Notes under the pieces: generated by a model | What the model was told of the DNA's origin: nothing | The model's database searches: none | What the model saw: the letters and a program-made list of their open reading frames with translations, nothing else | Virus record (IMG/VR): IMGVR_UViG_3300023184_000024 | Span: 124,001-188,000 of that record | DNA length: 64,000 nucleotides | Reading direction: 5' to 3' (one strand) | Position numbers and translations under genes: made by a program | Shown: one piece after another, positions 1 through 64,000 of the stretch | Numbering within the stretch: the stretch's first letter is position 1 | How the letters are laid out: every line of letters starts with the position of its first letter

Positions 1-15
1 TTTAAGGAGAAGTGT

Positions 16-210
16 ATGAAGCACAAGATGATCGTGCCACAACGTAACCCCTTCGTTGTGTTGGCACTAAAACGCAAAGCGGGTAGTCATCGCAAGAGCA
101 ACAAAGCTCTGCGTCGATGCGAAAAATCTAGGGATCGTGGTGAAGCGGTATCACAGCAGACTTTTAATCTGCCAATCCCGAGTTCGAATCTCGGCGGTCC
201 CACCATATAA
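16..210 (+). CDS. small basic protein whose reading frame runs through tRNA-Lys
   Basis: AAGGAG at 4-9, 6 nt before ATG; Lys/Arg-rich first 38 codons; no stop until 208-210, after the tRNA CCA. Confidence 0.55.
   Translation: MKHKMIVPQRNPFVVLALKRKAGSHRKSNKALRRCEKSRDRGEAVSQQTFNLPIPSSNLGGPTI
131..205 (+). tRNA. tRNA-Lys(TTT)
   Basis: cloverleaf, GCAGA-CT TTT AA-TCTGC, TTCGAAT loop, CCA. Confidence 0.95.
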
Positions 211-271
211 AAACACATTGGTGTTGGTTTAACAAATAAGTAAACCTAGTTATAGTGTGTTTCTATATGGT
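202..271 (+). repeat. inverted-repeat stem, copy 1 of AAACACAYT/AGTGTGTTT element
   Basis: ACCATATA-A-AAACACATT pairs with AGTGTGTTT-C-TATATGGT. Confidence 0.7.
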
Positions 272-277
272 AGAGTT

Positions 278-367
278 GGAACGGTCCCATAATGGTATTG
301 GAGCGGATTGCTAATCCGTCGAGTGGTGAAAGCCGCTTTCTGGGTTCAAGTCCCAGTCGTTCCGCCA
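278..367 (+). tRNA. tRNA-Ser(GCT)
   Basis: cloverleaf with long variable arm, anticodon GCT, G73, CCA. Confidence 0.95.
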
Positions 368-374
368 ACATTTT

Positions 375-450
<76 letters not shown>

Positions 451-457
451 AACATAT

Positions 458-533
<76 letters not shown>

Positions 534-541
534 ATTTCTTA

Positions 542-633
542 ACCTCGGTAGTTTAACGGTAAAACAGCGGATTTATATCCCGTGCGCAACAGATAATTGG
601 CCAATGTGGGTTCAACTCCCGCCCGAGGTACCA
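542..633 (+). tRNA. tRNA-Ile(TAT) with atypical 22-nt variable arm
   Basis: ACCTCGG/CCGAGGT acceptor, loop TT TAT AT, T arm GTGGG-TTCAACT-CCCGC, A73, CCA. Confidence 0.85.
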
Positions 634-641
634 TCAAGTTT

Positions 642-715
642 GTATCCATAGTGTAATGGCAGCATCGCGGTCTCCAAAACCGTCAGTCTAGGTTCGAGTC
701 CTAGTGGGTACGCCA
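642..715 (+). tRNA. tRNA-Trp(CCA)
   Basis: GCGGT-CT CCA AA-ACCGT, G73, CCA. Confidence 0.95.
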
Positions 716-731
716 AATAAAGGAGCATAGT

Positions 732-1337
732 ATGCCAGCAGTATTTTTAGTCAGTGATACACACTTCGGACACGCTGGTGTGTGTCGCTTCATGCACCCC
801 GATGATCCTGAAGTAAAATTACGGCCGTGGACTGATCCCGATGAGATGGATGAGGAAATGGTGCGACGATGGAACGACCGTGTGCGACCCAACGACAAGG
901 TCTACCATTTGGGCGATGTTGTCATCAACCGTAAGGCCATGAAAACCTTGCATCGCTTGAATGGTGACAAGGTGTTGATACGCGGCAACCATGACATCTT
1001 CCGTGACGAGGAGTACAGAGAACACTTTCGTGAGTTGCGAGCATACCATGTCATGAACGGAATGATCTTGAGTCATATTCCTGTGCACGAAGCCAGCTTG
1101 GGCAGGTTTGGTACAAACATTCACGGACACTTGCACGCCAGTCGTGTAAAGAAAGTGCGTGGCTACGATGTCGAAACAGGTACCATGTTGTACAGCAACG
1201 AGATTGATCCACGCTACCATTGTGTCTGCGTAGAACAAACCGACTACACGCCCATCTTGTTTGAAGATGTGATCAAACGCATTGAAGCAGAAGGCGGTAG
1301 TGTGGGATTTAAAAACGGCAACGGACCAACTATGTAA
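732..1337 (+). CDS. calcineurin-like metallophosphoesterase
   Basis: SDTHFGH, HLGD, RGNHD, HGHLH motifs; AAGGAG RBS. Confidence 0.9.
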   Translation: MPAVFLVSDTHFGHAGVCRFMHPDDPEVKLRPWTDPDEMDEEMVRRWNDRVRPNDKVYHLGDVVINRKAMKTLHRLNGDKVLIRGNHDIFRDEEYREHFRELRAYHVMNGMILSHIPVHEASLGRFGTNIHGHLHASRVKKVRGYDVETGTMLYSNEIDPRYHCVCVEQTDYTPILFEDVIKRIEAEGGSVGFKNGNGPTM

Positions 1338-1342
1338 TACAT

Positions 1343-1417
1343 CGCGGGGTGGAGAAGTGGTAACTCATCGGGCTCATAACCCGAAGATCGACGGTTCGAA
1401 TCCGTCCCCCGCAACCA
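1343..1417 (+). tRNA. initiator tRNA-fMet(CAT)
   Basis: C1:A72 mismatch, GGG/CCC anticodon stem, CAT, CCA. Confidence 0.95.
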
Positions 1418-1418
1418 A

Positions 1419-1883
1419 TTACTGAGTAATTTGCCCTGTTACAGCATCCACATGCACAGGTTGGCGATCAGCAAATGTAAAATCATAAAAAGGATTGCCT
1501 CGATAATCAACAGTTTGGCGTAATCTACAGAACAACCAAACATTTGTGATACCTGCTTTGGTCATAGCCTGTTGTGCTTGAGCACAACTCAGTGTAGGTG
1601 GATATACAAATGCCTGACACTCAGCCACACGAGAGTCATCAAAAGTGGGACCAGTGGCATTGCCCGTAATGTCAACAGTTATAGCATAAGGCTTGGTATC
1701 TTCGGATCCTTGCCAGCAGGTATACATAGTGCCATTATGGTCAGCCTCAGCAAGATAAAATTTAGATCCGTTTTGATGTAGATCCATAAGGCTTTTGGCT
1801 CCCCAGATCTGTTGATCAAAACTCAAGGGAGACAACAACCTTAGTCGTCGTAAATACTGTTTTATACGTGTTATTATTGACAT
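1419..1883 (-). CDS. hypothetical protein
   Basis: 154-aa ORF with upstream AAAGGA and TAAATA on minus strand; C-terminal VHVDAVTGQI is PepSY-like. Confidence 0.65.
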   Translation of the reverse strand: MSIITRIKQYLRRLRLLSPLSFDQQIWGAKSLMDLHQNGSKFYLAEADHNGTMYTCWQGSEDTKPYAITVDITGNATGPTFDDSRVAECQAFVYPPTLSCAQAQQAMTKAGITNVWLFCRLRQTVDYRGNPFYDFTFADRQPVHVDAVTGQITQ

Positions 1884-1936
1884 AATTACATTTCCTTTTG
1901 TTGATAATACTTATTTAATTAATGTTAAACATCAAT

Positions 1937-2011
1937 GCCTGGTTAGTTCAGCGGTAGAACTCCGTCTTTACACGGCGGCTGTCGGCGGTTCGATCCCGTC
2001 ACCAGGTACCA
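1937..2011 (+). tRNA. tRNA-Val(TAC)
   Basis: CCGTC-TT TAC AC-GGCGG, CCA. Confidence 0.95.
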
Positions 2012-2068
2012 ATTTGACATTTAGCCTAATAGGTTGAATATTTTCAGTACTCAACTGTATAATTGTAT

Positions 2069-2797
2069 ATGTTGAAATATGTGTTATTAACTCTAGCAAT
2101 GATTGCCCCGGCCACAACTGTGGCTGATTGGGAATGGTCAAACAATTTAACTGCCAAAAGTTGGTTGGTTGCAGACGGCAACGGAGTAATACTCCAAAGC
2201 AATAACATCAATGAATCTAGAAGCATTGCCAGCATTACCAAGTTGATGACAGCAATGACTGTGATCGACGCTGGGCAGAACCCAAAAGAAATCATAGGGA
2301 AGTTTACCAGAGCACAGCATATACAGTTGGCTCTTGTTAGATCCAGCAATGAATCTGCTATTGCATTATGCGACAAATATCCTGGCGGGAAACCCAGTTG
2401 TATTAGAGACATGAATCAAAAAGCAATAGCAATGGGCATGCACAACACTAAGTTTGTTGAAGCGTCTGGCCTGAGTCCAATGAACATCAGTACTGCAACT
2501 GATTTATTAGAATTAGTTCTTTCGGCTAGTTATTACCCCGAAATTGTCAAAGCAAGTAAAACTCCACAAATAAAAATTCAAATCAGAAAGCAGTGGCTTT
2601 TCTTTGACAATACCAATCCAATCATCGGCAAACGCCATAATTTCATTGTGAGTAAAACTGGCATAACAAATGCCGCAGGCGGGTGTATTGTAATGATGCT
2701 AGACACCGAAGTCGGAAGGCGTGTTGTTGTTGTGCTCGGAAGCAAGAACGGCCAGACTAGGATACCCGAAGCTGAGTTTATTGCAACTCAGCACTGA
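2069..2797 (+). CDS. D-alanyl-D-alanine carboxypeptidase/endopeptidase (peptidase S11)
   Basis: signal peptide, SITK (SxxK), SSN (SxN), KTG motifs. Confidence 0.9.
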   Translation: MLKYVLLTLAMIAPATTVADWEWSNNLTAKSWLVADGNGVILQSNNINESRSIASITKLMTAMTVIDAGQNPKEIIGKFTRAQHIQLALVRSSNESAIALCDKYPGGKPSCIRDMNQKAIAMGMHNTKFVEASGLSPMNISTATDLLELVLSASYYPEIVKASKTPQIKIQIRKQWLFFDNTNPIIGKRHNFIVSKTGITNAAGGCIVMMLDTEVGRRVVVVLGSKNGQTRIPEAEFIATQH

Positions 2798-2827
2798 TTG
2801 TGTTGTATTTAAACAACACCTATGTGG

Positions 2828-2856
2828 TTGACCAGAAATGCTCATTTTGCTATAAT
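2828..2856 (+). promoter_or_regulatory. sigma70-type promoter P1 of RNA operon
   Basis: TTGACC-17-TATAAT with extended -10 TG. Confidence 0.85.
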
Positions 2857-2925
2857 AGAAACAAGTTAAGAAATTAACTGATGTTGCAAAAGACCCAGGA
2901 AGTTGTAGGGTTTTTGCAAAATGAA

Positions 2926-2954
2926 TTGACCGGTATATGCCATTGTGTTATACT
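2926..2954 (+). promoter_or_regulatory. sigma70-type promoter P2 of RNA operon
   Basis: TTGACC-17-TATACT with extended -10 TG. Confidence 0.8.
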
Positions 2955-2979
2955 AGAGACTAGTTAGAAATTAACTAGA

Positions 2980-2991
2980 TGTTCTTTAAAA
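2980..2991 (+). promoter_or_regulatory. boxA-like antitermination site
   Basis: TGTTCTTTAAAA, right after a hairpin downstream of P2; resembles rrn boxA TGCTCTTTAACA. Confidence 0.7.
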
Positions 2992-3029
2992 AATTATTTT
3001 TCGTATAGTAGTCTCGGACTAGTTCCGGG

Positions 3030-3274
3030 CACTATATGTAAACGCATCGGGTTACCAACCCAGTAGGCAACTTGGCAAGAGACTAATCTGTGGCCGCACA
3101 GACTCTTCCAAGTTACATGAAAGATGGAAACGAAGCCGCAAGGTGGATACTGTACAATCGCGCTGGAACTAGTTGGTCTGTAATGTGTTTGGCAAACAAG
3201 TCCGTGGACGGCACGGTAGGGCAGGTTTAAAACTGCGATCGTTGTCAAACATCCCTATGTGTTTTCATATAGTG
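3030..3274 (+). ncRNA. unidentified structured RNA, about 245 nt (contains copy 2 of the stem element)
   Basis: closing stem CACTATATG-T-AAACGCAT / ATGTGTTT-T-CATATAGTG, with several internal hairpins and GNRA loops. Confidence 0.7.
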
Positions 3275-3280
3275 AATTTT

Positions 3281-3416
3281 TAATGTTGTTAGTTCTGCCT
3301 TCTGTAAGCCCTGGGGGAAACGTCAACCCTGAGTAACTATGTGTATAAACGGTACGTCCGGCCGGCAATTCCGTTGAGCATAGCAAATAGTATAGTTGGC
3401 AGAACTAACAATATTA
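3281..3416 (+). ncRNA. unidentified structured RNA, about 136 nt
   Basis: 19-bp terminal stem 3281-3299/3398-3416, inner CTATG/CATAG and AACGG/CCGTT helices. Confidence 0.6.
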
Positions 3417-3492
3417 GGTCTTAAAGTGTTCATGGACGCACGACGGCTTGTCACGCCGTAAGAGTGGGGATCGTTACCCCCTAAGACCGCCA
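3417..3492 (+). tRNA. tRNA-Asp(GTC)
   Basis: ACGGC-TT GTC AC-GCCGT, G73, CCA; atypical T loop ATCGTTA. Confidence 0.9.
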
Positions 3493-3497
3493 AGTTT

Positions 3498-3569
3498 TGT
3501 GGTAAGGAAAGTAAAAGGAGAATGGGCAAGTTGTTGGCTAGTCAACAACCAGATACCTCACCTGCCACA
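3498..3569 (+). ncRNA. small hairpin RNA candidate
   Basis: TGTGGTA/TGCCACA closing stem, GTTGTTGGC/GTCAACAAC apical stem. Confidence 0.4.
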
Positions 3570-3580
3570 TTTTAATTTTT

Positions 3581-3644
3581 GAGAGCCACATCGCCTGGAT
3601 ACCTCCTCCTCTTAGGAGCACTGGGTCCTGCAACCGTGGCTCTC
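3581..3644 (+). ncRNA. small hairpin RNA candidate with anti-SD-like motif
   Basis: GAGAGCCAC/GTGGCTCTC stem, CTCCT/AGGAG apical stem. Confidence 0.5.
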
Positions 3645-3652
3645 CCTTATTT

Positions 3653-3727
3653 GCTCGATTCGTCTATCGGTTAGGACATGCGGTTTTCATCCGCATAAGA
3701 GCGGTTCGACTCCGCTATCGAGTACCA
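3653..3727 (+). tRNA. tRNA-Glu(TTC)
   Basis: TGCGG-TT TTC AT-CCGCA, CCA. Confidence 0.95.
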
Positions 3728-3732
3728 TACAT

Positions 3733-3817
3733 GGAGATGCCGCCGCAATGGTGTGGCAGGGGACTGTAAATCCTCCGACTTCGGTCACGATAGGTTCGAT
3801 CCCTATCATCTCCACCA
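3733..3817 (+). tRNA. tRNA-Tyr(GTA)
   Basis: GGGGA-CT GTA AA-TCCTC, long variable arm, CCA. Confidence 0.95.
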
Positions 3818-4010
3818 GAACGTTCCGAGTGTCTTCGGATACTGTGACCCGCAGGATGAGAAGTAGTGTGACAACTACGGGTGGTAGTCTTCGAACCTAA
3901 AGGCCGCTGGCAATGCGAGAACTGTCCCTGTCGGGAAGCGGGTGGAAGGTACGTGTGAGGGGTATGATAGCGTCATATCTTTCTGTACTATAATTACCGC
4001 CGGGGGATGC
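3818..4010 (+). ncRNA. unidentified structured, probably pseudoknotted RNA, about 190 nt
   Basis: UUCG-capped hairpin, GTAGT/ACTAC hairpin, 3880-3888/3993-4001 stem, crossing ACCCGC/GCGGGT pairing. Confidence 0.65.
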
Positions 4011-4011
4011 A

Positions 4012-4084
4012 GAGCATATTGAAGCACATTGTGTGTCGGCTTGCTGATAAACTTTAAGTAGAGATAGTGTGTTTCAATATGCTT
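4012..4084 (+). repeat. inverted-repeat stem, copy 3 of AAACACAYT/AGTGTGTTT element
   Basis: GAGCATATTGAAGCACATT pairs with AGTGTGTTTCAATATGCTT. Confidence 0.7.
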
Positions 4085-4089
4085 TTTAT

Positions 4090-4167
4090 GCACAGGTGGC
4101 AGAGTGGTCCAATGCAACGGATTGCAAATCCGTAAAACCGTGAGTTCAAATCTCACCCTGTGTTCCA
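4090..4167 (+). tRNA. tRNA-Cys(GCA)
   Basis: ACGGA-TT GCA AA-TCCGT, U73, CCA. Confidence 0.95.
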
Positions 4168-4175
4168 ATAAGGTT

Positions 4176-4251
4176 GCCTCCATAGCTCAGTTGGTAGAGC
4201 ACTGTGTTGATAACGCAGTGGTCCCTGGTTCGAGTCCAGGTGGCGGCACCA
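4176..4251 (+). tRNA. tRNA-Ile(GAT)
   Basis: CTGTG-TT GAT AA-CGCAG, CCA. Confidence 0.95.
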
Positions 4252-4266
4252 TGTAAGATATAAATT

Positions 4267-4340
4267 GCGGGGTTCGTATAGTGGTAATACCTCAGCCTTC
4301 CAAGCTGATGCGGAGAGTTCGATTCTCTTACCCCGCTCCA
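4267..4340 (+). tRNA. tRNA-Gly(TCC)
   Basis: TCAGC-CT TCC AA-GCTGA, U73, CCA. Confidence 0.95.
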
Positions 4341-4345
4341 TACAC

Positions 4346-4541
4346 CCGGTTACACTTTGACGTCTAAAGTGGGTGGGGCAGTCACCATAGAAAGTGCTGG
4401 GTTTGTAGTGCAACGACCATCCGTACTCTGTCGTGGAGTGGCGGGAACGCATTAGGGGGAGAACACAACTTAAACCCAAAGCGAAAAATGTGTGGACAGA
4501 GTAACAGCTCGGTCCGGGGCCTATGTGGTGTAGGTAGCCGG
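4346..4541 (+). ncRNA. unidentified multi-branched RNA, about 196 nt
   Basis: CCGGTTAC/GTAGCCGG closing stem; CACTTT/AAAGTG, GGTG/CACC, TGGGTTT/AAACCCA, TAGTGC/GCATTA, GGAC/GTCC helices. Confidence 0.7.
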
Positions 4542-4554
4542 ACACTTATAAAAT

Positions 4555-4630
4555 GCGGGATTAGCTCAGTTGGTAGAGCGATACCTTGCCAAGGTATAGG
4601 TCGAGAGTTCGAGCCTCTTATCCCGCTCCA
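4555..4630 (+). tRNA. tRNA-Gly(GCC)
   Basis: ATACC-TT GCC AA-GGTAT, CCA. Confidence 0.95.
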
Positions 4631-5424
4631 TCAAATTCTAAATACTCAAATTCCAATGTTGGTTGTTGTACTGCAATCAGTAGATCGTCAGTGTTGACGA
4701 CTCGCCCCACAACCGGGTGTCCGGTGAATTGTTTTATTTTTTCAATTCCGTGTGTGGCAACAAACTCTGGTGCATGAGTATTGAACCAGTTGATGTAACT
4801 GTTCCAATCAAAATAATTGTCAGTGCCTGTGTTAGTATTGATTACTAGATTAATGCCGGGCTTGACTTGATCATGGAAGCGGCAAGTTTGCATGACGTTG
4901 GTGTCGTCTTGTTGTTCATACAGATACAACGGATGATGCCCTACATGCGGATTTTGCAAACGTATATCACCAAATTCAAGATTGATCTTGGCAGGGTATT
5001 CCAGTGGATCTATTGCAAACATTGTATCGTTGAACCATTCAATCTGCAACCAACTATTACGAAGGCTTCCGCTTTCAAGTGCGTGTAGTGCAAAATGTAG
5101 TTCGTGTAATATGTCATCATGTTCTGCAGGTATGTTTTCAAATCCATTGGCAAGATAAGCTTCAATGTCCTTGTGTAATTTTGTGGTCACTGCAACATTG
5201 TAAGAGTCACGTTGCCAATCCCAACCCAATTCTTGTTTGGCACGATGCACAAGTTTTTCAAAATATTGTATGGTGTATTTTTGAGGATCACGAAAAATAG
5301 CGTGTGGGTCAACGGTCCATTGTTGTTTAATCAAAGATAGATATTTCTTTGCCAAATTTGTATCGTTTAACTTGCAATACAAGGGCGGAATGTTATAAAA
5401 TTTTACAACAAAATCATGAGTCAT
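4618..5424 (-). CDS. hypothetical protein
   Basis: 268-aa ORF, TAAATA just upstream; stop lies within tRNA-Gly 3' end. Confidence 0.75.
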   Translation of the reverse strand: MTHDFVVKFYNIPPLYCKLNDTNLAKKYLSLIKQQWTVDPHAIFRDPQKYTIQYFEKLVHRAKQELGWDWQRDSYNVAVTTKLHKDIEAYLANGFENIPAEHDDILHELHFALHALESGSLRNSWLQIEWFNDTMFAIDPLEYPAKINLEFGDIRLQNPHVGHHPLYLYEQQDDTNVMQTCRFHDQVKPGINLVINTNTGTDNYFDWNSYINWFNTHAPEFVATHGIEKIKQFTGHPVVGRVVNTDDLLIAVQQPTLEFEYLEFDGAG

Positions 5425-5460
5425 TGATTATTTACAAGTTATTTTTGAACCGTTAGTTTT

Positions 5461-5535
5461 CTGGCCATAGTATAATGGATAATACAGCGGCCTTCTAAGC
5501 CGTCAATCTAGGTTCGATTCCTAGTGGCCGGACCA
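5461..5535 (+). tRNA. tRNA-Arg(TCT)
   Basis: GCGGC-CT TCT AA-GCCGT, CCA. Confidence 0.95.
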
Positions 5536-5545
5536 ATTAACCCGT

Positions 5546-5621
5546 GGGGGTGTAGCTCAGTTGGGAGAGCGTTTGCTTTGCAAGCAAAATGTCGCAGGTT
5601 CGATCCCTGTCACCTCCACCA
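5546..5621 (+). tRNA. tRNA-Ala(TGC)
   Basis: G3:U70, TTTGC-TT TGC AA-GCAAA, CCA. Confidence 0.95.
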
Positions 5622-5668
5622 TTTAATAATATTGTCACATTTAAAATGATATATACAGGTATACAACC

Positions 5669-6103
5669 ATGCTACATTTAATCAAAAGCGTCACTGACTC
5701 CTTAATGGACTTTCTCAGTCAAGATCCTGTGCGTCCGCACATTCCCAGATCTGTTAGAGTTGGCAATAATCGAGACATTTTTGTGGCTCGCAAAGACGAT
5801 CAAAGCGTCAAAGCAATAACCTGTGTTAGTTATCAAAACATAATCCCCACTTCCGAAGGTGAATTGTTTGAACTCACCGAGTCTCCAGATGTTGTGGTAT
5901 TTTACACTATCTGGAGTTACGAGCCAGGTGCAGGTCGCGAGTTAATTTTTGAAGCCCGGGATTGGATTCAAAAAAATCGACCCGAAATTAAAAGATTTGT
6001 TACTCTAAGCCCTCCCACAGAAATGGCTCGTCGGTTTCACATCAAGAATGGTGCATTAGTACATCGCATCAATCCCGAAACTGTTAACTACGAGTATCAG
6101 TGA
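5669..6103 (+). CDS. hypothetical protein, GNAT-like fold
   Basis: VFYTIWS..GAGRELI, FVTLSP, ARRFHIKNGA motifs. Confidence 0.6.
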   Translation: MLHLIKSVTDSLMDFLSQDPVRPHIPRSVRVGNNRDIFVARKDDQSVKAITCVSYQNIIPTSEGELFELTESPDVVVFYTIWSYEPGAGRELIFEARDWIQKNRPEIKRFVTLSPPTEMARRFHIKNGALVHRINPETVNYEYQ

Positions 6104-6111
6104 TCCTATAT

Positions 6112-6189
6112 TGGGGTTTCGCCAAGTTGGTCTAAGGCACCGGATTTTGATTCCGGCATCCCTAGGTTCGAATCCTAGAACCCCAGCCA
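6112..6189 (+). tRNA. tRNA-Gln(TTG)
   Basis: U1-A72, CCGGA-TT TTG AT-TCCGG, CCA. Confidence 0.95.
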
Positions 6190-6264
6190 GGTAATGTAGC
6201 ATAATGGTAGTGCACCTCCTTCATACGGAGCAAAGTGCTAGTTCGACTCTAGTCATTACCACCA
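6190..6264 (+). tRNA. tRNA with CAT anticodon (elongator Met, or Ile2)
   Basis: GGTAATG/CATTACC acceptor, loop TT CAT AC, CCA; directly abuts tRNA-Gln. Confidence 0.85.
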
Positions 6265-6269
6265 AAATT

Positions 6270-6346
6270 CGGAGTGTAGCACAGCCCGGTAGTGCGCCTG
6301 CTTTGGGAGCAGGAGGTCCAAGGTTCGAATCCTTGTATTCCGACCA
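6270..6346 (+). tRNA. tRNA-Pro(TGG)
   Basis: C1-G72, CCTGC-TT TGG GA-GCAGG, CCA. Confidence 0.95.
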
Positions 6347-6353
6347 TTTTTAC

Positions 6354-6429
6354 GGAGTTGTTAGTGTAACGGTTAACACCACGGATTGTGATTCCGTTAA
6401 TACGGGTTCGATTCCCGTACGACTCCCCA
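6354..6429 (+). tRNA. tRNA-His(GTG)
   Basis: encoded G-1:C73, ACGGA-TT GTG AT-TCCGT, CCA. Confidence 0.95.
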
Positions 6430-6451
6430 AAGCTCAAGATAAATAATTTAT

Positions 6452-8011
6452 ATGTTTGATAATACTAAACCCAATATTGTAATCTTAACCGACCATACCG
6501 ACCCTTTACTGATGCTCAAGCTGTTTGGTGCCAGTAAAGTTGCCGCAGAATTGCGCATGGCCGGTTTTCAAGTGGCAGTGATTAATCACCTACATCTATT
6601 TACAGTAGAAGAAATTAAAAACATACTAGTACAACTAGTCAGTGATCAAACTGTGTTTGTTGGCACTAGTCCGTTTTTCTATAAAAATATCGAGAATGTG
6701 TTGACTGATCATGAATTTGATCACGAGCAAGGCGGTAAAAAATATGGAACCAAAGAATTAGGCAGTTTTTTGCCACACGGAATCAAGTACAATCAAGAAA
6801 TCAAGCACTTGATCAAAGGAATTAACCCCAACTGTAAGTTTGTCATTGGCGGCCCCGACGCACAAGATCGACAGTACAACAAAGACTACGATTATGTCAT
6901 TGTTGGCTACGGAGACAACAGTGGTCCCAATTTGGCCAGACATTTGGCCTACGGCGAACCTTTGGAAAAATCGCATCGTAGTTTGTACGGACCAGTCATT
7001 GTCGACGATAGATTGGCATCTAATTATAACTTTAATTCGTCGCTGATGAGCTACGAAGATCATGATGCTCTGCTGCCTGGAGAGACCATGCTGACCGAAA
7101 TTGCACGTGGTTGTATTTTCCGCTGTGGCTTTTGCAGTTACCCTCTGAATGGTAAGAAGAAATTAGATCATATTAAATTAGATGACATTCTCTATCAAGA
7201 ATTCATGGACAACTACGAAAAGTACGGTATAACAAGATACATGTTCAGTGATGATACCTACAACGACAGTGTAGATAAAATTAAGATGATGCATGCAGTC
7301 AGTAAACGTTTGCCATTTCAACTTGAATACTGGGCTTGCTTGCGTTTAGATTTACTAGGAGCACACCCCGAAACAATCGATTTGCTGTATGAAAGCGGTC
7401 TTCGTGCCATGATGTTTGGCATCGAAACACTGCATGAAAAAGCCAGTAAGATTATTGGCAAGGGCGGCAGTCGAGCCAAGCAAATTGCCACCATCAATTA
7501 CATCAAAGAAAAGTACGGCAACAATGTAATGATGCACGGGTCCTTTATATTTGGACTTCCTGAAGAGCCAATAGAGTCTATGTTGGACACAGCTGATCGA
7601 TTGGTGTCAGGAGAAATCAAACTTGACTCCTGGGCCATTCATGCATTTAGATTACAACACAAAGGTATGAGTTATACCAGCGAGTTTGATTTGAATCCTG
7701 AAAAGTATGGATACGAACCATACGATAATACATTAGGCGGCAATCGCCTAATTTGGAAAAACAAGTTTACCAACTTTTACGAGTGCGAGAAACTGGCACA
7801 AGAAACACTCAAGCGCGGCGCCATTAAACTAAAACTTAACAAAATTGCCGGTGTAACCAGTATGTTTATTGCAGGGCTGGGTTTTGATTTACAGTACTCG
7901 GCTAATAAAAACGTTGTAGACTTTGACTGGCATCAAATTGATTTGGCCAAACAACGACGCAGTGCAGAATACAAAGAATTGTTGTACAAACAACTCAACA
8001 TTCAACCATAA
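6452..8011 (+). CDS. B12-binding-type radical SAM protein
   Basis: ARGCIFRCGFC (CxxxCxxC), VIGGP, FSDDT, FGIET, FIFGLP motifs. Confidence 0.85.
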   Translation: MFDNTKPNIVILTDHTDPLLMLKLFGASKVAAELRMAGFQVAVINHLHLFTVEEIKNILVQLVSDQTVFVGTSPFFYKNIENVLTDHEFDHEQGGKKYGTKELGSFLPHGIKYNQEIKHLIKGINPNCKFVIGGPDAQDRQYNKDYDYVIVGYGDNSGPNLARHLAYGEPLEKSHRSLYGPVIVDDRLASNYNFNSSLMSYEDHDALLPGETMLTEIARGCIFRCGFCSYPLNGKKKLDHIKLDDILYQEFMDNYEKYGITRYMFSDDTYNDSVDKIKMMHAVSKRLPFQLEYWACLRLDLLGAHPETIDLLYESGLRAMMFGIETLHEKASKIIGKGGSRAKQIATINYIKEKYGNNVMMHGSFIFGLPEEPIESMLDTADRLVSGEIKLDSWAIHAFRLQHKGMSYTSEFDLNPEKYGYEPYDNTLGGNRLIWKNKFTNFYECEKLAQETLKRGAIKLKLNKIAGVTSMFIAGLGFDLQYSANKNVVDFDWHQIDLAKQRRSAEYKELLYKQLNIQP

Positions 8012-8014
8012 TCG

Positions 8015-8043
8015 TTGACTGCTGACTCAACATCTGTTATAAT
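8015..8043 (+). promoter_or_regulatory. sigma70-type promoter
   Basis: TTGACT-17-TATAAT with TG extension, upstream of tRNA-Leu. Confidence 0.85.
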
Positions 8044-8054
8044 ACAATAATTAA

Positions 8055-8131
8055 GCCCAGGTGATGGAATTGGTATACGTGTTGGTCTTAGAAGCCAAAT
8101 TTTGCGAGTTCGAGTCTCGCCCTGGGCACCA
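8055..8131 (+). tRNA. tRNA-Leu(TAG), short variable loop
   Basis: TTGGT-CT TAG AA-GCCAA, only 5-nt variable region, A73, CCA. Confidence 0.9.
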
Positions 8132-8139
8132 ATAAATGT

Positions 8140-8225
8140 GCGACTGTGGTGAAATAGGTAGACACAAAAGACTTAAAATCTTTCGCTGTAATGGCATGCC
8201 GGTTCGATTCCGGCCAGTCGCACCA
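8140..8225 (+). tRNA. tRNA-Leu(TAA)
   Basis: AAAGA-CT TAA AA-TCTTT, long variable arm, CCA. Confidence 0.95.
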
Positions 8226-8229
8226 ATAT

Positions 8230-8303
8230 GCTCCTGTAGTATAATGGTAATACACGCCCTTGGTAAGGGCGAGCCACAAGTTCAATTCTTGTCTGGAGCA
8301 CCA
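8230..8303 (+). tRNA. tRNA-Thr(GGT)
   Basis: CGCCC-TT GGT AA-GGGCG, CCA. Confidence 0.95.
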
Positions 8304-8307
8304 TATT

Positions 8308-8457
8308 ATGAAACTGTTCGAAGCAACAATAAAAATTAACGGTCGAGAATTCAAAGATCGTGTGGGCGCAAATAATGCCGAAGAAGCACGATTGCTTTTA
8401 CAACAACGTCATGGGCCTAGGGCAGTGCCTTATTTGCCCAAAATGATACCAAGTTAA
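8308..8457 (+). CDS. small hypothetical protein (49 aa)
   Basis: MKLFEATIKING... exactly fills the gap between two tRNAs. Confidence 0.6.
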   Translation: MKLFEATIKINGREFKDRVGANNAEEARLLLQQRHGPRAVPYLPKMIPS

Positions 8458-8459
8458 CA

Positions 8460-8549
8460 GGAAGCGTGGTCGAGTCTGGTTTATGGCAACAGTCTTGAAA
8501 ACTGTCGACTCGCAAGGGTCCGTGAGTTCGAATCTCACCGCTTCCACCA
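8460..8549 (+). tRNA. tRNA-Ser(TGA)
   Basis: ACAGT-CT TGA AA-ACTGT, long variable arm, CCA. Confidence 0.95.
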
Positions 8550-8564
8550 ATATGGAGTATTACT

Positions 8565-8864
8565 ATGTCAAACGAAAACGATAAATTCAACCATAGCAAG
8601 CGTTTGCTCAAAGATGACAATGCAGTCAACAAGCAGGTTAAAATTGCTAAATCACATGGGTTGACCAACAAGGACAAGGCAGTAAAAGAGCCACATCGTT
8701 TGGCCAAACATCATGCCATGGACTGTGGCCGTCCTGGGTGTATGCTATGTGGTAACCCACGCAAAACGTTTAAAGAACTCACTGCTCAGGAAAAACGACT
8801 GTATCAAGATGTTGACAATCCACCATCTAAGCATACAAACGGTACTTTGCCTCCTGAAGAATAA
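8565..8864 (+). CDS. basic hypothetical protein with Cys cluster
   Basis: GGAG RBS; CGRPGCMLCGNPR putative zinc-binding motif. Confidence 0.75.
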   Translation: MSNENDKFNHSKRLLKDDNAVNKQVKIAKSHGLTNKDKAVKEPHRLAKHHAMDCGRPGCMLCGNPRKTFKELTAQEKRLYQDVDNPPSKHTNGTLPPEE

Positions 8865-8867
8865 TAT

Positions 8868-8943
8868 GCCGCGGTAGCTCATCAGGTAGAGCAGCAGACT
8901 GAAAATCTGTGTGTGGCTGGTTCGAGTCCAGCTCGTGGCACCA
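8868..8943 (+). tRNA. tRNA-Phe(GAA)
   Basis: GCAGA-CT GAA AA-TCTGT, CCA. Confidence 0.95.
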
Positions 8944-8947
8944 ACAA

Positions 8948-9022
8948 CGGTCCTTAGTTCAATGGATAGAATGCTTGGCTTCGAACCAAGCGGTGTGGGT
9001 TCGATTCCTGCAGGACCGGCCA
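8948..9022 (+). tRNA. tRNA-Arg(TCG)
   Basis: CTTGG-CT TCG AA-CCAAG, CCA. Confidence 0.92.
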
Positions 9023-9032
9023 GGCCATATAT

Positions 9033-9764
9033 ATGTACATGCATTATGTACAGGAAATTAACCCTTGCCCCAGTGACTGGGCAACACAGTTTAAGTTAAC
9101 TGATTTCTATCAGCACATAGCCAAAGATTATAATCACGTAATCAGTAGTCACAAAGAAATGACTGTGTTAAAGGCAGCATTGCACCACACAGTGTACGAA
9201 ACTGGTCGCAGGTTTTGTGACCAATACGGCATACTCGATGCCACTCCGTACTATTACATTTTATCTTTGCTAGATATCAATCCAGAAAAAATTGTTGACC
9301 TAGGCTGTGGAGACAATGTTTTTTCCAAAACAATTCCTGGACTTGTTGGCATTGATGCTGATCCAAAAAGCAAGTGCGACATTCATGATTTTTTTGATCA
9401 AGATTTTGTCACGGGCCATAAAGAATTCTGTGATGCATTGATCACTATCAACACCATACATTTTTCATCGCTGGATACTATCACCCAAAGACTAAACTGG
9501 TGCCAACAGTTATTAAAACCCGGTGGGCGTGCTTTTGTTTCATTTAACATAGAAACTTGGTTAATGCACACAACAACACAACGATGTCAAGAATTATTTG
9601 GGCCTTGGCCCAGAGTTGAAGATGTAATTGCTTTTGTTGATCGGGCCGTCACCGATGCTGATTTAAAATTGTTGATCTATGATTTTCCTATATCACGGGT
9701 GTCTGCGGTGTCGAGCATACGTGACGACTACAATGGGAACATAAGATTGGTATTCCAAAAATGA
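9033..9764 (+). CDS. class I SAM-dependent methyltransferase
   Basis: IVDLGCG, GID, LLKPGG motifs. Confidence 0.8.
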   Translation: MYMHYVQEINPCPSDWATQFKLTDFYQHIAKDYNHVISSHKEMTVLKAALHHTVYETGRRFCDQYGILDATPYYYILSLLDINPEKIVDLGCGDNVFSKTIPGLVGIDADPKSKCDIHDFFDQDFVTGHKEFCDALITINTIHFSSLDTITQRLNWCQQLLKPGGRAFVSFNIETWLMHTTTQRCQELFGPWPRVEDVIAFVDRAVTDADLKLLIYDFPISRVSAVSSIRDDYNGNIRLVFQK

Positions 9765-10435
9765 TCAAACACGTATTTTTATTTTTTATTCCTGGGAGTG
9801 CCGGGAATTTTGTTTCAAGGTGTTTGAACTTGGTTGATGAGAATTGCCATTGTTGGGCAACCGAAGAACAAGCAGTTAGGTCACTGCCGATGACTCAAAG
9901 ACAAGACTTGCTGTGTTATACAGAACAAAAACAATATAAAAAATGGACGGACTTTGAACATCGACTTGAATTACACACTCGTCGATTTTTGCTAACAGAC
10001 CTGCCAGATAACTCAGTCAGTATTTGGCCAACCCACCCTGACTATGCTGTGCTCGATCGTGGCATTGCCGGCGGTGATGATCAATCATTTGTGTTTTACA
10101 TCGACCCCAGTGATAACATGGATTGGGTTGTGTTAAATGCGCTGTACAAAGACAGTTTTATCAATCGACGATGGTTAGAAATTGGAGAAAAGATGAGATT
10201 AGATTCAGAAATCAATAAAATTAACTTGACTAGCATCATCAATGGTGCTACAATATGTTGTAATGAGATTCAACGTATCTGCGACTTAATTGGCCAACCT
10301 TTTTCTGACCAAGCTAGATCAAGGATAATTGACCTTTGGCAACAGTGGCATAACACTACTTTGGCAAAAGATCGATTTGCTGAATTTCAAAAACAAATCG
10401 GGTTTAACCTAAGGAGTAATCATGTCCAAACTTAA
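9761..10435 (+). CDS. hypothetical protein
   Basis: 224-aa ORF coupled by ATGA overlap; N-terminal PGSAGN loop. Confidence 0.7.
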   Translation: MIKHVFLFFIPGSAGNFVSRCLNLVDENCHCWATEEQAVRSLPMTQRQDLLCYTEQKQYKKWTDFEHRLELHTRRFLLTDLPDNSVSIWPTHPDYAVLDRGIAGGDDQSFVFYIDPSDNMDWVVLNALYKDSFINRRWLEIGEKMRLDSEINKINLTSIINGATICCNEIQRICDLIGQPFSDQARSRIIDLWQQWHNTTLAKDRFAEFQKQIGFNLRSNHVQT

Positions 10436-10892
10436 CTTAGAAGAAGTTAAACGTTTCATTCAGGCCCAAGGTCCAGATACTAAAATTTATCTAGGTGCTG
10501 ACAGCGAGCGTTTTAAACTTGATAAAGTATGGTGGGCAGAATACACTGTGGCCATTGTGGTACACATCAACGGCAAGAATGGTTGTAAGATTTTTGGTGA
10601 GATATCCAAGGAACGTGACTATGATCAACGTGCAGACCGACCAAGCATGCGTTTAATGAACGAAGTTTATCGTGTCAGTGAAATGTTTCAACGCTTACAA
10701 GAAGCATTGGTTGACCGCAGTGTGGAAGTACATTTGGACATTAACCCCAATGAAATGCATGGATCGAGTTGTGTAATTCAACAGGCCATTGGATATATTC
10801 GCGGAACTTGCAATGTGATTCCAATGGTCAAACCCGATGCATTTGCCGCAAGCTACGCCGCAGATCGGTTGCGTAGTTTAAAAGTTGCTTAA
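10422..10892 (+). CDS. RNase H-like protein, YkuK/DUF458 family
   Basis: IYLGADS, EVHLDIN, KPDAFAASYAAD motifs; AAGGAG RBS. Confidence 0.8.
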   Translation: MSKLNLEEVKRFIQAQGPDTKIYLGADSERFKLDKVWWAEYTVAIVVHINGKNGCKIFGEISKERDYDQRADRPSMRLMNEVYRVSEMFQRLQEALVDRSVEVHLDINPNEMHGSSCVIQQAIGYIRGTCNVIPMVKPDAFAASYAADRLRSLKVA

Positions 10893-10905
10893 CTTGGAGA
10901 AAAAA

Positions 10906-11142
10906 ATGGCAAGAATTGTCAGTGAAGATGCTGTAAAAGCAGTGGAGAATCGATTCGATTTAGTTTTAATTGCGTCAAGACGAGTTCGAGAACTTCGTAA
11001 TGGATGGCAAAGGAAAGTAGACAGCGACAACGGTGATTTAGTCACTGCATTGCGTGAAATAGAGCAAGGATTGGTTGGTAGAGATTACTTACTTAAGCCC
11101 ACTGACATTGATCGGCGCAGGAAAAAAACTTCAGAGAAGTAA
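10906..11142 (+). CDS. rpoZ: RNA polymerase omega subunit homologue
   Basis: MARI..EDA...VENRFDLVLIASRR.REL, VTALREI signature. Confidence 0.9.
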   Translation: MARIVSEDAVKAVENRFDLVLIASRRVRELRNGWQRKVDSDNGDLVTALREIEQGLVGRDYLLKPTDIDRRRKKTSEK

Positions 11143-11215
11143 TTCAATAATAACTATATGATGAGTCAAATATAGGTCAAGTACATTGACCTATTACAAT
11201 TTTAAAGGAAAACAA

Positions 11216-12115
11216 ATGACAACAACAATCACAATCAAAGATAAAGCAGTAAACACCACATACCAAAATGTTACAGGATTAACAGGTGGTTCTGGAGATG
11301 GTGCCGTATTTGACGTTACAAAGACCAACGGGGTTTACTCTGTAGTTCTTGACAGTCTTGCCGCCAGCGCAGGACATGGCTATGTTGCCGGAGACACGAT
11401 CACTCTTGCTGGTACAGCATTGGGTGGCACAGTTACTAACAACTTAATCGTTACAGTAGCCACAGTTGGCACATCGGGTAAAATTGCTACGTTTGGCGTA
11501 GTAGGTACAGGTCGTGTCGGCGACGGCTCGGTTGATGTCACTGTAGATGTCACAGGCACCACAGGTGTTGACACATACACCATGGGTGGTGCTAGTACTG
11601 AATATACAATTACTAAGACTGCTGACAATGTAAAGTTAGCCAGCGGATTGGTTAGTAATATGGAATTCAACCTTGCTGATCATGAGCGTGTTGTGTTCAC
11701 GGACAAAGCTATTGCTTATGATGCCGCAGGTCGTGCAGGCGATGTGTATGCATTGTTGGCAGCCGCACTAGGTGTCGCTGATGTTACCAAAGCCTACACA
11801 GGTATTGGCATCGATCTTGCTGATAAAGGCTGGACAAATAAACAATTAGCAACAGCATTGTTGTCTACAGATGTTTACAAAACTGATGCTGGTGGTGTTA
11901 GTGATGAGACATTTATCAAGCACGTTTACAAGAATGTGTTTGGCACCGATGCTACACTAGCACAGGTCACAGACTACACAGCATGGATGACCAACAGCAA
12001 GTTGTCGCAGGCTGATGTGCTAGTTGCTGCCAGTGAGTTGTCTGCGTTTGAAACCACAATTGGCCTGGTTGGATTGGCAACCACTGGTATTGAGTATACT
12101 CCAGTAACAGTGTAA
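11216..12115 (+). CDS. Thr/Gly-rich surface protein with C-terminal DUF4214-like (S-layer-associated) domain
   Basis: ERVVFTDKAIAYD and SDETFIKHVYKNVFG motifs; AAAGGA RBS. Confidence 0.7.
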   Translation: MTTTITIKDKAVNTTYQNVTGLTGGSGDGAVFDVTKTNGVYSVVLDSLAASAGHGYVAGDTITLAGTALGGTVTNNLIVTVATVGTSGKIATFGVVGTGRVGDGSVDVTVDVTGTTGVDTYTMGGASTEYTITKTADNVKLASGLVSNMEFNLADHERVVFTDKAIAYDAAGRAGDVYALLAAALGVADVTKAYTGIGIDLADKGWTNKQLATALLSTDVYKTDAGGVSDETFIKHVYKNVFGTDATLAQVTDYTAWMTNSKLSQADVLVAASELSAFETTIGLVGLATTGIEYTPVTV

Positions 12116-12117
12116 CC

Positions 12118-12756
12118 TTGCCGGTACATTTAATCAATCCACTGCCGATATATCAAGAAGAGTCTGGCTATACTTTGTCAGACTCTGAATTATCGATACT
12201 CAACAATATCAAATATAACTCAGTGAGCAAGCCGTTTATCTGGGAATATGCATCAGAGTATACAATATTAGATCACCCTGGACTGGCAGATCTAAAGGCT
12301 GTATTACAACAGCACTTGGATAGGTATCGCAAAGAAATATGTGGTGTGGTTGATCAAGAGTTTTATATTACCAACAGTTGGTTAAGTAAAATCGAAGCTA
12401 TCCAAGGTAACTTATCTGAACATTCGCACGACAACAGTTTAATCAGTGGTGTGTTTTACATTGATGTCCCGCCCGACACTCCTTTGTGTTTTCGTAATCA
12501 TAGTCAGATTTTTAAAAAACATGATTTTTATTTTTCAAACAGTGTTGATACACAATACCGACAAGAAACATATTGTGTACCAGTAAAATCTGGAGACATT
12601 GTGCTATTCCCAAGTTGGGTAGATCATTACGTTGAAAAAAATCAAACAAGTCATGTTCGAAGAAGTTTGGCATTTGATAGTTTTGTTCGAGGGCTGTTTG
12701 ATGGTAAAATGTTGCACAACGATAAAACTGGTTTTAGTACGCTAATGATTAAATAA
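12118..12756 (+). CDS. putative 2OG-Fe(II) oxygenase (TIGR02466-like)
   Basis: HSH.NS.ISGVFY, GDIVLFPSWVDHYV, RRSLAF motifs. Confidence 0.8.
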   Translation: MPVHLINPLPIYQEESGYTLSDSELSILNNIKYNSVSKPFIWEYASEYTILDHPGLADLKAVLQQHLDRYRKEICGVVDQEFYITNSWLSKIEAIQGNLSEHSHDNSLISGVFYIDVPPDTPLCFRNHSQIFKKHDFYFSNSVDTQYRQETYCVPVKSGDIVLFPSWVDHYVEKNQTSHVRRSLAFDSFVRGLFDGKMLHNDKTGFSTLMIK

Positions 12757-12760
12757 AAGT

Positions 12761-13083
12761 TAAGACTGTATGAAGTAGAGAGAAAAGGATTCAAGACGCG
12801 GGGGCAGTGCCCGCCAGGTCCACCAAAAACACACTGCCAGTCGCGCTGGTTGTATGGTACTATTCTAGAAATAAGGTTCGAATCCTTAGTGTGTTTTTGA
12901 TGGGCCTGACACAGGATCGATTGGGTCAAGAGTATTGAAATGGACAGTCCGGCAATGTAGAAGCCGTTAGGGTTGGGGGAACTCGGCCGAAGACACAAAA
13001 ACCGTAAATGCAAACGACGAACAGTTCGCTTTAGCCGCCTAAACTCGGCTTAGGGTAGGAAATACCTCGTAACAGAAACCACC
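12761..13083 (+). ncRNA. ssrA: two-piece (circularly permuted) tmRNA
   Basis: acceptor piece ends ...GCGGG-GGCAGTG-CCCGC-CAGGTCC-ACCA (12825) before the coding piece starting GGGCCTG (12902); G3:U70; tag ANDEQFALAA* at 13010-13042; 5' end approximate. Confidence 0.92.
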
Positions 13084-13107
13084 AGCCCGCTTCGGCGGGC
13101 TTTTTTT
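13084..13107 (+). terminator. intrinsic terminator
   Basis: AGCCCGC-TTCG-GCGGGCT followed by a T run. Confidence 0.9.
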
Positions 13108-13120
13108 CTTGGAGTAAACT

Positions 13121-13360
13121 ATGGGCAATCAAACCGATTATTTTGAACGCATTGGCTACAAACCCACCTGGTATCTAGGAGATAGGGTGTTTGGGCATTG
13201 GAATAAAATTCCTTTTGTTGGAACAGTGGGCAATGATACTGTGATTAATCATACTGAAGGGCCACGGATCACTATTCATTTAGACCTTCCCATCAAGTAC
13301 AAGAGTCAAATACACAATATTATTGTAGTTAATCATAAAGATATCAAGCTTTACAAGTAA
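13121..13360 (+). CDS. hypothetical protein
   Basis: GGAG RBS, 79-aa ORF. Confidence 0.7.
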   Translation: MGNQTDYFERIGYKPTWYLGDRVFGHWNKIPFVGTVGNDTVINHTEGPRITIHLDLPIKYKSQIHNIIVVNHKDIKLYK

Positions 13361-13443
13361 TAATCTAACAAAATAGTAGATTTTGCATCATTATGCGGGC
13401 AAACAAAAAGCATAAATATCCGTAACAACGGAGCGAATCTACA

Positions 13444-16218
13444 ATGGCTTACATAGTCAACAACAGCCGAGGCCAAATTATTGCGGTGGTGCAAGATGGT
13501 ACTGTAAACATCACTGCAACTAGCCAAACTTTAGTCGGCAAAAACGTAACACCTTACGGGGAGTATGAGGTTGAAAATCTTGTACACCAATTAGAAAATT
13601 TTGCTAATAGTACGCCGCCTGGAAATCCAATTGAAGGACAACTTTGGTGGGATTCTGACAATGACCTAATCAAAGCATACACAGGAACCGGTTGGAAAAA
13701 TGTTAATGGAATCACTGTAGCTACATCTGCGCCATTGATGGATCCTAGTCCTATGGTCGGGGATCTGTGGTTTAATTCATCAACCAAAGCTCTTAGTATA
13801 TATTCTAGTACCAGCACTGGATATGCCTGGATCCCGGTTAATATAGTAAATGTGGCTTCGAGTGCTCCTACAGCCAACGTTGCTGGTGAAGTATACTATA
13901 ATAGCACCAGCAGTCAATTGTTTATATGGAACGGCACACAATGGAATCTAGTAGGGCCAGAGAATGTACTAGGCTTTGCTACCACACGCTGGACCAGTAC
14001 CACTCTATTAGATACCAACAGCGCCGAGCATGCAGTCATTGAAGCTGTGGTTGAAGGTATTGTCATTGCTATTATTTCCTCTGACGAATTTACTATATAC
14101 GGATCCCAGGCTCCGGCTGGCTTTACAAAACTCTATCCCGGAATCAACATGAGCAGTAGTTATGTTCTAGCCGGTCGTGCAACCAATGCTGATCAGTTAA
14201 CCACAGCTAGAACAATTAACGGTGTTGCATTTGATGGTACAACTAATATTACCATAGCCAATAATGGAGAATTAACAGCCGGCACTTACCTGGTTGGCAC
14301 CCCATACTCAGGAGCGGCTAATCAAACCTGGACAGTTGATGCAACTTTTACCAATACTCCCAGCAAGGTAGTGGCTCGAAATAGCAGTGGTGATTTTTCT
14401 GCACGTACAATCACTGCCAATGTGACCGGTAATGTAACAGGATATTCAACCAACGTCACTGGTATAGTTGCCGCAGACCACGGCGGTACTGGCTACTCTA
14501 GTTTTATTGAAGGCCAAATTTTAGTTGGCAATTCACTGGGCGGGCTTAATCGAGCCAACATAACCGGCAGTGGTCCTATAGAGGTCAGCAGTGACGGCAA
14601 CGGTATATCTATTTCTTATGCTGGTGGAACTGGCAGTGGCAATGTCACCTATGTAGGCATTACTGCTGGCACAGGTATTGGAGTTTCTGGTAGCCCAATT
14701 ACGTCTGCAGGTAACATCACAATCACCAACTCGGGTGTTACAAAAATAACACCGGGTTCGGGTGTCTCAATCAACTCAGGCAGCGGCAATGTTGTTGTCA
14801 CCAACAGCGGTGTCATTCGAGCTGTCGCTGGCACTGGCATTGGCCTTAATCAAGAAACTGGCCAAGTTACAATCACCAACTCGGGTGTGACCAGCATTGT
14901 TGCTGGCACAAACATCAGTGTTAACCAAAGCAATGGTGCAGTCACCATTAGTTCAACTGGCGGTGGTGGCGGAACTTACAGTTTACCGGCTGCAACGGCC
15001 AGCACCCTAGGCGGTGTTAAAGTGGGTGCTGGGTTAAGTGTCACACCCGGTGGTACATTGTCTGCACTGGCAAGTAGCGCAGTGACACAAATTGTTGCAG
15101 GTAACGGTTTAACTGGTGGCACTATTACATCAACTGGCACCATTGGCATTGACAGCACAGTGATGACCACTACTGGAACACAGACAGTCACAGGAAAGAA
15201 AGCGTACACTGGTGGCATTGTTAGTCAAACATATAATTTTTCAGACACAGGGTATAGTATCTTTTATGCTGACCCAACTTTCCCCGGATACACAGAATCT
15301 GTGGTACAGATAGCCGTTGCTAATGCTTTTTCTCACCAATTTTATAGAAAACGTTTTGTAGTAGAAGGTAGTGCAGATGTGCCACCAGGAACTACTAGAC
15401 CAGCTGGTGCAGTCATCACCGGCATTGACAACGGTAATACTGGCGGAGCTGGCATACAAGGTTGGCATACAAGCAGTGTTCCCGGATTGGGGATTGGCAC
15501 TGGTGCTCTTACCACCAGCGGATTATTCACTGGCGCATTGTTTCAAAGTAATGCAAGCCGAACCAAAGGCCCACAATTTGTACAAATTAGATGTTATTCG
15601 AGTACAAGTTCAACTCCCGATCCAGTGTTTGTGGTCAACGGACAAGGCGATGTTTCCTATGATGGTAACATAACTACTCCTGCCAGCGACTATGCTGAAT
15701 ATTTTGAATGGTCTGACGGTAATCCCAATGCTGATGATCGTGTTGGCTACTCTGTGACGTTGTCAGGTAACCAAATTCAACTAGCACAATCCGGCGATAC
15801 TGTGCTTGGTGTGGTGTCAGCCATGCCTGCTATCATTGGCGATGGCGCTGAACTCAAATGGAAAGACATGTACTTGACCGACGACTGGGGTCGGCCAATC
15901 ACAGAACCATATTATGAAATGACCTGGACTGATGAAAAGGGCGATAAACAAAGTTGTGCCAGCTTTGAAGATCAATCCGGTGTTCCCGGTAATGCAGTGC
16001 GTGTAGATGTAGATCCTGCTGGTAACCCACTTGTTAGAATAGTGGTCAACCCCGAATACGATCCAAGTATCAAGTACACTCCACGTAGCAAACGCAAGGA
16101 GTGGTCTCCTGTTGGTCTACTAGGTAAATTGCGTGTGCGCAAAGGTCAGCCAGTTGGTACTAACTGGGTCAAGTTGCGAGACATCACTGCCAACATCGAA
16201 GAATGGTTGATTAGATAA
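13444..16218 (+). CDS. tail fibre / receptor-binding protein with C-terminal autocleaving chaperone (peptidase G2-like) domain
   Basis: GQLWWD/GDLWF repeats, RTINGVAFDGT motif, Gly/Thr-rich 24-aa repeats, DYAEYFEW...WSPVGLLGKL. Confidence 0.8.
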   Translation: MAYIVNNSRGQIIAVVQDGTVNITATSQTLVGKNVTPYGEYEVENLVHQLENFANSTPPGNPIEGQLWWDSDNDLIKAYTGTGWKNVNGITVATSAPLMDPSPMVGDLWFNSSTKALSIYSSTSTGYAWIPVNIVNVASSAPTANVAGEVYYNSTSSQLFIWNGTQWNLVGPENVLGFATTRWTSTTLLDTNSAEHAVIEAVVEGIVIAIISSDEFTIYGSQAPAGFTKLYPGINMSSSYVLAGRATNADQLTTARTINGVAFDGTTNITIANNGELTAGTYLVGTPYSGAANQTWTVDATFTNTPSKVVARNSSGDFSARTITANVTGNVTGYSTNVTGIVAADHGGTGYSSFIEGQILVGNSLGGLNRANITGSGPIEVSSDGNGISISYAGGTGSGNVTYVGITAGTGIGVSGSPITSAGNITITNSGVTKITPGSGVSINSGSGNVVVTNSGVIRAVAGTGIGLNQETGQVTITNSGVTSIVAGTNISVNQSNGAVTISSTGGGGGTYSLPAATASTLGGVKVGAGLSVTPGGTLSALASSAVTQIVAGNGLTGGTITSTGTIGIDSTVMTTTGTQTVTGKKAYTGGIVSQTYNFSDTGYSIFYADPTFPGYTESVVQIAVANAFSHQFYRKRFVVEGSADVPPGTTRPAGAVITGIDNGNTGGAGIQGWHTSSVPGLGIGTGALTTSGLFTGALFQSNASRTKGPQFVQIRCYSSTSSTPDPVFVVNGQGDVSYDGNITTPASDYAEYFEWSDGNPNADDRVGYSVTLSGNQIQLAQSGDTVLGVVSAMPAIIGDGAELKWKDMYLTDDWGRPITEPYYEMTWTDEKGDKQSCASFEDQSGVPGNAVRVDVDPAGNPLVRIVVNPEYDPSIKYTPRSKRKEWSPVGLLGKLRVRKGQPVGTNWVKLRDITANIEEWLIR

Positions 16219-16278
16219 CTTAGAGGTTGATTTAGTTGGGCAATAAGTATATAATTATTGCACTAACTAAACTTCCTT

Positions 16279-17427
16279 ATGCATCTCATAGACTATCCAG
16301 TCACTGATCGTTTCGGCTACTATCAAATTGGCCAACAAAAATTTTATTCCAAATATCTGGCCATTCAGGAACATACCCGAACAGGCATACATCCCGAGTG
16401 GCATTTTAATGACGAAGTTTTTTCTAGCTACAATTGGAAGGAAGAGCCTGCGGAATCGCTGGACAAACTGTATCAACAACGTGCTGAACAGCTAAGAAAC
16501 AAATATGATTATCTTGTGTTGTTGTACAGTGGAGGCTCAGATAGCCACAACATATTAGATGTTTTTATTAACAACAACATCAAGCTTGACGAAATTTGTA
16601 CCTATCACAATTTAAGTGCGCCCGGTCAACAAGATCTTGGCACCAATGCTGAAGTTCTACGTGCGGCATTTCCATACATGGAACATGTACGATCTACGCA
16701 CCCTGAAATACGTCAACGCATTGTGGACATAACCCCAAACCAGGTATCCTATTGGCTCAATGACCAATACGGTCAACTTTGGCTGGAAAACCTTTCCAAC
16801 AATTTTCATTTGGGAAGTATTCAAAGTCAAATAAAATACTCGCTGGATCCCGAGTACGCACAAATGCGAGATCGTGGCGTAAAAATTGGATTTATTGTGG
16901 GCACAGATAAGCCCAGAGTCTGGCAGATTGATGGTCGCTGGTGTGTAAGGTTCATTGATACATTTACAGATTTTATATTTCATTGCCAAGACGATGGTAC
17001 TGAGTTTTTTTATTGGTCACCGGACTTGCCCAAACTAATTATTAAACAGTCGCACATTGTCAAACGTTATCTTGAGCAGGCCACAGAATCAACACCGTTT
17101 GTTAGTACCACAAAAAAAATTGAGTTGGCCTGCAAGGAACACAATGGAAAAAAACTTTGGCTAAGTGACCATGGTGTACACAGTTTGCTTTACCCAACCT
17201 GGAACATCAATACATTTAGTCTAGGCAAAGATCCGCACAAGGCCTGGGGAATTAGAGATATCTGGTTTAGAGATACTCTACACAAAGAAAATCATCAAAG
17301 CTTTAAAAACTACAAACATCAATTTGATACTTGGTGGAATTCGGTTCCGGACTATTGGAAAAATGATCCAGTTGATCGTAATCGAGGACAAAAGCTTTGT
17401 TGGAGCAGACCGTATTATCTTAATTGA
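16279..17427 (+). CDS. PP-loop (adenine nucleotide alpha hydrolase-like) protein
   Basis: LLYSGGSDS motif. Confidence 0.65.
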   Translation: MHLIDYPVTDRFGYYQIGQQKFYSKYLAIQEHTRTGIHPEWHFNDEVFSSYNWKEEPAESLDKLYQQRAEQLRNKYDYLVLLYSGGSDSHNILDVFINNNIKLDEICTYHNLSAPGQQDLGTNAEVLRAAFPYMEHVRSTHPEIRQRIVDITPNQVSYWLNDQYGQLWLENLSNNFHLGSIQSQIKYSLDPEYAQMRDRGVKIGFIVGTDKPRVWQIDGRWCVRFIDTFTDFIFHCQDDGTEFFYWSPDLPKLIIKQSHIVKRYLEQATESTPFVSTTKKIELACKEHNGKKLWLSDHGVHSLLYPTWNINTFSLGKDPHKAWGIRDIWFRDTLHKENHQSFKNYKHQFDTWWNSVPDYWKNDPVDRNRGQKLCWSRPYYLN

Positions 17428-17434
17428 GGAAAAC

Positions 17435-18325
17435 ATGTTAAAAAAATTCGCAACATCAATGTTAATCGCAGTTAGTTCAACTGTGTGGGCACAGTCAGAA
17501 CCTTTGCGTTTTCTGTTGCCATATGCACCTGGTGGATCAATTGATAAAATTGCCAGGGCCATTGAAAAGCCCTTGGAAAAAGAACTAGGACGACCGGTTG
17601 TGGTTGACTACAAGGCAGGTGCTGGTGGTCTAGTTGGCGCACAGTGGCTTAAAAATCATCAAAGCAAGACACCAACAATCATGCTTATGCCTGCGCCAAG
17701 TTTGGCATTCACTGATGAAGTCGACGCGGTTGCGGACTTCCCCCCAGTTTATTATGTTGGATACATTCCTGAGATGCTGGTGGCCCGGCCAGAATTTAAA
17801 TACAATACCTTGTCCCAGCTCATGAACGACAAGAATCGAGGAAAACTCAACTTGGCCACAGTTGCCAAAGGAGACCCCACTTCCACATTGCATGCTCGAC
17901 TGAACGACAGTAATGCTGTGCTGGTACCATACAAAGGTTCTAGTCAAAGCATAGTTGATGTAATGGCCGGGCATGTGGACCTTGCTGGCACATCAACCAC
18001 TGCGGTCCTGGAAATGATAGCTGCCGGTAAATTAAAAGGCCTAGGCGTTGGTGGTCCACGGAGATCGTCGGCGTTGCCCAACATACCAACATTTGATGAG
18101 CAAGGCATTGGTTGGAAGGCCACTCTAAGGTATTTTATCTTTGTAAATCGCTCTGCCGATGCCGACGAAGTTAAAACCATTGTATCTGCCCTGAATCGTG
18201 CTGTACGTAGTCCGGAGTTTGTGCAATCTAAAAAACAAATGGATCTGCATGACGAACCGTACCAAGGTACTGTTGCCCAATTTTTCTCACTGGCACTAGA
18301 ACAAACACGGCAAAACCGCCCTTGA
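17435..18325 (+). CDS. Bug/TctC tripartite tricarboxylate transporter substrate-binding protein
   Basis: signal peptide, PYAPGGSID..AR, VDYKAGAGG, VPYKG, LPNIPTFDEQG; GAGGA RBS. Confidence 0.9.
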   Translation: MLKKFATSMLIAVSSTVWAQSEPLRFLLPYAPGGSIDKIARAIEKPLEKELGRPVVVDYKAGAGGLVGAQWLKNHQSKTPTIMLMPAPSLAFTDEVDAVADFPPVYYVGYIPEMLVARPEFKYNTLSQLMNDKNRGKLNLATVAKGDPTSTLHARLNDSNAVLVPYKGSSQSIVDVMAGHVDLAGTSTTAVLEMIAAGKLKGLGVGGPRRSSALPNIPTFDEQGIGWKATLRYFIFVNRSADADEVKTIVSALNRAVRSPEFVQSKKQMDLHDEPYQGTVAQFFSLALEQTRQNRP

Positions 18326-18392
18326 TTGCTTGATTTGCAAGTGTGGCATAAAACCCACACTTTTTTTGTGGCCAAAATATTGCATAAAACAG

Positions 18393-18421
18393 TTGACACA
18401 ATAATGTAGATTTTGTATAAT
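18393..18421 (+). promoter_or_regulatory. consensus sigma70 promoter
   Basis: TTGACA-17-TATAAT. Confidence 0.9.
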
Positions 18422-18455
18422 ACGTGTACATTAAAACTTTTAAAGAAAGAGCCCT

Positions 18456-19559
18456 ATGTCAAAAGCAAGTGTAAGCGATAGTCGTACAGTCACCGCAATT
18501 GGTGCCAAAAAAGCAATTAAAAAATGCTTTGATAAAAAACGTCCAATTTTCCTATGGGGTCCTCCCGGAATTGGCAAAAGTGAAGTTGTTGCAGGTATTA
18601 CGCAAGATCTCAGTGGATTAATGATTGACCTACGCCTAGGTCAGATGGATCCCACCGACATCCGAGGTATTCCGTTTTACAACAAAGAACTAGGGAAAAT
18701 GGATTGGGCGCCGCCCATCGACTTGCCCGACGAAGAAACTGCTAGCCAGTATCCCATTGTGGTGTTGTTTCTTGATGAAATGAACTCGGCGGCACCCGGC
18801 GTTCAGTCAGCCGCTTACCAACTTATTTTGAACCGACGGGTAGGCAAGTATAAACTGCCCGACAACGTTGTTATGGTGGCCGCAGGAAATCGTGAAAGTG
18901 ATAAAGGCGTTACCTATCGTATGCCTACTCCGTTGGCAAATCGTTTCATCCATGCTGAGATGCGAGTAGACTTCCAAAGTTGGTTAGAGTGGGCTACTAA
19001 TAACAGAATTCACAAAGATGTTGTGGGATATTTGAGTTTTGCAAAACAAGATTTGTACGACTTTGACGCTCGCTCTAGCTCACGTGCCTTTGCTACTCCA
19101 CGTAGCTGGACATTCGTCAGCGAACTGTTGGAAGAAGATGACACAGAAGATGTCACGCTCACAGACTTAATTGCCGGCAGTGTCGGTGAAGGCCTTGCTG
19201 TTAAGTTCATGGCTCACCGTAAAATTGCGGGTAAACTGCCCAAGCCCGAAGAGGTGTTGTCCGGCAAGGTCAAGGACTTAAAGGTCAAAGAGGTGAGTGC
19301 CATGTACAGTCTTGTTATCAGCCTGTGCTATGAACTCAAAGATGCTATAGAAGTAAGAAAAGTCTCTGACAAAGATTTCCACGCAATGAGTGACAATTTC
19401 TTCCGTTACATGATGGATAATTTTGAAACTGAGCTTGTTGTTATGGGTGCTCGTATTGCACTTACCACATACAACTTACCATTCCAACCTACCAAGTTAA
19501 AAAACTTTGACGAGTTCCATCAGCGTTATGGCAAGTACATCTTGCAAGCCAACTCTTAA
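18456..19559 (+). CDS. MoxR-like AAA+ ATPase
   Basis: GPPGIGKS Walker A, LFLDE Walker B, AAGN sensor, LANRF, TPRSW. Confidence 0.9.
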   Translation: MSKASVSDSRTVTAIGAKKAIKKCFDKKRPIFLWGPPGIGKSEVVAGITQDLSGLMIDLRLGQMDPTDIRGIPFYNKELGKMDWAPPIDLPDEETASQYPIVVLFLDEMNSAAPGVQSAAYQLILNRRVGKYKLPDNVVMVAAGNRESDKGVTYRMPTPLANRFIHAEMRVDFQSWLEWATNNRIHKDVVGYLSFAKQDLYDFDARSSSRAFATPRSWTFVSELLEEDDTEDVTLTDLIAGSVGEGLAVKFMAHRKIAGKLPKPEEVLSGKVKDLKVKEVSAMYSLVISLCYELKDAIEVRKVSDKDFHAMSDNFFRYMMDNFETELVVMGARIALTTYNLPFQPTKLKNFDEFHQRYGKYILQANS

Positions 19560-19602
19560 AGAGTTTTGGGGTTGGGTCGCTCCGTAACAGGGACATAGGG
19601 CT

Positions 19603-19839
19603 ATGTCGAACCCAACCCCTCTCTATACCACTGTAAGGATCAGCTTTGATCCTTACAGCCATGATCAAGTACAAGACTTGCTTCGTAAAGTTCAGCGCGA
19701 CTTTGGCCGAGACCGATCACGTTGGTATTACCAAAGTCCGTTACTTGGCATGGACACCCAGGTCAATACTTGGACTGTTGATTTTTGCTTTCGAGAGCCA
19801 CATGATGCCACGTTGTTCGGACTCAAGTACTTGAGGTGA
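19603..19839 (+). CDS. hypothetical protein
   Basis: 78-aa ORF ending in F.....DATLFGLKY, resembling the C-termini of 20838..21206 and 25362..25685. Confidence 0.6.
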   Translation: MSNPTPLYTTVRISFDPYSHDQVQDLLRKVQRDFGRDRSRWYYQSPLLGMDTQVNTWTVDFCFREPHDATLFGLKYLR

Positions 19840-20805
19840 TTGTATAATGGTTTCAAGTTGGCCATCGATGCTACAACTGTCAGAATTCTTAAACTCTGAG
19901 AGTGCCGGCACCAACCATTCGTAGTCTACTTTGTAGTTGTGTCTTATTCGATTCTCCAACCAAAATTGATTGGTCATATGAGTCCAAGGACTGATGCCTT
20001 GCAGTCCAGAAAAGGTAACTCCCATGTCTTTGCATAGATCACGATAACTTAGAATTTCTTTGTAGTTTCCGTATTGTACAACAAATTGAGTTATAACAGG
20101 AATTCCTAAATCAATCACTTGCTTCATTCCTTTAACCATAATACCAAAGTTACCGCCACGTATTTTTTGATATGTTTCAGGGGTGCTAGCATCCATAGAC
20201 ACTGTTATTCCAGAAATTCGATTTTTAATCTTGGCTATTAGATCAATGTTTTTTGATAGTAGATTACCGTTTGAATTTATACTCAATTTGAAACACGATG
20301 GCAATCTATCTGAACTTAGGAAATCCAAATATGCAGTACTCATCAGCATTTCTCCGCGGCCATCCCCTTGTATCAAAACGGTGTGATCAAAATTTTGATA
20401 TTCCTCAATCAGACTGTTCAGTACGTGTCTGGCACCTGGATTGATTTCTTTGGTATGATAAAAATCACTGCGACAACTTGGGCAAGCAAGATTACAACTT
20501 CGGTCCAGATCTTGCAAATAGATATTCGTAGGCAAAGAAGGTGTTGGTATATTCGATAAATCAGTTACCGAATCCATGGACCAGTATCGTCCACACACAT
20601 TCGAATCACAGAATTTAAAGCTTTGATTATAAATGCTGTTTCTGAATTCTTGGGTTTTAGGTGATGCAAAAATATCGTGGAGTGTTTGGCTATTCAAATT
20701 CCCAGCAGGACCTTGTGTTTGCCAGCCTGGACATAAACATAGCACTACATCACCGTTCTGACTAATATTAACAGTGTTCCAAGGGCTATCACAAAATTTT
20801 AACAT
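19741..20805 (-). CDS. radical SAM protein with N-terminal SPASM/twitch-like domain
   Basis: FCDSPW..CLC, CNLACPSC, SMDA..ETY..IRGG; paralogous to 43617..44693. Confidence 0.85.
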   Translation of the reverse strand: MLKFCDSPWNTVNISQNGDVVLCLCPGWQTQGPAGNLNSQTLHDIFASPKTQEFRNSIYNQSFKFCDSNVCGRYWSMDSVTDLSNIPTPSLPTNIYLQDLDRSCNLACPSCRSDFYHTKEINPGARHVLNSLIEEYQNFDHTVLIQGDGRGEMLMSTAYLDFLSSDRLPSCFKLSINSNGNLLSKNIDLIAKIKNRISGITVSMDASTPETYQKIRGGNFGIMVKGMKQVIDLGIPVITQFVVQYGNYKEILSYRDLCKDMGVTFSGLQGISPWTHMTNQFWLENRIRHNYKVDYEWLVPALSEFKNSDSCSIDGQLETIIQSPQVLESEQRGIMWLSKAKINSPSIDLGVHAK

Positions 20806-20837
20806 ATAACAATATTTAGTAACCTTAAATAACAGAT

Positions 20838-21206
20838 ATGAAATACACTATACAAAAACTAGATGGAAGATTTAGTTATAATAATGATTTTAATTATTGC
20901 ATCAAGTTTAGTAACCGAATGAGTGGCAATAATGGTCCTTTGGAGTTTACTAGGTCGCACCAGTGGTTTGTTAACACGTACGGCTGGAGTGCCGAAATAC
21001 GACAATGGAGTGAAATCCGTAATTGGTACACCAAATCGGTACCAATGATGTCTGCCAAGGGCGGATGGGGTAGACCCGTTTCACCAAATACACCTCCCGA
21101 GTGCAATCCGATTTGGAGTTGGTCCAATGGGTACGAGGATTTGAGGATTTATGTTGCCAGTGACAAAGAGCTTGCATTTTTTAAGCTTGCTCATCAGGTT
21201 GACTAA
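20838..21206 (+). CDS. hypothetical protein
   Basis: 122-aa ORF directly after TAAATA. Confidence 0.7.
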   Translation: MKYTIQKLDGRFSYNNDFNYCIKFSNRMSGNNGPLEFTRSHQWFVNTYGWSAEIRQWSEIRNWYTKSVPMMSAKGGWGRPVSPNTPPECNPIWSWSNGYEDLRIYVASDKELAFFKLAHQVD

Positions 21207-21227
21207 TAAATTGATTTTATATATAAT
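21199..21227 (+). promoter_or_regulatory. sigma70-type promoter
   Basis: TTGACT-17-TATAAT. Confidence 0.8.
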
Positions 21228-21260
21228 AACACTATACACATTAAGGAGCGTCACAAGATT

Positions 21261-22556
21261 ATGACTACTACTACAGAAAACAAAAAAGAATTGGCAAAGA
21301 AGTTTGCCAATTTAATCGGACCGACGGATTTCAAATTGGATCGTGAAGTTCGAGAGTTGTTAGTCACTGCCCGTGTGGGCATGTTGCTCAAGGCATCGTT
21401 TTTTGGCAATTTGGCAACTCGTTTAAAACTAGTGAATGCCGATGAGTGGTGCGCCACTGCCGCGACTGATGGCAGAAACTTTTACTACAATACCCGATTT
21501 ATTAAAATGCTCAAGCCCAAAGAACTCGAGTTCTTGTTTGGACATGAGGTACTGCACTGTGTCTATGACCACTTTGGGCGTAGAGGTGAGCGAGATCATC
21601 AGTTGTGGAACATTGCCAATGACTATTGTGTTAATGGTGATTTGAAAAAACACAAAGTAGGAGACTTTATTACATCTGTACCTTGCTTGTATGATGCCAA
21701 GTACGAAGGTATGAGCTCGGAAGAAGTCTATGATATCCTGTATGAAAATGCAGAAAAGCTTGACCTAAATGGATTGTTAGACAAAATAATCGATGAGCAC
21801 ATGGACGGTGATGAAGAAGGCGATGGCAATAGCGTCGGTAACCGTGACGGGGACAAAGAAGGCAAAGGCCGTCCAAAGTTGACCGAAGAAGAACGTGCCA
21901 AAATCCGTGACGAGATAAAAGAAGCTGTGTTATCTGCGGCACAGACATGCGATGCCGGTAACTTGCCAGCAGGTGTAAAACGGCTAATCCAAAATTTAAC
22001 TGAGCCTGTACTAAATTGGCGTGAGTTGTTGCGTATGCAATTGGAATCAACTATTAAAAGCGATTACAGTTGGATGAGAGCCAGTCGCAAGGGTTGGGAC
22101 ATGGATGCCATTATGCCCGGAATGAAAAAGACCGATGCCATTGATATTGCTGTGGCCATTGACACGTCCGGTTCGATATCTGAGGAACAGGCAAGAGATT
22201 TCTTAAGTGAGATCAAAGGTATCATGGAATCGTTTGACAGTTACAACATACATGTATTCACTTTTGATACCGAAACTTACAATCCTCAAGTTTACACATC
22301 GGACAATTTAGAAAACATCGAGGATTACGATGTCCAAGGTGGCGGTGGCACCGAATTTACAGCAATTTTTAGATATCTTAAAGATGCCGAGATTGAACCT
22401 AAAAAACTAGTGGTGTTCACAGATGGATTTCCGTTTGGATCATGGGGCGATCCCAACTACTGTGACACAGTTTGGATTATACATAGTAACCCAAATCCTG
22501 ATCCACCGTTTGGTGTCTGGGCCGAGTACGGCAACAGTGAGTATGATTGCGATTAA
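21261..22556 (+). CDS. DUF2201-type metallopeptidase + vWA domain protein (MoxR partner)
   Basis: TAATDG, HEVLH (HExxH), DTSGS MIDAS, GGGGT, FTDG. Confidence 0.9.
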   Translation: MTTTTENKKELAKKFANLIGPTDFKLDREVRELLVTARVGMLLKASFFGNLATRLKLVNADEWCATAATDGRNFYYNTRFIKMLKPKELEFLFGHEVLHCVYDHFGRRGERDHQLWNIANDYCVNGDLKKHKVGDFITSVPCLYDAKYEGMSSEEVYDILYENAEKLDLNGLLDKIIDEHMDGDEEGDGNSVGNRDGDKEGKGRPKLTEEERAKIRDEIKEAVLSAAQTCDAGNLPAGVKRLIQNLTEPVLNWRELLRMQLESTIKSDYSWMRASRKGWDMDAIMPGMKKTDAIDIAVAIDTSGSISEEQARDFLSEIKGIMESFDSYNIHVFTFDTETYNPQVYTSDNLENIEDYDVQGGGGTEFTAIFRYLKDAEIEPKKLVVFTDGFPFGSWGDPNYCDTVWIIHSNPNPDPPFGVWAEYGNSEYDCD

Positions 22557-22607
22557 CGGCATTGATAAAAAAATATCAAGTCAAGTATTGCGATTAAATA
22601 TCATACT

Positions 22608-22823
22608 ATGAGCACACCCACACAACTAACCATAAACGACTTAGCTGAATTAAGGGCTATGATCGAAGCCGCTGTAGAGCGCGGGGCCTTCAAGGCCAAC
22701 GAAGTCAAAGCTGTGGGCGAAGTTTATGATAGACTCAATTTATTTGTTGAGCATATTATTAAACAAGCCCAAGTGGCGGCTGAGACAGATACCAAACCCA
22801 ATAAGGAAAATCAAAATGATTAA
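22608..22823 (+). CDS. hypothetical protein
   Basis: 71-aa ORF after TAAATA; LTINDL...RGAFKANE. Confidence 0.7.
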   Translation: MSTPTQLTINDLAELRAMIEAAVERGAFKANEVKAVGEVYDRLNLFVEHIIKQAQVAAETDTKPNKENQND

Positions 22824-23514
22824 ACACGTAGGTAAACACGGTGACCGAAAGGTTGCCATTATATTTAGAGAAGTGCCAAGCGAAGAGCATATGGCTCTGG
22901 TAATTTACCCAGAGACTTTGCCTGTTTCCATGCATGACAGCATAATGCGTACAATTGAAAGCAAGGAAGGCCAATCGGCAGAAAATCTTGGAGATGCATT
23001 ATTTCGTAGTCTATTTCCAGATGGTCGGCCTATGTTACAAACTTTGCATGCCGAAGGTATGCTTAAAAAAGTACAGACTAAACAAGTGGTAGTCACGCCA
23101 AATCCAAGTAGCCACGTTAATCTTGAAGAAATGAATCGTATCATTAAAGAGATGAAAATGGGCGAAGAAGCAATCAAGAAGATGTCTGACATTGACAACA
23201 ATCGAGGCATGAGTAACTACAAACGCAAAGACGACTTTGGTAGAGAAATTGGCGGACCTGCTGGCGGCCGTGGCTCACAAGTTGCCGGCAGTGATGCCGC
23301 TCGTGCGCTAGATGATGCCGCGCTTGCTGACAACTTCCGTGATCAGGCTACAAGAATGGCTGCCGAGGCAAAAAGTCTGTTAGCCGAGAGCGCAAGATTA
23401 ATGAAAGAGGCTGCGTTGATGGGCGGTGCTACTCTAGAAACTAGTACTCCATCTGTTGAGCCAAAGAAACGAGGCCGACCTAGTAAAACTAAGGCGGCGG
23501 ATGCAACTCTCTGA
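22816..23514 (+). CDS. hypothetical protein with C-terminal KKRGRP AT-hook-like tail
   Basis: AAGGA RBS, start MIKHVGKHG. Confidence 0.75.
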   Translation: MIKHVGKHGDRKVAIIFREVPSEEHMALVIYPETLPVSMHDSIMRTIESKEGQSAENLGDALFRSLFPDGRPMLQTLHAEGMLKKVQTKQVVVTPNPSSHVNLEEMNRIIKEMKMGEEAIKKMSDIDNNRGMSNYKRKDDFGREIGGPAGGRGSQVAGSDAARALDDAALADNFRDQATRMAAEAKSLLAESARLMKEAALMGGATLETSTPSVEPKKRGRPSKTKAADATL

Positions 23515-23803
23515 TGATTGGCTGACGCAATGGGAAATCATTGTTAATGACGTAGAAAAAGAACACATTCCATTGGAGTGTGTTAAAAAAATAGTTTTTA
23601 AATTGGTTAATTCAAAACAAAAAACTATTAATCTACGTGTGTTAAAAAAACAAGGTCTTGATGTTGAAGACATACAAAATGTAGTTCAGAGGTACATTGA
23701 TGCCACTCAAGATCTAATCACTAACATGGAATTTGTGTTAGACATCGAAGCCGTGGCTCAACTTTTACAACCCGAAACAGACCATCTTTTAAAAAATCTA
23801 TGA
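23501..23803 (+). CDS. hypothetical protein
   Basis: MQLSDDW..., coupled to thyX by ATGA overlap. Confidence 0.65.
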   Translation: MQLSDDWLTQWEIIVNDVEKEHIPLECVKKIVFKLVNSKQKTINLRVLKKQGLDVEDIQNVVQRYIDATQDLITNMEFVLDIEAVAQLLQPETDHLLKNL

Positions 23804-24468
23804 ATGTTCGACTACTATCCTATTCACAGCCAACAGAGAAATTTGCAGATATGGGCGTTGCAGATGCGCAGGAACTCATTGCGTATTGCGCCCGTGTCAG
23901 CAATCCCTCCAATCAGCTCAACACAGAGACGTCAGACAAACTTATTAGATACTTGGTCAAGCACCAACACTGGAGCCCACTTGAAATGGTCTCAGCCTGT
24001 CTCGAAATTACCACAACCCGAGACATTGCTAGACAGATCCTTAGACACAGAAGCTTTAGTTTCCAAGAGTTCAGTCAACGCTATGCTGACCCAACGAAAG
24101 ATCTCAATTTTGTTACAAGAGAAGCTAGACTCCAAGACCCCAAGAACAGACAGAACAGCGTCGAAGTAGATGATCAACTGTTACAAAATGAATGGTACAG
24201 AGCTCAACAACGAGTCATCTATGCTGCCAAAAGAGAATACGAGTGGGCTATTAAGAATGGCATAGCCAAGGAACAAGCTCGTGCAGTATTACCCGAAGGC
24301 TTGATCGAAAGTCGTTTATATATGAATGGTACCTTGCGTTCGTGGATTCACTTCATCGAATTACGCAGTGCCAATGGTACACAAAAAGAACATCAAGAAG
24401 TTGCAATTGCATGCGCACAAGCTATTGCTAATATTTTCCCAATGACCACTGAGTTTATCGCTGGTTAA
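23800..24468 (+). CDS. thyX: FAD-dependent thymidylate synthase
   Basis: HWSPLE and RHRSFSFQEFSQRY ThyX motif. Confidence 0.95.
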   Translation: MNVRLLSYSQPTEKFADMGVADAQELIAYCARVSNPSNQLNTETSDKLIRYLVKHQHWSPLEMVSACLEITTTRDIARQILRHRSFSFQEFSQRYADPTKDLNFVTREARLQDPKNRQNSVEVDDQLLQNEWYRAQQRVIYAAKREYEWAIKNGIAKEQARAVLPEGLIESRLYMNGTLRSWIHFIELRSANGTQKEHQEVAIACAQAIANIFPMTTEFIAG

Positions 24469-24477
24469 TTTCATGGC

Positions 24478-25359
24478 ATGATAGAAACTCTTTGGCAACA
24501 GTTTTATAACAATGTTAAAGATACGTCCTGGCCCGACTGCCCAACAGAACAGGATTTTGATCAGTTGCCCGACCACATTAAACAAGAAATACTTGTACAA
24601 CACAACGGCGGCAAGTATCTAACTCGGTCAAATCAAAAATCCAACACCGACTTATTACACTATAATCCTATTTTAGAAACTGAAAACGATCAAAATCAGG
24701 ATTATCTGTATCAAGTCGATTTTGAACCCGAATGTGCAAAAACATTTGATGCCAATGGTATATGTGTGCACTACGATGCCTACATGGATTACGGTGGCAA
24801 GGATTTTGGGCAAAACTACTCTAGGGTAATACAACACATACACCCGGGCAGAAAATTTAACCATTGCCTTGAATGGTGCGCTGGTTCCGGTGCTGTGGGA
24901 TTTCGATTGTTGGCCGATGATGTTTGCACATATCTCGATTTAGCAGACATATATCAACCCAGTTTATCGGCTTGCAAAAAAACTATTGCCAACTTGGATA
25001 AAAAATATCAAGGTCGAGCAACTACTCATCATATTCAATACTTAGAATCTATACCACAAAATTGCACTTACGACTTAATTGTAGGAATCCCTCCTTGGTT
25101 TAGTCGTCGGGTATTCGGGTCAAGTGGTTACGAAACACGCCGAGGTATTGACACAAATTGGCAAATACACAACAACTTCTTTTCAAACGTTGGTAAGTAT
25201 TTAGATCCCAATGGATCTATATTATTATTGGAGAATCCTTGGGGCTCGGGCCCAGATGATTTTGCAGAAATCATTGACAAAAGTGGACTAAAGATAGTAC
25301 AATGTTTCATGGAACAACAAGAACGTAACTATTATTACCTTGAAGTAAAGCATCAATAA
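24478..25359 (+). CDS. SAM-dependent methyltransferase (HemK-like motifs)
   Basis: LEWCAGSGAVG, YDLIVGIPPWF. Confidence 0.75.
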   Translation: MIETLWQQFYNNVKDTSWPDCPTEQDFDQLPDHIKQEILVQHNGGKYLTRSNQKSNTDLLHYNPILETENDQNQDYLYQVDFEPECAKTFDANGICVHYDAYMDYGGKDFGQNYSRVIQHIHPGRKFNHCLEWCAGSGAVGFRLLADDVCTYLDLADIYQPSLSACKKTIANLDKKYQGRATTHHIQYLESIPQNCTYDLIVGIPPWFSRRVFGSSGYETRRGIDTNWQIHNNFFSNVGKYLDPNGSILLLENPWGSGPDDFAEIIDKSGLKIVQCFMEQQERNYYYLEVKHQ

Positions 25360-25361
25360 CA

Positions 25362-25685
25362 ATGGCACGAACTCAGGACGATGAGCTAACGCTCTACAAA
25401 AAAGAAGAGGTTAAGGTCATCGGTGATCGGGCTGTGCGTTTTCGTGACGTATGTGTGCACGAATTCAAAATGGGTGATGTTGATGACGTTGAAATTTATG
25501 CGGCTGAACCAATTTGGAAGTGGCAGCAAACAGAAGCAGGCAAATGGGTCATGGAAAATGCTTTTGAGCCGCCTTACTGGATACGTCAATCTGACTATGC
25601 CACGTGGGGACATGTATATCGTATCATGGCCAGACTAAGCGAACAACACGAAACCTTCTGGACATTAAAATGGGGCAACAAATGA
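25362..25685 (+). CDS. hypothetical protein
   Basis: 107-aa ORF in operon. Confidence 0.7.
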   Translation: MARTQDDELTLYKKEEVKVIGDRAVRFRDVCVHEFKMGDVDDVEIYAAEPIWKWQQTEAGKWVMENAFEPPYWIRQSDYATWGHVYRIMARLSEQHETFWTLKWGNK

Positions 25686-26650
25686 AAATATTAGTAACAG
25701 GCGGCCTAGGTCTCATCGGGCACAACGTTGTGCAACGATTAGAAGCTCTAGAGCACGAAGTAATCATCACCGACACTCGTACAACCTACGGCATCATCCC
25801 GCAGACAGAGATTGATTACTTGATGACGGAACGATTAAAGAAGATATCAGGCAACAACATTTATCACATTGATATCACTAATGCTGACAACGTTGATTGG
25901 CTAGTAAACAAGCACAAGCCAGAAGTCATCATCCATATGGCAAGCTTTCCCCGACAGAAAGTTGTCAACGCTAATCCTGCATGGGGAAGTCGTGTTATGA
26001 TGGAAGGCTTGATCAATGTTTGTGAGAGTGCCAAAAAGCACAATGTACAACGTGTAGTGTACATTTCTAGCTCAATGGTGTACGGCGACTTTGAAGATCA
26101 AGTCGAAGAAGACTACAACTGCCGGCCTATTGGGCAGTATGGCATTATGAAATTAACAGGAGAAGACATTGTCAAAGATTATCATCGTCGCGGCGCTTTT
26201 GATTATGCTATTATACGTCCCAGTGCAGTTTATGGACCGCTTGACGTCGAAGACCGAGTTGTTGCCAAATTCATGCTCACAGCCATGCGAGGTGGAACCC
26301 TCAAGGTCAATGGAGCAGGGGAGACGCTAGACTTTACCTATGTGGATGATGCCGCTGATGGTATTGTGGCAGCTGCCACCCTTGACCATGCTGGCAACAA
26401 TACCTACAATATTACTAAAAGTCATTCAGTGAGCTTGTTAGAAGCCGCTGAAATGATTGTGAAGATTGTGGGGCAGGGCGAGATTGAGTGCAGAGACAAA
26501 GATGCAGACTTTCCCAGTCGTGGTGCATTAAACATTGATCGTGCAAAAACTATCTTGGGCTACGATCCCCGAGTAGATGTAGAGGAAGGATTCCAAAATT
26601 ACTTCAACTGGCTTAACAATTCCGTTTACTGGTCTCCGAAAACAGTATAA
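25682..26650 (+). CDS. NAD-dependent nucleotide-sugar epimerase/dehydratase
   Basis: ILVTGGLGLIG, ISSSMVYG, YGIMK (YxxxK), DFTYVDD. Confidence 0.92.
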   Translation: MKILVTGGLGLIGHNVVQRLEALEHEVIITDTRTTYGIIPQTEIDYLMTERLKKISGNNIYHIDITNADNVDWLVNKHKPEVIIHMASFPRQKVVNANPAWGSRVMMEGLINVCESAKKHNVQRVVYISSSMVYGDFEDQVEEDYNCRPIGQYGIMKLTGEDIVKDYHRRGAFDYAIIRPSAVYGPLDVEDRVVAKFMLTAMRGGTLKVNGAGETLDFTYVDDAADGIVAAATLDHAGNNTYNITKSHSVSLLEAAEMIVKIVGQGEIECRDKDADFPSRGALNIDRAKTILGYDPRVDVEEGFQNYFNWLNNSVYWSPKTV

Positions 26651-27710
26651 CAATCTCCGTACAGAGATTTTAGATGCCACCGACGAGGTGCTTCGCAGTG
26701 GCCAACTCATGAACGGAAATAACACCGCAGAATTTGAAGATTGGCTTGCTAAAAAGAATCATGTGCGTTATGCAGTGACTTGTCATTCGGGCACACATGC
26801 GCTTGAGATTTTAGCCAGTTACTGGGCAACATGCGACCGGCTTGGGCCGCATCCTCCTACGGTGTTGATCCCCTCAATGACGTATGTGGCCACTGCCAAT
26901 GCATTTATACGTACAGGATGGGACGTACACATCATTGACACTGATGCACATGGGCTGATTGATATTAACAAAATACCACATGGTCTGAGTTATCAAGCTG
27001 TTGTGTTAGTTGGACTGTATGGTGCATCTGTCACACATCATGGCAACTATCGTGCATGGAACGAATGGTTGCGTCATGACACTGTTGTTATAGAAGATGC
27101 CGCACAACACTGGCTTTCTGCTGACTGCACAAGAACTGGACGTGGTGGCGGTGCTATTAGTTTTGACCCTATGAAAAATCTTGCCAGTTACGGCAATGGC
27201 GGTGCTGTGGTCACTGACAATATTGACTTGGCAGAATATGCCAGAGTTTGGAGAGACAACGGTAAACCTGCACATCGCAATACCGGAACCAATAGTCGTA
27301 TGAGTGAACTAGATTGCGCCCACATGTTAGTTAAATCTCGGCACATTGATCGTTGGCAGGCCCGTAGACAAAAAATTGCAGACCACTGGCGTGAACGATT
27401 CAAGGACACAGGTATACGTTGTTTAATTGATGATTCTAACGCACACAATCATGCTGTGCATAAGTTTGTAATAGATGTCAACGGGCGCGATACTTTAAAA
27501 GCAAACCTTGCATTGCGCAAAATTGATACACGAGTGCATTATGCAAATCCCTTGCACGAATTGCCGTTGTATAGATCCTATCCTGGTCCAGATATGTTGG
27601 CTGTGAGCTCTAGTTTTGCTCGTCGTGTACTGAGCTTGCCTATCTACCCTGAGCTGACAGACTTAGAAGTTGAATATATCAGCGATCAGGTGTTAGGCTG
27701 CGTCGCATAA
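26598..27710 (+). CDS. DegT/DnrJ/EryC1/StrS PLP-dependent sugar aminotransferase
   Basis: SGTHAL, IEDAAQ, SFDPMKNL, SLPIYP; conserved IPFTGLRKQY N-terminus lies upstream of GTG 26688; start inferred at ATT 26598. Confidence 0.88.
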   Translation: MTSTGLTIPFTGLRKQYNNLRTEILDATDEVLRSGQLMNGNNTAEFEDWLAKKNHVRYAVTCHSGTHALEILASYWATCDRLGPHPPTVLIPSMTYVATANAFIRTGWDVHIIDTDAHGLIDINKIPHGLSYQAVVLVGLYGASVTHHGNYRAWNEWLRHDTVVIEDAAQHWLSADCTRTGRGGGAISFDPMKNLASYGNGGAVVTDNIDLAEYARVWRDNGKPAHRNTGTNSRMSELDCAHMLVKSRHIDRWQARRQKIADHWRERFKDTGIRCLIDDSNAHNHAVHKFVIDVNGRDTLKANLALRKIDTRVHYANPLHELPLYRSYPGPDMLAVSSSFARRVLSLPIYPELTDLEVEYISDQVLGCVA

Positions 27711-29508
27711 ATGCATAGCTTGCAAGCCATTCCCACTCATAGCTCTTTTTAAGGGCTTCAAAATCCCCGCCCACTTCATTGTAGTATTCCACAGCGTCTT
27801 GTGCACCTTTGTGACTCCAGTGTCCATTTGCAATGGTACCCGAATCTTCTCTCAACCAAGCCTTTAATCTATATTCGTTCTCTATGTCTGGCAGACTATG
27901 TTGTAGTTTTAACACTTCACGGAATGCTGTGCGCCATGCCATCCAAGGTGATTCAGCATAGTTAGCTGTGCCTGATATGATGGGCACAACTTCATGTGGC
28001 TGTTCTAGTGTAAAGTCTAATCCATCCCCCACGGTTTCTAACACTAATTTCTTGTTGTAAGCAATCATGGCTTGATGACCATATACCAAGCCATTTACAG
28101 GATTGCCAGCATGGAAAATATAGTGCTTGGCTTGTTGCATACGATCAGGTTGCCAGTTCCAATCAAATCTGTGATCTACTTCTAGCTTGGCAAACACAGC
28201 AAAGAACCAAGGCGTTGTGCTTAATCTGGCAGCGGTTTGATATGCTGCCACACGACCGTTTACACCTGCACTGTGATGAATGTGATTGCAGTCCAACCCC
28301 TCCATTTGTACTGCCCACACCAAGTGTTGGTAATTAAACTCAGCATAAGGTTCGCCATTGCTGATAAACACAATGTCCAACGGCTGGTCCTTTAGTGCCC
28401 TGTGTGTTTTGTCAATGTAAGGATAATCATACAACTGTGTCTTAATGTACGGAACTGCTGTCTTGGGGACAACTGTGCTTGTGGCACCCATACTTAAGGG
28501 AACAATTGTTTTAGTTTTTTCTCTCCATAGCGGAACAATCACCGTGTTGTGTTGTACATAATCTGTGTTTGTAAATATTGCCAATGGTCCTTTAAACTCT
28601 AAACTACGCACGGCATCGGCCTGACTGTCATAGTTATGGTGTATAACCGGCATAGGTCTACGTGGAACCGGAGTACCAATGAAATTACAGTCATACCATT
28701 CTAACAATTCAAATTGATTGGCACGTTGAACAAACGTAGGTACATGCATGAAAAAAGTGTCGCCAAATTTTTCGGTGTTGCTGGCAAAAACATGCAACAT
28801 TGTCGCTTGCCATTGTTCAGGATGCCAACTGAAATCAAAATTTGAGTAATCACACACGCTTGAACATATCCAAATAAACTCATGTTGTTCTACGTCAGCA
28901 TTTTTTGCAATGCGTTTTAATGTGTCAAAATAATTGTCAAAATATCTAACACACTTTGTGGTATTGGCAATTTGCCCAACATTCCCATCCATGTGATCAA
29001 TTTCGTAAATTGCTGTGGCAACACGATTAGATTTTGCTTGTATCTGATCAACAAACTTAATATCAGTTGCACCCGGAATACAGTACTGTGGGCCGCCTGT
29101 GCGTTGATGTTGTGTGCCAAATTGATAAATGTAAGGAGGATCAGTTGGGTCTGGATGCCAGCTGAAATCAAAGTTTGTAACATCCACTCCCAAAGGTACT
29201 TTCCAATATTTGTCCGTGTCGACTCTTTTTAAAATTTGATCGTTATGATAATTAGTATCAGTGTAGCCCAATTTTGGTATTAAGTACGTACCTGAATCTT
29301 TTTGCCACTGGCTTGCCCAGGCATGCCGTTGACTTGACTGCCAGGGGGCTGGCTCCCAAAGCCAATTCCACCCAGTGTAGTCTACTAAGTAGTTTAAAAT
29401 CCAGAAATATCTTGTGCGTGATAATTGTTGAGCTTGTTCAATGCTTGTCACTGCCCGTTCGTGAGGGAACAAGTTTGGGGGGTTTCCGATATAAAAAACA
29501 TCAAACAT
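27679..29508 (-). CDS. glycosyltransferase-like multidomain protein
   Basis: internal repeats F.W.P..WQ; C-terminal domain paralogous to 44687..45613. Confidence 0.6.
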   Translation of the reverse strand: MFDVFYIGNPPNLFPHERAVTSIEQAQQLSRTRYFWILNYLVDYTGWNWLWEPAPWQSSQRHAWASQWQKDSGTYLIPKLGYTDTNYHNDQILKRVDTDKYWKVPLGVDVTNFDFSWHPDPTDPPYIYQFGTQHQRTGGPQYCIPGATDIKFVDQIQAKSNRVATAIYEIDHMDGNVGQIANTTKCVRYFDNYFDTLKRIAKNADVEQHEFIWICSSVCDYSNFDFSWHPEQWQATMLHVFASNTEKFGDTFFMHVPTFVQRANQFELLEWYDCNFIGTPVPRRPMPVIHHNYDSQADAVRSLEFKGPLAIFTNTDYVQHNTVIVPLWREKTKTIVPLSMGATSTVVPKTAVPYIKTQLYDYPYIDKTHRALKDQPLDIVFISNGEPYAEFNYQHLVWAVQMEGLDCNHIHHSAGVNGRVAAYQTAARLSTTPWFFAVFAKLEVDHRFDWNWQPDRMQQAKHYIFHAGNPVNGLVYGHQAMIAYNKKLVLETVGDGLDFTLEQPHEVVPIISGTANYAESPWMAWRTAFREVLKLQHSLPDIENEYRLKAWLREDSGTIANGHWSHKGAQDAVEYYNEVGGDFEALKKSYEWEWLASYAFMRRSLTPDR

Positions 29509-30628
29509 GATCAGAATCGACGAAATTTACAATAATACATTTTGGCCTTTTATCAAAAAAAATCTACCATTAACTCGTATGTGGTTTCACGACCCACCCG
29601 GGTCAACCGCAGTCGACACGCTGATGGTCAATGGCAACGGCAATTCTCGCACAGAGTTTAATTATATATTGTTTCACGACCAAGAGCCAATATATCCGGA
29701 CATACACAGAGAATTATTTGTTCAAATTGAGATGCTAAACTCTGATCTTTGTGACATGAACTTTGGGGCAATCAGAAAAGGCATTGTCACCAGTGAATAC
29801 AACAGCGATGCGCTAAAGCATATATGCAACCTCAATCAGTGGAACAGCTATTATTATTTTTTCCACGGTTGGGCAGCCTTAGATTGGTATCGTGGATATG
29901 ACAAAACTTACTTGATGTCTGCACCCGAAGATCGTGTGTGCAACAAGGCATTCATTAATCCCAACAGAATCATAGGTGGTAAACGAGATCATCGAGTTTT
30001 GTTAATGTATCATATTTTAAAAAGCCAAAGTTTAGATGCGTGGATTAGCTGTCCAAAAGTTTGTCCGGTTGAAGATATGTCTATAAATGACATTGCCATG
30101 AAATTTATTCCAAGGTACAATGACATTGTTGATGTGCTATCCAGCGCAACCTTGCCCATGCACATGCCCGATGAATATGATCATCCCATGCACAGTTGTT
30201 GGTTAAGCTTGTTTGACCAATGCAACGAAACCCTGGCATACGTGGTCACCGAAACTGCGTTTTTTGGGCGTAAGAATCATTTAACTGAAAAAACATTTAA
30301 ACCTATTTGTTTACGCATGCCTTTTGTACTGGCATCAACTGCTGGCAGTCTTGAATACTTAAAAATGTATGGATTTAAAACATTCGATAGTATCTGGGAT
30401 GAAAGCTATGATTCAGAAACAGATGATCTTTTGAGATTGGAAAAAATAGCCGCGTTGTTGAAATCGTTGAATGACTTGTCTGTGGACCAACGAACTAGTA
30501 TGCTCAAAGCTTGTATACCGATATTAGAACATAATTATCAACATTTCTATGGCGGTGGATTTGAAAAAATCCTCTGGGCCGAGTTACAAGGTATGTTAAA
30601 TCAAATGCAAATTGATTATAGTCTATGA
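29507..30628 (+). CDS. glycosyltransferase-like protein (GT10-like TEK motif)
   Basis: VVTET...LTEKTFKP...PF, GFKTF..IWDESYD. Confidence 0.55.
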   Translation: MIRIDEIYNNTFWPFIKKNLPLTRMWFHDPPGSTAVDTLMVNGNGNSRTEFNYILFHDQEPIYPDIHRELFVQIEMLNSDLCDMNFGAIRKGIVTSEYNSDALKHICNLNQWNSYYYFFHGWAALDWYRGYDKTYLMSAPEDRVCNKAFINPNRIIGGKRDHRVLLMYHILKSQSLDAWISCPKVCPVEDMSINDIAMKFIPRYNDIVDVLSSATLPMHMPDEYDHPMHSCWLSLFDQCNETLAYVVTETAFFGRKNHLTEKTFKPICLRMPFVLASTAGSLEYLKMYGFKTFDSIWDESYDSETDDLLRLEKIAALLKSLNDLSVDQRTSMLKACIPILEHNYQHFYGGGFEKILWAELQGMLNQMQIDYSL

Positions 30629-31809
30629 TAAGTTTTTGCTATGACAAGTTAGCACAACCCGACATTGGTTATCCAAATTTGGCACGGCACCAGGCGCAAC
30701 CCTATACAACAGGCTGGAGAGAATTTGACCATCATTGGCCAAGAACTACACCTCTTAGACTATTAATGTACTTGCGGCAAGCATCTATTCCATTTACGGT
30801 AGTTACTGTAAACTCTAATTCGGTTGCCGGCTCCTGGTATCCGATCGCACTGGCCTGGTTTGATTTTTCACTGGATTATTTTGAACTTTTAACACCAACT
30901 GTTCGCCAGTTGTTGTCTAATAAAGTTGTTAAAATTCTATTTTACTATCACGAAGGTGATAATCCAGTGCGCATCAAGCATCGGCTCGATGACCTTTGCC
31001 GGCAACATCAACTGCCCGATGACTGTTATTTTTTTGTTAGTGCAAATACTGCTGCCAGCAAATTAAAAAACTTTGCTTATTTTTCTGAACATGAATTCTT
31101 TTTTAGATATGTTAACCGCTATCAACAAGCAAAGTTTGTTGGCACTAGGTCTAAAATTTTTACTGCATTAAATAGAACTCATAAATGGTGGCGTGCCAGC
31201 TGTATGAGTGATTTATATTTTTCTGGGTTGCTCGAAAACAGCACATGGAGTTATAACACCGATTGTACCATCAACGACAACGAGGACGACAACCCGCTTG
31301 AACTGGATTCAGTAGATAGGTGGAGAGATAATGTACATAATTTTATAAATCAAGGTCCATATACCTGCGACAATTATACCAGCGCCAGTCACAACGATCA
31401 TCATGACGTCAACGTTGAGTTATATCAAAGTTACTGTCATATTGTGCTTGAAACACACTTTGATGCTGACCAAAGCCAAGGAACGTTTATAACAGAAAAA
31501 ACCTGGAAGGTAATTAAATATGGGCAACCATTTGTTATAATTGGTCCTGTTGGTAGTCTTCAATCCTTGCGTGATTCAGGCTATCGCGTGTTTGATCATG
31601 CAATTGACAACTCTTACGATGGCATAGTTGACAACACACAACGATGGTTTGCTGTTAAAAAAGCATTGACTGCTGTACAAAACTCCAACTTACCAAAATG
31701 GTTCGACACGTGTCAATCAGATATTCAACACAATCAACAATTATTTGATAGTCGTCTGTTTTTGCCATTAAATATCTTACTAGGACAAATAAATGAACAA
31801 CATAGTTAG
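30625..31809 (+). CDS. glycosyltransferase-like protein (GT10-like TEK motif)
   Basis: IVLET...ITEKTWK...QPF, GYRVF..IDNSYD. Confidence 0.55.
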   Translation: MISFCYDKLAQPDIGYPNLARHQAQPYTTGWREFDHHWPRTTPLRLLMYLRQASIPFTVVTVNSNSVAGSWYPIALAWFDFSLDYFELLTPTVRQLLSNKVVKILFYYHEGDNPVRIKHRLDDLCRQHQLPDDCYFFVSANTAASKLKNFAYFSEHEFFFRYVNRYQQAKFVGTRSKIFTALNRTHKWWRASCMSDLYFSGLLENSTWSYNTDCTINDNEDDNPLELDSVDRWRDNVHNFINQGPYTCDNYTSASHNDHHDVNVELYQSYCHIVLETHFDADQSQGTFITEKTWKVIKYGQPFVIIGPVGSLQSLRDSGYRVFDHAIDNSYDGIVDNTQRWFAVKKALTAVQNSNLPKWFDTCQSDIQHNQQLFDSRLFLPLNILLGQINEQHS

Positions 31810-32833
31810 CAGTTACACAAGTTGGCAACCATTAGAGGAAGTAATTGTTGGGCGGGTATACACTCCAGATTATTTTAGCTTTATTGATAATCCCAACGTT
31901 CGTTCACAATTGGGGCAAATACTTGAGGAATCAGCAGAGGACCTTGACAATTTGCAACGCACCATTGAGCAGTACGGTGCCAAGGTTCGTAGACCCGAAT
32001 TGCCTGATATTAACAAATTTCACAATAATCAAATTAGAGACCAAGGTGTTCCTATCCCGCCGTTGACTCCTAGAGACTGGCAAATTACCATGGGAGAAAA
32101 ATTACTGCGAGTATTAAACGTAGACGAAATGACTAACATTTGTCGGGAGTATGAAAATGCACAACCGGGGTGCGTAGTCTCGCCACATCAAAATAGATAT
32201 CAGCCTGATCATGTCATGGCCAATGCTGTGGCTAGTTGTATTGTGCGGGTCGGTACTGATGTGTTTTTTGACAACTCGGAATGGATGACAACTGATCAAA
32301 TGCATTGGATCAGGGACAATGTGCTGGATTCAAGATATCGTGTTCGCAGAGCAGTTACCAACGGTCACGGTGATGCTGTGTTTGCAATTTTAAAACCTGG
32401 TGTTATTATCAGCAGTATACACGATGCAGATATTAACTATAAACAAGATTTTCCTGGATGGGAAGTGTATAAAGTATGGGATCCAACTATCTGGGCTGCC
32501 ATGGAAATAGGCAAATTTAAATATGAAACCAGTCCTGGTGCATGGTACGTGCAAGGGCAAACTCCTTCGCCCGAGTTCACTGACTTTGTCAACACTTACT
32601 TGACCAAGTGGACTGGATTTGTTGCCGAAACAGTGTTTGATGTCAACTGTTTGGTGCTCGATGAGTCACATGTGATTTTCAGTAGCTACAATCAAGGTGT
32701 GTTTGATTTTTGCAGAAAACACAAAATTGAACCTATTATATCTGAACTTCGACACAAGTATTTTTGGGACGGTGGTATCAGTTGTTGTACCCAGGACGTT
32801 CGACGTCGTGGTGGATTAGAAACTTATCTCTAA
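31793..32833 (+). CDS. amidinotransferase family protein
   Basis: W.PLEEVIVGR, TPRD, GHGD, FDVN.L, WDGGISCCT catalytic Cys region. Confidence 0.85.
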   Translation: MNNIVSSYTSWQPLEEVIVGRVYTPDYFSFIDNPNVRSQLGQILEESAEDLDNLQRTIEQYGAKVRRPELPDINKFHNNQIRDQGVPIPPLTPRDWQITMGEKLLRVLNVDEMTNICREYENAQPGCVVSPHQNRYQPDHVMANAVASCIVRVGTDVFFDNSEWMTTDQMHWIRDNVLDSRYRVRRAVTNGHGDAVFAILKPGVIISSIHDADINYKQDFPGWEVYKVWDPTIWAAMEIGKFKYETSPGAWYVQGQTPSPEFTDFVNTYLTKWTGFVAETVFDVNCLVLDESHVIFSSYNQGVFDFCRKHKIEPIISELRHKYFWDGGISCCTQDVRRRGGLETYL

Positions 32834-32835
32834 TC

Positions 32836-34314
32836 TCATGAGCAAACCTTTACTCCATATAGTGCTTCAAAACGATCTGCGTCGTTGCGATCATTGACTA
32901 TGGGTTCGCCCCTAACATTCAAACTGGTGTTCAACAACATGGGACAACCGGTCTTTGCATACCAAGCTTCTAGTAGTTGTCTAATTCCACTTCCATCTCG
33001 CGGCACAGTCTGTACACGACTAGTGTTGTCAACATGACACACAGCAGGAAATAGGTCAGGATGCCGGCAACGAGCGATTGACTGCATGTACCTACTAGTA
33101 CCGAAGCCATGAGGCATATCAAAGTAATTGTCAACATGCTCTTCCAAAATGACTGGCGCAAATGGTCTGAATTTTTGTCTACGTTTGATTTCATTTACAC
33201 GATCCTTGATGTCTATGCCACGCGGGTCAGCGAGTAGACTGCGGTTACCCAACGCACGGGGTCCGAACTCGGCTCGACCACTAGCAACCCCAACAATCCC
33301 AGTATCCAATAGATGAGCCATTGCAGTGTGGACAGGATAAGGGCCAGTAATGTTGCGGCCCAAAAAAGCAGTGTGCCAATGTAAACGGCCACCGTGGGCA
33401 AGAGCGGCGGCGCCAAGACTAGAACCAGCATCGCCAGGACAAGGTAGTATCCAAATTTTTTCAAAATATTTTCCCAAATGTCTATTGGCCAGGCAATTTA
33501 GTGCAACCCCGCCCATGTATACAAGATTTGTGCTCCACCCAAAATTTCTTGCACGTTGCATGACGTTTTGAATTAGATCTTCAGTGATCAACTGTGCCGC
33601 ACATGCAATATCTTCGTTGGTGGCTGATTCTAAAAATGTCGAGTCAAACCCAACATGCAAATTGTTAGCAAATTCAATGTTTTCAAAATCCTTGATAACG
33701 TTTGTGGCCATACTGCGATACCATGTATCTTTGCCCCAGGCGGCCATGCCCATGGTGATGTATTCTTCGTCTAAGGGGTGTAACCCCACCCTGCTAGTAA
33801 TTGCACTGTAGAACAGTCCAATTGAATGCGGATAATTTTTTTGCCAAAGTTTACGATACTTTGCCATGCCTGTTTGATCATATTCTGCTCCCCAAATTGT
33901 TATAGTTTCCCATTCGCCAATGGCGTCAATTACAACCACCGTGGCTCGTTGATAGGGACTGGTTTGAAATCCAGCGGCTGCATGACTGAGATGATGATTG
34001 TAGTTGAGCACACGCTCAGGCTCAATTTGACCGCCCAGTTGTTTTTTTAATATTTGCTGTACAGTAAATTTGTCCCACTCAATGCCCTGTCCTGCATACC
34101 ATTGACGCAGTTGTTTCAGCCAAGGACGTTCGTAGTATGCAACCACATCTGGCCCATGTTCCAGCACATCATCCAACAGTCCTTGGCAAAAGTCAGGATC
34201 GTTTTTCTTTTTTGAGTAACGTTCTGAATGTCCAGCAAACAATATCTCCCCGTTGGGAGAAATCACAGTTGCGGCTGCATCATGGAATCCGGCACTGATA
34301 CCTAGTATATTCAT
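32836..34314 (-). CDS. carbamoyltransferase, NodU/CmcH/TobZ family
   Basis: HDAAA, HHLSHA, GGVALNC, GRAEFGPRALGNRS, RPFAP, LNTSLN. Confidence 0.95.
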   Translation of the reverse strand: MNILGISAGFHDAAATVISPNGEILFAGHSERYSKKKNDPDFCQGLLDDVLEHGPDVVAYYERPWLKQLRQWYAGQGIEWDKFTVQQILKKQLGGQIEPERVLNYNHHLSHAAAGFQTSPYQRATVVVIDAIGEWETITIWGAEYDQTGMAKYRKLWQKNYPHSIGLFYSAITSRVGLHPLDEEYITMGMAAWGKDTWYRSMATNVIKDFENIEFANNLHVGFDSTFLESATNEDIACAAQLITEDLIQNVMQRARNFGWSTNLVYMGGVALNCLANRHLGKYFEKIWILPCPGDAGSSLGAAALAHGGRLHWHTAFLGRNITGPYPVHTAMAHLLDTGIVGVASGRAEFGPRALGNRSLLADPRGIDIKDRVNEIKRRQKFRPFAPVILEEHVDNYFDMPHGFGTSRYMQSIARCRHPDLFPAVCHVDNTSRVQTVPRDGSGIRQLLEAWYAKTGCPMLLNTSLNVRGEPIVNDRNDADRFEALYGVKVCS

Positions 34315-34412
34315 TTGTAGATAAATGGGTCTCGTTTGCGTAGTTCTTTGATTTTTCGACGATATTTAATTTCTAAAACTATTCTATTGTAAATTCTTAA
34401 AATCCATTTCAT
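34311..34412 (-). CDS. 33-aa peptide MKWILRIYNRIVLEIKYRRKIKELRKRDPFIYK
   Basis: ATGA-coupled on both sides; below the ORF track cutoff. Confidence 0.7.
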   Translation of the reverse strand: MKWILRIYNRIVLEIKYRRKIKELRKRDPFIYK

Positions 34413-35497
34413 GTTGCATTCCTTGATTGGTAGTCATAGCCTGGCCGCATTTGATCAATTTGTTGTTGTTCGTAATCAGCATCACTCCAACAGTAGTTGT
34501 AAACTGCCTTGGTATCTTTTATTTCTACAGAGTATATATCTAAATGAGTACCGAGTATGTTCCAAATATCTTGATAATTTTCGGTGCCAAAGCTCTGTTT
34601 AAGATTTACTTGTCCCACTGGCAAATGCCCTAGGCTCAATTTGGGATCTTGAGGGTCTAACCCATTATTGCTCAACCATTCCCGAAATGAACCAATTGTT
34701 TTGTCGTGCCAAGGATGCTTGCCGCCCAGAGTAATATCATTGCCCCACTCTATATCAAACTCGCCCGAGTAATATTCTAAATGCGTGATAGCTTCGCACA
34801 CTGTGGCTGTAAGTTCTGGAGCGCCTTCGTCTCTAAACACCTCCATCAGAGTTTTACCAATCTGTGCCCAGTGCATGTACACGCCGCCAAACACACGATC
34901 ATATCCGTTGGAGACAAAGCCTTGGCGATGTTCATCTTCTAGCTTGTATCGAGGAGCATTAATCCAAGTAGTAATCTGACTTGGACGCAACCAGTATGGA
35001 TTTGTTTCTGCTTTGCGTAAACCCAATATTAGATTTTCTGCTTCGTGACAAATTAAATTTAACTGTCGTATAGCATACTTGGTTGCATAGTCAGCTCGTT
35101 GATAATACACACTTAGATTTCCTACTGTGCCTTGCAGTACCTCAAAATGGTTGTGTAGTTTATTAAACAACTCGTGATTTACCCCATTGGGACTATGGTC
35201 TGTGGCAAGCACATTGGTTGTTGTAAATACTTCATCAATTTGATATCCCGATAGGTTGGTATTAATTGTGCTGATATGACGGTTAAGCTCGTTACACAAA
35301 TATTCAATGTCACGGGCAGTCTTAGGAAATCCCATAAAACAAAAGTTTTTTTCTAATAAGTTTCCTGAATTCAATAACTTCTTGAGTGCAACTACCCAGT
35401 CAACTGCCAATTGATGATCCTGCACATCAATGACATAATCTACTGTGTCATTTTTATGCAAAGGGTTGCGTAAAATAATTTTAACCTGGGATTTCAT
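34409..35497 (-). CDS. hypothetical protein
   Basis: 362-aa ORF in operon; some resemblance to 4618..5424 (KLH..FE, LN..CH..E). Confidence 0.75.
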   Translation of the reverse strand: MKSQVKIILRNPLHKNDTVDYVIDVQDHQLAVDWVVALKKLLNSGNLLEKNFCFMGFPKTARDIEYLCNELNRHISTINTNLSGYQIDEVFTTTNVLATDHSPNGVNHELFNKLHNHFEVLQGTVGNLSVYYQRADYATKYAIRQLNLICHEAENLILGLRKAETNPYWLRPSQITTWINAPRYKLEDEHRQGFVSNGYDRVFGGVYMHWAQIGKTLMEVFRDEGAPELTATVCEAITHLEYYSGEFDIEWGNDITLGGKHPWHDKTIGSFREWLSNNGLDPQDPKLSLGHLPVGQVNLKQSFGTENYQDIWNILGTHLDIYSVEIKDTKAVYNYCWSDADYEQQQIDQMRPGYDYQSRNAT

Positions 35498-36776
35498 TCC
35501 ACCACCTTGTTACTTCTTCACGGCCGGACAATATTTGTTGCATGCTGGTTGCACTTGTTCTTATGTTTTCTAATCTCAACACTCGCTGTTTTCCGCGAAC
35601 AAGTGCATCCTGATACCGGTCTGGCCATTGTTCTGCAAAGGTAGGACGATTTTTTAATTGTAGTAGAACATCACGCATGGCACCTGTAGAGCGTCCTGCT
35701 AATTCGTCAACCCAGGGATCTAATAACTCTCGAGGTAGAGCTAATGGGCTCATTACTACATCTGGAGTAAAACTAAAAATCACTTTGGCCAACAATTCTA
35801 CATTGTAGTCACGAGCCAACTCTTGAATAGCATCTACTTCAAACATGCCTGGCAATGTCAGTGTAAAGTCTAATCGCATTTGTCTACGATTCTTCTGGTA
35901 CTTTAATCCTTGCTCAAAGTTGTCACAGAACTGTTTGTAATCAAGTCCTGTTCGGATGTATTCTCCTGTGGTTCCTGTTCCGTCGAGGCTGGCGCAAATT
36001 TGCCAATCTCGAACATTAGATAAAATATCACGATATAGATTACTACCCCGAAAATCAACGCGACTAAGATTGGTGTTATACCTTGCATATACTTGTCCTC
36101 CATCCCCTAATTCAATTATACGTTTCATGTATCTCCAGTGTTGCTCGTACATCAAAGGCTCGCCGCCTACCCAATATACTTCTTCCACTCGATGTTGCTC
36201 TACAGCTAGAGCGAACTCTGCTTCAATTTGTTGGTCCTGAAATTGGCTTATTTCTGCTCGAACTTCAGGCCTCATCCATGTGTTTTTAGGGTTGCCCCAA
36301 TCAATCATGTCATGTTGTCGCTGTTCGCTTTCCCATGCACTACTTAACATATCGCCACATGTGCGACATTTAAAATTGCAAAGATTACTAAAACGATAAT
36401 CCCAACTCACCGGTTTCATTGTTGTGGTGCCATCTTCTGTGGTTGAATCGACTACCTCATCCCACTTGTGTTTAAACAAATGCCAGAAATATGTACGGTA
36501 AACATCAGTATTCAGCAACTTGTTGTTGCAGACGTCACACTCGGGCAATGTATCTCCGTTTAACATGCGTCGACGCACACTTCGCATATGGTCACTGTTC
36601 CAATGCTGATCTAGGGTGATGGGTATATACTTACCAGTGCCCGCTGTTGTGTCAATGTACTGTTGAAAATTCTGGGCGGGTTCTCTGCTGGCGCAACACA
36701 TCCTGCGCTCAGTTTGCGGGCTCAAGTATGTGTGCGTCCAAGGCGCCATGCAAAAATTATTCGGTGGCGAGATCAT
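35481..36776 (-). CDS. twitch-domain radical SAM protein
   Basis: FCMAPW..MCC, CNFKCRTC, GGEP, NTN, SLDG. Confidence 0.9.
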   Translation of the reverse strand: MISPPNNFCMAPWTHTYLSPQTERRMCCASREPAQNFQQYIDTTAGTGKYIPITLDQHWNSDHMRSVRRRMLNGDTLPECDVCNNKLLNTDVYRTYFWHLFKHKWDEVVDSTTEDGTTTMKPVSWDYRFSNLCNFKCRTCGDMLSSAWESEQRQHDMIDWGNPKNTWMRPEVRAEISQFQDQQIEAEFALAVEQHRVEEVYWVGGEPLMYEQHWRYMKRIIELGDGGQVYARYNTNLSRVDFRGSNLYRDILSNVRDWQICASLDGTGTTGEYIRTGLDYKQFCDNFEQGLKYQKNRRQMRLDFTLTLPGMFEVDAIQELARDYNVELLAKVIFSFTPDVVMSPLALPRELLDPWVDELAGRSTGAMRDVLLQLKNRPTFAEQWPDRYQDALVRGKQRVLRLENIRTSATSMQQILSGREEVTRWWNEIPG

Positions 36777-37980
36777 AGTCTAGCAGGGTTGCCAATTCGG
36801 GCGCCACAGTTTTTAAATTTTGAGATCTACGAACATCAAGATGTTTAATTTGGCTTTTGGTCATGAAGCCATCTGTGCTGGCTCCATTGTTCATGAAATC
36901 AATGATTCGATCAAATTCGGTTTGAAATTTTGCAGGAATTTCAGCGTTTTGTAAATGTTGAGTGATGACTTTCTTGGCAGTGTCGGGTAGATTGGCAATA
37001 CTAAAATACCAAGCATCGTGCATCATATTCCAATACACAAAATTAAACGGTTTATGTTCCAACCACTGTGCCACTTGATCAATGTAGCGTACATTAAACA
37101 CATTCACCGTGGTGCATACCTGCAGTTGTATCGTCATGGGCAGGTAACGTTTTAATTCAAAAAACTTTTTAATATTTTCTTGTACTTCTGTCCATACAGC
37201 ATTACTGCGTTGGTATTCAAATCTTTCCCCAATGTCGTCGATGCTGAATGCTATTTCTACTGTTTTAAAATGCTGCCAAATGTCTGGACCTCTTTCAGGG
37301 AATATTGTACCATTGGTGTTGTAGTGTATTTCTACATTGCCTGCAATGCCTCTTTCAACAATGCGTTCCAACATGTCAAAATGCTCTTGTATCATAAACG
37401 GTTCGCCGCCTGTGAATTCAATATACTGTATGTGGTCGAGTACTTGATCAATTTCTGACCAAAATGTTTGGTTTTTTCTGGGCCAGGCACCTTTTCTAAG
37501 CATGATATAATGTTCGCTGGATTTTTTATCTTCGTGTTCAGGAAGACTGTTGATTTCTTCTGAGGCAAACGTGCTTGAACTCCAGGAACCGCAAATGCGA
37601 CATTTTAGATTACAAATATTTCCCAGTTTGAGATCAAGAAATTGCAAAGGTTTTGATTCATCGGTCCATTCTTGATCAGGGATCACATGCTTTAATCGAT
37701 TGATAGTGTGCATTCGTTTACTAGTGCGACCGGCAGCTTCCTCTTTCCAGCACTTGCGACAAGTTTGCGGACGTTCGCCATCTAAGAACTGTTGTCTAAG
37801 TTTTTTCATAGACTGACTGTCTTGTATCTCTACAAAGCTTGCAGTGTTCAAATCAAACTTTTGTCCTTGATCATTGCGAATTTCGTCGTCGGCCAGGCAA
37901 CATGGTCTCACTGTGCCTATTGGACTAGTCTCTAAACTTATCCAGGGCAATACACAGAATTTATCGTGTGGGATATTCAT
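36757..37980 (-). CDS. twitch-domain radical SAM protein
   Basis: FCVLPW..PCC, CNLKCRIC, GGEP, NTNG. Confidence 0.9.
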   Translation of the reverse strand: MNIPHDKFCVLPWISLETSPIGTVRPCCLADDEIRNDQGQKFDLNTASFVEIQDSQSMKKLRQQFLDGERPQTCRKCWKEEAAGRTSKRMHTINRLKHVIPDQEWTDESKPLQFLDLKLGNICNLKCRICGSWSSSTFASEEINSLPEHEDKKSSEHYIMLRKGAWPRKNQTFWSEIDQVLDHIQYIEFTGGEPFMIQEHFDMLERIVERGIAGNVEIHYNTNGTIFPERGPDIWQHFKTVEIAFSIDDIGERFEYQRSNAVWTEVQENIKKFFELKRYLPMTIQLQVCTTVNVFNVRYIDQVAQWLEHKPFNFVYWNMMHDAWYFSIANLPDTAKKVITQHLQNAEIPAKFQTEFDRIIDFMNNGASTDGFMTKSQIKHLDVRRSQNLKTVAPELATLLDYDLATE

Positions 37981-39239
37981 AACAGTGCCTTTAACTCGGG
38001 TATTACATTACTCCAAGACTCATTTCTAATGCTATCTAACTCATGCGTTTTGCGCCAGAACGTGTCGATTAAATGAGTGTTGTCTGTGGTGTTCATGAAA
38101 GTAATAGCACTTTCAAATCCTGTGGTAGCACGGTGCAACGGATCTTGATCACGCAACCATTCCAAATGTTGCTCATATTTTTCTTGTATACGAGCTTTGT
38201 ATTCTGCTGGTGCAATGTCTATTCTATAGTGTGCAGGATCTTGCAAGATGTTTACATTTAAATCCTGTGCTCGAATAAGACCTTGATCAACCCAGGCACG
38301 ATGGAAGTCGGGCAAATGCAACGCATTCATTATGCTTAATGTAGGACTGATATAAAAGTCCACGTTGGGGCAAATGGCCATCATATCTCGACGATTTTGT
38401 TGTACCACAGCCCAGTCTGTACCTTTGCGTATGTACTCTCCACGAACACCCATATCATCTAAACTGGCGCCAACTGCAACAGACTGGAACTGTTTCCAAT
38501 ACTCAAATACACTACGTCCTTTTAAGTCTGTGTGAGTGAAGTTTGTGTTGTATATTAAGCGCACATCAAATCGTCGGCGGCGAACCAATTCATCTAGGAT
38601 ACGATAATGCTCTTCCATTAACAATGGCTCACCACCGGCAAAATAGATTTGTTCTACGTAGTCTAAATGCGGTTCTAGTTGTTGCCACATGTCCGTTTCT
38701 GTGCGGCCGGCATAGTTTAGCACAGTGTTGCGTTCTTTCCAATCGCCACCGGCCAGCTTGGCTTGGTCCTGGTACCATTGACTGCTAAAGATATGACCAC
38801 AGCTACGGCATTTTAAATTACACAAATTGCTGAAACGAATATCCCAATAAGTCATTTCAAAAGGATTGGTCTCTAGCTTTTTAATATGATGTCCGTGGTG
38901 CTTGTTGGCACTACGTCGACCACTAAAGAATCCCGACTCTTCTTGTTCATAACAACGTGTGCAGGCTGCATTGGGTGTTTCACTCAGCATGTCTGTGCGT
39001 AGTCGTTGCATGGGTTTGTCACGCCAGATTTCTTCAAGTGTGTTTGTTCTACAATTGCCCACTACACCGGGTTTCATTTCGGCATGGCAGCAAGGGTATG
39101 CCTCGCCCGTGGGGTAAGCATGTAAATGAATCCAGGGATAGATACAAAATGTTTTTGAGTCTTGTAACAAGAACTGTTCACGCTGTGTTAGTTCTACTGG
39201 TTTCACTAAGTCAGTTGAATTATAGTTATAATCTGCCAT
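37977..39239 (-). CDS. twitch-domain radical SAM protein
   Basis: FCIYPW..PCC, CNLKCRSC, GGEP. Confidence 0.9.
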   Translation of the reverse strand: MADYNYNSTDLVKPVELTQREQFLLQDSKTFCIYPWIHLHAYPTGEAYPCCHAEMKPGVVGNCRTNTLEEIWRDKPMQRLRTDMLSETPNAACTRCYEQEESGFFSGRRSANKHHGHHIKKLETNPFEMTYWDIRFSNLCNLKCRSCGHIFSSQWYQDQAKLAGGDWKERNTVLNYAGRTETDMWQQLEPHLDYVEQIYFAGGEPLLMEEHYRILDELVRRRRFDVRLIYNTNFTHTDLKGRSVFEYWKQFQSVAVGASLDDMGVRGEYIRKGTDWAVVQQNRRDMMAICPNVDFYISPTLSIMNALHLPDFHRAWVDQGLIRAQDLNVNILQDPAHYRIDIAPAEYKARIQEKYEQHLEWLRDQDPLHRATTGFESAITFMNTTDNTHLIDTFWRKTHELDSIRNESWSNVIPELKALL

Positions 39240-40548
39240 ACCACTCTTTTAAATTAGGGAACGTTTCATTAAAATTTTTATATCGTCGAGCATCGTACTG
39301 CAAATGGAACTCTTTAAAATCATGCAACAATGTTGGCATGTCAAATGTTTCACTGTGCGGAGTTTTTACAACGTCCAAGTAATCAATTAATCTTTGTGTG
39401 TGATTTATTTCGTGCTCGTGCAAGTAACTGTGGTCTTTGTGTCGCATTAACCACTCAGTCAGATTCTGTTTGTAATGTTCTCGCAAATCCTCACTCAGTA
39501 CTAAAGCACTCTGAAAGCTGGGAAAACGCAAGATGTTTAATGTAAAATTAAGGTACTCACGACCGTATTGTTTTTTCCAAGCAACTAATTGATCTAAATG
39601 GTCAGACAAGCTGTCCAAGCACAAGGCATTAATGGTGCACATACAATGAACTACTATACCTGCATCCAATAGTTTTAACACATTGTTGCACCAAGCACGG
39701 TAATCCAACCCGTCACGGATGTATTCGGCTTGGCTTCCTGTGGCTTCCATGGAAGTGTAGATTTCAACTTGTAAGCCCTTGGTGCTGGCCAACAGTCGAT
39801 CTACATCTACGTCTGCTCCTAGATTTGAATTAATAGCCAGGCGTGTATTAGTTCGCCCAGGGTTGTTTTTAAACCAATCAATCAGTTTCCAGGTGTAGCC
39901 ACTCATTAGCGGCTCTCCGCCGGTGATTCTTAGTTCTTGTAGTGTTCTGTGGAGGTCTGATTCCCACCATTCAAAGAACGCTTCCACGTACGGATTAGTT
40001 TCACCGAATTTATACAATTGAGCACTATTATGCTCGTGAGTAAAATGGTTACGACCGTCTGACTCCAGTTTAAGGTAAGGTCCGTTCTTTTTAATGTCGT
40101 TGACCCATGTACTACTAAAAGCAGGATTGCAATAACTGCAAGCAAACTGGCAAGTTCTATCAAACGCAATTTCCAAGGTGCGGAGATCAACGTCTTGGTC
40201 AACAGGAGTGTTATATGCTTCATTCAAGGCCTTTATAGGATAAATTTTACTTTTGTACACACGGTCACTGACAGCATTGGTGTCCATGTCTTCAATTTTC
40301 CAGCAGTATTCGCAACCAGGTGGACGTTCGCCAGCTAGCATCTGGCGCCGGTCTTCTTTCTTTTGTGCTGTATTATGTATTGCTTTGGGATTGGTTTTGA
40401 ACTCAGCACCAATGGTGTGTGCAGGAGGATGATGGCAACTGGTTGTTTGTCCTGAACCTAACCATATAGTAGCATTATACCATTTGGCCGCACAAAAGCT
40501 TGAACTTTTAGTGTCTAATATTTGCGTTTTAAAGTCGCGATCGTTCAC
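39226..40548 (-). CDS. twitch-domain radical SAM protein
   Basis: FCAAKW..SCHHP, CEYCW, CQFACSYC, GGEP. Confidence 0.9.
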   Translation of the reverse strand: MNDRDFKTQILDTKSSSFCAAKWYNATIWLGSGQTTSCHHPPAHTIGAEFKTNPKAIHNTAQKKEDRRQMLAGERPPGCEYCWKIEDMDTNAVSDRVYKSKIYPIKALNEAYNTPVDQDVDLRTLEIAFDRTCQFACSYCNPAFSSTWVNDIKKNGPYLKLESDGRNHFTHEHNSAQLYKFGETNPYVEAFFEWWESDLHRTLQELRITGGEPLMSGYTWKLIDWFKNNPGRTNTRLAINSNLGADVDVDRLLASTKGLQVEIYTSMEATGSQAEYIRDGLDYRAWCNNVLKLLDAGIVVHCMCTINALCLDSLSDHLDQLVAWKKQYGREYLNFTLNILRFPSFQSALVLSEDLREHYKQNLTEWLMRHKDHSYLHEHEINHTQRLIDYLDVVKTPHSETFDMPTLLHDFKEFHLQYDARRYKNFNETFPNLKEWYGRL

Positions 40549-41687
40549 TGTGTATTTTCTCTGATGAAATTTAAAAATCGGTTTGGAAAGTTGTCAACCA
40601 AATCTCTGCGATATTCTGCTAGTCGTTGTTGATTATATTTACAAATATCTTGCGAGGCTGCTAGGAAATCAACTAAATCTCCGCGACATAAATCTTCAAC
40701 CACTTCGGCAATTCTTTCGATGCGATCTAAATCATGTTCTATACTGTCAAAACTTTCATCAATTAAATTGCCAAAAGTTTTAAATCCAATTCTATGCATG
40801 TCTCGATAAAACCCTGCATTGGCCACAGCAATCCAGGGATGGGCCATGGCAATAGGTTTCCATATCTTCTCGGTGCGGAAGCTGTAGGGATTATGAAAAA
40901 TAGTTTCAGTTACTAGGCTAAAGTATGTGTCAATGTACGGCTCGGCCTTGAGGTATGCTTCGCCCCATTCGTTGTTGAACAAGCTGTGTTTGACCAAACT
41001 TGTATTGGTGGTATCTAAATTATCAAGCTGATCGCTGTATCTATCAACTTCGTAGTGTTTGGGCAATAGGCGCAGTGGTGATTCTTTAGCCATTAAGTTT
41101 TCCCCGTTGTGCCATAATGGTAGACGAGTTGCACCTGCTGTGCCCAATGTACTAAGACAAGTATACAGACTGTGTTCTAGTAGTCCAGTTGTTCTAAATT
41201 TTTCCAACAACCATTTACGATGCTGACGATGCCGTCCATTTAAAAATAAAAACTTATAGGGCTTATGTGTTTTTTTGTAGATGTCAGTCCATCTCTGAGC
41301 AACAACATCATTGTCATCAAGTTTGAGCAAATTATCAACAAATCCATCGTAGTTGTAATAACAGAATTCTGGGCTCATGTCGCCGCCGGCCAGCAACATT
41401 ATTTTTCTTTCACGTGCCAACTCTGTTATATTATATCGACGCAACTGCCCTATCATTGTGTCGGCACCTTCCCAGGGATTGCTAAAAATAATGTTGGCTT
41501 GGCCAGATTGTGCAACTTCTTCTATTAGTTTGTGGTAATGCTCAAATTGCCAAGGCCCCAACAGATATGTAGCGCCAGGCTCGATATTAATCTTATCAAA
41601 GAACTGGAACTCGCCGTCTAATGCCGAGCCGATAATATCGTAAATTCCGCAGTGGTATCCACTGTACAACTTAACGTTTTTTTGCAT
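40545..41687 (-). CDS. glycosyltransferase-like protein (GT10-like TEK motif)
   Basis: FLFLNGR.R.HR, SLVTET, TEKIWKP, GFKTF..LIDESFD. Confidence 0.55.
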   Translation of the reverse strand: MQKNVKLYSGYHCGIYDIIGSALDGEFQFFDKINIEPGATYLLGPWQFEHYHKLIEEVAQSGQANIIFSNPWEGADTMIGQLRRYNITELARERKIMLLAGGDMSPEFCYYNYDGFVDNLLKLDDNDVVAQRWTDIYKKTHKPYKFLFLNGRHRQHRKWLLEKFRTTGLLEHSLYTCLSTLGTAGATRLPLWHNGENLMAKESPLRLLPKHYEVDRYSDQLDNLDTTNTSLVKHSLFNNEWGEAYLKAEPYIDTYFSLVTETIFHNPYSFRTEKIWKPIAMAHPWIAVANAGFYRDMHRIGFKTFGNLIDESFDSIEHDLDRIERIAEVVEDLCRGDLVDFLAASQDICKYNQQRLAEYRRDLVDNFPNRFLNFIRENTQ

Positions 41688-43620
41688 GGTACTCGCACTC
41701 AGCCCACCAAGACTGCATTTCAGGAAATGCTGTTAAGAAACTAGTCCCTCGTCGACGGTCGTGCTCTGAGAAGAATTGATAAAAGTCTCCTTTGGCTGTG
41801 CTATGATCATCCAATTGCTTTTGCCGCATCCACGAGATGTCTCTTTCTAGTCGTTGCACTTCGTAGTCCTTGAATCCTTGAAATGGCGATAGATTGGATT
41901 CTAGATTGTTGGACATAAAAGTCTTGGAAGATTCTAACACACAGGCATAGCTTTCGGGAAGTATTTGTAAGCTTTGCCAACTGGGTTGTCGTAGTACCGG
42001 TGTATCAAACCACACACGCTGATATGTCTTACTGTGTTTTTTTCTTAGTTCTAAAATTCCGTTAAGCAGTTTCTGGAAACTAGTAACCGATAAATTATTC
42101 ATGGTCACAATGAAAGTCAAACTATTATAACTAGGAACTTGTGTTAGATATTGATCGACCCTGCTCCAAACAAGATCAAAATCCATGCCGTGTCTAATGT
42201 ATTCGGCTTGACTTCCCCAGGCATCCAAACTTACATACTGCATGAAATGTTCAATCTGCCCATTGCAAATTTTCTTAACATAATCTAGGTATCGATCAAA
42301 TAGCCGTTGTTCCACTGAAAAATTAGAAGTCACATTGAGGTGTAATTTAGGATTGGGATTCTCTAACACGTAATCAAACACCTTGTAGGTATTCTTATCC
42401 ATTAGGGGTTCTCCACCAGTCATGCGAAAGTGTTCAAGCTCAGGATATAACTCGGGCCACCATTTCCAGAACGCATCAACATAGGGGTTGTCTTCGCGTA
42501 CCGGTATTGGTTTGTTATGTCCAACAAAATGCTCAGGTGCATTGTGTGGAGTTGACGTCGGATATGCACCGAATCGATCTATTTCGTCTTGCCAACTTGA
42601 GCTAAACTGAGGGCTACAATAACTACATTTAAGATTGCAGGCATGATTAAAATTAACTTCAACATAGCTGGGATTGATATTATCAGTCCACTCTGCACTA
42701 ACAATTTTACCAAAGTCTTTGGCTGCCCAAGGTTCTCCACTACGATAAAATCTATCGCTGAGATTGCCAAGGTCCTCCATGTTCCAGCAATAGCTACACT
42801 CACTGGGACGTTTGCCGTTGAGCATGAGCCTTCGCTGTTCTTTTTTGTGCGTTGTATTGTGCAGGGCACTGGGGCTACGAGTTATATCCTCAATGGGAAT
42901 ACGGTGTAACGGTGGGTGGTAACAACTGTTGTTTAATCCGGTGGGCAGGTGCAGGCTGACCTGTTTCCATTTGGCCAAACACAGGCTGGGACTATACTCA
43001 TCCAATCTCATGCGCATTTTTTCTGCATCATCTAGAAACTTTGATTTGAATCCATCTTCGACTTTTTCTGTTGGCAATTCTGCTAGGCTTTTTGCTTTTA
43101 ATCGATTGAGGTATGTGAGTGTGCGATCAAATATATCACTGCTGGATAATTCTAATTCTTGTTTCATCATTTGCGCAAACTCACCGAGATCTGTGTCAAT
43201 GTCAATTACCAAATCTGCACCTGTGGTATCCAGAGGATATTGTGCATAATAATTTAAATGATAGGAAATGGTGCTTTGAGCATTTTCCATCGGGTCGTCT
43301 AACTGTCTTTTATTTGCTCGTTGTTGACCGGCCAGCACCCATTCGCGTCTAATGCACTTGTCAAGATTCCCATGTATGATTACCACTGGCCGGTCCGGCC
43401 AATGTTGCTTGAGCAATGGTACATTCACACAGTGGGTTAGTATTATTGGTTCTGATTCAAGCCCAATTGTGTCATTGGATAGATATCGAAATTTTGTTTG
43501 ATCGCCTTTATTTTCATAGAATTGTTGATCATAAACAAAATTAGATTTAAAGTCTCGCTGACCTTGTGAATACAAGTAGTAACGGTTGCCTCCTGCACCT
43601 GGATAGTAGCCAATAATCAT
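41671..43620 (-). CDS. twitch-domain radical SAM protein with extra N-terminal domain
   Basis: N-terminal YPGAGGN domain; LCLAKW..SCYHP, CNLKCSYC, GGEP. Confidence 0.88.
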   Translation of the reverse strand: MIIGYYPGAGGNRYYLYSQGQRDFKSNFVYDQQFYENKGDQTKFRYLSNDTIGLESEPIILTHCVNVPLLKQHWPDRPVVIIHGNLDKCIRREWVLAGQQRANKRQLDDPMENAQSTISYHLNYYAQYPLDTTGADLVIDIDTDLGEFAQMMKQELELSSSDIFDRTLTYLNRLKAKSLAELPTEKVEDGFKSKFLDDAEKMRMRLDEYSPSLCLAKWKQVSLHLPTGLNNSCYHPPLHRIPIEDITRSPSALHNTTHKKEQRRLMLNGKRPSECSYCWNMEDLGNLSDRFYRSGEPWAAKDFGKIVSAEWTDNINPSYVEVNFNHACNLKCSYCSPQFSSSWQDEIDRFGAYPTSTPHNAPEHFVGHNKPIPVREDNPYVDAFWKWWPELYPELEHFRMTGGEPLMDKNTYKVFDYVLENPNPKLHLNVTSNFSVEQRLFDRYLDYVKKICNGQIEHFMQYVSLDAWGSQAEYIRHGMDFDLVWSRVDQYLTQVPSYNSLTFIVTMNNLSVTSFQKLLNGILELRKKHSKTYQRVWFDTPVLRQPSWQSLQILPESYACVLESSKTFMSNNLESNLSPFQGFKDYEVQRLERDISWMRQKQLDDHSTAKGDFYQFFSEHDRRRGTSFLTAFPEMQSWWAECEYHAKKR

Positions 43621-44693
43621 AGTTCTAACAGTTGTAATAATCTATGTGAAAAAAATATGTTTTTGTTATTTTGATTTTTAATTTTAGAAACAAGTTCTTT
43701 ACATTGCAAATAATCAACATGCGTTTTTGACAGCACATCGTGATCAATGTATGTACCGTTGTTAATCTCCCACGAGTCCGGAGTTGGTGTTGGTGTTCTG
43801 CTCCAAGTTCCCCAGTCGTCTAGTTGATGTAGTACTCCTTTGAACCCATAGTCGCAACAAATGCGAACAAAATTTTCCATGTCTAAAAAGTTATTTTTTT
43901 GCACAGCAAAATTTAATGTTGTGATATGTTGCTTATTGATTGTTTTTACATAATCAAAGTTCTCTAAAAGTATTTTCCAACTTCCGCCTAATCTAACATT
44001 TTCATAGACCTCAGACGACCCTGCATCAACACTGATTCCTAAATCTACAATATTGTTTAAAATTGGACTGTCAGACAGTTGTTTTTTAATCAGTAGCCCG
44101 TTGGTAAGCAATTTAAAAATCTGTGTGCTTTTTGGTTTCCAAGACTTAATAAGAGGTCGGGTAATCTGACTGGCCAGCGGGTCGCCGTTGCCTGACATGG
44201 TAATTCTGATAGGTCTTTCAAAATTGTCAAGCCATTGGATGATGCGTTCAACGTCTTTCTTTTTACTTTCAACAACATCACCGTCTAAATGCATGATTGG
44301 GGCTCGTCGGCAACTGGGGCAATGTAAATTGCAACTATCATCAATGTTGATGCTTATGGTGTTTATCTGATTGATGATATTTTGTTTTTTAATTCCGCAA
44401 TGATCTACTGCGCACCAGGTAAACTTTTTATTTTCAACGTCATCTTGCAAAGTTTTTGCAATTGGACTATTCCATAGTTCGTCAAGACTATTAAAATCTT
44501 TTACTTTACCAACCGGGATTGGCAACCAACCGTCACAGGTGCATACAAAACAATCAGAATTGGAATCAACAATCAACGACATGTAAGGAACATTGCAACT
44601 ATTTGTAATAGTTTCTGTTGCGCCTTTGCCTCTAGGCATGGATTTAAGCTTGTGTGCCAGTCCCGGAGTTAGATCAAAATATGACATTACCAA
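43617..44693 (-). CDS. radical SAM protein with N-terminal Cys-rich domain
   Basis: CFVCTC.GWLP, CNLHCPSC, SVDA..VYENVR.GG. Confidence 0.85.
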   Translation of the reverse strand: MVMSYFDLTPGLAHKLKSMPRGKGATETITNSCNVPYMSLIVDSNSDCFVCTCDGWLPIPVGKVKDFNSLDELWNSPIAKTLQDDVENKKFTWCAVDHCGIKKQNIINQINTISINIDDSCNLHCPSCRRAPIMHLDGDVVESKKKDVERIIQWLDNFERPIRITMSGNGDPLASQITRPLIKSWKPKSTQIFKLLTNGLLIKKQLSDSPILNNIVDLGISVDAGSSEVYENVRLGGSWKILLENFDYVKTINKQHITTLNFAVQKNNFLDMENFVRICCDYGFKGVLHQLDDWGTWSRTPTPTPDSWEINNGTYIDHDVLSKTHVDYLQCKELVSKIKNQNNKNIFFSHRLLQLLEL

Positions 44694-45613
44694 CCTTCTT
44701 GCTGACGTATTACATCAATTTCGCGGACCATGACTCCTTGATTGTGCCAGTTACTTCGATAGTGATGTTTAAAAAACCCACTACCGCGGTCATCTAACAA
44801 TACAATGGGAAGATCGAGTTGTGTTGATAAATCTTCGGCCACTCTTCCTGCTACTACTTCTGGATCATGGTCTTTGACAGTATCCCAAAGCTCGGCCAGC
44901 ACATCAAAATTTTGCACTAGTTTATAGTCCCAGTTACTCAACATTGTCATGTAGGTTCCCTGCCTTGCTCCTGCAATTGACCAAGCGCCATTTTCTACAT
45001 CTCTTCCAACGTTGTGCCAAATCGTTAAATTCTCAAGATTCTTTTTATGAACCATGGTTCGAAAATCATTGACACTGGGCTTTGCGCCTTTGTTAAGACA
45101 CATTTTAACACCTTCACGGAATCCTGCTCGCCATGCCTGGAATGGAGACCCATTTGGGTAGGTTGTTGAGTAGCAGTCGTGCATTGCCCAATACAAGGGG
45201 TCGAAACAAAATTCAACCAATGTTTCATCACGTCCATCAGAGTTTTCGTGTGTGCGCATATTCCAAATATGTTCACGTGTCCACGAACTAATTCCTCCGT
45301 TGCCGTACATGAGGCCGTTGACATGATTTCGAGCTCTCCATCTATAAACTGCTTTGGCCCAATCATCATTGGTGTATTCTAAGGTAAGATTAAAAAACTT
45401 TTCGTCGGGCAAATTATCTCCGTCGATTAAAATAAACCGTTCAGTTGTGCTGGCATCTGCGGCTGCTTTATGGGCCGCATCACTGCCGTTGACTCCGTCA
45501 ACTCTGATTGCCCAAGGAATTGCATTTTTAATCTTTACCCAAAATTCTTCTTTTTGTGGCTCGTCATAGCTTAGATAAACACAATCAAGATCAGCAATAT
45601 CAATTTGTTCCAT
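44687..45613 (-). CDS. glycosyltransferase-like (GT-A, DxD) protein
   Basis: YLSYDEP, FILIDGDN. Confidence 0.6.
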   Translation of the reverse strand: MEQIDIADLDCVYLSYDEPQKEEFWVKIKNAIPWAIRVDGVNGSDAAHKAAADASTTERFILIDGDNLPDEKFFNLTLEYTNDDWAKAVYRWRARNHVNGLMYGNGGISSWTREHIWNMRTHENSDGRDETLVEFCFDPLYWAMHDCYSTTYPNGSPFQAWRAGFREGVKMCLNKGAKPSVNDFRTMVHKKNLENLTIWHNVGRDVENGAWSIAGARQGTYMTMLSNWDYKLVQNFDVLAELWDTVKDHDPEVVAGRVAEDLSTQLDLPIVLLDDRGSGFFKHHYRSNWHNQGVMVREIDVIRQQEGW

Positions 45614-45938
45614 TATTTTTTAAACTCCATTTGGTGTGTAACTGGTCACAGTTTACTATCACGGCCACATCACAGGGATCACAGCATGCCCCTTGAGTCT
45701 GATGTGGTTTTAATTTTTGTACAAAATTGTTGACATTTAACACAATTTTGTTATCTTTAACATGTATATTGCGCAGTGATTGGGCAAACTGTTCTTTGGT
45801 TATTTCAATGTAATTACCTGGTAGGTCTTCCATTGCGTAAAATGTCGGCTGTCCGTTGCCGTCATAGTAAAGTCTATAAAATATAGGGCCAGGCAAAGGA
45901 ATATCATGTAGTATTGTCCAAAACTCATCGGGCGTCAT
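45600..45938 (-). CDS. hypothetical protein
   Basis: 112-aa ORF in operon. Confidence 0.7.
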   Translation of the reverse strand: MTPDEFWTILHDIPLPGPIFYRLYYDGNGQPTFYAMEDLPGNYIEITKEQFAQSLRNIHVKDNKIVLNVNNFVQKLKPHQTQGACCDPCDVAVIVNCDQLHTKWSLKNNGTN

Positions 45939-46713
45939 TGAGCCATTCCTTTACATTATAGTGAAATGCGCCCCACTGAGCAATGGTGTTTATGCGAAGA
46001 TTGTCGTTCCATTCCCACACAAGCTCGTCTGTCCAATTTTCAGTGGCTGTGCCTGCGATATGTTTTTTCATATGTACAATTTTTGGATATTCACTGAACG
46101 GCAATGTGCATTTTTCCGGGCCAATTATTTGAGCGGCCATTGCATATACAAGATCTGTTGTGGGCACTTTGTCAGGAAATTTTAATATCTTTTGAAATTT
46201 GTCCCAATTTTCAAATATGCTTTTAACAAGATTAAAAAACTCTTGCGCATCCTTGCTAAGCCGCCAATATGTTATTGCATTGTAAACATCGGGTAAGTTG
46301 TTTTCATCAAATGTGCGTCGGTAATGCCGTGCATCACTGACTTCATCTTTCCAGTTTCTACACCCGGTACTGACAACAATATCTCTATGTCTAAACATAT
46401 TCCACCAGTGTTCAATTGAACTAGTAATCAACATGTCTGCTTCAAGTTTAATTGTTTCTCTAAATGGGGTCGCATGAAATACTTGCCAATCATTGCACTG
46501 ATGGTTGCCGCCGTTGCTTTGATCTCCGTTGGGCAAAGGCACGACATGATCAAACACAGGATCACTGCAACGATTTAATGTCATGACAGCAATTCTAGCA
46601 TCGGGGTGAAACTTTCTTATACTCTGAGCCAGTATTGACGCACACGCAACATAATCAACACTGTCTGTGTTCAGTGCCGGTATAAGGTAGCCTTGTTCTT
46701 CAATGGGCTTCAA
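45925..46713 (-). CDS. GT8-like glycosyltransferase
   Basis: DYVACA..LA.SI, TPF.ETIKLEADM, VHMK. Confidence 0.65.
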   Translation of the reverse strand: MKPIEEQGYLIPALNTDSVDYVACASILAQSIRKFHPDARIAVMTLNRCSDPVFDHVVPLPNGDQSNGGNHQCNDWQVFHATPFRETIKLEADMLITSSIEHWWNMFRHRDIVVSTGCRNWKDEVSDARHYRRTFDENNLPDVYNAITYWRLSKDAQEFFNLVKSIFENWDKFQKILKFPDKVPTTDLVYAMAAQIIGPEKCTLPFSEYPKIVHMKKHIAGTATENWTDELVWEWNDNLRINTIAQWGAFHYNVKEWLNDAR

Positions 46714-47503
46714 TTATTTTCCCCAAATGCTTTTTACCCATGACATGTAGGTCGGTGCCAAAAAATCCAATATTTCTACGAGCCCCTTTAACATCAACCC
46801 AATGTATATCAAACGAATCTTGTGCCAGCTGTGTAATTGCGTGGTCTGGCATGATTGTTGCAAGGTCCCATGGAATACTATCCACAGCCAGTGTGTGCCC
46901 GTTAACAATGCCCAATGCAATGCTCAATGCATAATCGTTGCGATAGGTTGATCGTTGTATGCCATACAAGTTTCTATAGTGCTGCCAATTATTTTTAATC
47001 ATCTGCATTGAATCAAAAATATATTGTGCGGTATTTGATTTACGAAACAGCATCACTGTTGCCCACCACATGGGCAACTTGTAATTGCCAAACCAATTAG
47101 ACTCATCAAAGTATCCAGGGCCTGTAATGTCCCAAGCGGTACGATGACACACAAAATCTAGATTAGAATTAAACAATACTTTCAATTTTGAACTGGCCAC
47201 AATATAATCAGCATCCAATACCAACGTTTGATCGTAGGGAGTTAACCTATATGCATCAACCCGGTTGGCATTGTACCAAGGAACAGTATGACCAATGTCG
47301 GAAAAATGCCGTTGGCCTCCCAATTCTTTGTCTACGACTATTACCTGTTCAAAATTAAAATTATCTGGAACCCGAGTGTTATCTGTTACCACTGTGGTAC
47401 CAATGCCAAGGTGTCTGCGAATATTTGCTGCACTCCAGTTGGCCATAGACAAATAATCTATGTCATCGTTGTTAAATGCAAAAATTAATGCGCCTGTGCT
47501 CAT
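46700..47503 (-). CDS. GT8-like glycosyltransferase
   Basis: TPYDQTLVLDADY (DxD), RNDYA, LHVMGK. Confidence 0.7.
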   Translation of the reverse strand: MSTGALIFAFNNDDIDYLSMANWSAANIRRHLGIGTTVVTDNTRVPDNFNFEQVIVVDKELGGQRHFSDIGHTVPWYNANRVDAYRLTPYDQTLVLDADYIVASSKLKVLFNSNLDFVCHRTAWDITGPGYFDESNWFGNYKLPMWWATVMLFRKSNTAQYIFDSMQMIKNNWQHYRNLYGIQRSTYRNDYALSIALGIVNGHTLAVDSIPWDLATIMPDHAITQLAQDSFDIHWVDVKGARRNIGFFGTDLHVMGKKHLGKIIEAH

Positions 47504-47808
47504 CTTTTTTGACTTACTTCAGCATAGTCAAGCAACCAGGCATTCATCTGTTCTTGCCAACGTTGTTGTGCTGCCAATTCTAGTTCATCGACGTCGATAC
47601 GCACAGGATTTTCATACAAGTCAAGAATCACTGCTGATTCTCTGTCAGGGCATGCACTTAGTACAGTCAATAGTTCAGGACCTGCTCGCCACATGCCACC
47701 GGCATACGCAAAAATCATTTTTGCCTGGTATTTTTCTTTGAGCACTCGTTTGGCTGCTTGATGATCAAAACGTGCTTTTGAATGTGAAATTAATTGATTG
47801 GTATCCAT
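47500..47808 (-). CDS. hypothetical protein
   Basis: 102-aa ORF heading the minus-strand modification operon. Confidence 0.7.
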   Translation of the reverse strand: MDTNQLISHSKARFDHQAAKRVLKEKYQAKMIFAYAGGMWRAGPELLTVLSACPDRESAVILDLYENPVRIDVDELELAAQQRWQEQMNAWLLDYAEVSQKR

Positions 47809-47835
47809 AATGTTTTAATTATACAGGAATAATTG

Positions 47836-47863
47836 AAAAAAGTAAAGGGCCCGCAGGCCCTTT
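47836..47863 (-). terminator. intrinsic terminator after structural genes
   Basis: AAAGGGCC-TGCG-GGCCCTTT then ACTTTTTT on minus strand. Confidence 0.75.
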
Positions 47864-47882
47864 GAATAGGTTGGTTGTCCAA

Positions 47883-48878
47883 TTACGCCACTGATGCGGC
47901 TATAGTTGGTGTTCCCCAGCTAGCTGTCAAATATGTAGTCGATGGGGGGAAATAGGTAACAACTGTTGCCGGTGCTGTTCCAAACGAACCAAGTGGTGAT
48001 GCTGTGTCAGTTCCGCCAGTAATTTCATCACTGGATCCTGCTCCTGAACCACCAGGATCAACCCAAGTAGTTGTAAGAACTAATTGTGTTCCTGAACTGG
48101 CTGTTTTTGCATTAAGAGCAATGTATTGACCGGTGTAAGGTGCGGTGTCAGCATACTGTCTGTACAGCAACGTATCAGTGGTGCTCAAATTGTACCACCC
48201 AGTAGTGGTAGCCAACGTGTTGGGTGTACCAGTTCCGCCTGATTTAGTTGTTCCAGTATAGCTTGTGCCAGCAATGGTTTGAGCGGCTCCATTAACTCGT
48301 CCGGTGATAAAGATATCTCCGCACAAGGTTGTTGCCAAGTCGTTCCATTCAGCATCGGCTAATAAGCCGGTTGAAGATTTATTGGTTTCCCATTTAATAC
48401 GTCCACCAGCATTGAAAAAATAACGAGCAGCATCGGCACTGGCAAATTGTATGGTGTGTGTAAATGTTATTGTCCATGCATTAGTGCCCGAGCCAGTATT
48501 TGTTGTTTTTGCTGAGCTACCTGACCATGATGTGATCTGTGCGCCGGTTCCGGCAGCATTGCCACGATTGGTGGTAAGATTTGTTAAATCTGTGTTCATT
48601 GCTGCCAACACAGTAATTGTGTTTCCGGCAACTGGAGCACTTCTTGAGGTAATAGTGGTACCTTGCTGGTTTGCCACAGCGGTAATGCTGTTAACTAGAC
48701 TGGCCCATTGAGTGGCAGTAATAGTGCTAGATGCCGAGACAGTGGACAAGGGAGTTTGCCCGTAACCTTTGTCAGTTGCACCTGTACCATAAATGTCATT
48801 AAGATTTGCTCCGCTTGTTGTACTAACAAATCCGTTATAGTCTGTAGCTTGTATTAATCCACCCGATGAGTAAGTCAT
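47883..48878 (-). CDS. virion structural protein (tail/baseplate)
   Basis: Thr/Ser/Gly-rich; F...AARYFFNAGG motif; within structural operon. Confidence 0.7.
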   Translation of the reverse strand: MTYSSGGLIQATDYNGFVSTTSGANLNDIYGTGATDKGYGQTPLSTVSASSTITATQWASLVNSITAVANQQGTTITSRSAPVAGNTITVLAAMNTDLTNLTTNRGNAAGTGAQITSWSGSSAKTTNTGSGTNAWTITFTHTIQFASADAARYFFNAGGRIKWETNKSSTGLLADAEWNDLATTLCGDIFITGRVNGAAQTIAGTSYTGTTKSGGTGTPNTLATTTGWYNLSTTDTLLYRQYADTAPYTGQYIALNAKTASSGTQLVLTTTWVDPGGSGAGSSDEITGGTDTASPLGSFGTAPATVVTYFPPSTTYLTASWGTPTIAASVA

Positions 48879-48887
48879 TTTTTTTCC

Positions 48888-50264
48888 TTATTTTGTTGCC
48901 ACAATAGCTTCGACTAACCCAGCTTCTCTGGTTAGTTTATCTTCTAATGCGCGACCAATTACATTAAACGCAGTAGCTTCTCCGGGCATGGCTGCTCTTG
49001 CATAGCCATCACCAGCAGATACTAACCGATCCCCTTTTCGAATTGTTCCAACAGCTTTTACCGGAACTCGTCCAGTCATTGCCACAGGCGGGTGTGTGTC
49101 GTCTGATCCGGCACCACCGTTCATTAAATATGCGGCTCTGGTGCTGATAACACCAAACACGGTATCACTTAATTCAAATCGTGATAATGTAATTTCCTTG
49201 TCGCCGCCCAATTCAACCACTGTTCCTGGTTCTAATAATGTGTCTGCTTCAAATCGTTCTGCAACGTCAGCATACAAAGCAGTGCTAGCGGTGGCAAAAA
49301 TAGTGTTGAAGTAACCAGTTGAATTACCGATGTTTCCAACACCATTGGCATTGTTGTTTGTTAGGGTAGAAATATTCAACACAGTGGGTATTGTGACCAC
49401 TGCTGTGGCGCCGTTGACTGCTATAACAGTTTTTACAACTCCGCCATCATTTACTTTGATACTAATGTTAGCATCCTGTGTTTGGTTTTGTAAAGTCACT
49501 TCTGACGTGGCTGTTGCAACACTGATTTTGGCATCTTGGTCAGCGCCAATAGTTAAACCTGTGTCGTTTAAAACGCCAAGTGTGCCCGATGTGGTATCAT
49601 TGGCATCACTGCGTAAGAATTGTGAACTATCGAGTCCATCAACTGTTTGTGCATCAGTTGCTGTGCCACGGAATAATGCGGCTGATACATTGGTGCTTAA
49701 TTGAATACCTGGACCAATTGTGGTAAATCCAGCCACAGCCACTTGAGGAGTAAACGTTGCATCTTTGGAGATTATGCCTACTATAGTATTTTGTACATAT
49801 AACTGAACTACAACGTGATCAATGCTGAGGTTATCAGTGATTGAAGTAACAATTGCACCTGACGTGCCTTGCCCAGATGTAGATGCTGGTCCAACCAGAA
49901 CCCAGGTTGATCCATTGTATACTTTTAACTGTTGGTTTGTGGTGTCGAACCACAAATCGCCAGCAACGTTGCTAGTTGGTGCACTGGCACTGGCAGTAGA
50001 TGCACTAATAACTTTAAAAGTAGTACCGTTGTACACTTTCATTGTATTAGTGGTTTTATCCCACCAAAGTTGACCAGTTAAAGGTGCTCCGGGTGCTGTA
50101 GTATTTGCGCCATTTTCTAATAAATGCACAAAGTTTTCGTCCAAAAATTCACCGTAACCGGCGTAGTTTTTGCCTACTAGAACCATGCTAGAACTGGTGT
50201 TGATGGTACCATCTGCAATTGTTGCAAAAATGCTACCATCAGTTAAATTAATTGTATATGCCAT
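48888..50264 (-). CDS. tail fibre/baseplate protein
   Basis: N-terminus paralogous to 13444..16218; C-terminal YADVAE...GRVPVK..G.I.KGD.LVS chaperone-like domain. Confidence 0.75.
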   Translation of the reverse strand: MAYTINLTDGSIFATIADGTINTSSSMVLVGKNYAGYGEFLDENFVHLLENGANTTAPGAPLTGQLWWDKTTNTMKVYNGTTFKVISASTASASAPTSNVAGDLWFDTTNQQLKVYNGSTWVLVGPASTSGQGTSGAIVTSITDNLSIDHVVVQLYVQNTIVGIISKDATFTPQVAVAGFTTIGPGIQLSTNVSAALFRGTATDAQTVDGLDSSQFLRSDANDTTSGTLGVLNDTGLTIGADQDAKISVATATSEVTLQNQTQDANISIKVNDGGVVKTVIAVNGATAVVTIPTVLNISTLTNNNANGVGNIGNSTGYFNTIFATASTALYADVAERFEADTLLEPGTVVELGGDKEITLSRFELSDTVFGVISTRAAYLMNGGAGSDDTHPPVAMTGRVPVKAVGTIRKGDRLVSAGDGYARAAMPGEATAFNVIGRALEDKLTREAGLVEAIVATK

Positions 50265-50318
50265 TTGTTTTTCACTCCGTCATCTGTGAGTATTTACCTT
50301 ATAATTTTCTATACATAT

Positions 50319-50924
50319 TTATGCGGCGCTTAAATTGGTCAGCGTTTGTATACGAATAGTATAGTCAATTTGAATTTGTCTGTTCAAGCTTTTTTGTACT
50401 GGGTGGAAAATAACATGTGTCAACAGTATTAAATCGTTGGATTCGCCTTCCCAGGCTTTGAGTCCCAACTCGTCAAACACAAATTCACCATTGAAATTAG
50501 TTGAATTGTCAAATGCTTGCTGGCCTGGTGGCTCGCCATAATCTAACAAACAAGTAACCAGGATATCAGTGTACACTTTACCCGGGGTATGCAATACTGC
50601 TAGTTTATTTCGAGTTGGGTCTGTGTTGGCAGCAGAATTGTTATCCACAACTTTGACATAAGTTTGGTTATACAGATCGGCATTTTGCCCTGTTGTGTTA
50701 GGCGGCAAGTATGTAATAACCCCTGTGGGGTCCACGGCTGATCCGCCATTGCCAAATGCCATGGCATAAATGTAACCAAGGTTTTTGTTGGCCAAACTCT
50801 GTGCCAGTGCAATACTCATGTTTTCATAATGAATTGCATTGTGCTTGTCTACAAAAACTTCGCCGTTGTTTGGATCGTAGATTTTTAAAAATCCTTCAAT
50901 TTTAGCCGGAGATAGATTTATCAT
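50319..50924 (-). CDS. virion structural protein
   Basis: MAFGNGG, FDELGL, HVIFHPVQKSLNR motifs; structural context. Confidence 0.7.
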   Translation of the reverse strand: MINLSPAKIEGFLKIYDPNNGEVFVDKHNAIHYENMSIALAQSLANKNLGYIYAMAFGNGGSAVDPTGVITYLPPNTTGQNADLYNQTYVKVVDNNSAANTDPTRNKLAVLHTPGKVYTDILVTCLLDYGEPPGQQAFDNSTNFNGEFVFDELGLKAWEGESNDLILLTHVIFHPVQKSLNRQIQIDYTIRIQTLTNLSAA

Positions 50925-51055
50925 GCTCGTTTCTCCACAAAAACTTCTCCGTTATTCGGATCGTGTATTTTTACATGTGCTTCCACATTCAACGATCCAA
51001 TTTCATTTGGGCGTTGCGGTTGCACCGGCTGTGGTGTGTGTTGTTGATCGATCAT
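50921..51055 (-). CDS. 44-aa protein MIDQQHTPQPVQPQRPNEIGSLNVEAHVKIHDPNNGEVFVEKRA
   Basis: TAAATA just upstream, ATGA-coupled to next gene; below the ORF track cutoff. Confidence 0.7.
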   Translation of the reverse strand: MIDQQHTPQPVQPQRPNEIGSLNVEAHVKIHDPNNGEVFVEKRA

Positions 51056-51067
51056 GACTTATTTACC

Positions 51068-54000
51068 TTAACTATTACTCCGTATAAACCTTGCTGCCTC
51101 TGTTTCGGTTACTTGTAAAGCTACCCCTGATCCCGGACTGTACCATGACCGACCGCGCTCTACTTCTATTACAATTTCATATCCAGCCGGAGGGGCAATG
51201 CCAAATTCTATAGTGACTGGTTCTCCATCTGTTATGATATACTCATTGTAAGCAGTCAGTTTAATTCCGCCCACAAATACTCCAATTGCACTGGCATTAA
51301 TTTCAGTAGAACCAACGTCAGCAATAGAAATATTATCAGCTACAAACGTTGTAGTAGAGCCATCTCCCATGAACGTGTTTGATACTATATAATTCTGATA
51401 CTGTACTGGCAAGATATTGCCTGGTCCAATATTATAAACATAGGAGCCGACATGATGACTGGCCACACCGGTTCCGGCTGTGCCTCTTCTTAGCCCGCTG
51501 ACTGTATTAGTAATTGTGTCTCTGTTACGATATGTTATGCGTTCACCGTTGATGGTTATTAACCCAAATAATCCATATTCTAAATCAGGCTCGTCGAGAT
51601 GTGTAACATCGTCAACGTAGATAATATTATCATATTCAGTCAGCGGCTGTGTTAATACTGTAGTTGTTTGAGCATTGATACGGTAAGAGGTTTGCAAGCC
51701 CCGCATATCTTGGAAGATTCGGAAAGCAATTGCGCCCGGTGCCACACTTTGCGTAAACAATGTAATTGCAATAACATCGGCCGCACCAACTGTTGGTCCA
51801 GTGATGTCGACAATCGATCCATCAATTGAGTAATCTAGGCCGGAGAACAAGAATGCACCGTTGCGGGTCACAATCACTCTGGTTGGGTCTAAAATAATTC
51901 TGCCAGTGTCAAATCGGTTGGTCTGAATCAGCAGGCCTTCACTGTAATCAAAAGATCCGGGGTCGTCGTTTATTGTGCCCACATCATACAATGTGTCATC
52001 GTATGCTTCAGTGATCTGAATACCGCTTGATGTCGGGCCAACAAACACTTCTGTTAAAATATCTTGTTGTGATGTGTCGTTGAAAGTGGTAATTCCAATG
52101 ACATCGCCAACAACTGGTGTTACTCCACCAGTTGGTTTAAAAATTAATGTGTCGCCACTGACATAGTACGGTGATGCTGTTCTAACCGAGATTAAAATTG
52201 CAGCGCCAACAGGAGGGTAATAGGCCATTGTAATGGTGCGTGTGTTAACTCCGTCCCACGGGTCTAACATAAATCCAACGCCAAGAGTCAATGGTTGACC
52301 ATTGACGTAAACAGATACGTCGTTGTCTGCAATCAATCCTTGACTAAATGCCCCTTTATCTGGCAGATAATAACTTAGACTGGATCCATCGTCGATGTAC
52401 TCAACTGCCTCAGCAGGTCGGGCTCTTATTCCGTTTTTAGTGACAATCAAGTTTGCAGGATTTGTACCTTGTAAACTATTTGTCAATATAATACTTTGAG
52501 AACCATCAGAAGTTACAGATTGTATCAATGGCACACTCCAGGAATATGATGGGTTTACTGTGTCAGTTCCCAGTGCAGTGTATGTTATTCTATCTGTTTG
52601 GCCGTATGTTATTCCAAAACCTAATAGAGTATATCCAATTCCAAATTCCCCAAAAGTGTAATTTGTTGTTACTTCTCCGTTGACAAAAATAACAAAACTA
52701 TCAATCAGCGAATAATTCATGGGAATTATCACAGATTGTCCAATGATATCTGAACCTACAATAGTATCTGTGTACAATTTGTTGCCACCACCAATTGAGT
52801 ACACATTTACGTTAACTAAATCTCCATCTAATGCTTGTGCAATTACTGTGACTGTTTTGTTAACCCAGTCAACTGTATAATCCATTCCTAGGTGTAGTTC
52901 TATGCCTTGCGTTTGATTAAAGACAATAATGTTTACAGGATAAGGCTCAGCAGATGCGTATGACACTGTAGGCATTGCTTCTGACCATGCAAAGTTAACT
53001 TCATCGGACGGGAATCCGTGACCGTTACGATCCCAATCTGCCCCAGGAGTTGTAAATACCCTCATGTCTAATGTGTCAAATATTGCGCCAGGTACCAGTT
53101 CTTCTGGCGCATGACTTGAGTAAGTATCAATGAATTCTGCACCGTCAACTATGATCGGATTTGGTCCAGTTGTTGGTGGAGCACCGTCGTATGCGGGTGC
53201 AGGCAATACACCTAAGTACGGGTCTGTAAATTCACTGCTGTAGATAGCGTCGAGAATTGCTGGATCGTAACTTGGTAACCCATCAGGTCCGTAATTAATG
53301 TTATCGTACGGAGTGTTGTCAAAATTACCAACATCAAACCCGGTATCTTCGTCAAAGTCAGGTGCATCAACTTGAACCCCTGGGTAAGCAATGCCTGAGA
53401 TTAATAAAGCAAGATCTAACCCAGGTTCGTTTACTCTAGGTTGGTAATATCCCATGGTACGATCAACCCCGCTTAGGTCGCCGGCCGGTATCAACGTCCA
53501 TTGACTAGGATCAAACGATTCTCCGACTACCTCAGAGTCTGCTTGCCATACCCGATCATCATACCGTACCAGATCGCCATAGTTGTAAGTAACGTTTGGC
53601 TCCCAGGTCAGGATGTCAGTCTGATATTGATACCTGTCATACTTGATGGTGGTGTTGATATCTCTTACTAACGAATTGCCCATGACTGCAACTGCTTGAG
53701 CACCGCCACCTTGTCCGCTTACAAGATTAATAATTGCTGTAGTTGAGTACCCAACGCCGGGATTAACAACGTCAACTGCAATTACGGCCCCGGCACTGTT
53801 GATTCGTGCAACCATTTCTGCTGGTGTAATGCAATCTCCAGTTACCACTACCTCAGGTGGTGCAATATAATTTGCTCCGCCAGCAACAATGGTGACACTT
53901 TCGATGTTTAGTAGATAATTTTGATACCACTGATCGTAAGGGAATGTTTGCCAAATACCATTGGTAGAAGGAACACTACTGGTTGTGCTTAGTCGACCAG

Positions 54001-57000
54001 TGTTGTCAAGCACCGGACTAATAAACAAGTCTTGAGCAGGATCCCAGTAAGCCGGCAAATCAAAGTCAGTTGCACTGCCATTGTATTGATCATAACCTTG
54101 ATATTTTAAATTAAATTCACGTATTTGTACGTGGTAAGGTTTGACTTCGTTGATGTAATCAAGTACAAAGTCTTGATTATCCTTGCGATAAATTTGGAAC
54201 GGCAACAACTCTCGTATCGTGTGCTCAACATCAATTAAACTGGTCTTGGTAAGCCAATCTGGTGCTTCTTCTTCGGACATGATGTAATTAAAGACTAAGA
54301 TGAGTAATTTATTACGTTCAATTGCCAAATCGTCAATCAGTATTTCTTGATTCAGTGCTTTTAAAATTTGTCGTGTTTCGATAATCGGTGCTTGATCATA
54401 ATACTGTGCATCAAACACTTCGATATCAAAACCAAACCTACCAATGTTATAATCCCAAATAGCGGCCGATATTTCAACTGTGCCGTCTTCTAGGCCTACT
54501 CTGCGCCAGGTGCCAGTTTCTAATAGATAGATTTCATATTTTCCTTGGGCATTCGACGCTACTTTCACACTGCTGCCGTTGGGCACAGTTAAAGTGGTCA
54601 ATGCAGAATAAGTTGGTACTTCGACTAATACTCTGGTTAATGGGTTGTACCCAGGAGCAAACCAGTTGATGTAGTTCCAATATTTTTTAGTATCGTAATT
54701 TTGAACACGAACCAACGACAGATATTTAGAGATTGATAATGGGTCAAGTAGTACTTCGTAGATTGCCCAAAGCCCACCGTTTGTGCTATCACTGTTTACT
54801 AGGTATAGATACCCAGCTGGGACTTCTTCCAAGTCCTGGAATGTTAATTCTTCATAATTTGCTACTTCGTAGTTCCATTGTCCAGACCCAGCAGTCGGCC
54901 TAGGCTCCTCGCTGTTCAATAAACTAAACTTTTTAGTCTCAGAAATTGGCAATTGAGCCATCACGGTATTGGCACTTTGAAGATAATTCTCAAGTGCTAA
55001 AAATCTATTAATGACCATGCTTTGCCGAGGACGGAACTGTACACCGTACTTTTCACTTGGGCTTAAAAACGGATCCGGCACAGGGTTCCCGGCAGTGTCT
55101 GAGCCGGTTAAACTATCTAGGAATTTTCTATATAATGTGTCATTTAAAAATCCATCAGCACGATTTTGCGGAATTAATTGGTACTCAACGTGTACAGCAT
55201 CTTCGTTCAGCTGTTGGTCAAACTCAACGTGAATAACAGTATCTTGTGCAGAAATATACTCTAGGCCATTGTAGATTGCAAGTGTGCTAGAATTTATTGG
55301 TGCAACATACGGAATGCCACTGCTACGTGGGTTTTCAATGTACTGAGTCAACGCAGTAATACTCAATGTTTTGCCTGCATCTCTATCAACGTTGCGTATT
55401 CCGCCTACCCAGAAGAAATAGTTTACACCAAATATGCCTTGCTCGTTGATATACGGAGTTGCAACATAACTTTCAGTGTTGTATGGTGTTCCTGGTCCGG
55501 CATAATTCATTGGCGGAACACTGCTAGAAATCCATTGGTATATGTCAACAGTACTACCCGGGAACAACTGTCCCCACCGTCGGCTGGCATAAACTATATC
55601 GTCTTGTTTTGGGTCAATGAATCTAGCACGGCTAGTATTCCACCAAATATTGCCAACTTTGGTTGCTCCCCACGAATTGCCATAGTTGTTAACTGGACCG
55701 TAATTATAGGCTGCGGGATCTACCGCTCCAATGTAATCTAAATTCTGACGTACTGGTCCTAGTAAGCGACCTTGAGTTGGATCAAAAAAGTCAAAGTAGT
55801 TTTTGTTTTTATTTGTAACTCGATCATACATGTATATTGTATTCATCAACTCAGTGTTGACTGCTGGCACCTGAACTCTGGTTGGTAACCAGGCTGGTAA
55901 CAAACTTAGATTAATTTGTTGTGCTACTTGTCCATAATTGAGTTGGCTGTCTTCAAGGTCAGATCCTGGTATACCAATCAATAGAGTACCGGTGGTATAA
56001 TCTATGGCTGCACCATATTGATCCAATGCTTGTAGTCCAGGATATATCACTTGTTGTCCAAATACAAACTGGCCAGGATTTGTGACCGATGCGTTGGTGG
56101 CTGGTAAGAAATCGTAGGTATAAACAGAACCGCTCTGTGTTAACGGGTCGGCAAAATTTGTGCTACGATCATCAAATAATGTGGTACCGTTATCAAAGGT
56201 AGTTGGAGCAATTGTGGTTCCATTTGGTGCACTCACAATCAAAGTTGCTGTGTTGTCTGAGATAAACAAACGCTCGCCAAAGTGTGCATAATCTTGGGGG
56301 ACTGGGCTTACAATTGTTTGTTGCATAACATAAACGGTTAGGCTTAAGTCATTGAACAGTGTTCCTGTTCCCGGAAGGACTTGTATTTTATCTGTGGACA
56401 ACACAGATTTTGCATTGGTCACTGTGAAAATAATTCTGCCCGAGACAACCACAATTCTTGATGGTTCAGTTGGTGCTGATTTAAATGTAATTTCCTGAGT
56501 TGTGTTATCATAGGTATAATTAACACCCTCGGTCTGCAATACATCATCAACATAAACTTTGGTTGTGTATGATTCGGCACCAGAATAAATTGATCCAATG
56601 TTATAAACTGTTGTTGCTCCGTCACTGACAAACACCACATCGGGTGATAACCTAACAGTGACATTGGGGAGTTTTGCCGCAACAATGTCTGCATATAAAT
56701 CTTCAATCTTGGTACCAGTACATTCAACAAAAACATCATTTATTCTAATATAGTTGCCGGCTGTCAGTACAGGATTTGCAATATTAGATTCAATTTTTCC
56801 ATATGTTCTAGCTTGATTTCTATAGTATTCAACCATGCCAGCTTCAACTCTGGTGGAATTAGTGTAAGGTGCTCCCACAAATAGGCTACAATTGTTTACA
56901 CATTGGTCAATAGCATAACCAAACTGATATCCTGCTCCTGCATCTGCGGATTCAATGACTTGTATCAAGTCAAATTGGTTGGTGCCAACTCTGATATTGT

Positions 57001-60000
57001 CACCGTATGCCAACGTGGTATTGAGAGTAAACTGATTACTATTATCAATGGTAAATGTTCCGCCATTGTTTAACTCAGTGTTGAGCAAATACTCGCCGTT
57101 GAGGCTAATCCATGTTGGTGCCACCATTGGTTGAACTGTGGTATACGCAGTCTGTGTGGCGTCAGTGACTGTAAGGCTTTGTATGCTACGGTCAAACACA
57201 TACACTTTTCCTTGACTGCCATTGGTCCTTGGTGTTCCTACTAACAGTGTTCGGCCATCAGTTGTTGTACTGATACTATGTCCAAATCGTGCATTGCTTT
57301 CGATACCGTCTACTGTTAATACAGTAACATACTCCCAGTGAGATTGGCTATCAACTAAAATTGTTGCGCCAATTGGAGGTACTGTATTAAACACAAGGTC
57401 TAGCGCCAACAATGCGCTATCGCTGTTGAATTCATAATCAATGAATGGACGGTACAACTTATCGTTGACTGTGACTGAGAACGAGAATATGTCAACTGCT
57501 GTGGCAAGATAAGGATCTAACGGAAATATACTGGTATTGCTTACGCCATAGCCCGACTGTGTAAATGCAGTAATACCCCCTAGCCCCGATGTGGTGGTCA
57601 CAGTTATAGTCAAGTCATTGCCTGGGCTTGTGCCGCCACCAATGGTGGCTGCATTTATAGTCAATACATTTCCGGGTGCATATCCCAAGCCTGGTGAGAT
57701 TAACGTAACAAAATAAACACCTCGTACACGATTAATAGTAAAAGTTGCACCAGTTCCTGACCCAGTGGCGCTATCTTGTGTAACATTGTTGTAGGTTTGT
57801 TGATCCAGTTGAAGGCCTTGCCTACGACTAATTATCAATGATTTTCCTGCTTCTGGCGACGGTGCAATTAGCACGTCGGTCGAATTTACAGTGTAATCAA
57901 CTCCGTACGTTAATAAAACGTTGTCTAGCACCACGTTCATTTGTTCAGGGTAGTTTGTAAGTTTCAAATGGTCGGACCAATTGTAGGAAAAAGTACCTGT
58001 GGTGATATATTCGATTTCCTGTTGTTGCACGTCAACTCGAGAATACGCATACACCTTATTGAGACCTGGACTGCCGATGTACATCCAGCGTTCATCCATG
58101 CTCATGGTAACCGCGTAGCCAAATTCATCTTGGTTAGGAACCTGATCGGGGATAAGCAACTGTCGTTGATCAAAGAAGTTACTGCCCGGTCTCACATAAA
58201 TCGCACAAGCATATCCTTGATTTGAATTACTTTTGCTTGCCCCGGCCACAGCCCATGATTTATTCCCAATGTCAACTGCGTTGCCGTACCCTTCTGTGTT
58301 GGCGGCACCCAGTGTTAGTATTGTATTTTGTTCGTAGACATTAAAATCAGATTTAACATAACTGTAAAAAGCGCCAGGTACGGGCGTGACATTATCAGGG
58401 TTGTATCCCGGAGCACCAATTAGTGCGCTTAAGTTACTAAGCCCTTGGCTGATACTAGACCCAAACTTGCTATTTTCAAGATTAAATCTCGGAGTCAGCG
58501 CCGAGTCTGCCACAAAAGGACTGGTTTTTTCTAATACTTCCCATCGTCCAAGACTGTTGTTATCAACCCAGGCGCGGGCACCTGGCGTCAGCAAGTCGGC
58601 ATACGGCAACGAGTTGACATCGGCTGCTTGTGCAACTCTTGCGGTGTGTAAAGTAAAGCCGATGCCAGAACCAGTTGCAGTTGTTTGAAATCCAGTAAAA
58701 GAATAATTGATCAAAACCTGTGTTGGGTTAGGCACATTTATTACTTTATAAACGCCATTAATAGCGGTATCAAAATATTTGATTATCAAGAATTCCCCAA
58801 CTGCTAAGCCGTGATCAGTTGTAAAACTCACCAAACTTAATCCATCTAAGTTATCGGTTACTTCAATTACGTTGCCCGGAACACGCTCGCAACGATAAAC
58901 ATCCCAGTTGTATTCATTTGTTTTGGCAATCCATACAGTGGTACCTTCACCGATGATGTTTAAATTTGCTGACAGGCTGGCTGTGTCATCAAGACTAAAT
59001 GCAGTGATGTCAACATCATTGAGATTGACATATCCAGCAGTGGGCAGTGCTACATCAGTGAAACTTTCTAGTGTAGTTGGTAAAATCTTTGGGCTTGTAA
59101 GCTTGTAGCTGGATTTCCAAACATTGTCAAGTAACACTGTTTGGTCTGCTCTAGATTCTTCGCCAGGTTGAATAACTTGAATTAGTGCGGGGTCACTCTG
59201 AAGCAACGCTTCGTTCATCAGTAACTCAAAATAACTCCTGTTAGCGTTGGCGCCATATGTTCCACGTAGCATGGCCCAATACTCGTAAATGTTGTATTCA
59301 GCAGTTTCTTTGCCAAGGTCGGCCAGACTAAACAGTTCAGCACTTTGTATTGTGCCTTTGATTCCTAAAAATTCTTGATACAAATTGACCTGGCTTATAT
59401 CATCCAAGTTGAGTGCTTGCATATACTGTCGTGGACGGAACCCAATTAACCCGTAACTAAACAAATCTGTTTCTTGTTCTAGGTTGGCATCGTATATACT
59501 ATATGCTTGTGCAAGCTGGTCGCTGTCGTTGGCAGCATTGGGCAACAACCCTTTTTGTACTTGGGCATAGTCACTTTTAATCCAAAGATTATAATTAAAA
59601 TCTTGACCCGGTTGGATAATTGTGCTGGCGCTGTAATATTGATCCTTGAACAGAACAATTTCACCTTTTGCATATTTCTGATTTGGTACCCAATTCACTA
59701 TATTGTCTTGATTTAAAACAAATCCAGGTGCGTTTACTGTACCATCCCAATCAGCACTCAATGTTCCTGCTACCCGAACACGACTTTGTCTTGCCCCGGT
59801 CACTGGTTGATAAATCAAGTCAGAAAAAATACTGACATTGTCAATGACTACAAGATGTTCGTATGAAGTAAATTGAAGATTCAAATAATTTATTGTTGAC
59901 TCTCCCAGCGTGGTAACTCTAAAGGTATTACCAAAACGATCAATTACCATGTCTCTGGCCGGCAACGGTTGTTTATTTTGATTTAATATAATATTTTCTG

Positions 60001-63000
60001 GTCTAGTAGGTACTAGGCTGTCAACAATTGATCCTGGCTGAGTCACTGATATACGATTGGCTCCGGGATTGAGATTGACCACAGATCCTGGTCCCCATCC
60101 TTGATTGCTCCAATATAGAAATTCCTGCGCCATTTGACGCCAGTTTACAATGTATCCATTTTCTTGTAAATCAAAAACAAAACCACGTTGTTCCAACAGT
60201 TTACCATAGCTGTACACAAAGTCACAGACTGCATTGCGATTAGTGAACACAAATCCATACGGAACTTTTACTATATTATTACTGTATTCCACAGGCACAC
60301 GAGCCGTTACGCCGCCGGTATTGATTGTTTCTGTGATTCCGCCTGGACGACTGGCCAATATTTCAAAATATGGTTGCAATGCGCTGTATCCGTACACTGC
60401 CCATCCATCATCGGTATTTTGAATAATGACCGAGCTGTATGTTGTTTCAGCAAATGGTTGATTTTTATACAGTAATAACTGATAACTTTCGTCAGGCAGC
60501 AATAAACTGGTATTCAATCCGTTGGGTGTTGATCGTTCTGCAAATATCTTCAAGTATTTTTTATCGCTGAATGCGCCCATTCTCCAACACAGGCGAACAT
60601 CAATGTTGCCCAACACTTCTGTTAGTCCTTGGGTACTGTTTATTCCAAGTTGTCTATTGTAGTCAATGATCCAGTTAAGATAACTGGCTTTGCTTGTTCC
60701 GTCGCCGTACAATGGAGTCAACTGGTTGGCATTTAATCGATAACGTTCATCCCATAGGTATTGGTTTAAAATATCATTGTAAACATAACGATCTCTGTCT
60801 GCGAACAAACTAAAAAACTTAGCCGGTTTAGTTAGTGCAAGCAATCGCATAACTGCAAACGGATACGCAGAACTAGTCCGCCAAGCGTTTTCAACTGGTC
60901 CATCATCACCGAATACCCAACTCCGACTAAAGCTTGTGGCATCGTAGTTGCCAACAGTGGCCTTCAATGGGTTTTGTAATTGCCCTGCGTCGTCAGATGG
61001 TATTACTCTTGTCAATCCAGGTCTTACATACCGAGGATCAATTCTGGGATTCAACGGGTCAGCGATAAATCCTTTTTCTAAATCGTTCCATAACACCATA
61101 TTTCCTGAGGTATACGGCGCTGGGCCGTACACTGTTTGCCACCAGGTAGGTTCTTTGCTGAACCCCAACATTTCCCAAGGTTGAGAGTTGGGATTAATTG
61201 TATCATAAAAATAATTATAAATTCCGCGCCAGGCACCCAACAAAGGTTTGCCAGTTAACCTGTCAGAGCTTTGACTATAGTTGTAGGTAAATGGGTCGTT
61301 GGCCAGATATGTTTGCGTCGTATAATCAAGGTTGTTCCAACTAACCCACGACAAGAAATCAGGTGACAATATACCATTGATCTCACTGAGTGAGTATTCA
61401 GTTTTACGGAATTGCCCTGGCACAACATCTTCAACTACTATTGGTACCGGCGTATCAATTTTTAAGTTATTAAATATACGTTTTTCAAATTCCAATAGCA
61501 CTTGATCTCGTATATCGCCAAATGCCACTGTGATACTGCCATCATGCCCTGATATAACTTCTGTGGGATTCACATAAGTTGTGTCAATGTAAATTTCTGG
61601 CTTAAACGATGGATATAATCCCATCTTAGATGGCGTGTTTGGCACATAACTACCATAGGTGGTCGGGTATTCTCGAATGACAATTTGATCACCAATCGCC
61701 AATGTTGCAGTGACGGCTATTGTTGCACTGTCGGTGCTAACAATATAGTCGTAATCTTTGACCAGCAATGTTCCGTTAAGGAATACTAACAGTCCTTGGA
61801 AATTTGAACTTGTAAAATTATATACTTGAGTTGTGTCAAATACTGCTGTGCTAATTGTTGTGTAGGTATAAGAAATTTCAGTGTAAGTTTCTCCCGACGG
61901 TATCATATCACTCCAGTAGAATGGAGAAATTGCACTGCGTCCTAGAGACAATTCTTGCAACACAGAATCAAGTATTTGTGTTGCAGTGAAATTAATAAAG
62001 TCGCCTTTGCTGGCCAAGTTTAGTAATCGATTTTTAAACTTGGTATACTCTTGACTGTTAAACTGTATAGAATTAAACAATTCGTACTGCTGTCGACGTA
62101 AAAACGTACCAGTCAATGCCAATGGTGCAGAATGTTGTACAATATTATCACCGTAAGGAATAATATTGCCCAGATCTCGAGTATTATTGGCACCATTGAT
62201 TGGACCGACTATGCTTTTTAAATTTTGTACCATGCTTTCGTAATGTGTACGAATGGTACCAAGTGTGTAGTTTGAACTATTTTCGTTTAACGGATTATTT
62301 TCTAAGTTTAACGGAACCTGGTAGTAACCAATATTGCTGGCCACTGCACTGAGTGCCTGCACTTCAACGACTGTGCCAACAGGCACAGTTGATGTAAAAG
62401 TAATCTTAGTTCCAGTATTGCTGATTTCAGTTGTGTAATTTTTTGGGTCAATGAAAACTGACTCAACAAAAATCTGCAACGATGGATACACAGTGTTGGT
62501 ATTCACTGGTACATCCAATACCAATGGCTCTCCGTTGTATGTAAATCTAAAAATTTGTCTGCTTTGATTTGGTGCGGCAGCTGTTTGCCATCCTATTAAA
62601 TCAGAAAATTCAATCCTGTTTTCGTACTGTCTTGCAAACCCAGTGCTGACATATTGTTCAGTGCTGACATTGTCGCGAACAAAAATAAATTTATCAGTAT
62701 AGAGATAGTTTTCAAATACAATATCTCCTACATTATTAAGATTTGCATATTTTAATGCAAATCCTAGTATTTCATCAACAGTCTGTGTCCCGCCGAATGC
62801 ATATCCAAATAACTTAGATCCAGTGAATGTACTACTTGGGTACACAGCACGATTGCTAAAACTTACACCATTGTTATCATATATTTCAAACAAAGGTGGC
62901 TGATTAACGTCAATTTTAGCTTGCGCCTCTAACCAATCTACTCCATCAAACCAGAAACTTTTACCCTGTTGTTTAACTCCGCTTAATGCCACCACTGCCT

Positions 63001-64000
63001 GATTGATTTGTATTTCGCCAGCCGAGTCTGGGATTAAATCTATTATCTCTGTGCCAGACAATGTGGGATCAATGAATCGAACTTCATAGACTCGATTTCT
63101 GACCTGGGGGTCTTTGTCTGATGCAAATATAACGCGGCTACCGTCGATAAAATTATAGCCATCGGTGCTAAAACCCAATTGCCCATTGATGTTTGACAAT
63201 GCATCTGTTGTTGTATAATCAATGATGTCTACCGGGCTTATGCCCTGGGTGCCGTAATTAAACAATTTGACGTTTGCTCTAAATTCAACAATTGGTCGTT
63301 TTGCTCTAAATTCATTGTTAAGCAACGGTGTTTGATTGTTGTAAGTTGCGGCAGCACGTATTACATCAATGTGGAACCATCGATTACTACGGCTCCATGC
63401 ATTTCGATCCTGTGCAGATCTGTTGATTGTAATATAATCAGGCACTAGAGGTGCATCAAGTGCAGTATCGTAAGCGCCATCGTCGAACCCTGTACTATCA
63501 TATGGCAAGGTCAGATTTTTTGTGTATGTTTCAGGAGTAACCAACGATTGTGTTGGTATTAATACAATTCCGTTTCCTATTGATGTGTTAACCGTGGGTT
63601 CTGTAGAAAGCGGTGCTCCTAGTGGAGTCCCAAAGCCATAGAACTCTAAGCTTTCTTCAACTGTTTCGTAGATATACTGCTGGAAATAACCTGTTGCTGT
63701 TGCGCCGGTAATTTTTCTCCCATTCATAATATGGAATGGACCAAAGTATGCGCGGCCGTCGATGAAACCAACACGCTTGTTAATACCAAGTCCCGTGCCC
63801 ACTCCCTCAACATAGAATGTTAAATTTTGGTATGTTGACGGTTCAGTTGTGCCACGAAACACCACTTTTAAACCGTTGGTAAATTCTACGCCATTTGGGC
63901 TTGTATATGTTTTTGCCCCGATGATGTCATTGATGTCAACTGGCTCGGCAATTTCAGAGTCAATTAATTTAATAACACCAAACAGTTCTGGGTTGGTACT
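51068..64000 (-). CDS. giant virion structural protein (>4300 aa, baseplate/tail-associated), 5' end outside window
   Basis: frame stays open from 63865 to the window edge; FG-GAP-like repeats, V..NG..L..G.DY repeats, GGANY/PGVGY repeats. Confidence 0.85.
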   Translation of the reverse strand, partial: STNPELFGVIKLIDSEIAEPVDINDIIGAKTYTSPNGVEFTNGLKVVFRGTTEPSTYQNLTFYVEGVGTGLGINKRVGFIDGRAYFGPFHIMNGRKITGATATGYFQQYIYETVEESLEFYGFGTPLGAPLSTEPTVNTSIGNGIVLIPTQSLVTPETYTKNLTLPYDSTGFDDGAYDTALDAPLVPDYITINRSAQDRNAWSRSNRWFHIDVIRAAATYNNQTPLLNNEFRAKRPIVEFRANVKLFNYGTQGISPVDIIDYTTTDALSNINGQLGFSTDGYNFIDGSRVIFASDKDPQVRNRVYEVRFIDPTLSGTEIIDLIPDSAGEIQINQAVVALSGVKQQGKSFWFDGVDWLEAQAKIDVNQPPLFEIYDNNGVSFSNRAVYPSSTFTGSKLFGYAFGGTQTVDEILGFALKYANLNNVGDIVFENYLYTDKFIFVRDNVSTEQYVSTGFARQYENRIEFSDLIGWQTAAAPNQSRQIFRFTYNGEPLVLDVPVNTNTVYPSLQIFVESVFIDPKNYTTEISNTGTKITFTSTVPVGTVVEVQALSAVASNIGYYQVPLNLENNPLNENSSNYTLGTIRTHYESMVQNLKSIVGPINGANNTRDLGNIIPYGDNIVQHSAPLALTGTFLRRQQYELFNSIQFNSQEYTKFKNRLLNLASKGDFINFTATQILDSVLQELSLGRSAISPFYWSDMIPSGETYTEISYTYTTISTAVFDTTQVYNFTSSNFQGLLVFLNGTLLVKDYDYIVSTDSATIAVTATLAIGDQIVIREYPTTYGSYVPNTPSKMGLYPSFKPEIYIDTTYVNPTEVISGHDGSITVAFGDIRDQVLLEFEKRIFNNLKIDTPVPIVVEDVVPGQFRKTEYSLSEINGILSPDFLSWVSWNNLDYTTQTYLANDPFTYNYSQSSDRLTGKPLLGAWRGIYNYFYDTINPNSQPWEMLGFSKEPTWWQTVYGPAPYTSGNMVLWNDLEKGFIADPLNPRIDPRYVRPGLTRVIPSDDAGQLQNPLKATVGNYDATSFSRSWVFGDDGPVENAWRTSSAYPFAVMRLLALTKPAKFFSLFADRDRYVYNDILNQYLWDERYRLNANQLTPLYGDGTSKASYLNWIIDYNRQLGINSTQGLTEVLGNIDVRLCWRMGAFSDKKYLKIFAERSTPNGLNTSLLLPDESYQLLLYKNQPFAETTYSSVIIQNTDDGWAVYGYSALQPYFEILASRPGGITETINTGGVTARVPVEYSNNIVKVPYGFVFTNRNAVCDFVYSYGKLLEQRGFVFDLQENGYIVNWRQMAQEFLYWSNQGWGPGSVVNLNPGANRISVTQPGSIVDSLVPTRPENIILNQNKQPLPARDMVIDRFGNTFRVTTLGESTINYLNLQFTSYEHLVVIDNVSIFSDLIYQPVTGARQSRVRVAGTLSADWDGTVNAPGFVLNQDNIVNWVPNQKYAKGEIVLFKDQYYSASTIIQPGQDFNYNLWIKSDYAQVQKGLLPNAANDSDQLAQAYSIYDANLEQETDLFSYGLIGFRPRQYMQALNLDDISQVNLYQEFLGIKGTIQSAELFSLADLGKETAEYNIYEYWAMLRGTYGANANRSYFELLMNEALLQSDPALIQVIQPGEESRADQTVLLDNVWKSSYKLTSPKILPTTLESFTDVALPTAGYVNLNDVDITAFSLDDTASLSANLNIIGEGTTVWIAKTNEYNWDVYRCERVPGNVIEVTDNLDGLSLVSFTTDHGLAVGEFLIIKYFDTAINGVYKVINVPNPTQVLINYSFTGFQTTATGSGIGFTLHTARVAQAADVNSLPYADLLTPGARAWVDNNSLGRWEVLEKTSPFVADSALTPRFNLENSKFGSSISQGLSNLSALIGAPGYNPDNVTPVPGAFYSYVKSDFNVYEQNTILTLGAANTEGYGNAVDIGNKSWAVAGASKSNSNQGYACAIYVRPGSNFFDQRQLLIPDQVPNQDEFGYAVTMSMDERWMYIGSPGLNKVYAYSRVDVQQQEIEYITTGTFSYNWSDHLKLTNYPEQMNVVLDNVLLTYGVDYTVNSTDVLIAPSPEAGKSLIISRRQGLQLDQQTYNNVTQDSATGSGTGATFTINRVRGVYFVTLISPGLGYAPGNVLTINAATIGGGTSPGNDLTITVTTTSGLGGITAFTQSGYGVSNTSIFPLDPYLATAVDIFSFSVTVNDKLYRPFIDYEFNSDSALLALDLVFNTVPPIGATILVDSQSHWEYVTVLTVDGIESNARFGHSISTTTDGRTLLVGTPRTNGSQGKVYVFDRSIQSLTVTDATQTAYTTVQPMVAPTWISLNGEYLLNTELNNGGTFTIDNSNQFTLNTTLAYGDNIRVGTNQFDLIQVIESADAGAGYQFGYAIDQCVNNCSLFVGAPYTNSTRVEAGMVEYYRNQARTYGKIESNIANPVLTAGNYIRINDVFVECTGTKIEDLYADIVAAKLPNVTVRLSPDVVFVSDGATTVYNIGSIYSGAESYTTKVYVDDVLQTEGVNYTYDNTTQEITFKSAPTEPSRIVVVSGRIIFTVTNAKSVLSTDKIQVLPGTGTLFNDLSLTVYVMQQTIVSPVPQDYAHFGERLFISDNTATLIVSAPNGTTIAPTTFDNGTTLFDDRSTNFADPLTQSGSVYTYDFLPATNASVTNPGQFVFGQQVIYPGLQALDQYGAAIDYTTGTLLIGIPGSDLEDSQLNYGQVAQQINLSLLPAWLPTRVQVPAVNTELMNTIYMYDRVTNKNKNYFDFFDPTQGRLLGPVRQNLDYIGAVDPAAYNYGPVNNYGNSWGATKVGNIWWNTSRARFIDPKQDDIVYASRRWGQLFPGSTVDIYQWISSSVPPMNYAGPGTPYNTESYVATPYINEQGIFGVNYFFWVGGIRNVDRDAGKTLSITALTQYIENPRSSGIPYVAPINSSTLAIYNGLEYISAQDTVIHVEFDQQLNEDAVHVEYQLIPQNRADGFLNDTLYRKFLDSLTGSDTAGNPVPDPFLSPSEKYGVQFRPRQSMVINRFLALENYLQSANTVMAQLPISETKKFSLLNSEEPRPTAGSGQWNYEVANYEELTFQDLEEVPAGYLYLVNSDSTNGGLWAIYEVLLDPLSISKYLSLVRVQNYDTKKYWNYINWFAPGYNPLTRVLVEVPTYSALTTLTVPNGSSVKVASNAQGKYEIYLLETGTWRRVGLEDGTVEISAAIWDYNIGRFGFDIEVFDAQYYDQAPIIETRQILKALNQEILIDDLAIERNKLLILVFNYIMSEEEAPDWLTKTSLIDVEHTIRELLPFQIYRKDNQDFVLDYINEVKPYHVQIREFNLKYQGYDQYNGSATDFDLPAYWDPAQDLFISPVLDNTGRLSTTSSVPSTNGIWQTFPYDQWYQNYLLNIESVTIVAGGANYIAPPEVVVTGDCITPAEMVARINSAGAVIAVDVVNPGVGYSTTAIINLVSGQGGGAQAVAVMGNSLVRDINTTIKYDRYQYQTDILTWEPNVTYNYGDLVRYDDRVWQADSEVVGESFDPSQWTLIPAGDLSGVDRTMGYYQPRVNEPGLDLALLISGIAYPGVQVDAPDFDEDTGFDVGNFDNTPYDNINYGPDGLPSYDPAILDAIYSSEFTDPYLGVLPAPAYDGAPPTTGPNPIIVDGAEFIDTYSSHAPEELVPGAIFDTLDMRVFTTPGADWDRNGHGFPSDEVNFAWSEAMPTVSYASAEPYPVNIIVFNQTQGIELHLGMDYTVDWVNKTVTVIAQALDGDLVNVNVYSIGGGNKLYTDTIVGSDIIGQSVIIPMNYSLIDSFVIFVNGEVTTNYTFGEFGIGYTLLGFGITYGQTDRITYTALGTDTVNPSYSWSVPLIQSVTSDGSQSIILTNSLQGTNPANLIVTKNGIRARPAEAVEYIDDGSSLSYYLPDKGAFSQGLIADNDVSVYVNGQPLTLGVGFMLDPWDGVNTRTITMAYYPPVGAAILISVRTASPYYVSGDTLIFKPTGGVTPVVGDVIGITTFNDTSQQDILTEVFVGPTSSGIQITEAYDDTLYDVGTINDDPGSFDYSEGLLIQTNRFDTGRIILDPTRVIVTRNGAFLFSGLDYSIDGSIVDITGPTVGAADVIAITLFTQSVAPGAIAFRIFQDMRGLQTSYRINAQTTTVLTQPLTEYDNIIYVDDVTHLDEPDLEYGLFGLITINGERITYRNRDTITNTVSGLRRGTAGTGVASHHVGSYVYNIGPGNILPVQYQNYIVSNTFMGDGSTTTFVADNISIADVGSTEINASAIGVFVGGIKLTAYNEYIITDGEPVTIEFGIAPPAGYEIVIEVERGRSWYSPGSGVALQVTETEAARFIRSNS

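What the first reader, a model, noticed from the sequence alone, without database searches (positions are those of the whole stretch)
12826..12901. The tmRNA intervening segment is itself a tRNA-shaped element
The normally discarded segment parses with tRNA spacing: AACACAC / TG / CCAG-TCGCG-CTGG (D-like arm) / degenerate 17-nt anticodon region / GAAA / TAAGG-TTCGAAT-CCTTA (perfect T arm) / GTGTGTT pairing back to AACACAC. It has no CCA. It may be a built-in RNase P/Z processing guide, a released tRNA decoy against anticodon nucleases, or a fossil of a tRNA involved in the permutation (inference).
Basis: partly seen in the sequence, partly recalled or inferred. Interest (0 to 1): 0.72.

Follow-up and report, generated by a model that had tools for sequence, protein, structure and literature searches.

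The report
tRNA-shaped spacer inside phage tmRNA gene
The piece that is cut out of this giant phage's two-piece tmRNA gene folds into a conserved tRNA look-alike without an anticodon arm, shared by at least a dozen other phages, and it most likely serves as a built-in handle for the tRNA-trimming enzyme RNase P, although that role is inferred and not shown.

Summary
Window 12826-12901 is the intervening segment (IVS) of a permuted tmRNA gene in a complete 353-kb phage genome. It lies between the acceptor piece's CCA (ends 12825) and the coding piece's GGGCCUG (12902).

- **Shape:** it has a closing "acceptor" stem, a D-position hairpin, a GG-containing block and a perfect T arm stacked on the closing stem. 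It has no anticodon arm and no CCA.
- **Not a tRNA gene:** the Rfam tRNA model gives no hit at E<=10, and ARAGORN calls it only at 80% thresholds.
- **Not chance or a dead fossil:** 13 distinct homologous IVSs occur in phage tmRNAs of three T-loop subtypes. In the 12 aligned, 15 of 20 pairs show compensatory changes and 96.6% of cells are paired (81.6% in shuffles).
- **Elbow pair:** the tRNA elbow pair G19:C56 switches to A:U in two independent lineages.
- **Conservation:** the IVS is as conserved as the mature tmRNA, or more (84-88% vs 62-74% among close members).
- **Scope:** about 90% of related phage tmRNA IVSs share only the closing stem. Some carry hairpins or small ORFs instead.

The best reading is an RNase P-recognised tRNA mimic that lets the IVS be excised next to the CCA. 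A function for the released RNA is not excluded. An anticodon-nuclease decoy and a relic of the permutation event are both unlikely.

The parts
12764..13105 (+). Permuted (two-piece) tmRNA gene: acceptor piece, intervening segment, coding piece
   Evidence: Rfam RF04321 at 12764-13042 (111.3 bits) and RF01850 at 12708-13105; ARAGORN calls a permuted tmRNA at 12733-13133
12798..12814 (+). The tmRNA's own T arm, GCGGG-GGCAGUG-CCCGC, with the alpha-type T loop
   Evidence: the alpha_tmRNA consensus has the same GGCgGUA loop
12815..12825 (+). 3' acceptor strand CAGGUCC, discriminator A and CCA: the end of the acceptor piece
   Evidence: It pairs with GGGCCUG at 12902-12908, including G3:U70 (read from the sequence)
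12826..12835 (+). P1 5' strand: closing or 'acceptor-like' stem of the IVS, starting directly after the CCA
   Evidence: 10 pairs, 7 with compensatory changes
12836..12850 (+). P2 hairpin in the D-arm position (GCCAG-UCGCG-CUGGU)
   Evidence: All 5 pairs show compensatory changes across 12 sequences; six different stem sequences
12852..12862 (+). Near-invariant block GUAUGGUACUA, a D-loop-like GG motif. G at 12857 is the proposed G19 equivalent
   Evidence: It covaries with the T-loop C at 12879: GC in 10 sequences, AU in 2, never mismatched. A further A:U member is, and a second independent switch in family B is
12861..12873 (+). Short linker or AU mini-hairpin UAUU-CUAGA-AAUA in the anticodon-arm position. 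Long-form relatives have a covarying 4-5 bp hairpin here
12872..12888 (+). T arm UAAGG-UUCGAAU-CCUUA. The T loop is 12877-12883 and the C56 equivalent is at 12879
   Evidence: The loop consensus UUYRANU holds in all members
12888..12897 (+). P1 3' strand, continuous with the T stem as in a tRNA
12898..12901 (+). UGAU tail before the coding piece. It can pair with ACCA in 3 of 4 positions and is near-universal in related IVSs
12902..12908 (+). 5' acceptor strand GGGCCUG, the start of the coding piece and the expected RNase P site
   Evidence: RNA contigs of relatives begin at 12905-12906
13010..13042 (+). Tag reading frame ANDEQFALAA plus stop codon
13084..13108 (+). Intrinsic terminator of the tmRNA gene

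Best explanation
What it is (well supported): the IVS of this phage's permuted tmRNA gene is an independently folding tRNA mimic without an anticodon arm.

- A 9-10 bp closing stem plays the part of the acceptor stem.
- A hairpin sits in the D-arm position, followed by a GG block that contacts the T loop as a D loop does in a tRNA elbow.
- A canonical T arm stacks directly on the closing stem.
- It belongs to a conserved family nested in tmRNA genes of at least 13 phage contigs.

How it most likely works (inferred): in the precursor, the tmRNA's tRNA-like domain and this mimic sit head-to-head on one continuous helix: T arm, acceptor stem, ACCA/UGAU, closing stem, T arm.

1. Host RNase P measures a fixed distance from a tRNA elbow along the T-stem/acceptor stack, so it could dock on each elbow.
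2. One cut, 5' of G12902, would make the 5' end of the coding piece.
3. A second cut about 2-3 nt after the CCA would free the acceptor piece, so that 3' exonucleases can trim it back to CCA.
4. The segment would leave as a discrete tRNA-like RNA of about 70 nt.

This resembles the way the tRNA-like mascRNA defines the 3' end of MALAT1, and the way RNase P separates neighbouring tRNAs in one transcript. The stated confidence applies to the mechanism. That this is a selected, tRNA-like structured module I put at about 0.85.
For: - Position and fold.
- Homologous family: found with patterns that did not presuppose the T arm, and every genuine tmRNA hit had one.
- Structure: RNAalifold independently recovers P1, P2 and the T stem, with 14 of 19 pairs compensatory. 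The pair count gives 96.6% paired against 81.6% in shuffles (0 of 500 reach it) and 27-56% when partners are slid; 15 of 20 pairs have double changes.
- Elbow pair G19:C56: GC in 10, AU in 2 in alignment A2. All three distinct A19 variants carry U56. An independent UGG->UGA with UUC->UUU switch occurs in a second IVS family.
- Geometry: the T stem abuts P1 with a 0-1 nt gap in 11 of 12 members. The stack is 13-16 layers, mostly 14, and starts 0-2 nt after the CCA.
- Established knowledge: RNase P reads the elbow and measures along the T-stem/acceptor stack (PMC4919913).
- Conservation: the IVS is at least as conserved as the mature tmRNA. WIN vs L605 is 0.84 against 0.65 and 0.65; WIN vs L178 is 0.88 against 0.68 and 0.62.
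- Dependence on the host: the phage has no SmpB and no CCA-adding enzyme.
- Specificity: the model has one hit in the whole 353-kb genome, none on the 27 tRNAs, and all hits in 1.7 Mb of phage loci are tmRNA IVSs.
Against: - No cleavage site or excised RNA was observed. The RNA contigs laid on the locus come from relatives with other IVSs and do not cover 12837-12887.
- About 90% of related phage tmRNA IVSs have the closing stem but no T arm, so the module is not needed for processing in general.
- The stack is 13-16 layers rather than the 12 bp of a tRNA, so a ruler-type cut would fall inside the helix and not exactly at the CCA.
- The cleavage sites lie within a long duplex, which RNase P may handle poorly.
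- The invariant blocks GUAUGGUACUA and UUCUAGAAAU are more strictly conserved than a mere RNase P handle would need. That hints at another partner or function.
- The elbow covariation rests on only two independent events.
Confidence: 0.42

Rival explanations
1. Released functional RNA. The IVS is a cargo slot, and the excised tRNA-like RNA acts in trans during infection. It could, for example, titrate or decoy a host factor that reads the tRNA elbow, T arm or acceptor stack, such as a tRNA-directed defence nuclease or a modification or repair enzyme. Help with processing would then be incidental. This is compatible with RNase P excision.
For: - The IVS is more conserved than the mature tmRNA among short-form members.
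- Invariant sequence blocks go beyond what the structure needs.
- The slot carries real cargo elsewhere: a DUF6356 gene fills the IVS of L120 (E = 5e-12). Several other IVSs hold ORFs that fit exactly, behind a Shine-Dalgarno sequence in the closing stem. An intact tRNA-Ala in one IVS is published (PMC11915505).
- One freshwater metatranscriptome holds 3 of 5 sampled words of this IVS.
Against: - No partner, target or stable RNA species is known.
- There is no CCA, no anticodon arm and no conserved anticodon, so classic anticodon nucleases are poor candidates.
- High conservation could also reflect recent cassette exchange between tmRNA genes.
Confidence: 0.25
2. Folding scaffold or neutral structured spacer derived from a captured tRNA. 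Any stable, self-contained fold in the IVS helps the closing stem form, which brings the two halves of the tmRNA acceptor stem together. A tRNA-derived fold would be one of many equivalent solutions, kept by compensatory evolution only to avoid misfolding.
For: - IVS interiors are extremely diverse (4-264 nt; hairpins, ORFs, T-arm modules), while the closing stem and the UGAU tail are near-universal.
- T-arm-bearing IVSs fall into several unrelated classes, which fits repeated capture of tRNA-like pieces next to phage tRNA arrays.
Against: - A scaffold would not need the elbow pair, which is kept through A:U switches in two lineages.
- It would not need 11-nt and 10-nt invariant blocks.
- It would not be expected to be conserved above the level of the mature tmRNA.
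- It does not explain the consistent tRNA-like abutment of the T stem and the closing stem.
Confidence: 0.18
3. Non-functional fossil of a tRNA gene, for example a relic of the event that permuted the gene, or a chance resemblance.
For: - No tRNA-model hit, no CCA, and a degenerate anticodon region.
- The T arm matches the GGUUCGAAUCC core of several of the phage's own tRNAs, such as tRNA-Pro.
Against: - Strong covariation, with 15 of 20 pairs showing double changes.
- T arms are enriched over shuffles.
- Conservation is at least that of the mature tmRNA.
- Most permuted tmRNA IVSs lack the module, so it is not a by-product of the permutation.
Confidence: 0.05

Closest known systems
Intact tRNA-Ala gene inside the IVS of one permuted tmRNA (GCA-2688965__sp002688965.2; PMC11915505, described there as a unique feature)
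   Same: A tRNA-shaped unit nested between the CCA of the acceptor piece and the 5' end of the coding piece of a permuted tmRNA gene.
   Different: That one is a high-scoring, presumably functional tRNA. The window's element fails the tRNA model, lacks an anticodon arm and CCA, and belongs to a conserved family of 13 or more phage sequences that is not a tRNA.
MALAT1/mascRNA and MEN-beta tRNA-like 3'-end processing signals (Rfam RF01684; PMC8457004)
   Same: A tRNA-like fold placed immediately downstream of the 3' end to be made. RNase P cleavage at its 5' side creates the upstream RNA's 3' end and releases a small tRNA-like RNA.
   Different: That system is eukaryotic and nuclear, with no sequence homology. 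RF01684 scores 18 bits against a gathering score of 42.5, and in a different register. Cleavage here is only inferred.
Spacer tRNAs and polycistronic tRNA transcripts separated by RNase P in bacteria, and the mitochondrial tRNA punctuation model (established knowledge)
   Same: RNase P cutting at a downstream tRNA's 5' end defines the 3' trailer of the upstream RNA, which exonucleases then trim to the encoded CCA.
   Different: Those use genuine tRNAs. Here the 'tRNA' lacks an anticodon arm and sits inside one gene, on a helix continuous with the tmRNA acceptor stem.
The tRNA-like domain of tmRNA itself
   Same: An acceptor stem plus a T arm plus a degenerate D region, without an anticodon arm.
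   Different: The IVS module has no CCA and no G3:U70. It has a canonical UUCGAAU T loop, whereas this tmRNA's own loop is GGCAGUG, and it has an extra hairpin (P2).
Bacterial Y RNA YrlA tRNA-like module and viral tRNA-like structures (established knowledge)
   Same: Non-tRNA RNAs that mimic the T-arm/D-arm elbow.
   Different: Different topology and context. No Rfam family for these matched the IVS, even at E<=10.

Membership tests
tRNA (Rfam RF00005; ARAGORN) | Scores as a tRNA with a covariance model or a tRNA finder | tested here: not met
   RF00005 gives no hit on 12825-12903 at E<=10. ARAGORN at default thresholds calls no tRNA there. It calls one only at 80% thresholds, as 'tRNA-Ser(act)'.
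tRNA (Rfam RF00005; ARAGORN) | T arm: a 5-bp stem and a 7-nt loop UUCRANY, stacked on the acceptor stem | tested here: met
   UAAGG-UUCGAAU-CCUUA lies directly 5' of the closing-stem 3' strand. It is conserved and covaries in 12 homologues.
tRNA (Rfam RF00005; ARAGORN) | D-loop GG forming the elbow with the T loop (G19:C56) | tested here: inconclusive
   The GG lies in a block 3' of hairpin P2, not in a hairpin loop. Covariation of G with C to A with U occurs in two lineages with no mismatch in 17 sequences. The 3-D contact itself is not shown.
tRNA (Rfam RF00005; ARAGORN) | Anticodon arm (5-bp stem, 7-nt loop with U33) and a conserved anticodon | tested here: not met
   Short forms have only a 4-bp AU mini-hairpin. 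Long forms have 4-5 bp stems with 5-8 nt loops. No anticodon is conserved.
tRNA (Rfam RF00005; ARAGORN) | 7-bp acceptor stem with discriminator and 3' CCA (all 27 tRNAs of this phage encode CCA) | tested here: not met
   The closing stem is 9-10 bp, the tail is UGAU, and there is no CCA.
IVS of a permuted (two-piece) tmRNA gene | Lies between the acceptor piece's CCA and the complementary 5' acceptor strand of the coding piece | tested here: met
   The acceptor strands are fully complementary and include G3:U70.
IVS of a permuted (two-piece) tmRNA gene | Closing stem starting right after the CCA, plus a UGAU tail, as in related phage tmRNAs | tested here: met
   Shared by nearly all of 103 distinct IVSs.
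IVS of a permuted (two-piece) tmRNA gene | Actually removed from the mature RNA | not testable with these tools
   RNA contigs available came from relatives with other IVSs.
mascRNA-type tRNA-like processing signal (RF01684) | Homology to the family model | tested here: not met
   18.1 bits against a gathering score of 42.5, in a register that does not match the comparative structure. This is a functional analogy only.
RNase P substrate (pre-tRNA-like) | Coaxial T-stem/acceptor stack capped by an elbow, with the cleavage site a fixed distance from the elbow | tested here: inconclusive
   A stack and a covarying elbow pair are present, but the stack is 13-16 layers rather than 12. Cleavage was not tested.

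The most novel reading that the evidence does not exclude
The IVS of phage permuted tmRNA genes may be a general expression slot. Whatever sits between the conserved closing-stem arms would be excised from a strongly transcribed precursor by host tRNA-processing enzymes. Cargo would be exchanged between phages by recombination through the conserved CCA/closing-stem/GGG arms, and would include small protein genes, true tRNAs and this RNA. On this reading the window's cargo is a trans-acting elbow mimic without an anticodon arm. It would bind or decoy a host factor that recognises tRNA shape, such as a tRNA-targeting defence system or a tRNA quality-control enzyme, during infection.
Probability: 0.15. 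Interest if true: 0.8.

Novelty: new variant of a known kind. Interest (0 to 1): 0.58.

Why it matters
How the two pieces of permuted tmRNAs are cut apart, and in particular how the aminoacylatable CCA end is generated, is poorly defined. A conserved tRNA mimic placed exactly at that junction gives a concrete, testable mechanism: a second RNase P site. It would be a bacterial or phage counterpart of the MALAT1/mascRNA strategy.

It also shows that a segment treated as discarded spacer can be under stronger constraint than the mature RNA. In phages the same slot also carries small genes and tRNA-like RNAs, which matters for annotating tmRNA genes and for finding new phage small RNAs.

The family provides natural covariation at the tRNA elbow pair outside true tRNAs. 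That is useful for studying what elbow-reading enzymes require.

Tried and rejected
- **blastn against GenBank phages:** the tmRNA locus gave no match.
- **Rfam at permissive thresholds:** only weak, wrong-register hits on the IVS (mascRNA at 18 bits, microRNA hairpins driven by the palindromic closing stem), rejected as homology.
- **Pattern GUAUGRUACUA + GGUUYRA:** mostly unrelated coding DNA, but it did give three members.
- **CCA + D-block pattern in metagenome and genome collections:** The metagenome scan was mostly noise and added only copies of sequences already found (L337, L413 and a few more). The genome scan gave no genuine member, so presence in cellular genomes is untested.
- **Descent from one of the phage's own tRNAs:** only the generic GGUUCGAAUCC T-arm core matches, best with tRNA-Pro over 15 nt.
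- **Metatranscriptome contigs:** they derive from relatives with other IVSs and say nothing about this IVS.
- **Reading the invariant block as an anticodon loop** (U33...A37, as ARAGORN does at relaxed settings): rejected, because long-form members have a separate hairpin in the anticodon-arm position and because the block covaries with the T loop.
- **Weak 2-3 bp 'D stem' around UAUGGUA:** it shows no covariation and was not included.
- **The genome search 'relatives':** not available for virus records.
- **Two primary papers on two-piece tmRNA** (PMC16621, PMC516066): not held.

Full report
**1. The locus**

The window is bases 124001-188000 of a 352,754-bp IMG/VR virus record with direct terminal repeats, rated 100% complete. 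It carries 27 tRNA genes at 131-9022 and one permuted tmRNA gene (ARAGORN 12733-13133, tag ANDEQFALAA; Rfam tmRNA_permuted 111 bits at 12764-13042).

Read from the sequence:
- The acceptor piece ends with its T arm GCGGG-GGCAGUG-CCCGC (12798-12814), the 3' acceptor strand CAGGUCC, discriminator A and CCA (to 12825).
- The coding piece begins GGGCCUG at 12902. It pairs fully with the 3' strand, including G3:U70.

The flagged interval 12826-12901 is therefore exactly the intervening segment (IVS). The unusual T loop of the tmRNA itself is normal for alpha-type permuted tmRNAs (consensus GGCgGUA).

**2. The observation**

The segment alone folds into a closing stem, the CCAG/CUGG hairpin and the T hairpin (-22.2 kcal/mol, z = -3.1). 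In the whole precursor it folds as a separate domain on a helix continuous with the tmRNA acceptor stem.

It is not a tRNA by the standard tools:
- The Rfam tRNA model has no hit even at E<=10 when the IVS is scanned alone.
- ARAGORN calls nothing there at default thresholds and only a weak 'tRNA-Ser(act)' at 80% thresholds.

**3. Relatives: the general picture**

I searched IMG/VR contigs with a pattern on the acceptor piece's T arm and CCA only. In 109 of them the IVS could be delimited, giving 103 distinct IVSs of 4-264 nt.

- Nearly all share a closing stem that starts right after the CCA (consensus UAARCACA.../...UGUGYUUA) and a UGAU tail before GGG.
- Their interiors are unrelated: plain hairpins, T-arm-bearing modules, or small ORFs.
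- T-arm-like hairpins (at least 4 bp, loop UUYRANN) occur in 6 of the 84 IVSs of 40 nt or more, against 1.2 expected. One of 1000 dinucleotide shuffles reaches 6, and there are none on the reverse strand.

So a T arm is not a general property of these IVSs, but it is enriched.

**4. The window's own family**

Two members of that sample (L014, L050) share with the window a block GUAUGRUACUA, the first hairpin and the T arm. I then searched for CCA + 15-45 nt + GUAUGRUACUA, with the T arm unconstrained. I also ran the converse search: T arm + closing strand + UGAU-GGG, with the block unconstrained. Together these gave 13 distinct homologous IVSs.

- Every genuine tmRNA hit to the first pattern has the T arm.
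- The host tmRNAs have three different T-loop types (GGCAGUR, UGCGAAU, UUCGAUU) and five different acceptor stems.

The architecture, in order:
- P1, 9-12 bp.
- P2, 4-6 bp, with six different stem sequences.
- The GG block.
- Either a short AU mini-hairpin (window type) or a covarying 4-5 bp hairpin P3.
- A T arm of 3-6 bp with loop UUYRANU.
- The P1 3' strand, then UGAU.

**5. Tests of the structure**

- RNAalifold on the MAFFT alignment independently predicts P1, P2 and the T stem. Of 19 pairs, 14 have compensatory changes.
- On my named structure, 96.6% of cells pair. Column shuffles give 81.6% (0 of 500 reach the observed value) and slid partners give 27-56%. Of 20 pairs, 15 show double changes.
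- The proposed elbow pair joins the second G of the block (12857) to the third base of the T loop (12879), the equivalents of G19 and C56. It is G:C in 10 sequences and A:U in 2.
- A two-way search found a third distinct A variant, again with U, and no mismatched combination.
- A second, unrelated IVS family shows the same coupled change: loop UGGGAAG with UUCGAAU in three members, UGAGAAG with UUUGAAU in the fourth.

Two independent switches at the one tertiary pair that the tRNA model predicts are good but not overwhelming evidence for a tRNA-like elbow.

**6. Constraint and specificity**

The IVS is as conserved as the mature tmRNA flanks, or more. Over 45 pairs the mean identity is 0.71 for the IVS, 0.71 for the acceptor piece and 0.65 for the coding piece. 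For the window against its short-form relatives the IVS is 0.81-0.88 and the flanks are 0.62-0.74. This means either strong purifying selection or cassette exchange through the conserved arms.

A covariance model of the family has a single hit in the whole phage genome, at the IVS. None of the 27 tRNAs is hit, and every hit in 1.7 Mb of phage loci is a tmRNA IVS.

**7. Mechanism (inferred)**

The T stem abuts P1 as in a tRNA. The stack from the T loop to the 5' end of the IVS is 13-16 layers, mostly 14, and it starts 0-2 nt after the CCA. RNase P recognises the elbow and measures a fixed distance along the T-stem/acceptor stack (PMC4919913).

The precursor therefore presents two tRNA-like units head-to-head on one helix. 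RNase P could cut 5' of G12902, the normal tmRNA 5' end; RNA contigs of relatives start at 12905-12906. It could also cut about 2-3 nt 3' of the CCA, leaving a short trailer for exonucleases.

The phage encodes neither SmpB nor a CCA-adding enzyme, so it depends on host enzymes. RNase P is universal, which makes it a sensible enzyme to rely on. The closest analogy is MALAT1/mascRNA (PMC8457004).

Points against: most related IVSs do without the module, the stack is longer than 12 bp, the sites are buried in duplex, and the invariant blocks exceed what a handle needs.

**8. Rivals**

- **A released, trans-acting tRNA mimic.** This is supported by the high conservation and by the evidence that the slot carries cargo. 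The IVS of L120 holds a DUF6356 gene (E = 5e-12). Several other IVSs hold ORFs that fit exactly, behind a Shine-Dalgarno sequence formed by the closing stem. One published permuted tmRNA holds an intact tRNA-Ala (PMC11915505).
- **A neutral scaffold.** This would not explain the maintenance of the elbow pair.
- **A dead fossil or chance.** The covariation contradicts this.
- **A decoy for anticodon nucleases.** This is unlikely without an anticodon arm.

**9. Limits**

- No RNA end data exist for this IVS. The one read-laying run hit relatives with other IVSs.
- The metagenome and genome scans were dominated by noise, so presence in cellular genomes is untested.
- The library search found no description of tRNA-like IVSs beyond the single tRNA-Ala case, but the primary two-piece tmRNA papers were not available.

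**10. Verdict**

It is a selected tRNA mimic, a processing guide is plausible, and a decoy against anticodon nucleases or a fossil of the permutation are both unlikely.
- It is a new variant of a known kind: a tRNA-like processing or structural module, in a new place and form.
- Interest is moderate to high for tmRNA and RNase P specialists, and the idea is directly testable.

Noticed in passing
L120:1677-1868:- ; also L045:3053-3271:-, L039:241-429:-, L067:431-628:-, L078:11183-11416:-: Several IVSs of related phage tmRNA genes hold ORFs of 62-77 aa that fill the IVS almost exactly. They start 12-20 nt in, behind a Shine-Dalgarno sequence formed by the closing stem's 5' strand (UAAGGAG or UAAGGA). 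The L120 ORF is a DUF6356 family member (E = 5e-12); the others match no Pfam or PHROG family. This suggests the IVS is a cargo or expression slot.
   Followed up: partly
L608:13502-13570:-, L629:3816-3897:-, L599:2344-2425:+, L583:1739-1824:+: A second, unrelated IVS family. It has a hairpin whose loop is UGGGAAG and a GGUUCGAAUCC element whose stem has only two G-C pairs flanked by A/A mismatches. It shows the same coupled G-to-A and C-to-U change as the window's family.
   Followed up: partly
L623:3337-3407:+, L044 (IVS 81 nt), L825, L899: A third conserved IVS family, with core GUGARGCACAUCYUUUAAACCAAGCKGGUUUGAGUCC. All members have a U at T-loop position 3 and a UGA upstream. Its structure was not worked out.
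   Followed up: no
L675:7818-7909:-: An IVS that ARAGORN calls as a tRNA of undetermined identity at default thresholds. It has a canonical D arm (GCG-AAAUUGGUAAA-CGC) and T arm, an 11-bp closing stem and a degenerate anticodon region. It may be an intermediate between a true nested tRNA and the anticodon-less mimics.
   Followed up: no
window 12822-12825 with 12898-12901, and nearly all IVSs: The tail UGAU before the coding piece can pair with ACCA in 3 of 4 positions. The tmRNA acceptor stem, the ACCA/UGAU section and the closing stem therefore form one helix of about 20-24 layers in the precursor. That length would also suit a double-strand-specific nuclease such as RNase III in the many IVSs that lack a T arm.
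   Followed up: no
window 131-9022: An array of 27 tRNA genes, all with encoded CCA. It includes a 92-nt tRNA-Ile(UAU) at 542-633, which is unusually long for an Ile tRNA.
   Followed up: no
window 17324-18325 (+): A phage ORF with a TctC (tripartite tricarboxylate transporter receptor) domain (E = 4e-33), an auxiliary metabolic-type gene. The samples are freshwater or lake metagenomes. The tmRNA reaches exactly the gathering score (84 bits) of Rfam's beta-type model as well, although its T loop is alpha-type, so the host class is unclear.
   Followed up: no
L137 (around 3122-3162) and L206: The motif GUAUGGUACUA also occurs next to T-arm-like hairpins outside an IVS. In L206 it forms the loop of a hairpin CUUAG-GUAUGGUA-CUAAG just after a T-arm-like hairpin and beside a tRNA-Ala gene. 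In L137 it lies upstream of what looks like another acceptor piece ending in CCACCA. These may be other tRNA-derived structured RNAs.
   Followed up: no
window 12905-13107: Metatranscriptome contigs from close relatives cover the coding piece at high depth (up to about 2900) and often begin at 12905-12906, near the predicted mature 5' end. Two contigs bridge the acceptor and coding pieces through different IVSs of 80 and 165 nt; these are precursors or DNA carry-over.
   Followed up: partly

What the first reader, a model, noticed from the sequence alone, without database searches (positions are those of the whole stretch)
12761..13107. Phage-encoded circularly permuted (two-piece) tmRNA
The CCA-ending acceptor half precedes the GGGCCTG 5' half. 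G3:U70, a GGCAGTG T-loop, tag ANDEQFALAA, an upstream TAAATA and a terminator are all visible. Two-piece tmRNAs are established in Alphaproteobacteria, some Betaproteobacteria and some cyanobacteria. A phage copy is often missed by annotation, informs on the host, and could be a route for spreading the permuted form. No smpB is in this window.
Basis: partly seen in the sequence, partly recalled or inferred. Interest (0 to 1): 0.65.

Follow-up and report, generated by a model that had tools for sequence, protein, structure and literature searches.

The report
Two-piece tmRNA gene in jumbo phage
A 353-kb lake-water phage carries a complete, circularly permuted ribosome-rescue RNA (tmRNA) gene; phage copies of this kind are already known, but this one has an odd T-loop and a tRNA-shaped spacer between its two halves.

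Summary
ARAGORN calls a permuted tmRNA with tag ANDEQFALAA. Rfam gives tmRNA_permuted 111.3 bits (cut-off 47) and beta_tmRNA 84.0 bits (cut-off 84). The CCA-ending acceptor piece (12764-12825) precedes the coding piece (12902-13107). G3:U70, A73, encoded CCA, an Ala resume codon, an ...ALAA tag and an intrinsic terminator are all present.

The window lies in a complete 352,754-bp virus record with terminal repeats, a terminase and 29 tRNAs. It has no SmpB.

More than 150 other IMG/VR contigs carry related genes. Their stems keep pairing through compensatory changes, and their tags keep a degron-like end, so the gene is under selection as a working tmRNA. Freshwater metatranscriptome contigs match the two mature pieces.

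Phage two-piece tmRNAs are already published (Caulobacter phages, cyanophages, Melnitz), so the kind is not new. Three things are unusual here:
- The T-loop GGCAGUG is non-canonical.
- The 5' end type was not found as a tmRNA in 185,579 bacterial species genomes.
- The 76-nt intervening segment is closed by a stem of about 10 bp and folds like a tRNA. In relatives the same slot holds real small genes.

The phage also encodes ClpP, ClpX and a ClpA-like ATPase.

The parts
12746..12754 (+). Possible weak promoter: TG-n-TTAAAT (extended -10 type), with no recognisable -35.
   Evidence: It aligns in register with the TTGACA-17-TATAAT promoters that sit 9 nt upstream of GACUG in many relatives. It did not pass the sigma-70 scan. 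The upstream 2OG-Fe(II) oxygenase ORF ends at 12756, so read-through transcription is equally possible.
12764..12825 (+). Acceptor piece (about 62 nt). It comprises the 5' strands of the P2 helices (12764-12794), the T-arm (12798-12814) with the non-canonical T-loop GGCAGUG (12803-12809), the acceptor 3' strand (12815-12821), discriminator A12822 and the encoded CCA (12823-12825).
   Evidence: Rfam RF04321 alignment with high posterior probabilities. ARAGORN 3' tRNA domain. Compensatory changes in the acceptor stem, T-stem and P2a across relatives.
12826..12901 (+). Intervening segment (76 nt), absent from the mature RNA. It has a closing stem (about 12826-12835 with 12888-12897), a D-like hairpin (12836-12850), a canonical T-arm hairpin (12872-12888) and 4 unpaired nt, UGAU (12898-12901), just before G+1.
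   Evidence: MFE fold -17.7 kcal/mol, z -1.76. ARAGORN calls a 71-nt cloverleaf (12827-12897) only at the relaxed 80% threshold. Rfam finds no tRNA hit. A closing stem of 8 bp or more in the same register occurs in 81 of 90 unique relatives' spacers, against 5 of 1800 shuffles.
12902..13107 (+). Coding piece. It comprises the acceptor 5' strand GGGCCUG (12902-12908, with G12904:U12819 as G3:U70), the D-loop analogue (12909-12920), the P2 3' strands (12921-12949), hairpins at 12950-12966 and 12971-12988, and the tag frame and terminator listed below.
   Evidence: Covariation in the hairpin 12971-12988 and in the terminator stem across 63 unique relatives.
13010..13042 (+). Tag reading frame: resume codon GCA, ten codons reading ANDEQFALAA, then stop TAA.
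   Evidence: ARAGORN. In relatives that were not selected by tag, the frame stays open and most tags end in LAA or MAA, with a few ending in VA or NA.
13084..13107 (+). Intrinsic terminator: a 7-bp GC-rich stem with a 4-nt loop, then a T-run.
   Evidence: Terminator scan. The stem covaries in relatives.

Best explanation
This is a working ssrA gene of the two-piece (circularly permuted) form, carried by a freshwater jumbo myovirus.

Inferred processing. One precursor is transcribed from about 12762 to the terminator at 13107. Host tRNA-processing enzymes cut it: RNase P 5' of G12902, and 3' trimming back to CCA12825. The 76-nt intervening segment is discarded or released. The 62-nt acceptor piece and the roughly 200-nt coding piece stay paired through the acceptor stem and the P2 helices.

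Inferred function. Host AlaRS charges the RNA through G3:U70 and A73. Host SmpB and EF-Tu deliver it to ribosomes stalled on broken mRNAs. The nascent chain receives Ala plus the tag ending in ALAA and is degraded by ClpXP or ClpAP. The phage also encodes that protease system itself. The benefit to the phage would be to keep ribosomes free while it breaks down host mRNA and runs its own 29-tRNA translation programme.

What is shown: the gene anatomy, its conservation, its structural covariation, and the presence of family members in RNA libraries.

What is inferred: the cleavage sites, charging, use of host SmpB, and tagging.

A secondary and weaker proposal concerns the tRNA-shaped intervening segment. 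It may present a second RNase P site immediately 3' of CCA, so that a single cut leaves the acceptor 3' end almost mature.
For: - Detection: ARAGORN permuted tmRNA; RF04321 111.3 bits against a cut-off of 47, and RF01850 84.0 bits.
- Identity elements: G3:U70, A73, CCA, an Ala resume codon and an ALAA end are visible directly in the sequence.
- Relatives: more than 150 related genes lie on IMG/VR viral contigs.
- Compensatory changes: the acceptor stem occurs in 4 types, all compensated, with G3:U70 invariant. The T-stem occurs in 5 compensated types. P2a occurs in 14 types, nearly all compensated.
- Tags: among relatives chosen by T-arm rather than by tag, tags vary but keep AN(D/E)...(F/Y) and mostly end in LAA or MAA.
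- Expression: contigs from four freshwater metatranscriptome studies cover 12752-12841 and 12886-13107. They do not cover the flanking genes or the spacer core.
- Phage context: complete virus record; terminase 53.6% identical to that of Pseudomonas jumbo phage PA5oct; 29 tRNAs.
- Degradation machinery: ClpP (311.7 bits, cut-off 249), ClpX (508 bits, cut-off 359) and a ClpA-like ATPase are phage-encoded.
Against: - The T-loop GGCAGUG lacks the U54, psi55 and A58 equivalents of normal tRNA and tmRNA T-loops, so elbow geometry and SmpB or EF-Tu handling could differ.
- The phage has no SmpB, so function depends on a host protein recognising a divergent tRNA-like domain.
- No clear promoter was found.
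- The RNA evidence comes from assembled contigs of relatives. It shows neither transcript ends nor two separate pieces, and DNA carry-over in those libraries cannot be excluded.
- The cloverleaf of the spacer is sub-threshold, its folding z-score is only -1.76, and no relative shares it, so covariation cannot be tested.
Confidence: 0.8

Rival explanations
1. Decoy or inhibitor. The RNA is made but does not tag proteins. Instead it soaks up host SmpB, AlaRS or EF-Tu and shuts down host trans-translation. This was reported for the tag-less tmRNA-like RNA of mycobacteriophage DS6A expressed in E. coli.
For: The odd T-loop and the absence of phage SmpB. The DS6A precedent is cited in PMC11915505.
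Against: The tag frame is intact. Across relatives it varies at the codon level while keeping an Ala start and, in most cases, an LAA or MAA end. A decoy would not need that. The phage also brings ClpXP, the protease that reads such tags.
Confidence: 0.1
2. Decaying passenger. A tmRNA gene picked up from a host is no longer functional and is drifting.
For: The T-loop is non-canonical, the promoter is weak, and the beta model scores only at threshold.
Against: The same architecture, including the same T-loop, recurs on more than 119 viral contigs with compensatory changes elsewhere in the molecule. The D-loop analogue differs in step with the T-loop type. Family members appear in RNA libraries.
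Confidence: 0.05
3. Not phage DNA. The region is host ssrA at a prophage junction, an attP-type fragment, or a mis-assembly.
For: tmRNA genes are common prophage integration sites (established knowledge; also stated in PMC11915505).
Against: The gene is complete rather than a 3' fragment. It lies 136 kb inside a 353-kb record with direct terminal repeats, rated 100% complete, between phage-type genes. Its 19-nt 5' end is in no tmRNA among 185,579 bacterial species genomes; the two matches are inside transporter genes.
Confidence: 0.02

Closest known systems
Betaproteobacterial two-piece tmRNA (Rfam RF01850; the general permuted model is RF04321)
   Same: The gene order is the same: acceptor piece, spacer, coding piece. 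It shares the P2 pairing between pieces, a tag of the ANDE.FALAA type and a 3' terminator hairpin. Relatives with the same tag and normal T-loops score 101-120 bits on RF01850.
   Different: The window scores exactly at the cut-off (84.0 bits). Its T-loop is GGCAGUG rather than UUCGAUU. Its D-loop analogue differs, and its spacer is much longer: 65 nt where the model has an 18-nt insert. Sister sequences with the same T-loop score better on the alpha model. This 5' end type was not found in bacterial species genomes.
Published phage two-piece tmRNAs: Caulobacter phages CcrSC and CcrBL9, cyanophages such as S-SSM6a, Pelagibacter phage Mosig, OM43 phage Melnitz (PMC9004378)
   Same: These are phage-borne permuted ssrA genes, mostly from aquatic phages, often large genomes with tRNA sets and no SmpB requirement stated. 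Melnitz even carries an extra RNA element (a glutamine riboswitch) inside its ssrA gene.
   Different: Those are alpha- or cyano-type, and none in that list comes from a Burkholderiales host. blastn of this gene against 50,697 GenBank phage records found nothing.
Permuted tmRNA with an intact tRNA-Ala gene in its intervening sequence, from a nominally archaeal MAG (PMC11915505)
   Same: A tRNA-shaped element lies in the excised spacer of a permuted tmRNA gene. The authors described it as a unique feature.
   Different: In that case it is a high-scoring tRNA. Here it is only a sub-threshold cloverleaf with a canonical T-arm, a weak anticodon stem and no CCA.
Mycobacteriophage one-piece tmRNAs and the DS6A tag-less form
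   Same: These are phage-encoded ssrA-like RNAs that depend on host factors.
   Different: They are standard (unpermuted) genes. DS6A lacks a tag frame, whereas this gene has one.

Membership tests
tmRNA (ssrA) | tRNA-like domain: a 7-bp acceptor stem plus a T-arm, recognised by dedicated detectors. | tested here: met
   ARAGORN. RF04321 111.3 bits against a cut-off of 47.
tmRNA (ssrA) | Alanine identity: a G3:U70 wobble, discriminator A73 and a CCA end. | tested here: met
   G12904:U12819, A12822 and CCA 12823-12825. G3:U70 is invariant in all 4 acceptor-stem variants of relatives.
tmRNA (ssrA) | A short internal reading frame with an Ala resume codon and a hydrophobic degron end. | tested here: met
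   13010-13042 reads ANDEQFALAA then stop. The frame is conserved, with varying codons, in relatives.
tmRNA (ssrA) | Canonical T-loop (U54, psi55, C56 ... A58). This is typical of the family rather than strictly defining. | tested here: not met
   The loop is GGCAGUG; only the C56 equivalent is kept.
tmRNA (ssrA) | An SmpB partner encoded alongside. | tested here: not met
   No PF01668 match in the whole 352,754-bp phage. Host SmpB would be needed.
tmRNA (ssrA) | Alanylation and trans-translation tagging activity. | not testable with these tools
   This needs biochemistry or infected-cell proteomics.
Two-piece (circularly permuted) tmRNA | The 3' tRNA half with CCA is encoded upstream of the 5' half and tag frame. 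| tested here: met
   The CCA end is at 12825 and G+1 is at 12902.
Two-piece (circularly permuted) tmRNA | The precursor is cut into two RNAs that stay base-paired. | tested here: inconclusive
   Inter-piece helices are present and covary. RNA-library contigs cover both pieces but cannot show ends. Some span a different spacer, so they may be precursors or DNA.
Beta subtype (RF01850) | A score at or above the curated cut-off of the beta model, higher than for the other subtype models. | tested here: inconclusive
   The window scores 84.0 bits against a cut-off of 84. Sister sequences with the same T-loop score 52-81 bits on the alpha model instead. Relatives with normal T-loops are clearly beta, at 101-120 bits.
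tRNA (for the 76-nt intervening segment) | A cloverleaf that passes standard tRNA detectors. | tested here: not met
   There is no ARAGORN call at the default or 90% threshold, only at 80%. Rfam finds no tRNA hit; the best match is the tRNA-like mascRNA model at 18.1 bits, below its cut-off.

The most novel reading that the evidence does not exclude
The spacer of phage permuted tmRNA genes may be a cargo slot rather than junk.

A strong tmRNA promoter would drive transcription, and host tRNA-processing enzymes would excise whatever sits between CCA and G+1. In this phage the cargo would be a 71-76-nt tRNA-shaped RNA. It could be a processing guide that gives RNase P a site right after CCA, or a free tRNA mimic with a role of its own.

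In relatives the same slot holds real small genes. Their Shine-Dalgarno sequence lies in the closing stem, and their stop codon ends one base before G+1.
Probability: 0.3. Interest if true: 0.7.

Novelty: new variant of a known kind. Interest (0 to 1): 0.45.

Why it matters
Phage tmRNAs are one of the clearest signs that large phages manage the host's translation quality control. This one extends the published set in three ways:

- It shows a beta-derived, phage-only lineage that is common in lakes.
- Its tRNA-like domain tolerates a T-loop that departs from the canonical T-loop consensus. That makes it a natural test case for what SmpB, EF-Tu and AlaRS really need.
- The phage brings both the tagging RNA and the ClpXP/ClpA machinery that reads the tag. 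This suggests a self-contained tag-and-destroy module lacking only SmpB.

The spacer observations point to an undescribed way of expressing small RNAs and small proteins from inside a stable-RNA gene.

The family may also explain a puzzle in tmRNA databases, where beta-type permuted tmRNAs are scattered through MAGs of unrelated phyla and archaea. Mis-binned phage contigs could account for them.

Tried and rejected
- **Cultured phages.** blastn of the gene against 50,697 GenBank phage records found no match.
- **Bacterial source.**
  - The 19-mer GGGCCUGACACAGGAUCGA gave 2 hits in 185,579 species genomes. Both lie inside transporter coding sequences with no tmRNA nearby.
  - A BLAST of the gene against 401 genomes of one gammaproteobacterial class matched only the tag region or the terminator. 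The tag-region hits lie in ordinary one-piece tmRNAs with normal T-loops.
  - A follow-up in the order of one of those genomes covered only 19 genomes and gave nothing above the cut-off.
  - Genome handles carry no taxonomy, so no host genus could be named.
- **Covariation test of the spacer cloverleaf.** Three patterns taken from the window's spacer found no homologous spacer in IMG/VR. One was a chance hit in high-GC DNA. The cloverleaf therefore stays untested.
- **T-loop pairing with the spacer.** GGCAGUG is complementary to CACUGCC at 12832-12838. I rejected this as a regulatory alternative fold, because only the window among 90 unique spacers has it, about what chance gives.
- **The spacer as a real tRNA.** Rejected. 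It shares only a 15-nt T-arm with the phage tRNA-Pro.
- **Transcript ends.** Laying metatranscriptome data gave contigs only, so no ends or strand information.
- **Other RNA families in the spacers.** None were found in the 16 relative loci scanned, including no riboswitch.
- **Other translation-rescue genes in the phage.** No SmpB, RF-1/ArfB, peptidyl-tRNA hydrolase or CCA-adding enzyme.
- **Literature.** The paper on the third two-piece lineage (PMC516066) is not held.

Full report

Yes. ARAGORN reports one permuted tmRNA at 12733-13133 (+) with tag ANDEQFALAA. Rfam gives tmRNA_permuted (RF04321) at 12764-13042 with 111.3 bits against a cut-off of 47. It also gives beta_tmRNA (RF01850) at 12708-13105 with 84.0 bits against a cut-off of 84.

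Reading the sequence gives this anatomy:
- T-arm GCGGG/GGCAGUG/CCCGC at 12798-12814.
- Acceptor 3' strand CAGGUCC at 12815-12821.
- Discriminator A and CCA at 12822-12825.
- A 76-nt intervening segment at 12826-12901.
- Acceptor 5' strand GGGCCUG at 12902-12908, so G12904 pairs with U12819 as G3:U70.
- Resume codon GCA at 13010 and stop TAA at 13040-13042.
- A GC-rich terminator hairpin at 13084-13101 followed by a T-run.

GGCAGUG is not a normal T-loop; the model consensus is UUCGAUU. TAAATA at 12750-12755 has no -35 partner and failed the promoter scan.

**2. Where does it sit?**

The window is bases 124001-188000 of a 352,754-bp IMG/VR virus record with direct terminal repeats, rated 100% complete. 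GC content is 42.4%.

- The genome has a large terminase 53.6% identical to that of Pseudomonas jumbo phage PA5oct. The next best matches are the Sinorhizobium and Agrobacterium jumbo phages.
- It has 29 tRNAs, 27 of them just upstream in the window.
- The immediate neighbours are phage-type genes: a 2OG-Fe(II) oxygenase ending at 12756 and a 924-aa appendage or fibre protein starting at 13444.
- Near-identical DNA occurs in lake and freshwater metagenomes from several studies.
- There is no SmpB anywhere in the phage.
- There is also no CCA-adding enzyme, RF-1/ArfB or peptidyl-tRNA hydrolase.
- The phage does encode a true ClpP, a ClpX equivalog and a 753-aa ClpA-like ATPase.

**3. Is it a working gene? 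Evidence from relatives.**

In 150 of these genes both halves could be located.

Stems keep pairing through compensatory changes:
- Four acceptor-stem types, all Watson-Crick compensated, with G3:U70 invariant.
- Five T-stem types, all compensated.
- Fourteen P2a types, nearly all compensated.
- The outer P2 helix also changes on both sides, as the sequences show.
- A hairpin at 12971-12988 and the terminator stem covary.

Among relatives selected by T-arm and not by tag, the tag varies (ANDSQFALAA, ANDEQFALAA, ANESRFLMAA, ANDSKFALAA and others). It always starts with Ala and mostly ends in LAA or MAA, with a few ending in VA or NA. That pattern means selection on the peptide as a degron.

The T-loop type goes with a particular D-loop analogue. 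GGCAGUG goes with ACACAGGAUCGA, and UUCGACU with CCAUGGUUUCGA. This is only a lineage-level correlation across four or five groups.

Contigs from four freshwater metatranscriptome studies match 12752-12841 and 12886-13107. They do not match the flanking genes or the spacer core. Contigs cannot show ends, and they come from relatives, so this shows the family is present in RNA libraries and nothing more.

**4. How it most likely works.**

Shown: the anatomy and the constraint on it.

Inferred from established tmRNA biology:
- A single precursor is made.
- RNase P cuts 5' of G12902.
- The 3' end is trimmed to CCA12825.
- The two pieces stay paired.
- AlaRS charges the RNA through G3:U70.
- Host SmpB and EF-Tu bring it to stalled ribosomes.
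- The tag sends the product to ClpXP or ClpAP.

Because the phage supplies ClpP, ClpX and a ClpA-like protein itself, it carries the tagging RNA and the reader of the tag, and lacks only SmpB. I put this core model at 0.8.

The rivals are a decoy (0.1), a decaying gene (0.05) and host DNA or an artefact (0.02). They fit the conserved tag frame, the covariation and the genomic position poorly.

**5. The intervening segment.**

In the window it folds with a closing stem of about 10 bp that starts right after CCA and ends 4 nt before G+1. It also has a small D-like hairpin and a canonical T-arm hairpin, UAAGG/UUCGAAU/CCUUA, at 12872-12888.

ARAGORN draws a 71-nt cloverleaf (12827-12897) only at a relaxed threshold. 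Rfam's tRNA model does not match. At the same relaxed threshold, 11 of 90 unique family spacers give tRNA-like calls, against about 1 in shuffles, and none pass the default. It is therefore tRNA-shaped and not a tRNA.

If RNase P accepts it, a cut at 12826/12827 would leave the acceptor piece with one extra base after CCA. That is an attractive idea, but it is untested. No relative shares this spacer.

Family-wide, the spacer is hypervariable: 91 unique versions of 24-2080 nt. Even so, 81 of 90 unique spacers keep a closing stem of 8 bp or more in the same register, against 5 of 1800 shuffles. There are 57 different stem sequences.

**6. Comparison with what is known.**

Two-piece tmRNAs are established in Alphaproteobacteria, a betaproteobacterial lineage and cyanobacteria. 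The merged Rfam model comes from the 2025 database paper (PMC11915505).

Phage copies are documented. A survey of 18,146 phage genomes found 133 unique tmRNA structures, 53 of them two-piece and 50 of those aquatic. They include Caulobacter phages CcrSC and CcrBL9, cyanophages and OM43 phage Melnitz (PMC9004378). Huge-phage surveys also list tmRNAs (PMC7162821).

This copy differs in four ways:
- No GenBank phage record matches it by blastn, and no Burkholderiales-host phage is in the published list.
- Its 5' end type is absent from tmRNAs of 185,579 bacterial species genomes.
- It has the unusual T-loop.
- Its subtype is not clean. The window sits exactly at the beta cut-off, sisters score better with the alpha model, and relatives with the same tag and normal T-loops are clearly beta.

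The 2025 paper mentions a single permuted tmRNA with an intact tRNA-Ala in its spacer, as a unique feature, in a nominally archaeal MAG. In the light of this family, that is probably a phage contig.

**7. Host.**

Only a coarse statement is justified.
- ANDEQFALAA matches only an uncultured entry in ARAGORN's tag table.
- It is one residue from ANDERFALAA (Comamonadaceae, Bordetella, Polynucleobacter, Rhodocyclales) and one from ANDEQFAIAA (Dechloromonas).
- A TctC/Bug-type binding protein gene lies at 17324-18325. From my own knowledge, that family is greatly expanded in Betaproteobacteria.
- The terminase relatives infect Proteobacteria.
- The habitat is lake water.

A freshwater betaproteobacterial host is likely, but no genus can be named.

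**8. Verdict.**

The kind is known. This is a divergent variant with an odd T-loop and a tRNA-shaped spacer, in a phage that also brings ClpXP. Interest is moderate (0.45). The family-level finding that the spacer carries genes is the part most worth following.

Noticed in passing
Relatives: L010:3295-3501(-), L008:9750-10007(+), L109, L139, L087, L003, L071, L072, L098, L088 (spacers between CCA and G+1): About 30 of 91 unique spacers of related phage tmRNA genes hold an ORF of 20-123 aa. An AAGGA ribosome-binding site lies 9-15 nt after CCA, inside the closing stem. In most of them the stop codon ends exactly 1 nt before G+1 of the coding piece. Two products match Pfam families above the cut-off: DUF2061 at 72.6 bits and CxxCxxCC at 26.6 bits. 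Several others are 20-30-aa hydrophobic peptides. I found no published description of protein genes nested in a tmRNA spacer.
   Followed up: partly
Same phage, outside the window: G000:C1:195-788, 325505-326704, 58485-60746, 348693-349271: The phage encodes a true ClpP (NF001368, 311.7 bits, cut-off 249), a ClpX equivalog (508 bits, cut-off 359) and a 753-aa ClpA-like ATPase (818 bits, below its cut-off). It also has a second, weaker ClpP-like protein that may be a head protease. Together with the tmRNA this makes a tag-and-degrade set that lacks only SmpB.
   Followed up: partly
Relatives, 75 nt upstream of the acceptor piece (for example L081, L116, L015, L062, L130; L065, L146, L070): Many relatives have a textbook TTGACA-17-TATAAT promoter ending 9 nt before the acceptor piece. 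Others start directly after a tRNA gene. The window has neither.
   Followed up: yes
window 131-9022 (+); especially 542-633: An array of 27 tRNA genes (29 in the whole phage) covers all 20 amino acids. One 92-nt tRNA with anticodon UAU has a long, class-II-like variable arm, which is unusual for an Ile-type anticodon.
   Followed up: partly
window 6452-8011 (+), 19741-20805 (-), 35481-43620 (-): At least six radical SAM or SPASM-domain proteins occur in the window. One lies inside the tRNA array, and four lie within the 35481-43620 block.
   Followed up: no
window 25604-27710 (+), 32836-34314 (-): A set of sugar-modification genes: an NAD-dependent epimerase/dehydratase, a DegT-type aminotransferase and a Nol-like carbamoyltransferase.
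   Followed up: no
window 51068-63865 (-): A single open reading frame of 4265 aa. It was not analysed.
   Followed up: no
window 17324-18325 (+): A TctC/Bug-family periplasmic binding protein gene sits in the phage (115.7 bits). It is an unusual auxiliary gene and a hint of a betaproteobacterial host.
   Followed up: no
Literature: Supplementary Table 2 of PMC11915505: Beta-type permuted tmRNAs number 658 genome instances. Of these, 594 are in Pseudomonadota and the rest are scattered over unrelated phyla and archaea. Mis-binned contigs of phages like this one could explain the scatter.
   Followed up: no
window 12651-13013 (-): A 120-aa TTG-start ORF runs antisense across the tmRNA gene. Given the RNA-type conservation of the region, it is most likely spurious.
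   Followed up: no

What the first reader, a model, noticed from the sequence alone, without database searches (positions are those of the whole stretch)
24478..47808. 23-kb aminoglycoside-like tailoring cluster next to virion structural genes
The cluster holds an NDP-sugar epimerase/dehydratase, DegT aminotransferase, amidinotransferase, NodU/TobZ carbamoyltransferase, methyltransferase, six Fe-S radical SAM enzymes and about seven glycosyltransferase-like genes. The same enzyme families build amino, guanidino and carbamoyl sugars or cyclitols in bacteria (StsC/StrB1, TobZ, twitch enzyme BtrN). Its position beside Ser/Thr-rich tail proteins suggests an elaborate, uncharacterised virion glycan pathway. 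DNA hypermodification or host-surface remodelling are alternatives.
Basis: partly seen in the sequence, partly recalled or inferred. Interest (0 to 1): 0.78.

Follow-up and report, generated by a model that had tools for sequence, protein, structure and literature searches.

The report
Conserved sugar-tailoring island in a jumbo phage
A widespread lake-water jumbo phage carries a conserved 22-kb block of sugar-modifying enzymes and sugar transferases that probably builds an unusual decorated glycan, but what it is attached to is not known.

Summary
Window 25.4-47.8 kb of a complete 352,754-bp phage genome encodes:
- an SDR epimerase/dehydratase and a DegT aminotransferase;
- an AGAT/StrB1-type amidinotransferase and a NovN/TobZ-type O-carbamoyltransferase;
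- six radical SAM enzymes, five of them tandem members of the uncharacterised NF033640 family (twitch Fe-S domain at the N-terminus);
- three members of a virus-only family whose confident model has a GT-B glycosyltransferase fold;
- four weaker GT-A-like candidates.

Gene order is kept in about 40 of 43 related 21-kb loci and in 8 of 8 extended loci. The lineage is very abundant in freshwater metagenomes.

In bacteria, NF033640 homologues lie in polysaccharide clusters (4 of 4 examined) and are sometimes fused to GT1/GT4 domains. In three phage lineages they pair with the carbamoyltransferase.

The complete genome lacks cyclitol synthases, so this is not a true aminoglycoside pathway. It also lacks known entry enzymes for DNA hypermodification, and priming transferases or flippases for lipid-linked polysaccharide. 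All island proteins appear soluble.

Adjacency to fibre genes is conserved, but a conserved terminator plus promoter separates the two.

Best reading: a phage-run glycan pathway, with virion proteins the likeliest but unproven acceptor. Campylobacter phage CP220 has an analogous, unsolved module.

The parts
24478..25359 (+). MTS-like methyltransferase candidate; peripheral, not part of the conserved core
   Evidence: Pfam MTS E 0.002, below cut-off; phrog_35227 E 7e-31. Found in 0 of 80 related loci.
25362..25685 (+). Small conserved ORF (107 aa), function unknown
   Evidence: No family hit. Present in 26 of 43 full-length related loci.
25604..26650 (+). NAD-dependent SDR sugar epimerase/dehydratase. 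The true start is probably near residue 23-27 of the listed ORF.
   Evidence: Pfam Epimerase E 2e-44, GDP_Man_Dehyd E 6.5e-30. GxxGxxG at residue 33 and YxxxK at 179. In 35 of 43 loci, median 69% identity.
26688..27710 (+). DegT/DnrJ/EryC1-type PLP aminotransferase
   Evidence: Pfam E 4.5e-60. Best solved relatives: entry 2oga (deposited as 'Transaminase'), a glutamine-scyllo-inositol transaminase, QdtB and WbpE, E 1e-34 to 1e-27. In 37 of 43 loci.
27679..29508 (-). 609-aa virus-only protein with repeated FDxSWxPD-type motifs. Its C-terminal half is a paralogue of 44687-45613 (possible degenerate GT-A).
   Evidence: No Pfam, PHROG, NCBIfam or PDB sequence hit. BLAST to 44687-45613 E 1e-5; aligned in A8. 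Model poor, pLDDT 54. In 42 of 43 loci.
29507..30628 (+). Family A glycosyltransferase-like protein (GT-B fold), copy 1
30625..31809 (+). Family A glycosyltransferase-like protein, copy 2
   Evidence: Paralogue of copy 1. Profile A1 gives E 1e-90. Shares the invariant R, E, E-K, G, R and N columns.
31793..32833 (+). AGAT/StrB1/SxtG-type amidinotransferase
   Evidence: Profile A4 against PDB: AGAT E 1.6e-24, SxtG 1e-20, HsvA 1e-19, StrB1 8e-18. Invariant H192, D194 and C331; the GHGD and 'GGISCCTQDVRRRG' motifs are read from the sequence. In 37 of 43 loci, median 70% identity.
32836..34314 (-). NodU/CmcH/TobZ-type O-carbamoyltransferase
   Evidence: Pfam Carbam_trans_C E 3e-48 and Carbam_trans_N E 6e-34. 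NovN E 4e-51, GdmN E 2e-47, TobZ E 4e-30. 276 viral relatives at 66-82% identity.
34409..35497 (-). Conserved 362-aa protein of unknown fold and function (alignment A3)
   Evidence: No hit in Pfam (24 members scanned), PHROGs, NCBIfam, PDB or ESM Atlas. In 42 of 43 loci.
35481..36776 (-). N-terminal-twitch radical SAM enzyme (NF033640), copy 1
   Evidence: NF033640 286 bits, cut-off 170. Cys 9, 27, 28, 80, 83, then C133-X3-C-X2-C. In 42 of 43 loci, 73% identity.
36757..37980 (-). N-terminal-twitch radical SAM enzyme, copy 2
   Evidence: NF033640 E 1.6e-104, 350 bits. SPASM Pfam hit at residues 9-78, ahead of Radical_SAM at 119-276.
37977..39239 (-). N-terminal-twitch radical SAM enzyme, copy 3
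   Evidence: NF033640 397 bits. More than 7,800 90%-identity clusters match it in metagenomes. 78% median identity in relatives.
39226..40548 (-). N-terminal-twitch radical SAM enzyme, copy 4. This is the type that travels with the carbamoyltransferase.
   Evidence: NF033640 293 bits. 51% identical to RsoM2USA_202, which lies 2 kb from a carbamoyltransferase 44% identical to 32836-34314.
40545..41687 (-). Family A glycosyltransferase-like protein, copy 3
   Evidence: Profile A1 E 1.5e-71. Paralogy shown.
41671..43620 (-). 649-aa protein: unknown N-terminal 200 aa plus N-terminal-twitch radical SAM, copy 5
   Evidence: NF033640 323 bits over the C-terminal 440 aa. 33% identical to copy 4. CX3CX2C at residue 328.
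43617..44693 (-). Sixth radical SAM enzyme with an N-terminal SPASM/twitch-like Cys cluster; a recent insertion
   Evidence: Pfam Radical_SAM E 7e-8, with SPASM at residues 33-99. Paralogue of 19741-20805. Absent here in 8 of 8 extended relatives and present in only 2 of 43 loci.
44687..45613 (-). 308-aa GT-A-like candidate (DGD motif)
   Evidence: Pfam GT2 at only E 0.17. 'FILIDGDN' is conserved in all seven 308-aa orthologues of alignment A8 (ILVDGDN in one). 70-76% identical in 8 of 8 relatives. No PDB sequence hit.
45600..45938 (-). Conserved 112-aa ORF, unknown function
   Evidence: Present in 8 of 8 extended relatives at 39-46% identity.
45925..46713 (-). GT8-like (GT-A) candidate, copy 1
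   Evidence: phrog_1903 E 1e-7. All 17 PDB hits of profile A7 are glycogenin-1, covering the nucleotide-binding-to-DxD region, but at E 0.5-0.8. No hhalign match to a Vibrio phage GT8 protein.
46700..47503 (-). GT8-like (GT-A) candidate, copy 2
   Evidence: Paralogue of 45925-46713. 'LDADY' motif read in the sequence. In 8 of 8 relatives.
47500..47808 (-). First gene of the minus-strand operon; 102 aa, unknown function
   Evidence: 57-65% identical in 8 of 8 relatives.
47818..47863 (-). Intrinsic-terminator-like hairpin with a T-run, overlapping a TTTACT-17-TATAAT promoter-like site. It separates the fibre genes from the island.
   Evidence: Found by the scan. The same layout, with compensatory stem changes, occurs in 7 of 8 relatives. 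The strict motif is unique in the genome.
47883..50264 (-). Context, not part of the island: Ser/Thr-rich 331-aa protein and a 458-aa fibre/appendage-like protein
   Evidence: Ser+Thr 30.5% and 20.5% against 13.7% genome-wide. The 458-aa protein is a paralogue of 13444-16218, which carries Peptidase_G2 / pre-neck appendage matches. It lies 13-18 kb from the carbamoyltransferase in 12 of 12 relatives.

Best explanation
The block is a phage-run glycan-building island.

Shown:
- It is a conserved set of soluble enzymes of the kinds that act on nucleotide-activated sugars.
- It comes with at least three GT-B-fold transferases of a phage-specific family, plus GT-A-like candidates.

Inferred pathway:
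- A host-supplied NDP-sugar is oxidised or dehydrated to a keto-sugar, by the SDR enzyme and possibly by twitch-type radical SAM enzymes acting like BtrN.
- The DegT enzyme turns the keto group into an amine.
- The AGAT-type amidinotransferase converts that amine into a guanidino group, using arginine as donor.
- The NovN/TobZ-type enzyme O-carbamoylates a sugar hydroxyl, using carbamoyl phosphate and ATP.
- The five tandem N-terminal-twitch radical SAM enzymes each carry out a distinct further change of the sugar skeleton (oxidation, epimerisation, dehydration, decarboxylation or C-C bond formation).
- The transferases assemble the product on an acceptor that is not lipid-linked.

Most likely acceptor, but unproven: the phage's own virion proteins, such as the neighbouring Ser/Thr-rich fibre proteins or the giant FG-GAP/CBM protein.

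The confidence of 0.4 is for the whole statement including the virion-protein acceptor. The enzyme-level claim alone (a glycan-building island) I put at about 0.85.
For: Enzyme identities:
- The GT-B fold of family A rests on a confident model.

Co-conservation:
- Core genes are in 35-43 of 43 related loci. The radical SAM enzymes are at 66-78% median identity; family A copies and the 362-aa protein are at 42-48%.
- The right-hand part is kept in 8 of 8 extended relatives.

Links between NF033640 radical SAM enzymes and glycans:
- Bacterial homologues lie in polysaccharide clusters in 4 of 4 contexts examined. These clusters hold GT2/GT4 genes, Wzm/Wzt transporters, dTDP-sugar genes and polysaccharide deacetylases.
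- Several homologues are fused to GT1/GT4 domains.
- In Vibrio phage K566, four copies interleave with GT8 and GT4-like genes.

Recurring pairings in other phages:
- Radical SAM plus carbamoyltransferase occurs in Ralstonia phage RsoM2USA.
- A marine virus contig adds the amidinotransferase to that pair.

The same logic recurs elsewhere in this genome:
- A DegT fragment, family A, a radical SAM and an amidinotransferase lie at 204.7-209 kb.
- Family A, a UDP-sugar dehydrogenase and an amidinotransferase lie at 329-334 kb.
- The genome has four SDR paralogues.

Acceptor:
- No island protein has a transmembrane segment.
- The phage has no priming transferase or flippase.
- It has no known source of modifiable DNA bases.
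- Fibre genes are adjacent in 12 of 12 relatives.
- In cyanophage S-SCSM2R a homologous amidinotransferase sits beside KdsA/KdsB and was reported in purified virions (PMC12801897).
Against: - No product, acceptor or expression data exist; no RNA run was listed.
- No sugar nucleotidyltransferase is encoded, so activated sugars must come from the host.
- The order of steps and the role of every radical SAM enzyme are inferred.
- A conserved terminator and promoter separate the island from the fibre genes.
- Related modules in K566, RsoM2USA, CP220 and S-SCSM2R are not next to fibre genes.
- The best single structural match of family A is a DNA glucosyltransferase, T4 BGT.
- Four of the transferase candidates, the 609-aa protein and the 362-aa protein remain unassigned.
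Confidence: 0.4

Rival explanations
1. Host-envelope remodelling. The island makes unusual activated sugars and adds them to host lipid-linked or envelope glycans during infection, for example to block superinfection or change adsorption.
For: Bacterial NF033640 homologues sit in exported-polysaccharide clusters with Wzm/Wzt transporters. The S-SCSM2R amidinotransferase is next to the Kdo genes KdsA/KdsB. Peripheral GT-B enzymes that act on lipid-linked acceptors, such as WaaG and PimA, are among the fold matches.
Against: The phage genome has no polyprenyl-phosphate priming transferase, no WecA/MraY-type enzyme and no Wzx flippase. No island protein has a transmembrane segment. About 20 phage transferase candidates genome-wide suggest that the phage builds the whole glycan rather than editing a host one.
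Confidence: 0.2
2. DNA hypermodification. The family A transferases glycosylate phage DNA, and the tailoring enzymes decorate that sugar or base, protecting the genome from host nucleases.
Confidence: 0.12
3. A diffusible small molecule. The island makes an aminoglycoside-like or nucleoside-like pseudo-oligosaccharide that acts on the host or on competitors.
For: The enzyme set mirrors antibiotic tailoring enzymes: StrB1 and SxtG, NovN/GdmN/TobZ, 2oga/QdtB-type aminotransferases and a BtrN-like twitch domain. The authors of the S-SCSM2R paper read their related genes as 'antibiotic synthesis genes'.
Against: The genome has no cyclitol synthase of either kind. No transporter or resistance gene was seen in the island. 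Ten family A paralogues and three amidinotransferases are scattered over the genome in several mini-clusters, which fits several glycan decorations better than one metabolite.
Confidence: 0.13
4. Peptide or protein modification. The SPASM/twitch-type radical SAM enzymes cross-link or epimerise residues of phage proteins (RiPP-like), and the sugar enzymes serve an unrelated function.
For: The best solved match of the radical SAM core is a RiPP cyclopropyl synthase, with anSME and SkfB also listed. The genome has at least 17 radical SAM genes, including B12-type ones.
Against: Those matches cover only the common radical SAM core. NF033640 homologues show glycan contexts and glycosyltransferase fusions in every case examined. 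No precursor-like peptide or RRE domain was seen. The radical SAM enzymes interleave with a family A transferase and pair with the carbamoyltransferase.
Confidence: 0.05

Closest known systems
Radical SAM / amidinotransferase / glycosyltransferase module of Campylobacter phages CP220 and CPt10 (Timms et al. 2010, PMC2853527)
   Same: Five radical SAM genes, one AGAT-like amidinotransferase and two nucleotide-diphospho-sugar transferases lie in one block of a large myovirus. The amidinotransferase is homologous (profile A4 E 1.2e-17). Function is unknown there too, and those genomes also hold 11-12 radical SAM genes.
   Different: The CP220 radical SAM enzymes have the usual layout, with CX3CX2C at the N-terminus and Cys clusters at the C-terminus. 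That module has no carbamoyltransferase and no family A, 609-aa or 362-aa homologues; SDR and DegT were not tested against it. It is about 9 kb rather than 22 kb.
Streptomycin, butirosin and tobramycin tailoring enzymes (StsC/BtrS, StrB1, BtrN, TobZ)
   Same: The same enzyme families and the same chemical logic: ketone to amine to guanidine, O-carbamoylation, and a twitch-domain radical SAM.
   Different: No cyclitol synthase is present. The twitch domain is N-terminal rather than C-terminal. Many transferases of a phage-only family are present, and the setting is a lytic-type jumbo phage genome.
Bacterial polysaccharide clusters with NF033640 'twitch domain-containing radical SAM protein'
   Same: The same radical SAM family, above the NCBIfam cut-off, sits next to GT2/GT4 genes, SDR enzymes and other sugar-modifying genes.
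   Different: The bacterial clusters carry Wzm/Wzt exporters, UbiA or polyprenyl genes and AsnB-type amidotransferases. They hold one or two copies rather than five, and no AGAT-type amidinotransferase or carbamoyltransferase was seen in the four contexts examined.
Virus-encoded virion glycosylation (mycobacteriophage capsid/tail-tube glycans, Freeman et al. 2023; giant-virus fibril glycosylation clusters)
   Same: Viral genes for sugar modification and transfer lie beside structural genes, and the virus builds its own glycan. This comparison rests on background knowledge and on the citation in PMC12619734.
   Different: No glycan has been demonstrated here. The known systems use ordinary GT families and do not have radical SAM arrays, amidinotransferases or carbamoyltransferases.
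Phage 5-hydroxymethylcytosine carbamoyltransferase (Yang et al. 2021, PMC8670742)
   Same: The same two-domain carbamoyltransferase family occurs in a phage.
   Different: That enzyme co-occurs with a ThyA-like hydroxymethylase, which is absent here. Here the neighbours are glycosyltransferase-like genes, the pattern that paper reports for contigs not enriched as carrying modified cytosine.

Membership tests
Aminoglycoside (aminocyclitol) biosynthetic cluster | A cyclitol-forming enzyme: 2-deoxy-scyllo-inosose synthase (DHQ-synthase type) or myo-inositol-1-phosphate synthase | tested here: not met
   PF01761 and PF01658 give no match at E<=1 in the complete 352,754-bp genome, while the control genomes do match.
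Aminoglycoside (aminocyclitol) biosynthetic cluster | A DegT-type aminotransferase and a StrB1-type amidinotransferase | tested here: met
   DegT E 4.5e-60, with a scyllo-inositol transaminase among the best solved relatives. The amidinotransferase profile hits StrB1 at E 8e-18.
Aminoglycoside (aminocyclitol) biosynthetic cluster | A BtrN-type radical SAM dehydrogenase | tested here: inconclusive
   Only the twitch domain aligns with BtrN (profile positions 6-82 against BtrN 185-261, E 2.5e-5, no stretch passing the threshold on its own), and it lies at the opposite end of the protein.
NF033640 N-terminal-twitch radical SAM proteins | Score above the curated cut-off (170 bits) over the full-length model | tested here: met
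   Five window genes score 286-397 bits, and a sixth lies at genome 288599-289714.
NF033640 N-terminal-twitch radical SAM proteins | A four-Cys auxiliary-cluster motif N-terminal to a CX3CX2C radical SAM motif | tested here: met
   Invariant C9, C28, C74 and C77, then C123, C127 and C130, in alignment A5. Positions per protein are given. Pfam SPASM hits precede the Radical_SAM hits.
NodU/CmcH/TobZ O-carbamoyltransferases | Both the Kae1-like N-terminal and YrdC-like C-terminal domains above Pfam cut-offs | tested here: met
   118 and 164 bits against cut-offs of 24 and 27. NovN, GdmN and TobZ at E 4e-51 to 4e-30.
Phage 5hmC carbamoyltransferase system | Co-occurrence with a ThyA-like dCMP hydroxymethylase | tested here: not met
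   PF00303 is absent from the complete genome. The criterion comes from PMC8670742.
AGAT/StrB1 amidinotransferases (pentein fold) | Homology over both halves, plus the Cys-His-Asp catalytic residues | tested here: met
   Two-segment profile match to AGAT at E 1.6e-24, aligning the C-terminal Cys motif. H192, D194 and C331 are invariant in 25 sequences.
GT-B fold glycosyltransferases | A two-Rossmann-domain fold matching solved GT-B enzymes over most of the chain | tested here: met
CAZy GT10 (alpha1,3-fucosyltransferases) | A match to the GT10 sequence model | tested here: not met
Phage DNA base-hypermodification systems | An entry enzyme: pyrimidine hydroxymethylase, TET/JBP with a C5-methyltransferase, or a DpdA/TGT transglycosylase | tested here: not met
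   PF00303, PF12851, PF00145 and PF01702 are all absent from the genome. Unknown kinds of entry enzyme cannot be excluded.
Lipid-linked O-antigen/capsule pathways | A priming polyprenyl-phosphate transferase, and a flippase or ABC exporter | tested here: not met
   PF02397, PF00953 and PF01943 are absent. No transmembrane segments occur in island proteins. Use of host enzymes is not excluded.
Virion protein glycosylation systems | Glycan covalently attached to virion proteins, dependent on phage transferases | not testable with these tools
   Only conserved adjacency to fibre genes could be shown.

The most novel reading that the evidence does not exclude
A globally abundant freshwater jumbo-phage lineage builds a cationic glycan bearing guanidino and carbamoyl groups on its own virions. 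Five N-terminal-twitch radical SAM enzymes carry out sugar-skeleton reactions not yet described. This would give a first function to the NF033640 family and to a family of more than 12,000 GT-B-like proteins that has no Pfam model.
Probability: 0.3. Interest if true: 0.8.

Novelty: new variant of a known kind. Interest (0 to 1): 0.62.

Why it matters
- Phage-encoded glycan pathways are barely explored, and this one is large, conserved and very abundant in lakes.
- It ties together three kinds of protein with no known function. One is the NF033640 radical SAM family. One is a huge glycosyltransferase-like family with no Pfam model. One is a set of conserved orphan proteins.
- These sit beside well-understood enzymes (DegT, amidinotransferase, carbamoyltransferase). 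That makes their chemistry testable in vitro.
- Guanidino- or carbamoyl-sugars on virions would be a new kind of virion decoration. Such a decoration could affect adsorption, stability and recognition by hosts.
- The same reasoning offers a hypothesis for the Campylobacter phage CP220 module, unexplained since 2010.

Tried and rejected
Searches that found nothing useful:
- Nucleotide search of GenBank phages: no match.
- Family A protein against GenBank phages: no match.
- Pfam, PHROGs and NCBIfam single-sequence scans left 11 of 22 island proteins unassigned.
- Scanning all 24 members of A3 against Pfam gave nothing.
- Profiles A1, A2, A3, A6 and A8 against PDB sequences gave nothing usable.
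- hhalign of the GT8-like profile against a Vibrio phage GT8 protein was negative.
- No RNA run was listed. Only lake and freshwater DNA runs hold the sequence.

- The model of the 609-aa protein was too poor to search with (pLDDT 54).
That left no job for A3 or for the GT-A-like proteins.
A broad survey of NF033640 in bacterial genomes was therefore not possible. Four contexts were obtained by other routes instead.

Ideas rejected:
- The 'moraphage' lineage paper (PMC12619734) looked like a possible description of this phage. It concerns genomes up to 307 kb that infect Bacteroidota and mentions no radical SAM enzymes.
- A true aminoglycoside cluster: no cyclitol synthase.
- A 5hmC carbamoylation system: no hydroxymethylase.
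- Co-transcription with the fibre genes: a conserved terminator and promoter lie between them.

Full report
**Setting.** The window is bases 124,001-188,000 of a single 352,754-bp virus record. The record has direct terminal repeats, is rated 100% complete and has 42% G+C. It was assembled from a JGI lake metagenome. Near-identical sequence is held only by lake-water and freshwater DNA runs. Upstream of the finding lie typical jumbo-phage genes:
- a B12-type radical SAM;
- a 2OG-Fe(II) oxygenase;
- a pre-neck-appendage/Peptidase_G2 fibre protein;
- a TctC-type solute receptor;
- a MoxR ATPase with its VWA partner;
- ThyX.

Downstream on the minus strand lie a 331-aa protein with 30.5% Ser+Thr, a 458-aa fibre-like protein and a giant ORF. 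The giant ORF actually runs past the window end. It is 4,725 aa long and has FG-GAP and CBM5/12 matches.

**Checking the observation.** Single-sequence scans confirm:
- the SDR epimerase/dehydratase (25604-26650);
- the DegT aminotransferase (26688-27710);
- the two-domain carbamoyltransferase (32836-34314);
- six radical SAM genes.

The amidinotransferase is invisible to Pfam with one sequence. A profile of 25 orthologues of 31793-32833 hits AGAT, SxtG, HsvA and StrB1 at E 1e-24 to 1e-18. The match aligns the C-terminal catalytic Cys motif. His192, Asp194 and Cys331 are invariant.

The carbamoyltransferase is closest to NovN, GdmN and TobZ.

The 'methyltransferase' is a sub-threshold match and is missing from all related loci.

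**The radical SAM array.** Five tandem genes (35481 to 43620, interrupted by one family A gene) exceed the cut-off of NCBIfam NF033640, 'twitch domain-containing radical SAM protein'.
- Their SPASM/twitch Cys cluster lies in front of the CX3CX2C motif, not behind it.
- That N-terminal region aligns with the C-terminal twitch domain of BtrN.
- The copies are only 20-33% identical to each other. Each is 66-78% identical to its orthologue in related phages. This points to five distinct, individually maintained functions.
- The sixth radical SAM gene (43617-44693) is a different type, a paralogue of 19741-20805. Relatives lack it at this place.

**The unassigned genes.**
- Three paralogues (29507, 30625, 40545) belong to a family with no Pfam, PHROG, NCBIfam or PDB sequence match.
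- An AlphaFold model built on 25 sequences is confident (pLDDT 89.9, pTM 0.89).
- Foldseek lists almost only GT-B glycosyltransferases.
- AlphaFold DB clusters named as glycosyltransferases match at up to E 9e-9.
- The fold is therefore GT-B. The Pfam GT10 model does not match, so I do not file the family under GT10.
- The family is large: ten paralogues in this genome and 12,257 50%-identity representatives at E<=1e-10 in public data.
- Two further paralogues (45925, 46700) hit only glycogenin (GT8), at non-significant E.
- The 308-aa protein (44687) has a conserved DGD motif and is related to the C-terminal half of the 609-aa protein.
- The 362-aa protein (34409) has no detectable relatives outside this lineage.

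**Conservation.**
- The carbamoyltransferase has 276 relatives at 66-82% identity in IMG/VR, many on contigs of 320-365 kb.
- Within 10 kb of it, every core gene from 25604 to 43620 is present in 35-43 of 43 full-length loci.
- In eight relatives fetched further out, genes 44687 to 50924 are all present in the same order.
- One radical SAM alone matches more than 7,800 clusters at 90% identity in metagenomes.
- This is a conserved feature of a very abundant freshwater phage lineage.

**What the enzymes work on.** All context evidence points to sugars.
- In a Methylomagnum plasmid and three metagenomic bacterial contigs, NF033640 homologues sit among GT2/GT4 genes, Wzm/Wzt exporters, dTDP-sugar genes, deacetylases and AsnB-type amidotransferases.
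- Several homologues are fused to GT1/GT4 domains.
- Vibrio phage K566 interleaves four copies with GT8 and GT4-like genes.
- Ralstonia phage RsoM2USA pairs the 39226-type enzyme (51% identity) with the carbamoyltransferase (44%).
- A marine virus contig carries the radical SAM, the carbamoyltransferase (49%) and the amidinotransferase within 5.4 kb.
- Elsewhere in this genome the same enzyme kinds recur in mini-clusters. One includes a UDP-sugar dehydrogenase, and there are four SDR paralogues.
- The DegT enzyme is closest to entry 2oga, QdtB and WbpE (C-3 keto-sugar aminotransferases, from background knowledge) and to a scyllo-inositol transaminase.

**What it is not.**
- The complete genome has neither kind of cyclitol synthase. 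'Aminoglycoside-like' therefore describes the chemistry, not membership.
- It has no ThyA-type hydroxymethylase, TET/JBP, C5 DNA methyltransferase or TGT/DpdA.
- The one characterised phage DNA carbamoyltransferase depends on such a hydroxymethylase.
- It has no priming transferase or Wzx flippase, and no island protein has a transmembrane segment.
- It also lacks a sugar nucleotidyltransferase, so activated sugars must come from the host.

**Relation to the fibre genes.**
- The fibre gene lies 13-18 kb from the carbamoyltransferase, on the same strand, in 12 of 12 large relatives.
- Between the Ser/Thr-rich gene and the first island gene lies a GC-rich hairpin with a T-run, followed by TTTACT-17-TATAAT.
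- Seven of eight relatives keep this layout with compensatory stem changes.
- I infer that the island is its own transcription unit.

**Verdict.** The enzyme-level reading, a phage-run glycan-building island, is well supported; I put it at about 0.85. The acceptor is open. My estimates:

| Acceptor | Probability |
|---|---|
| Virion or other phage protein | 0.4 |
| Host envelope | 0.2 |
| Small molecule | 0.13 |
| DNA | 0.12 |
| Peptide modification by the radical SAM enzymes | 0.05 |

The nearest published thing is the unexplained module of five radical SAM genes, an amidinotransferase and transferases in Campylobacter phages CP220 and CPt10 (PMC2853527). Its amidinotransferase is homologous, but its radical SAM enzymes have the conventional layout. 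I therefore rate the finding as a new variant of a known, still unsolved, kind.

Noticed in passing
window 47818-47863 (- strand); L112-L119 equivalents: A conserved hairpin with a T-run is followed by a TTTACT-17-TATAAT site between the Ser/Thr-rich fibre-like gene and the island. Stem changes are compensatory in 7 of 8 relatives. The strict motif occurs only once in the genome.
   Followed up: partly
whole genome (G000); window 6452-8011 and 19741-20805: The phage encodes at least 17 radical SAM genes, including B12-binding types of about 500 aa. This is unusual for a phage and comparable only to the 11-12 reported for CP220/CPt10.
   Followed up: partly
window 51068-64000, continuing to genome 189245: The giant ORF is cut by the window end. 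Its full length is 4,725 aa, with FG-GAP and CBM5/12 matches. It may be a fibre or adhesin and a candidate glycan acceptor.
   Followed up: no
window 29507-30628 and nine paralogues elsewhere in the genome (e.g. 205880-207001, 329000-330319, 344408-345442, 350865-351845): Family A is a very large GT-B-like family with no Pfam model: 14,551 50%-identity representatives at E<=1e-3. Many are tandem two-domain proteins, and ESM Atlas reports fusions to MTS methyltransferase or SDR epimerase domains.
   Followed up: partly
genome 204701-209007 and 329000-334014 (L100, L106): Two further mini-clusters repeat the island's logic. One holds a DegT fragment, a 170-aa protein, family A, a radical SAM and an amidinotransferase. 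The other holds family A, a UDP-sugar dehydrogenase, a 190-aa protein and an amidinotransferase.
   Followed up: partly
window 43617-44693: This radical SAM gene is absent at this position from related phages and is a paralogue of 19741-20805. It looks like a recent duplication or insertion into the island.
   Followed up: partly
window 17324-18325: The phage encodes a TctC-family (tripartite tricarboxylate transporter) solute receptor. It might hint at the host lineage, but no close bacterial relative was found in the genome collection scan.
   Followed up: partly
window 27679-29508: The 609-aa protein carries four copies of an FD(F/W)SW(H/Q)P(D/E)-type motif that is invariant across orthologues. 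No known domain matches, and the model is poor.
   Followed up: no
L089 (Ralstonia phage RsoM2USA 125035-129043): Three DUF6071 proteins flank the radical SAM and carbamoyltransferase pair. One DUF6071 gene is also present in this genome (111789-112043), and another lies next to a family A gene in a separate metagenome contig.
   Followed up: no
window 18456-19559 and 21261-22556: A MoxR-type AAA ATPase and a DUF2201 metallopeptidase/VWA protein flank a radical SAM gene upstream of the island. Their role is unknown.
   Followed up: no
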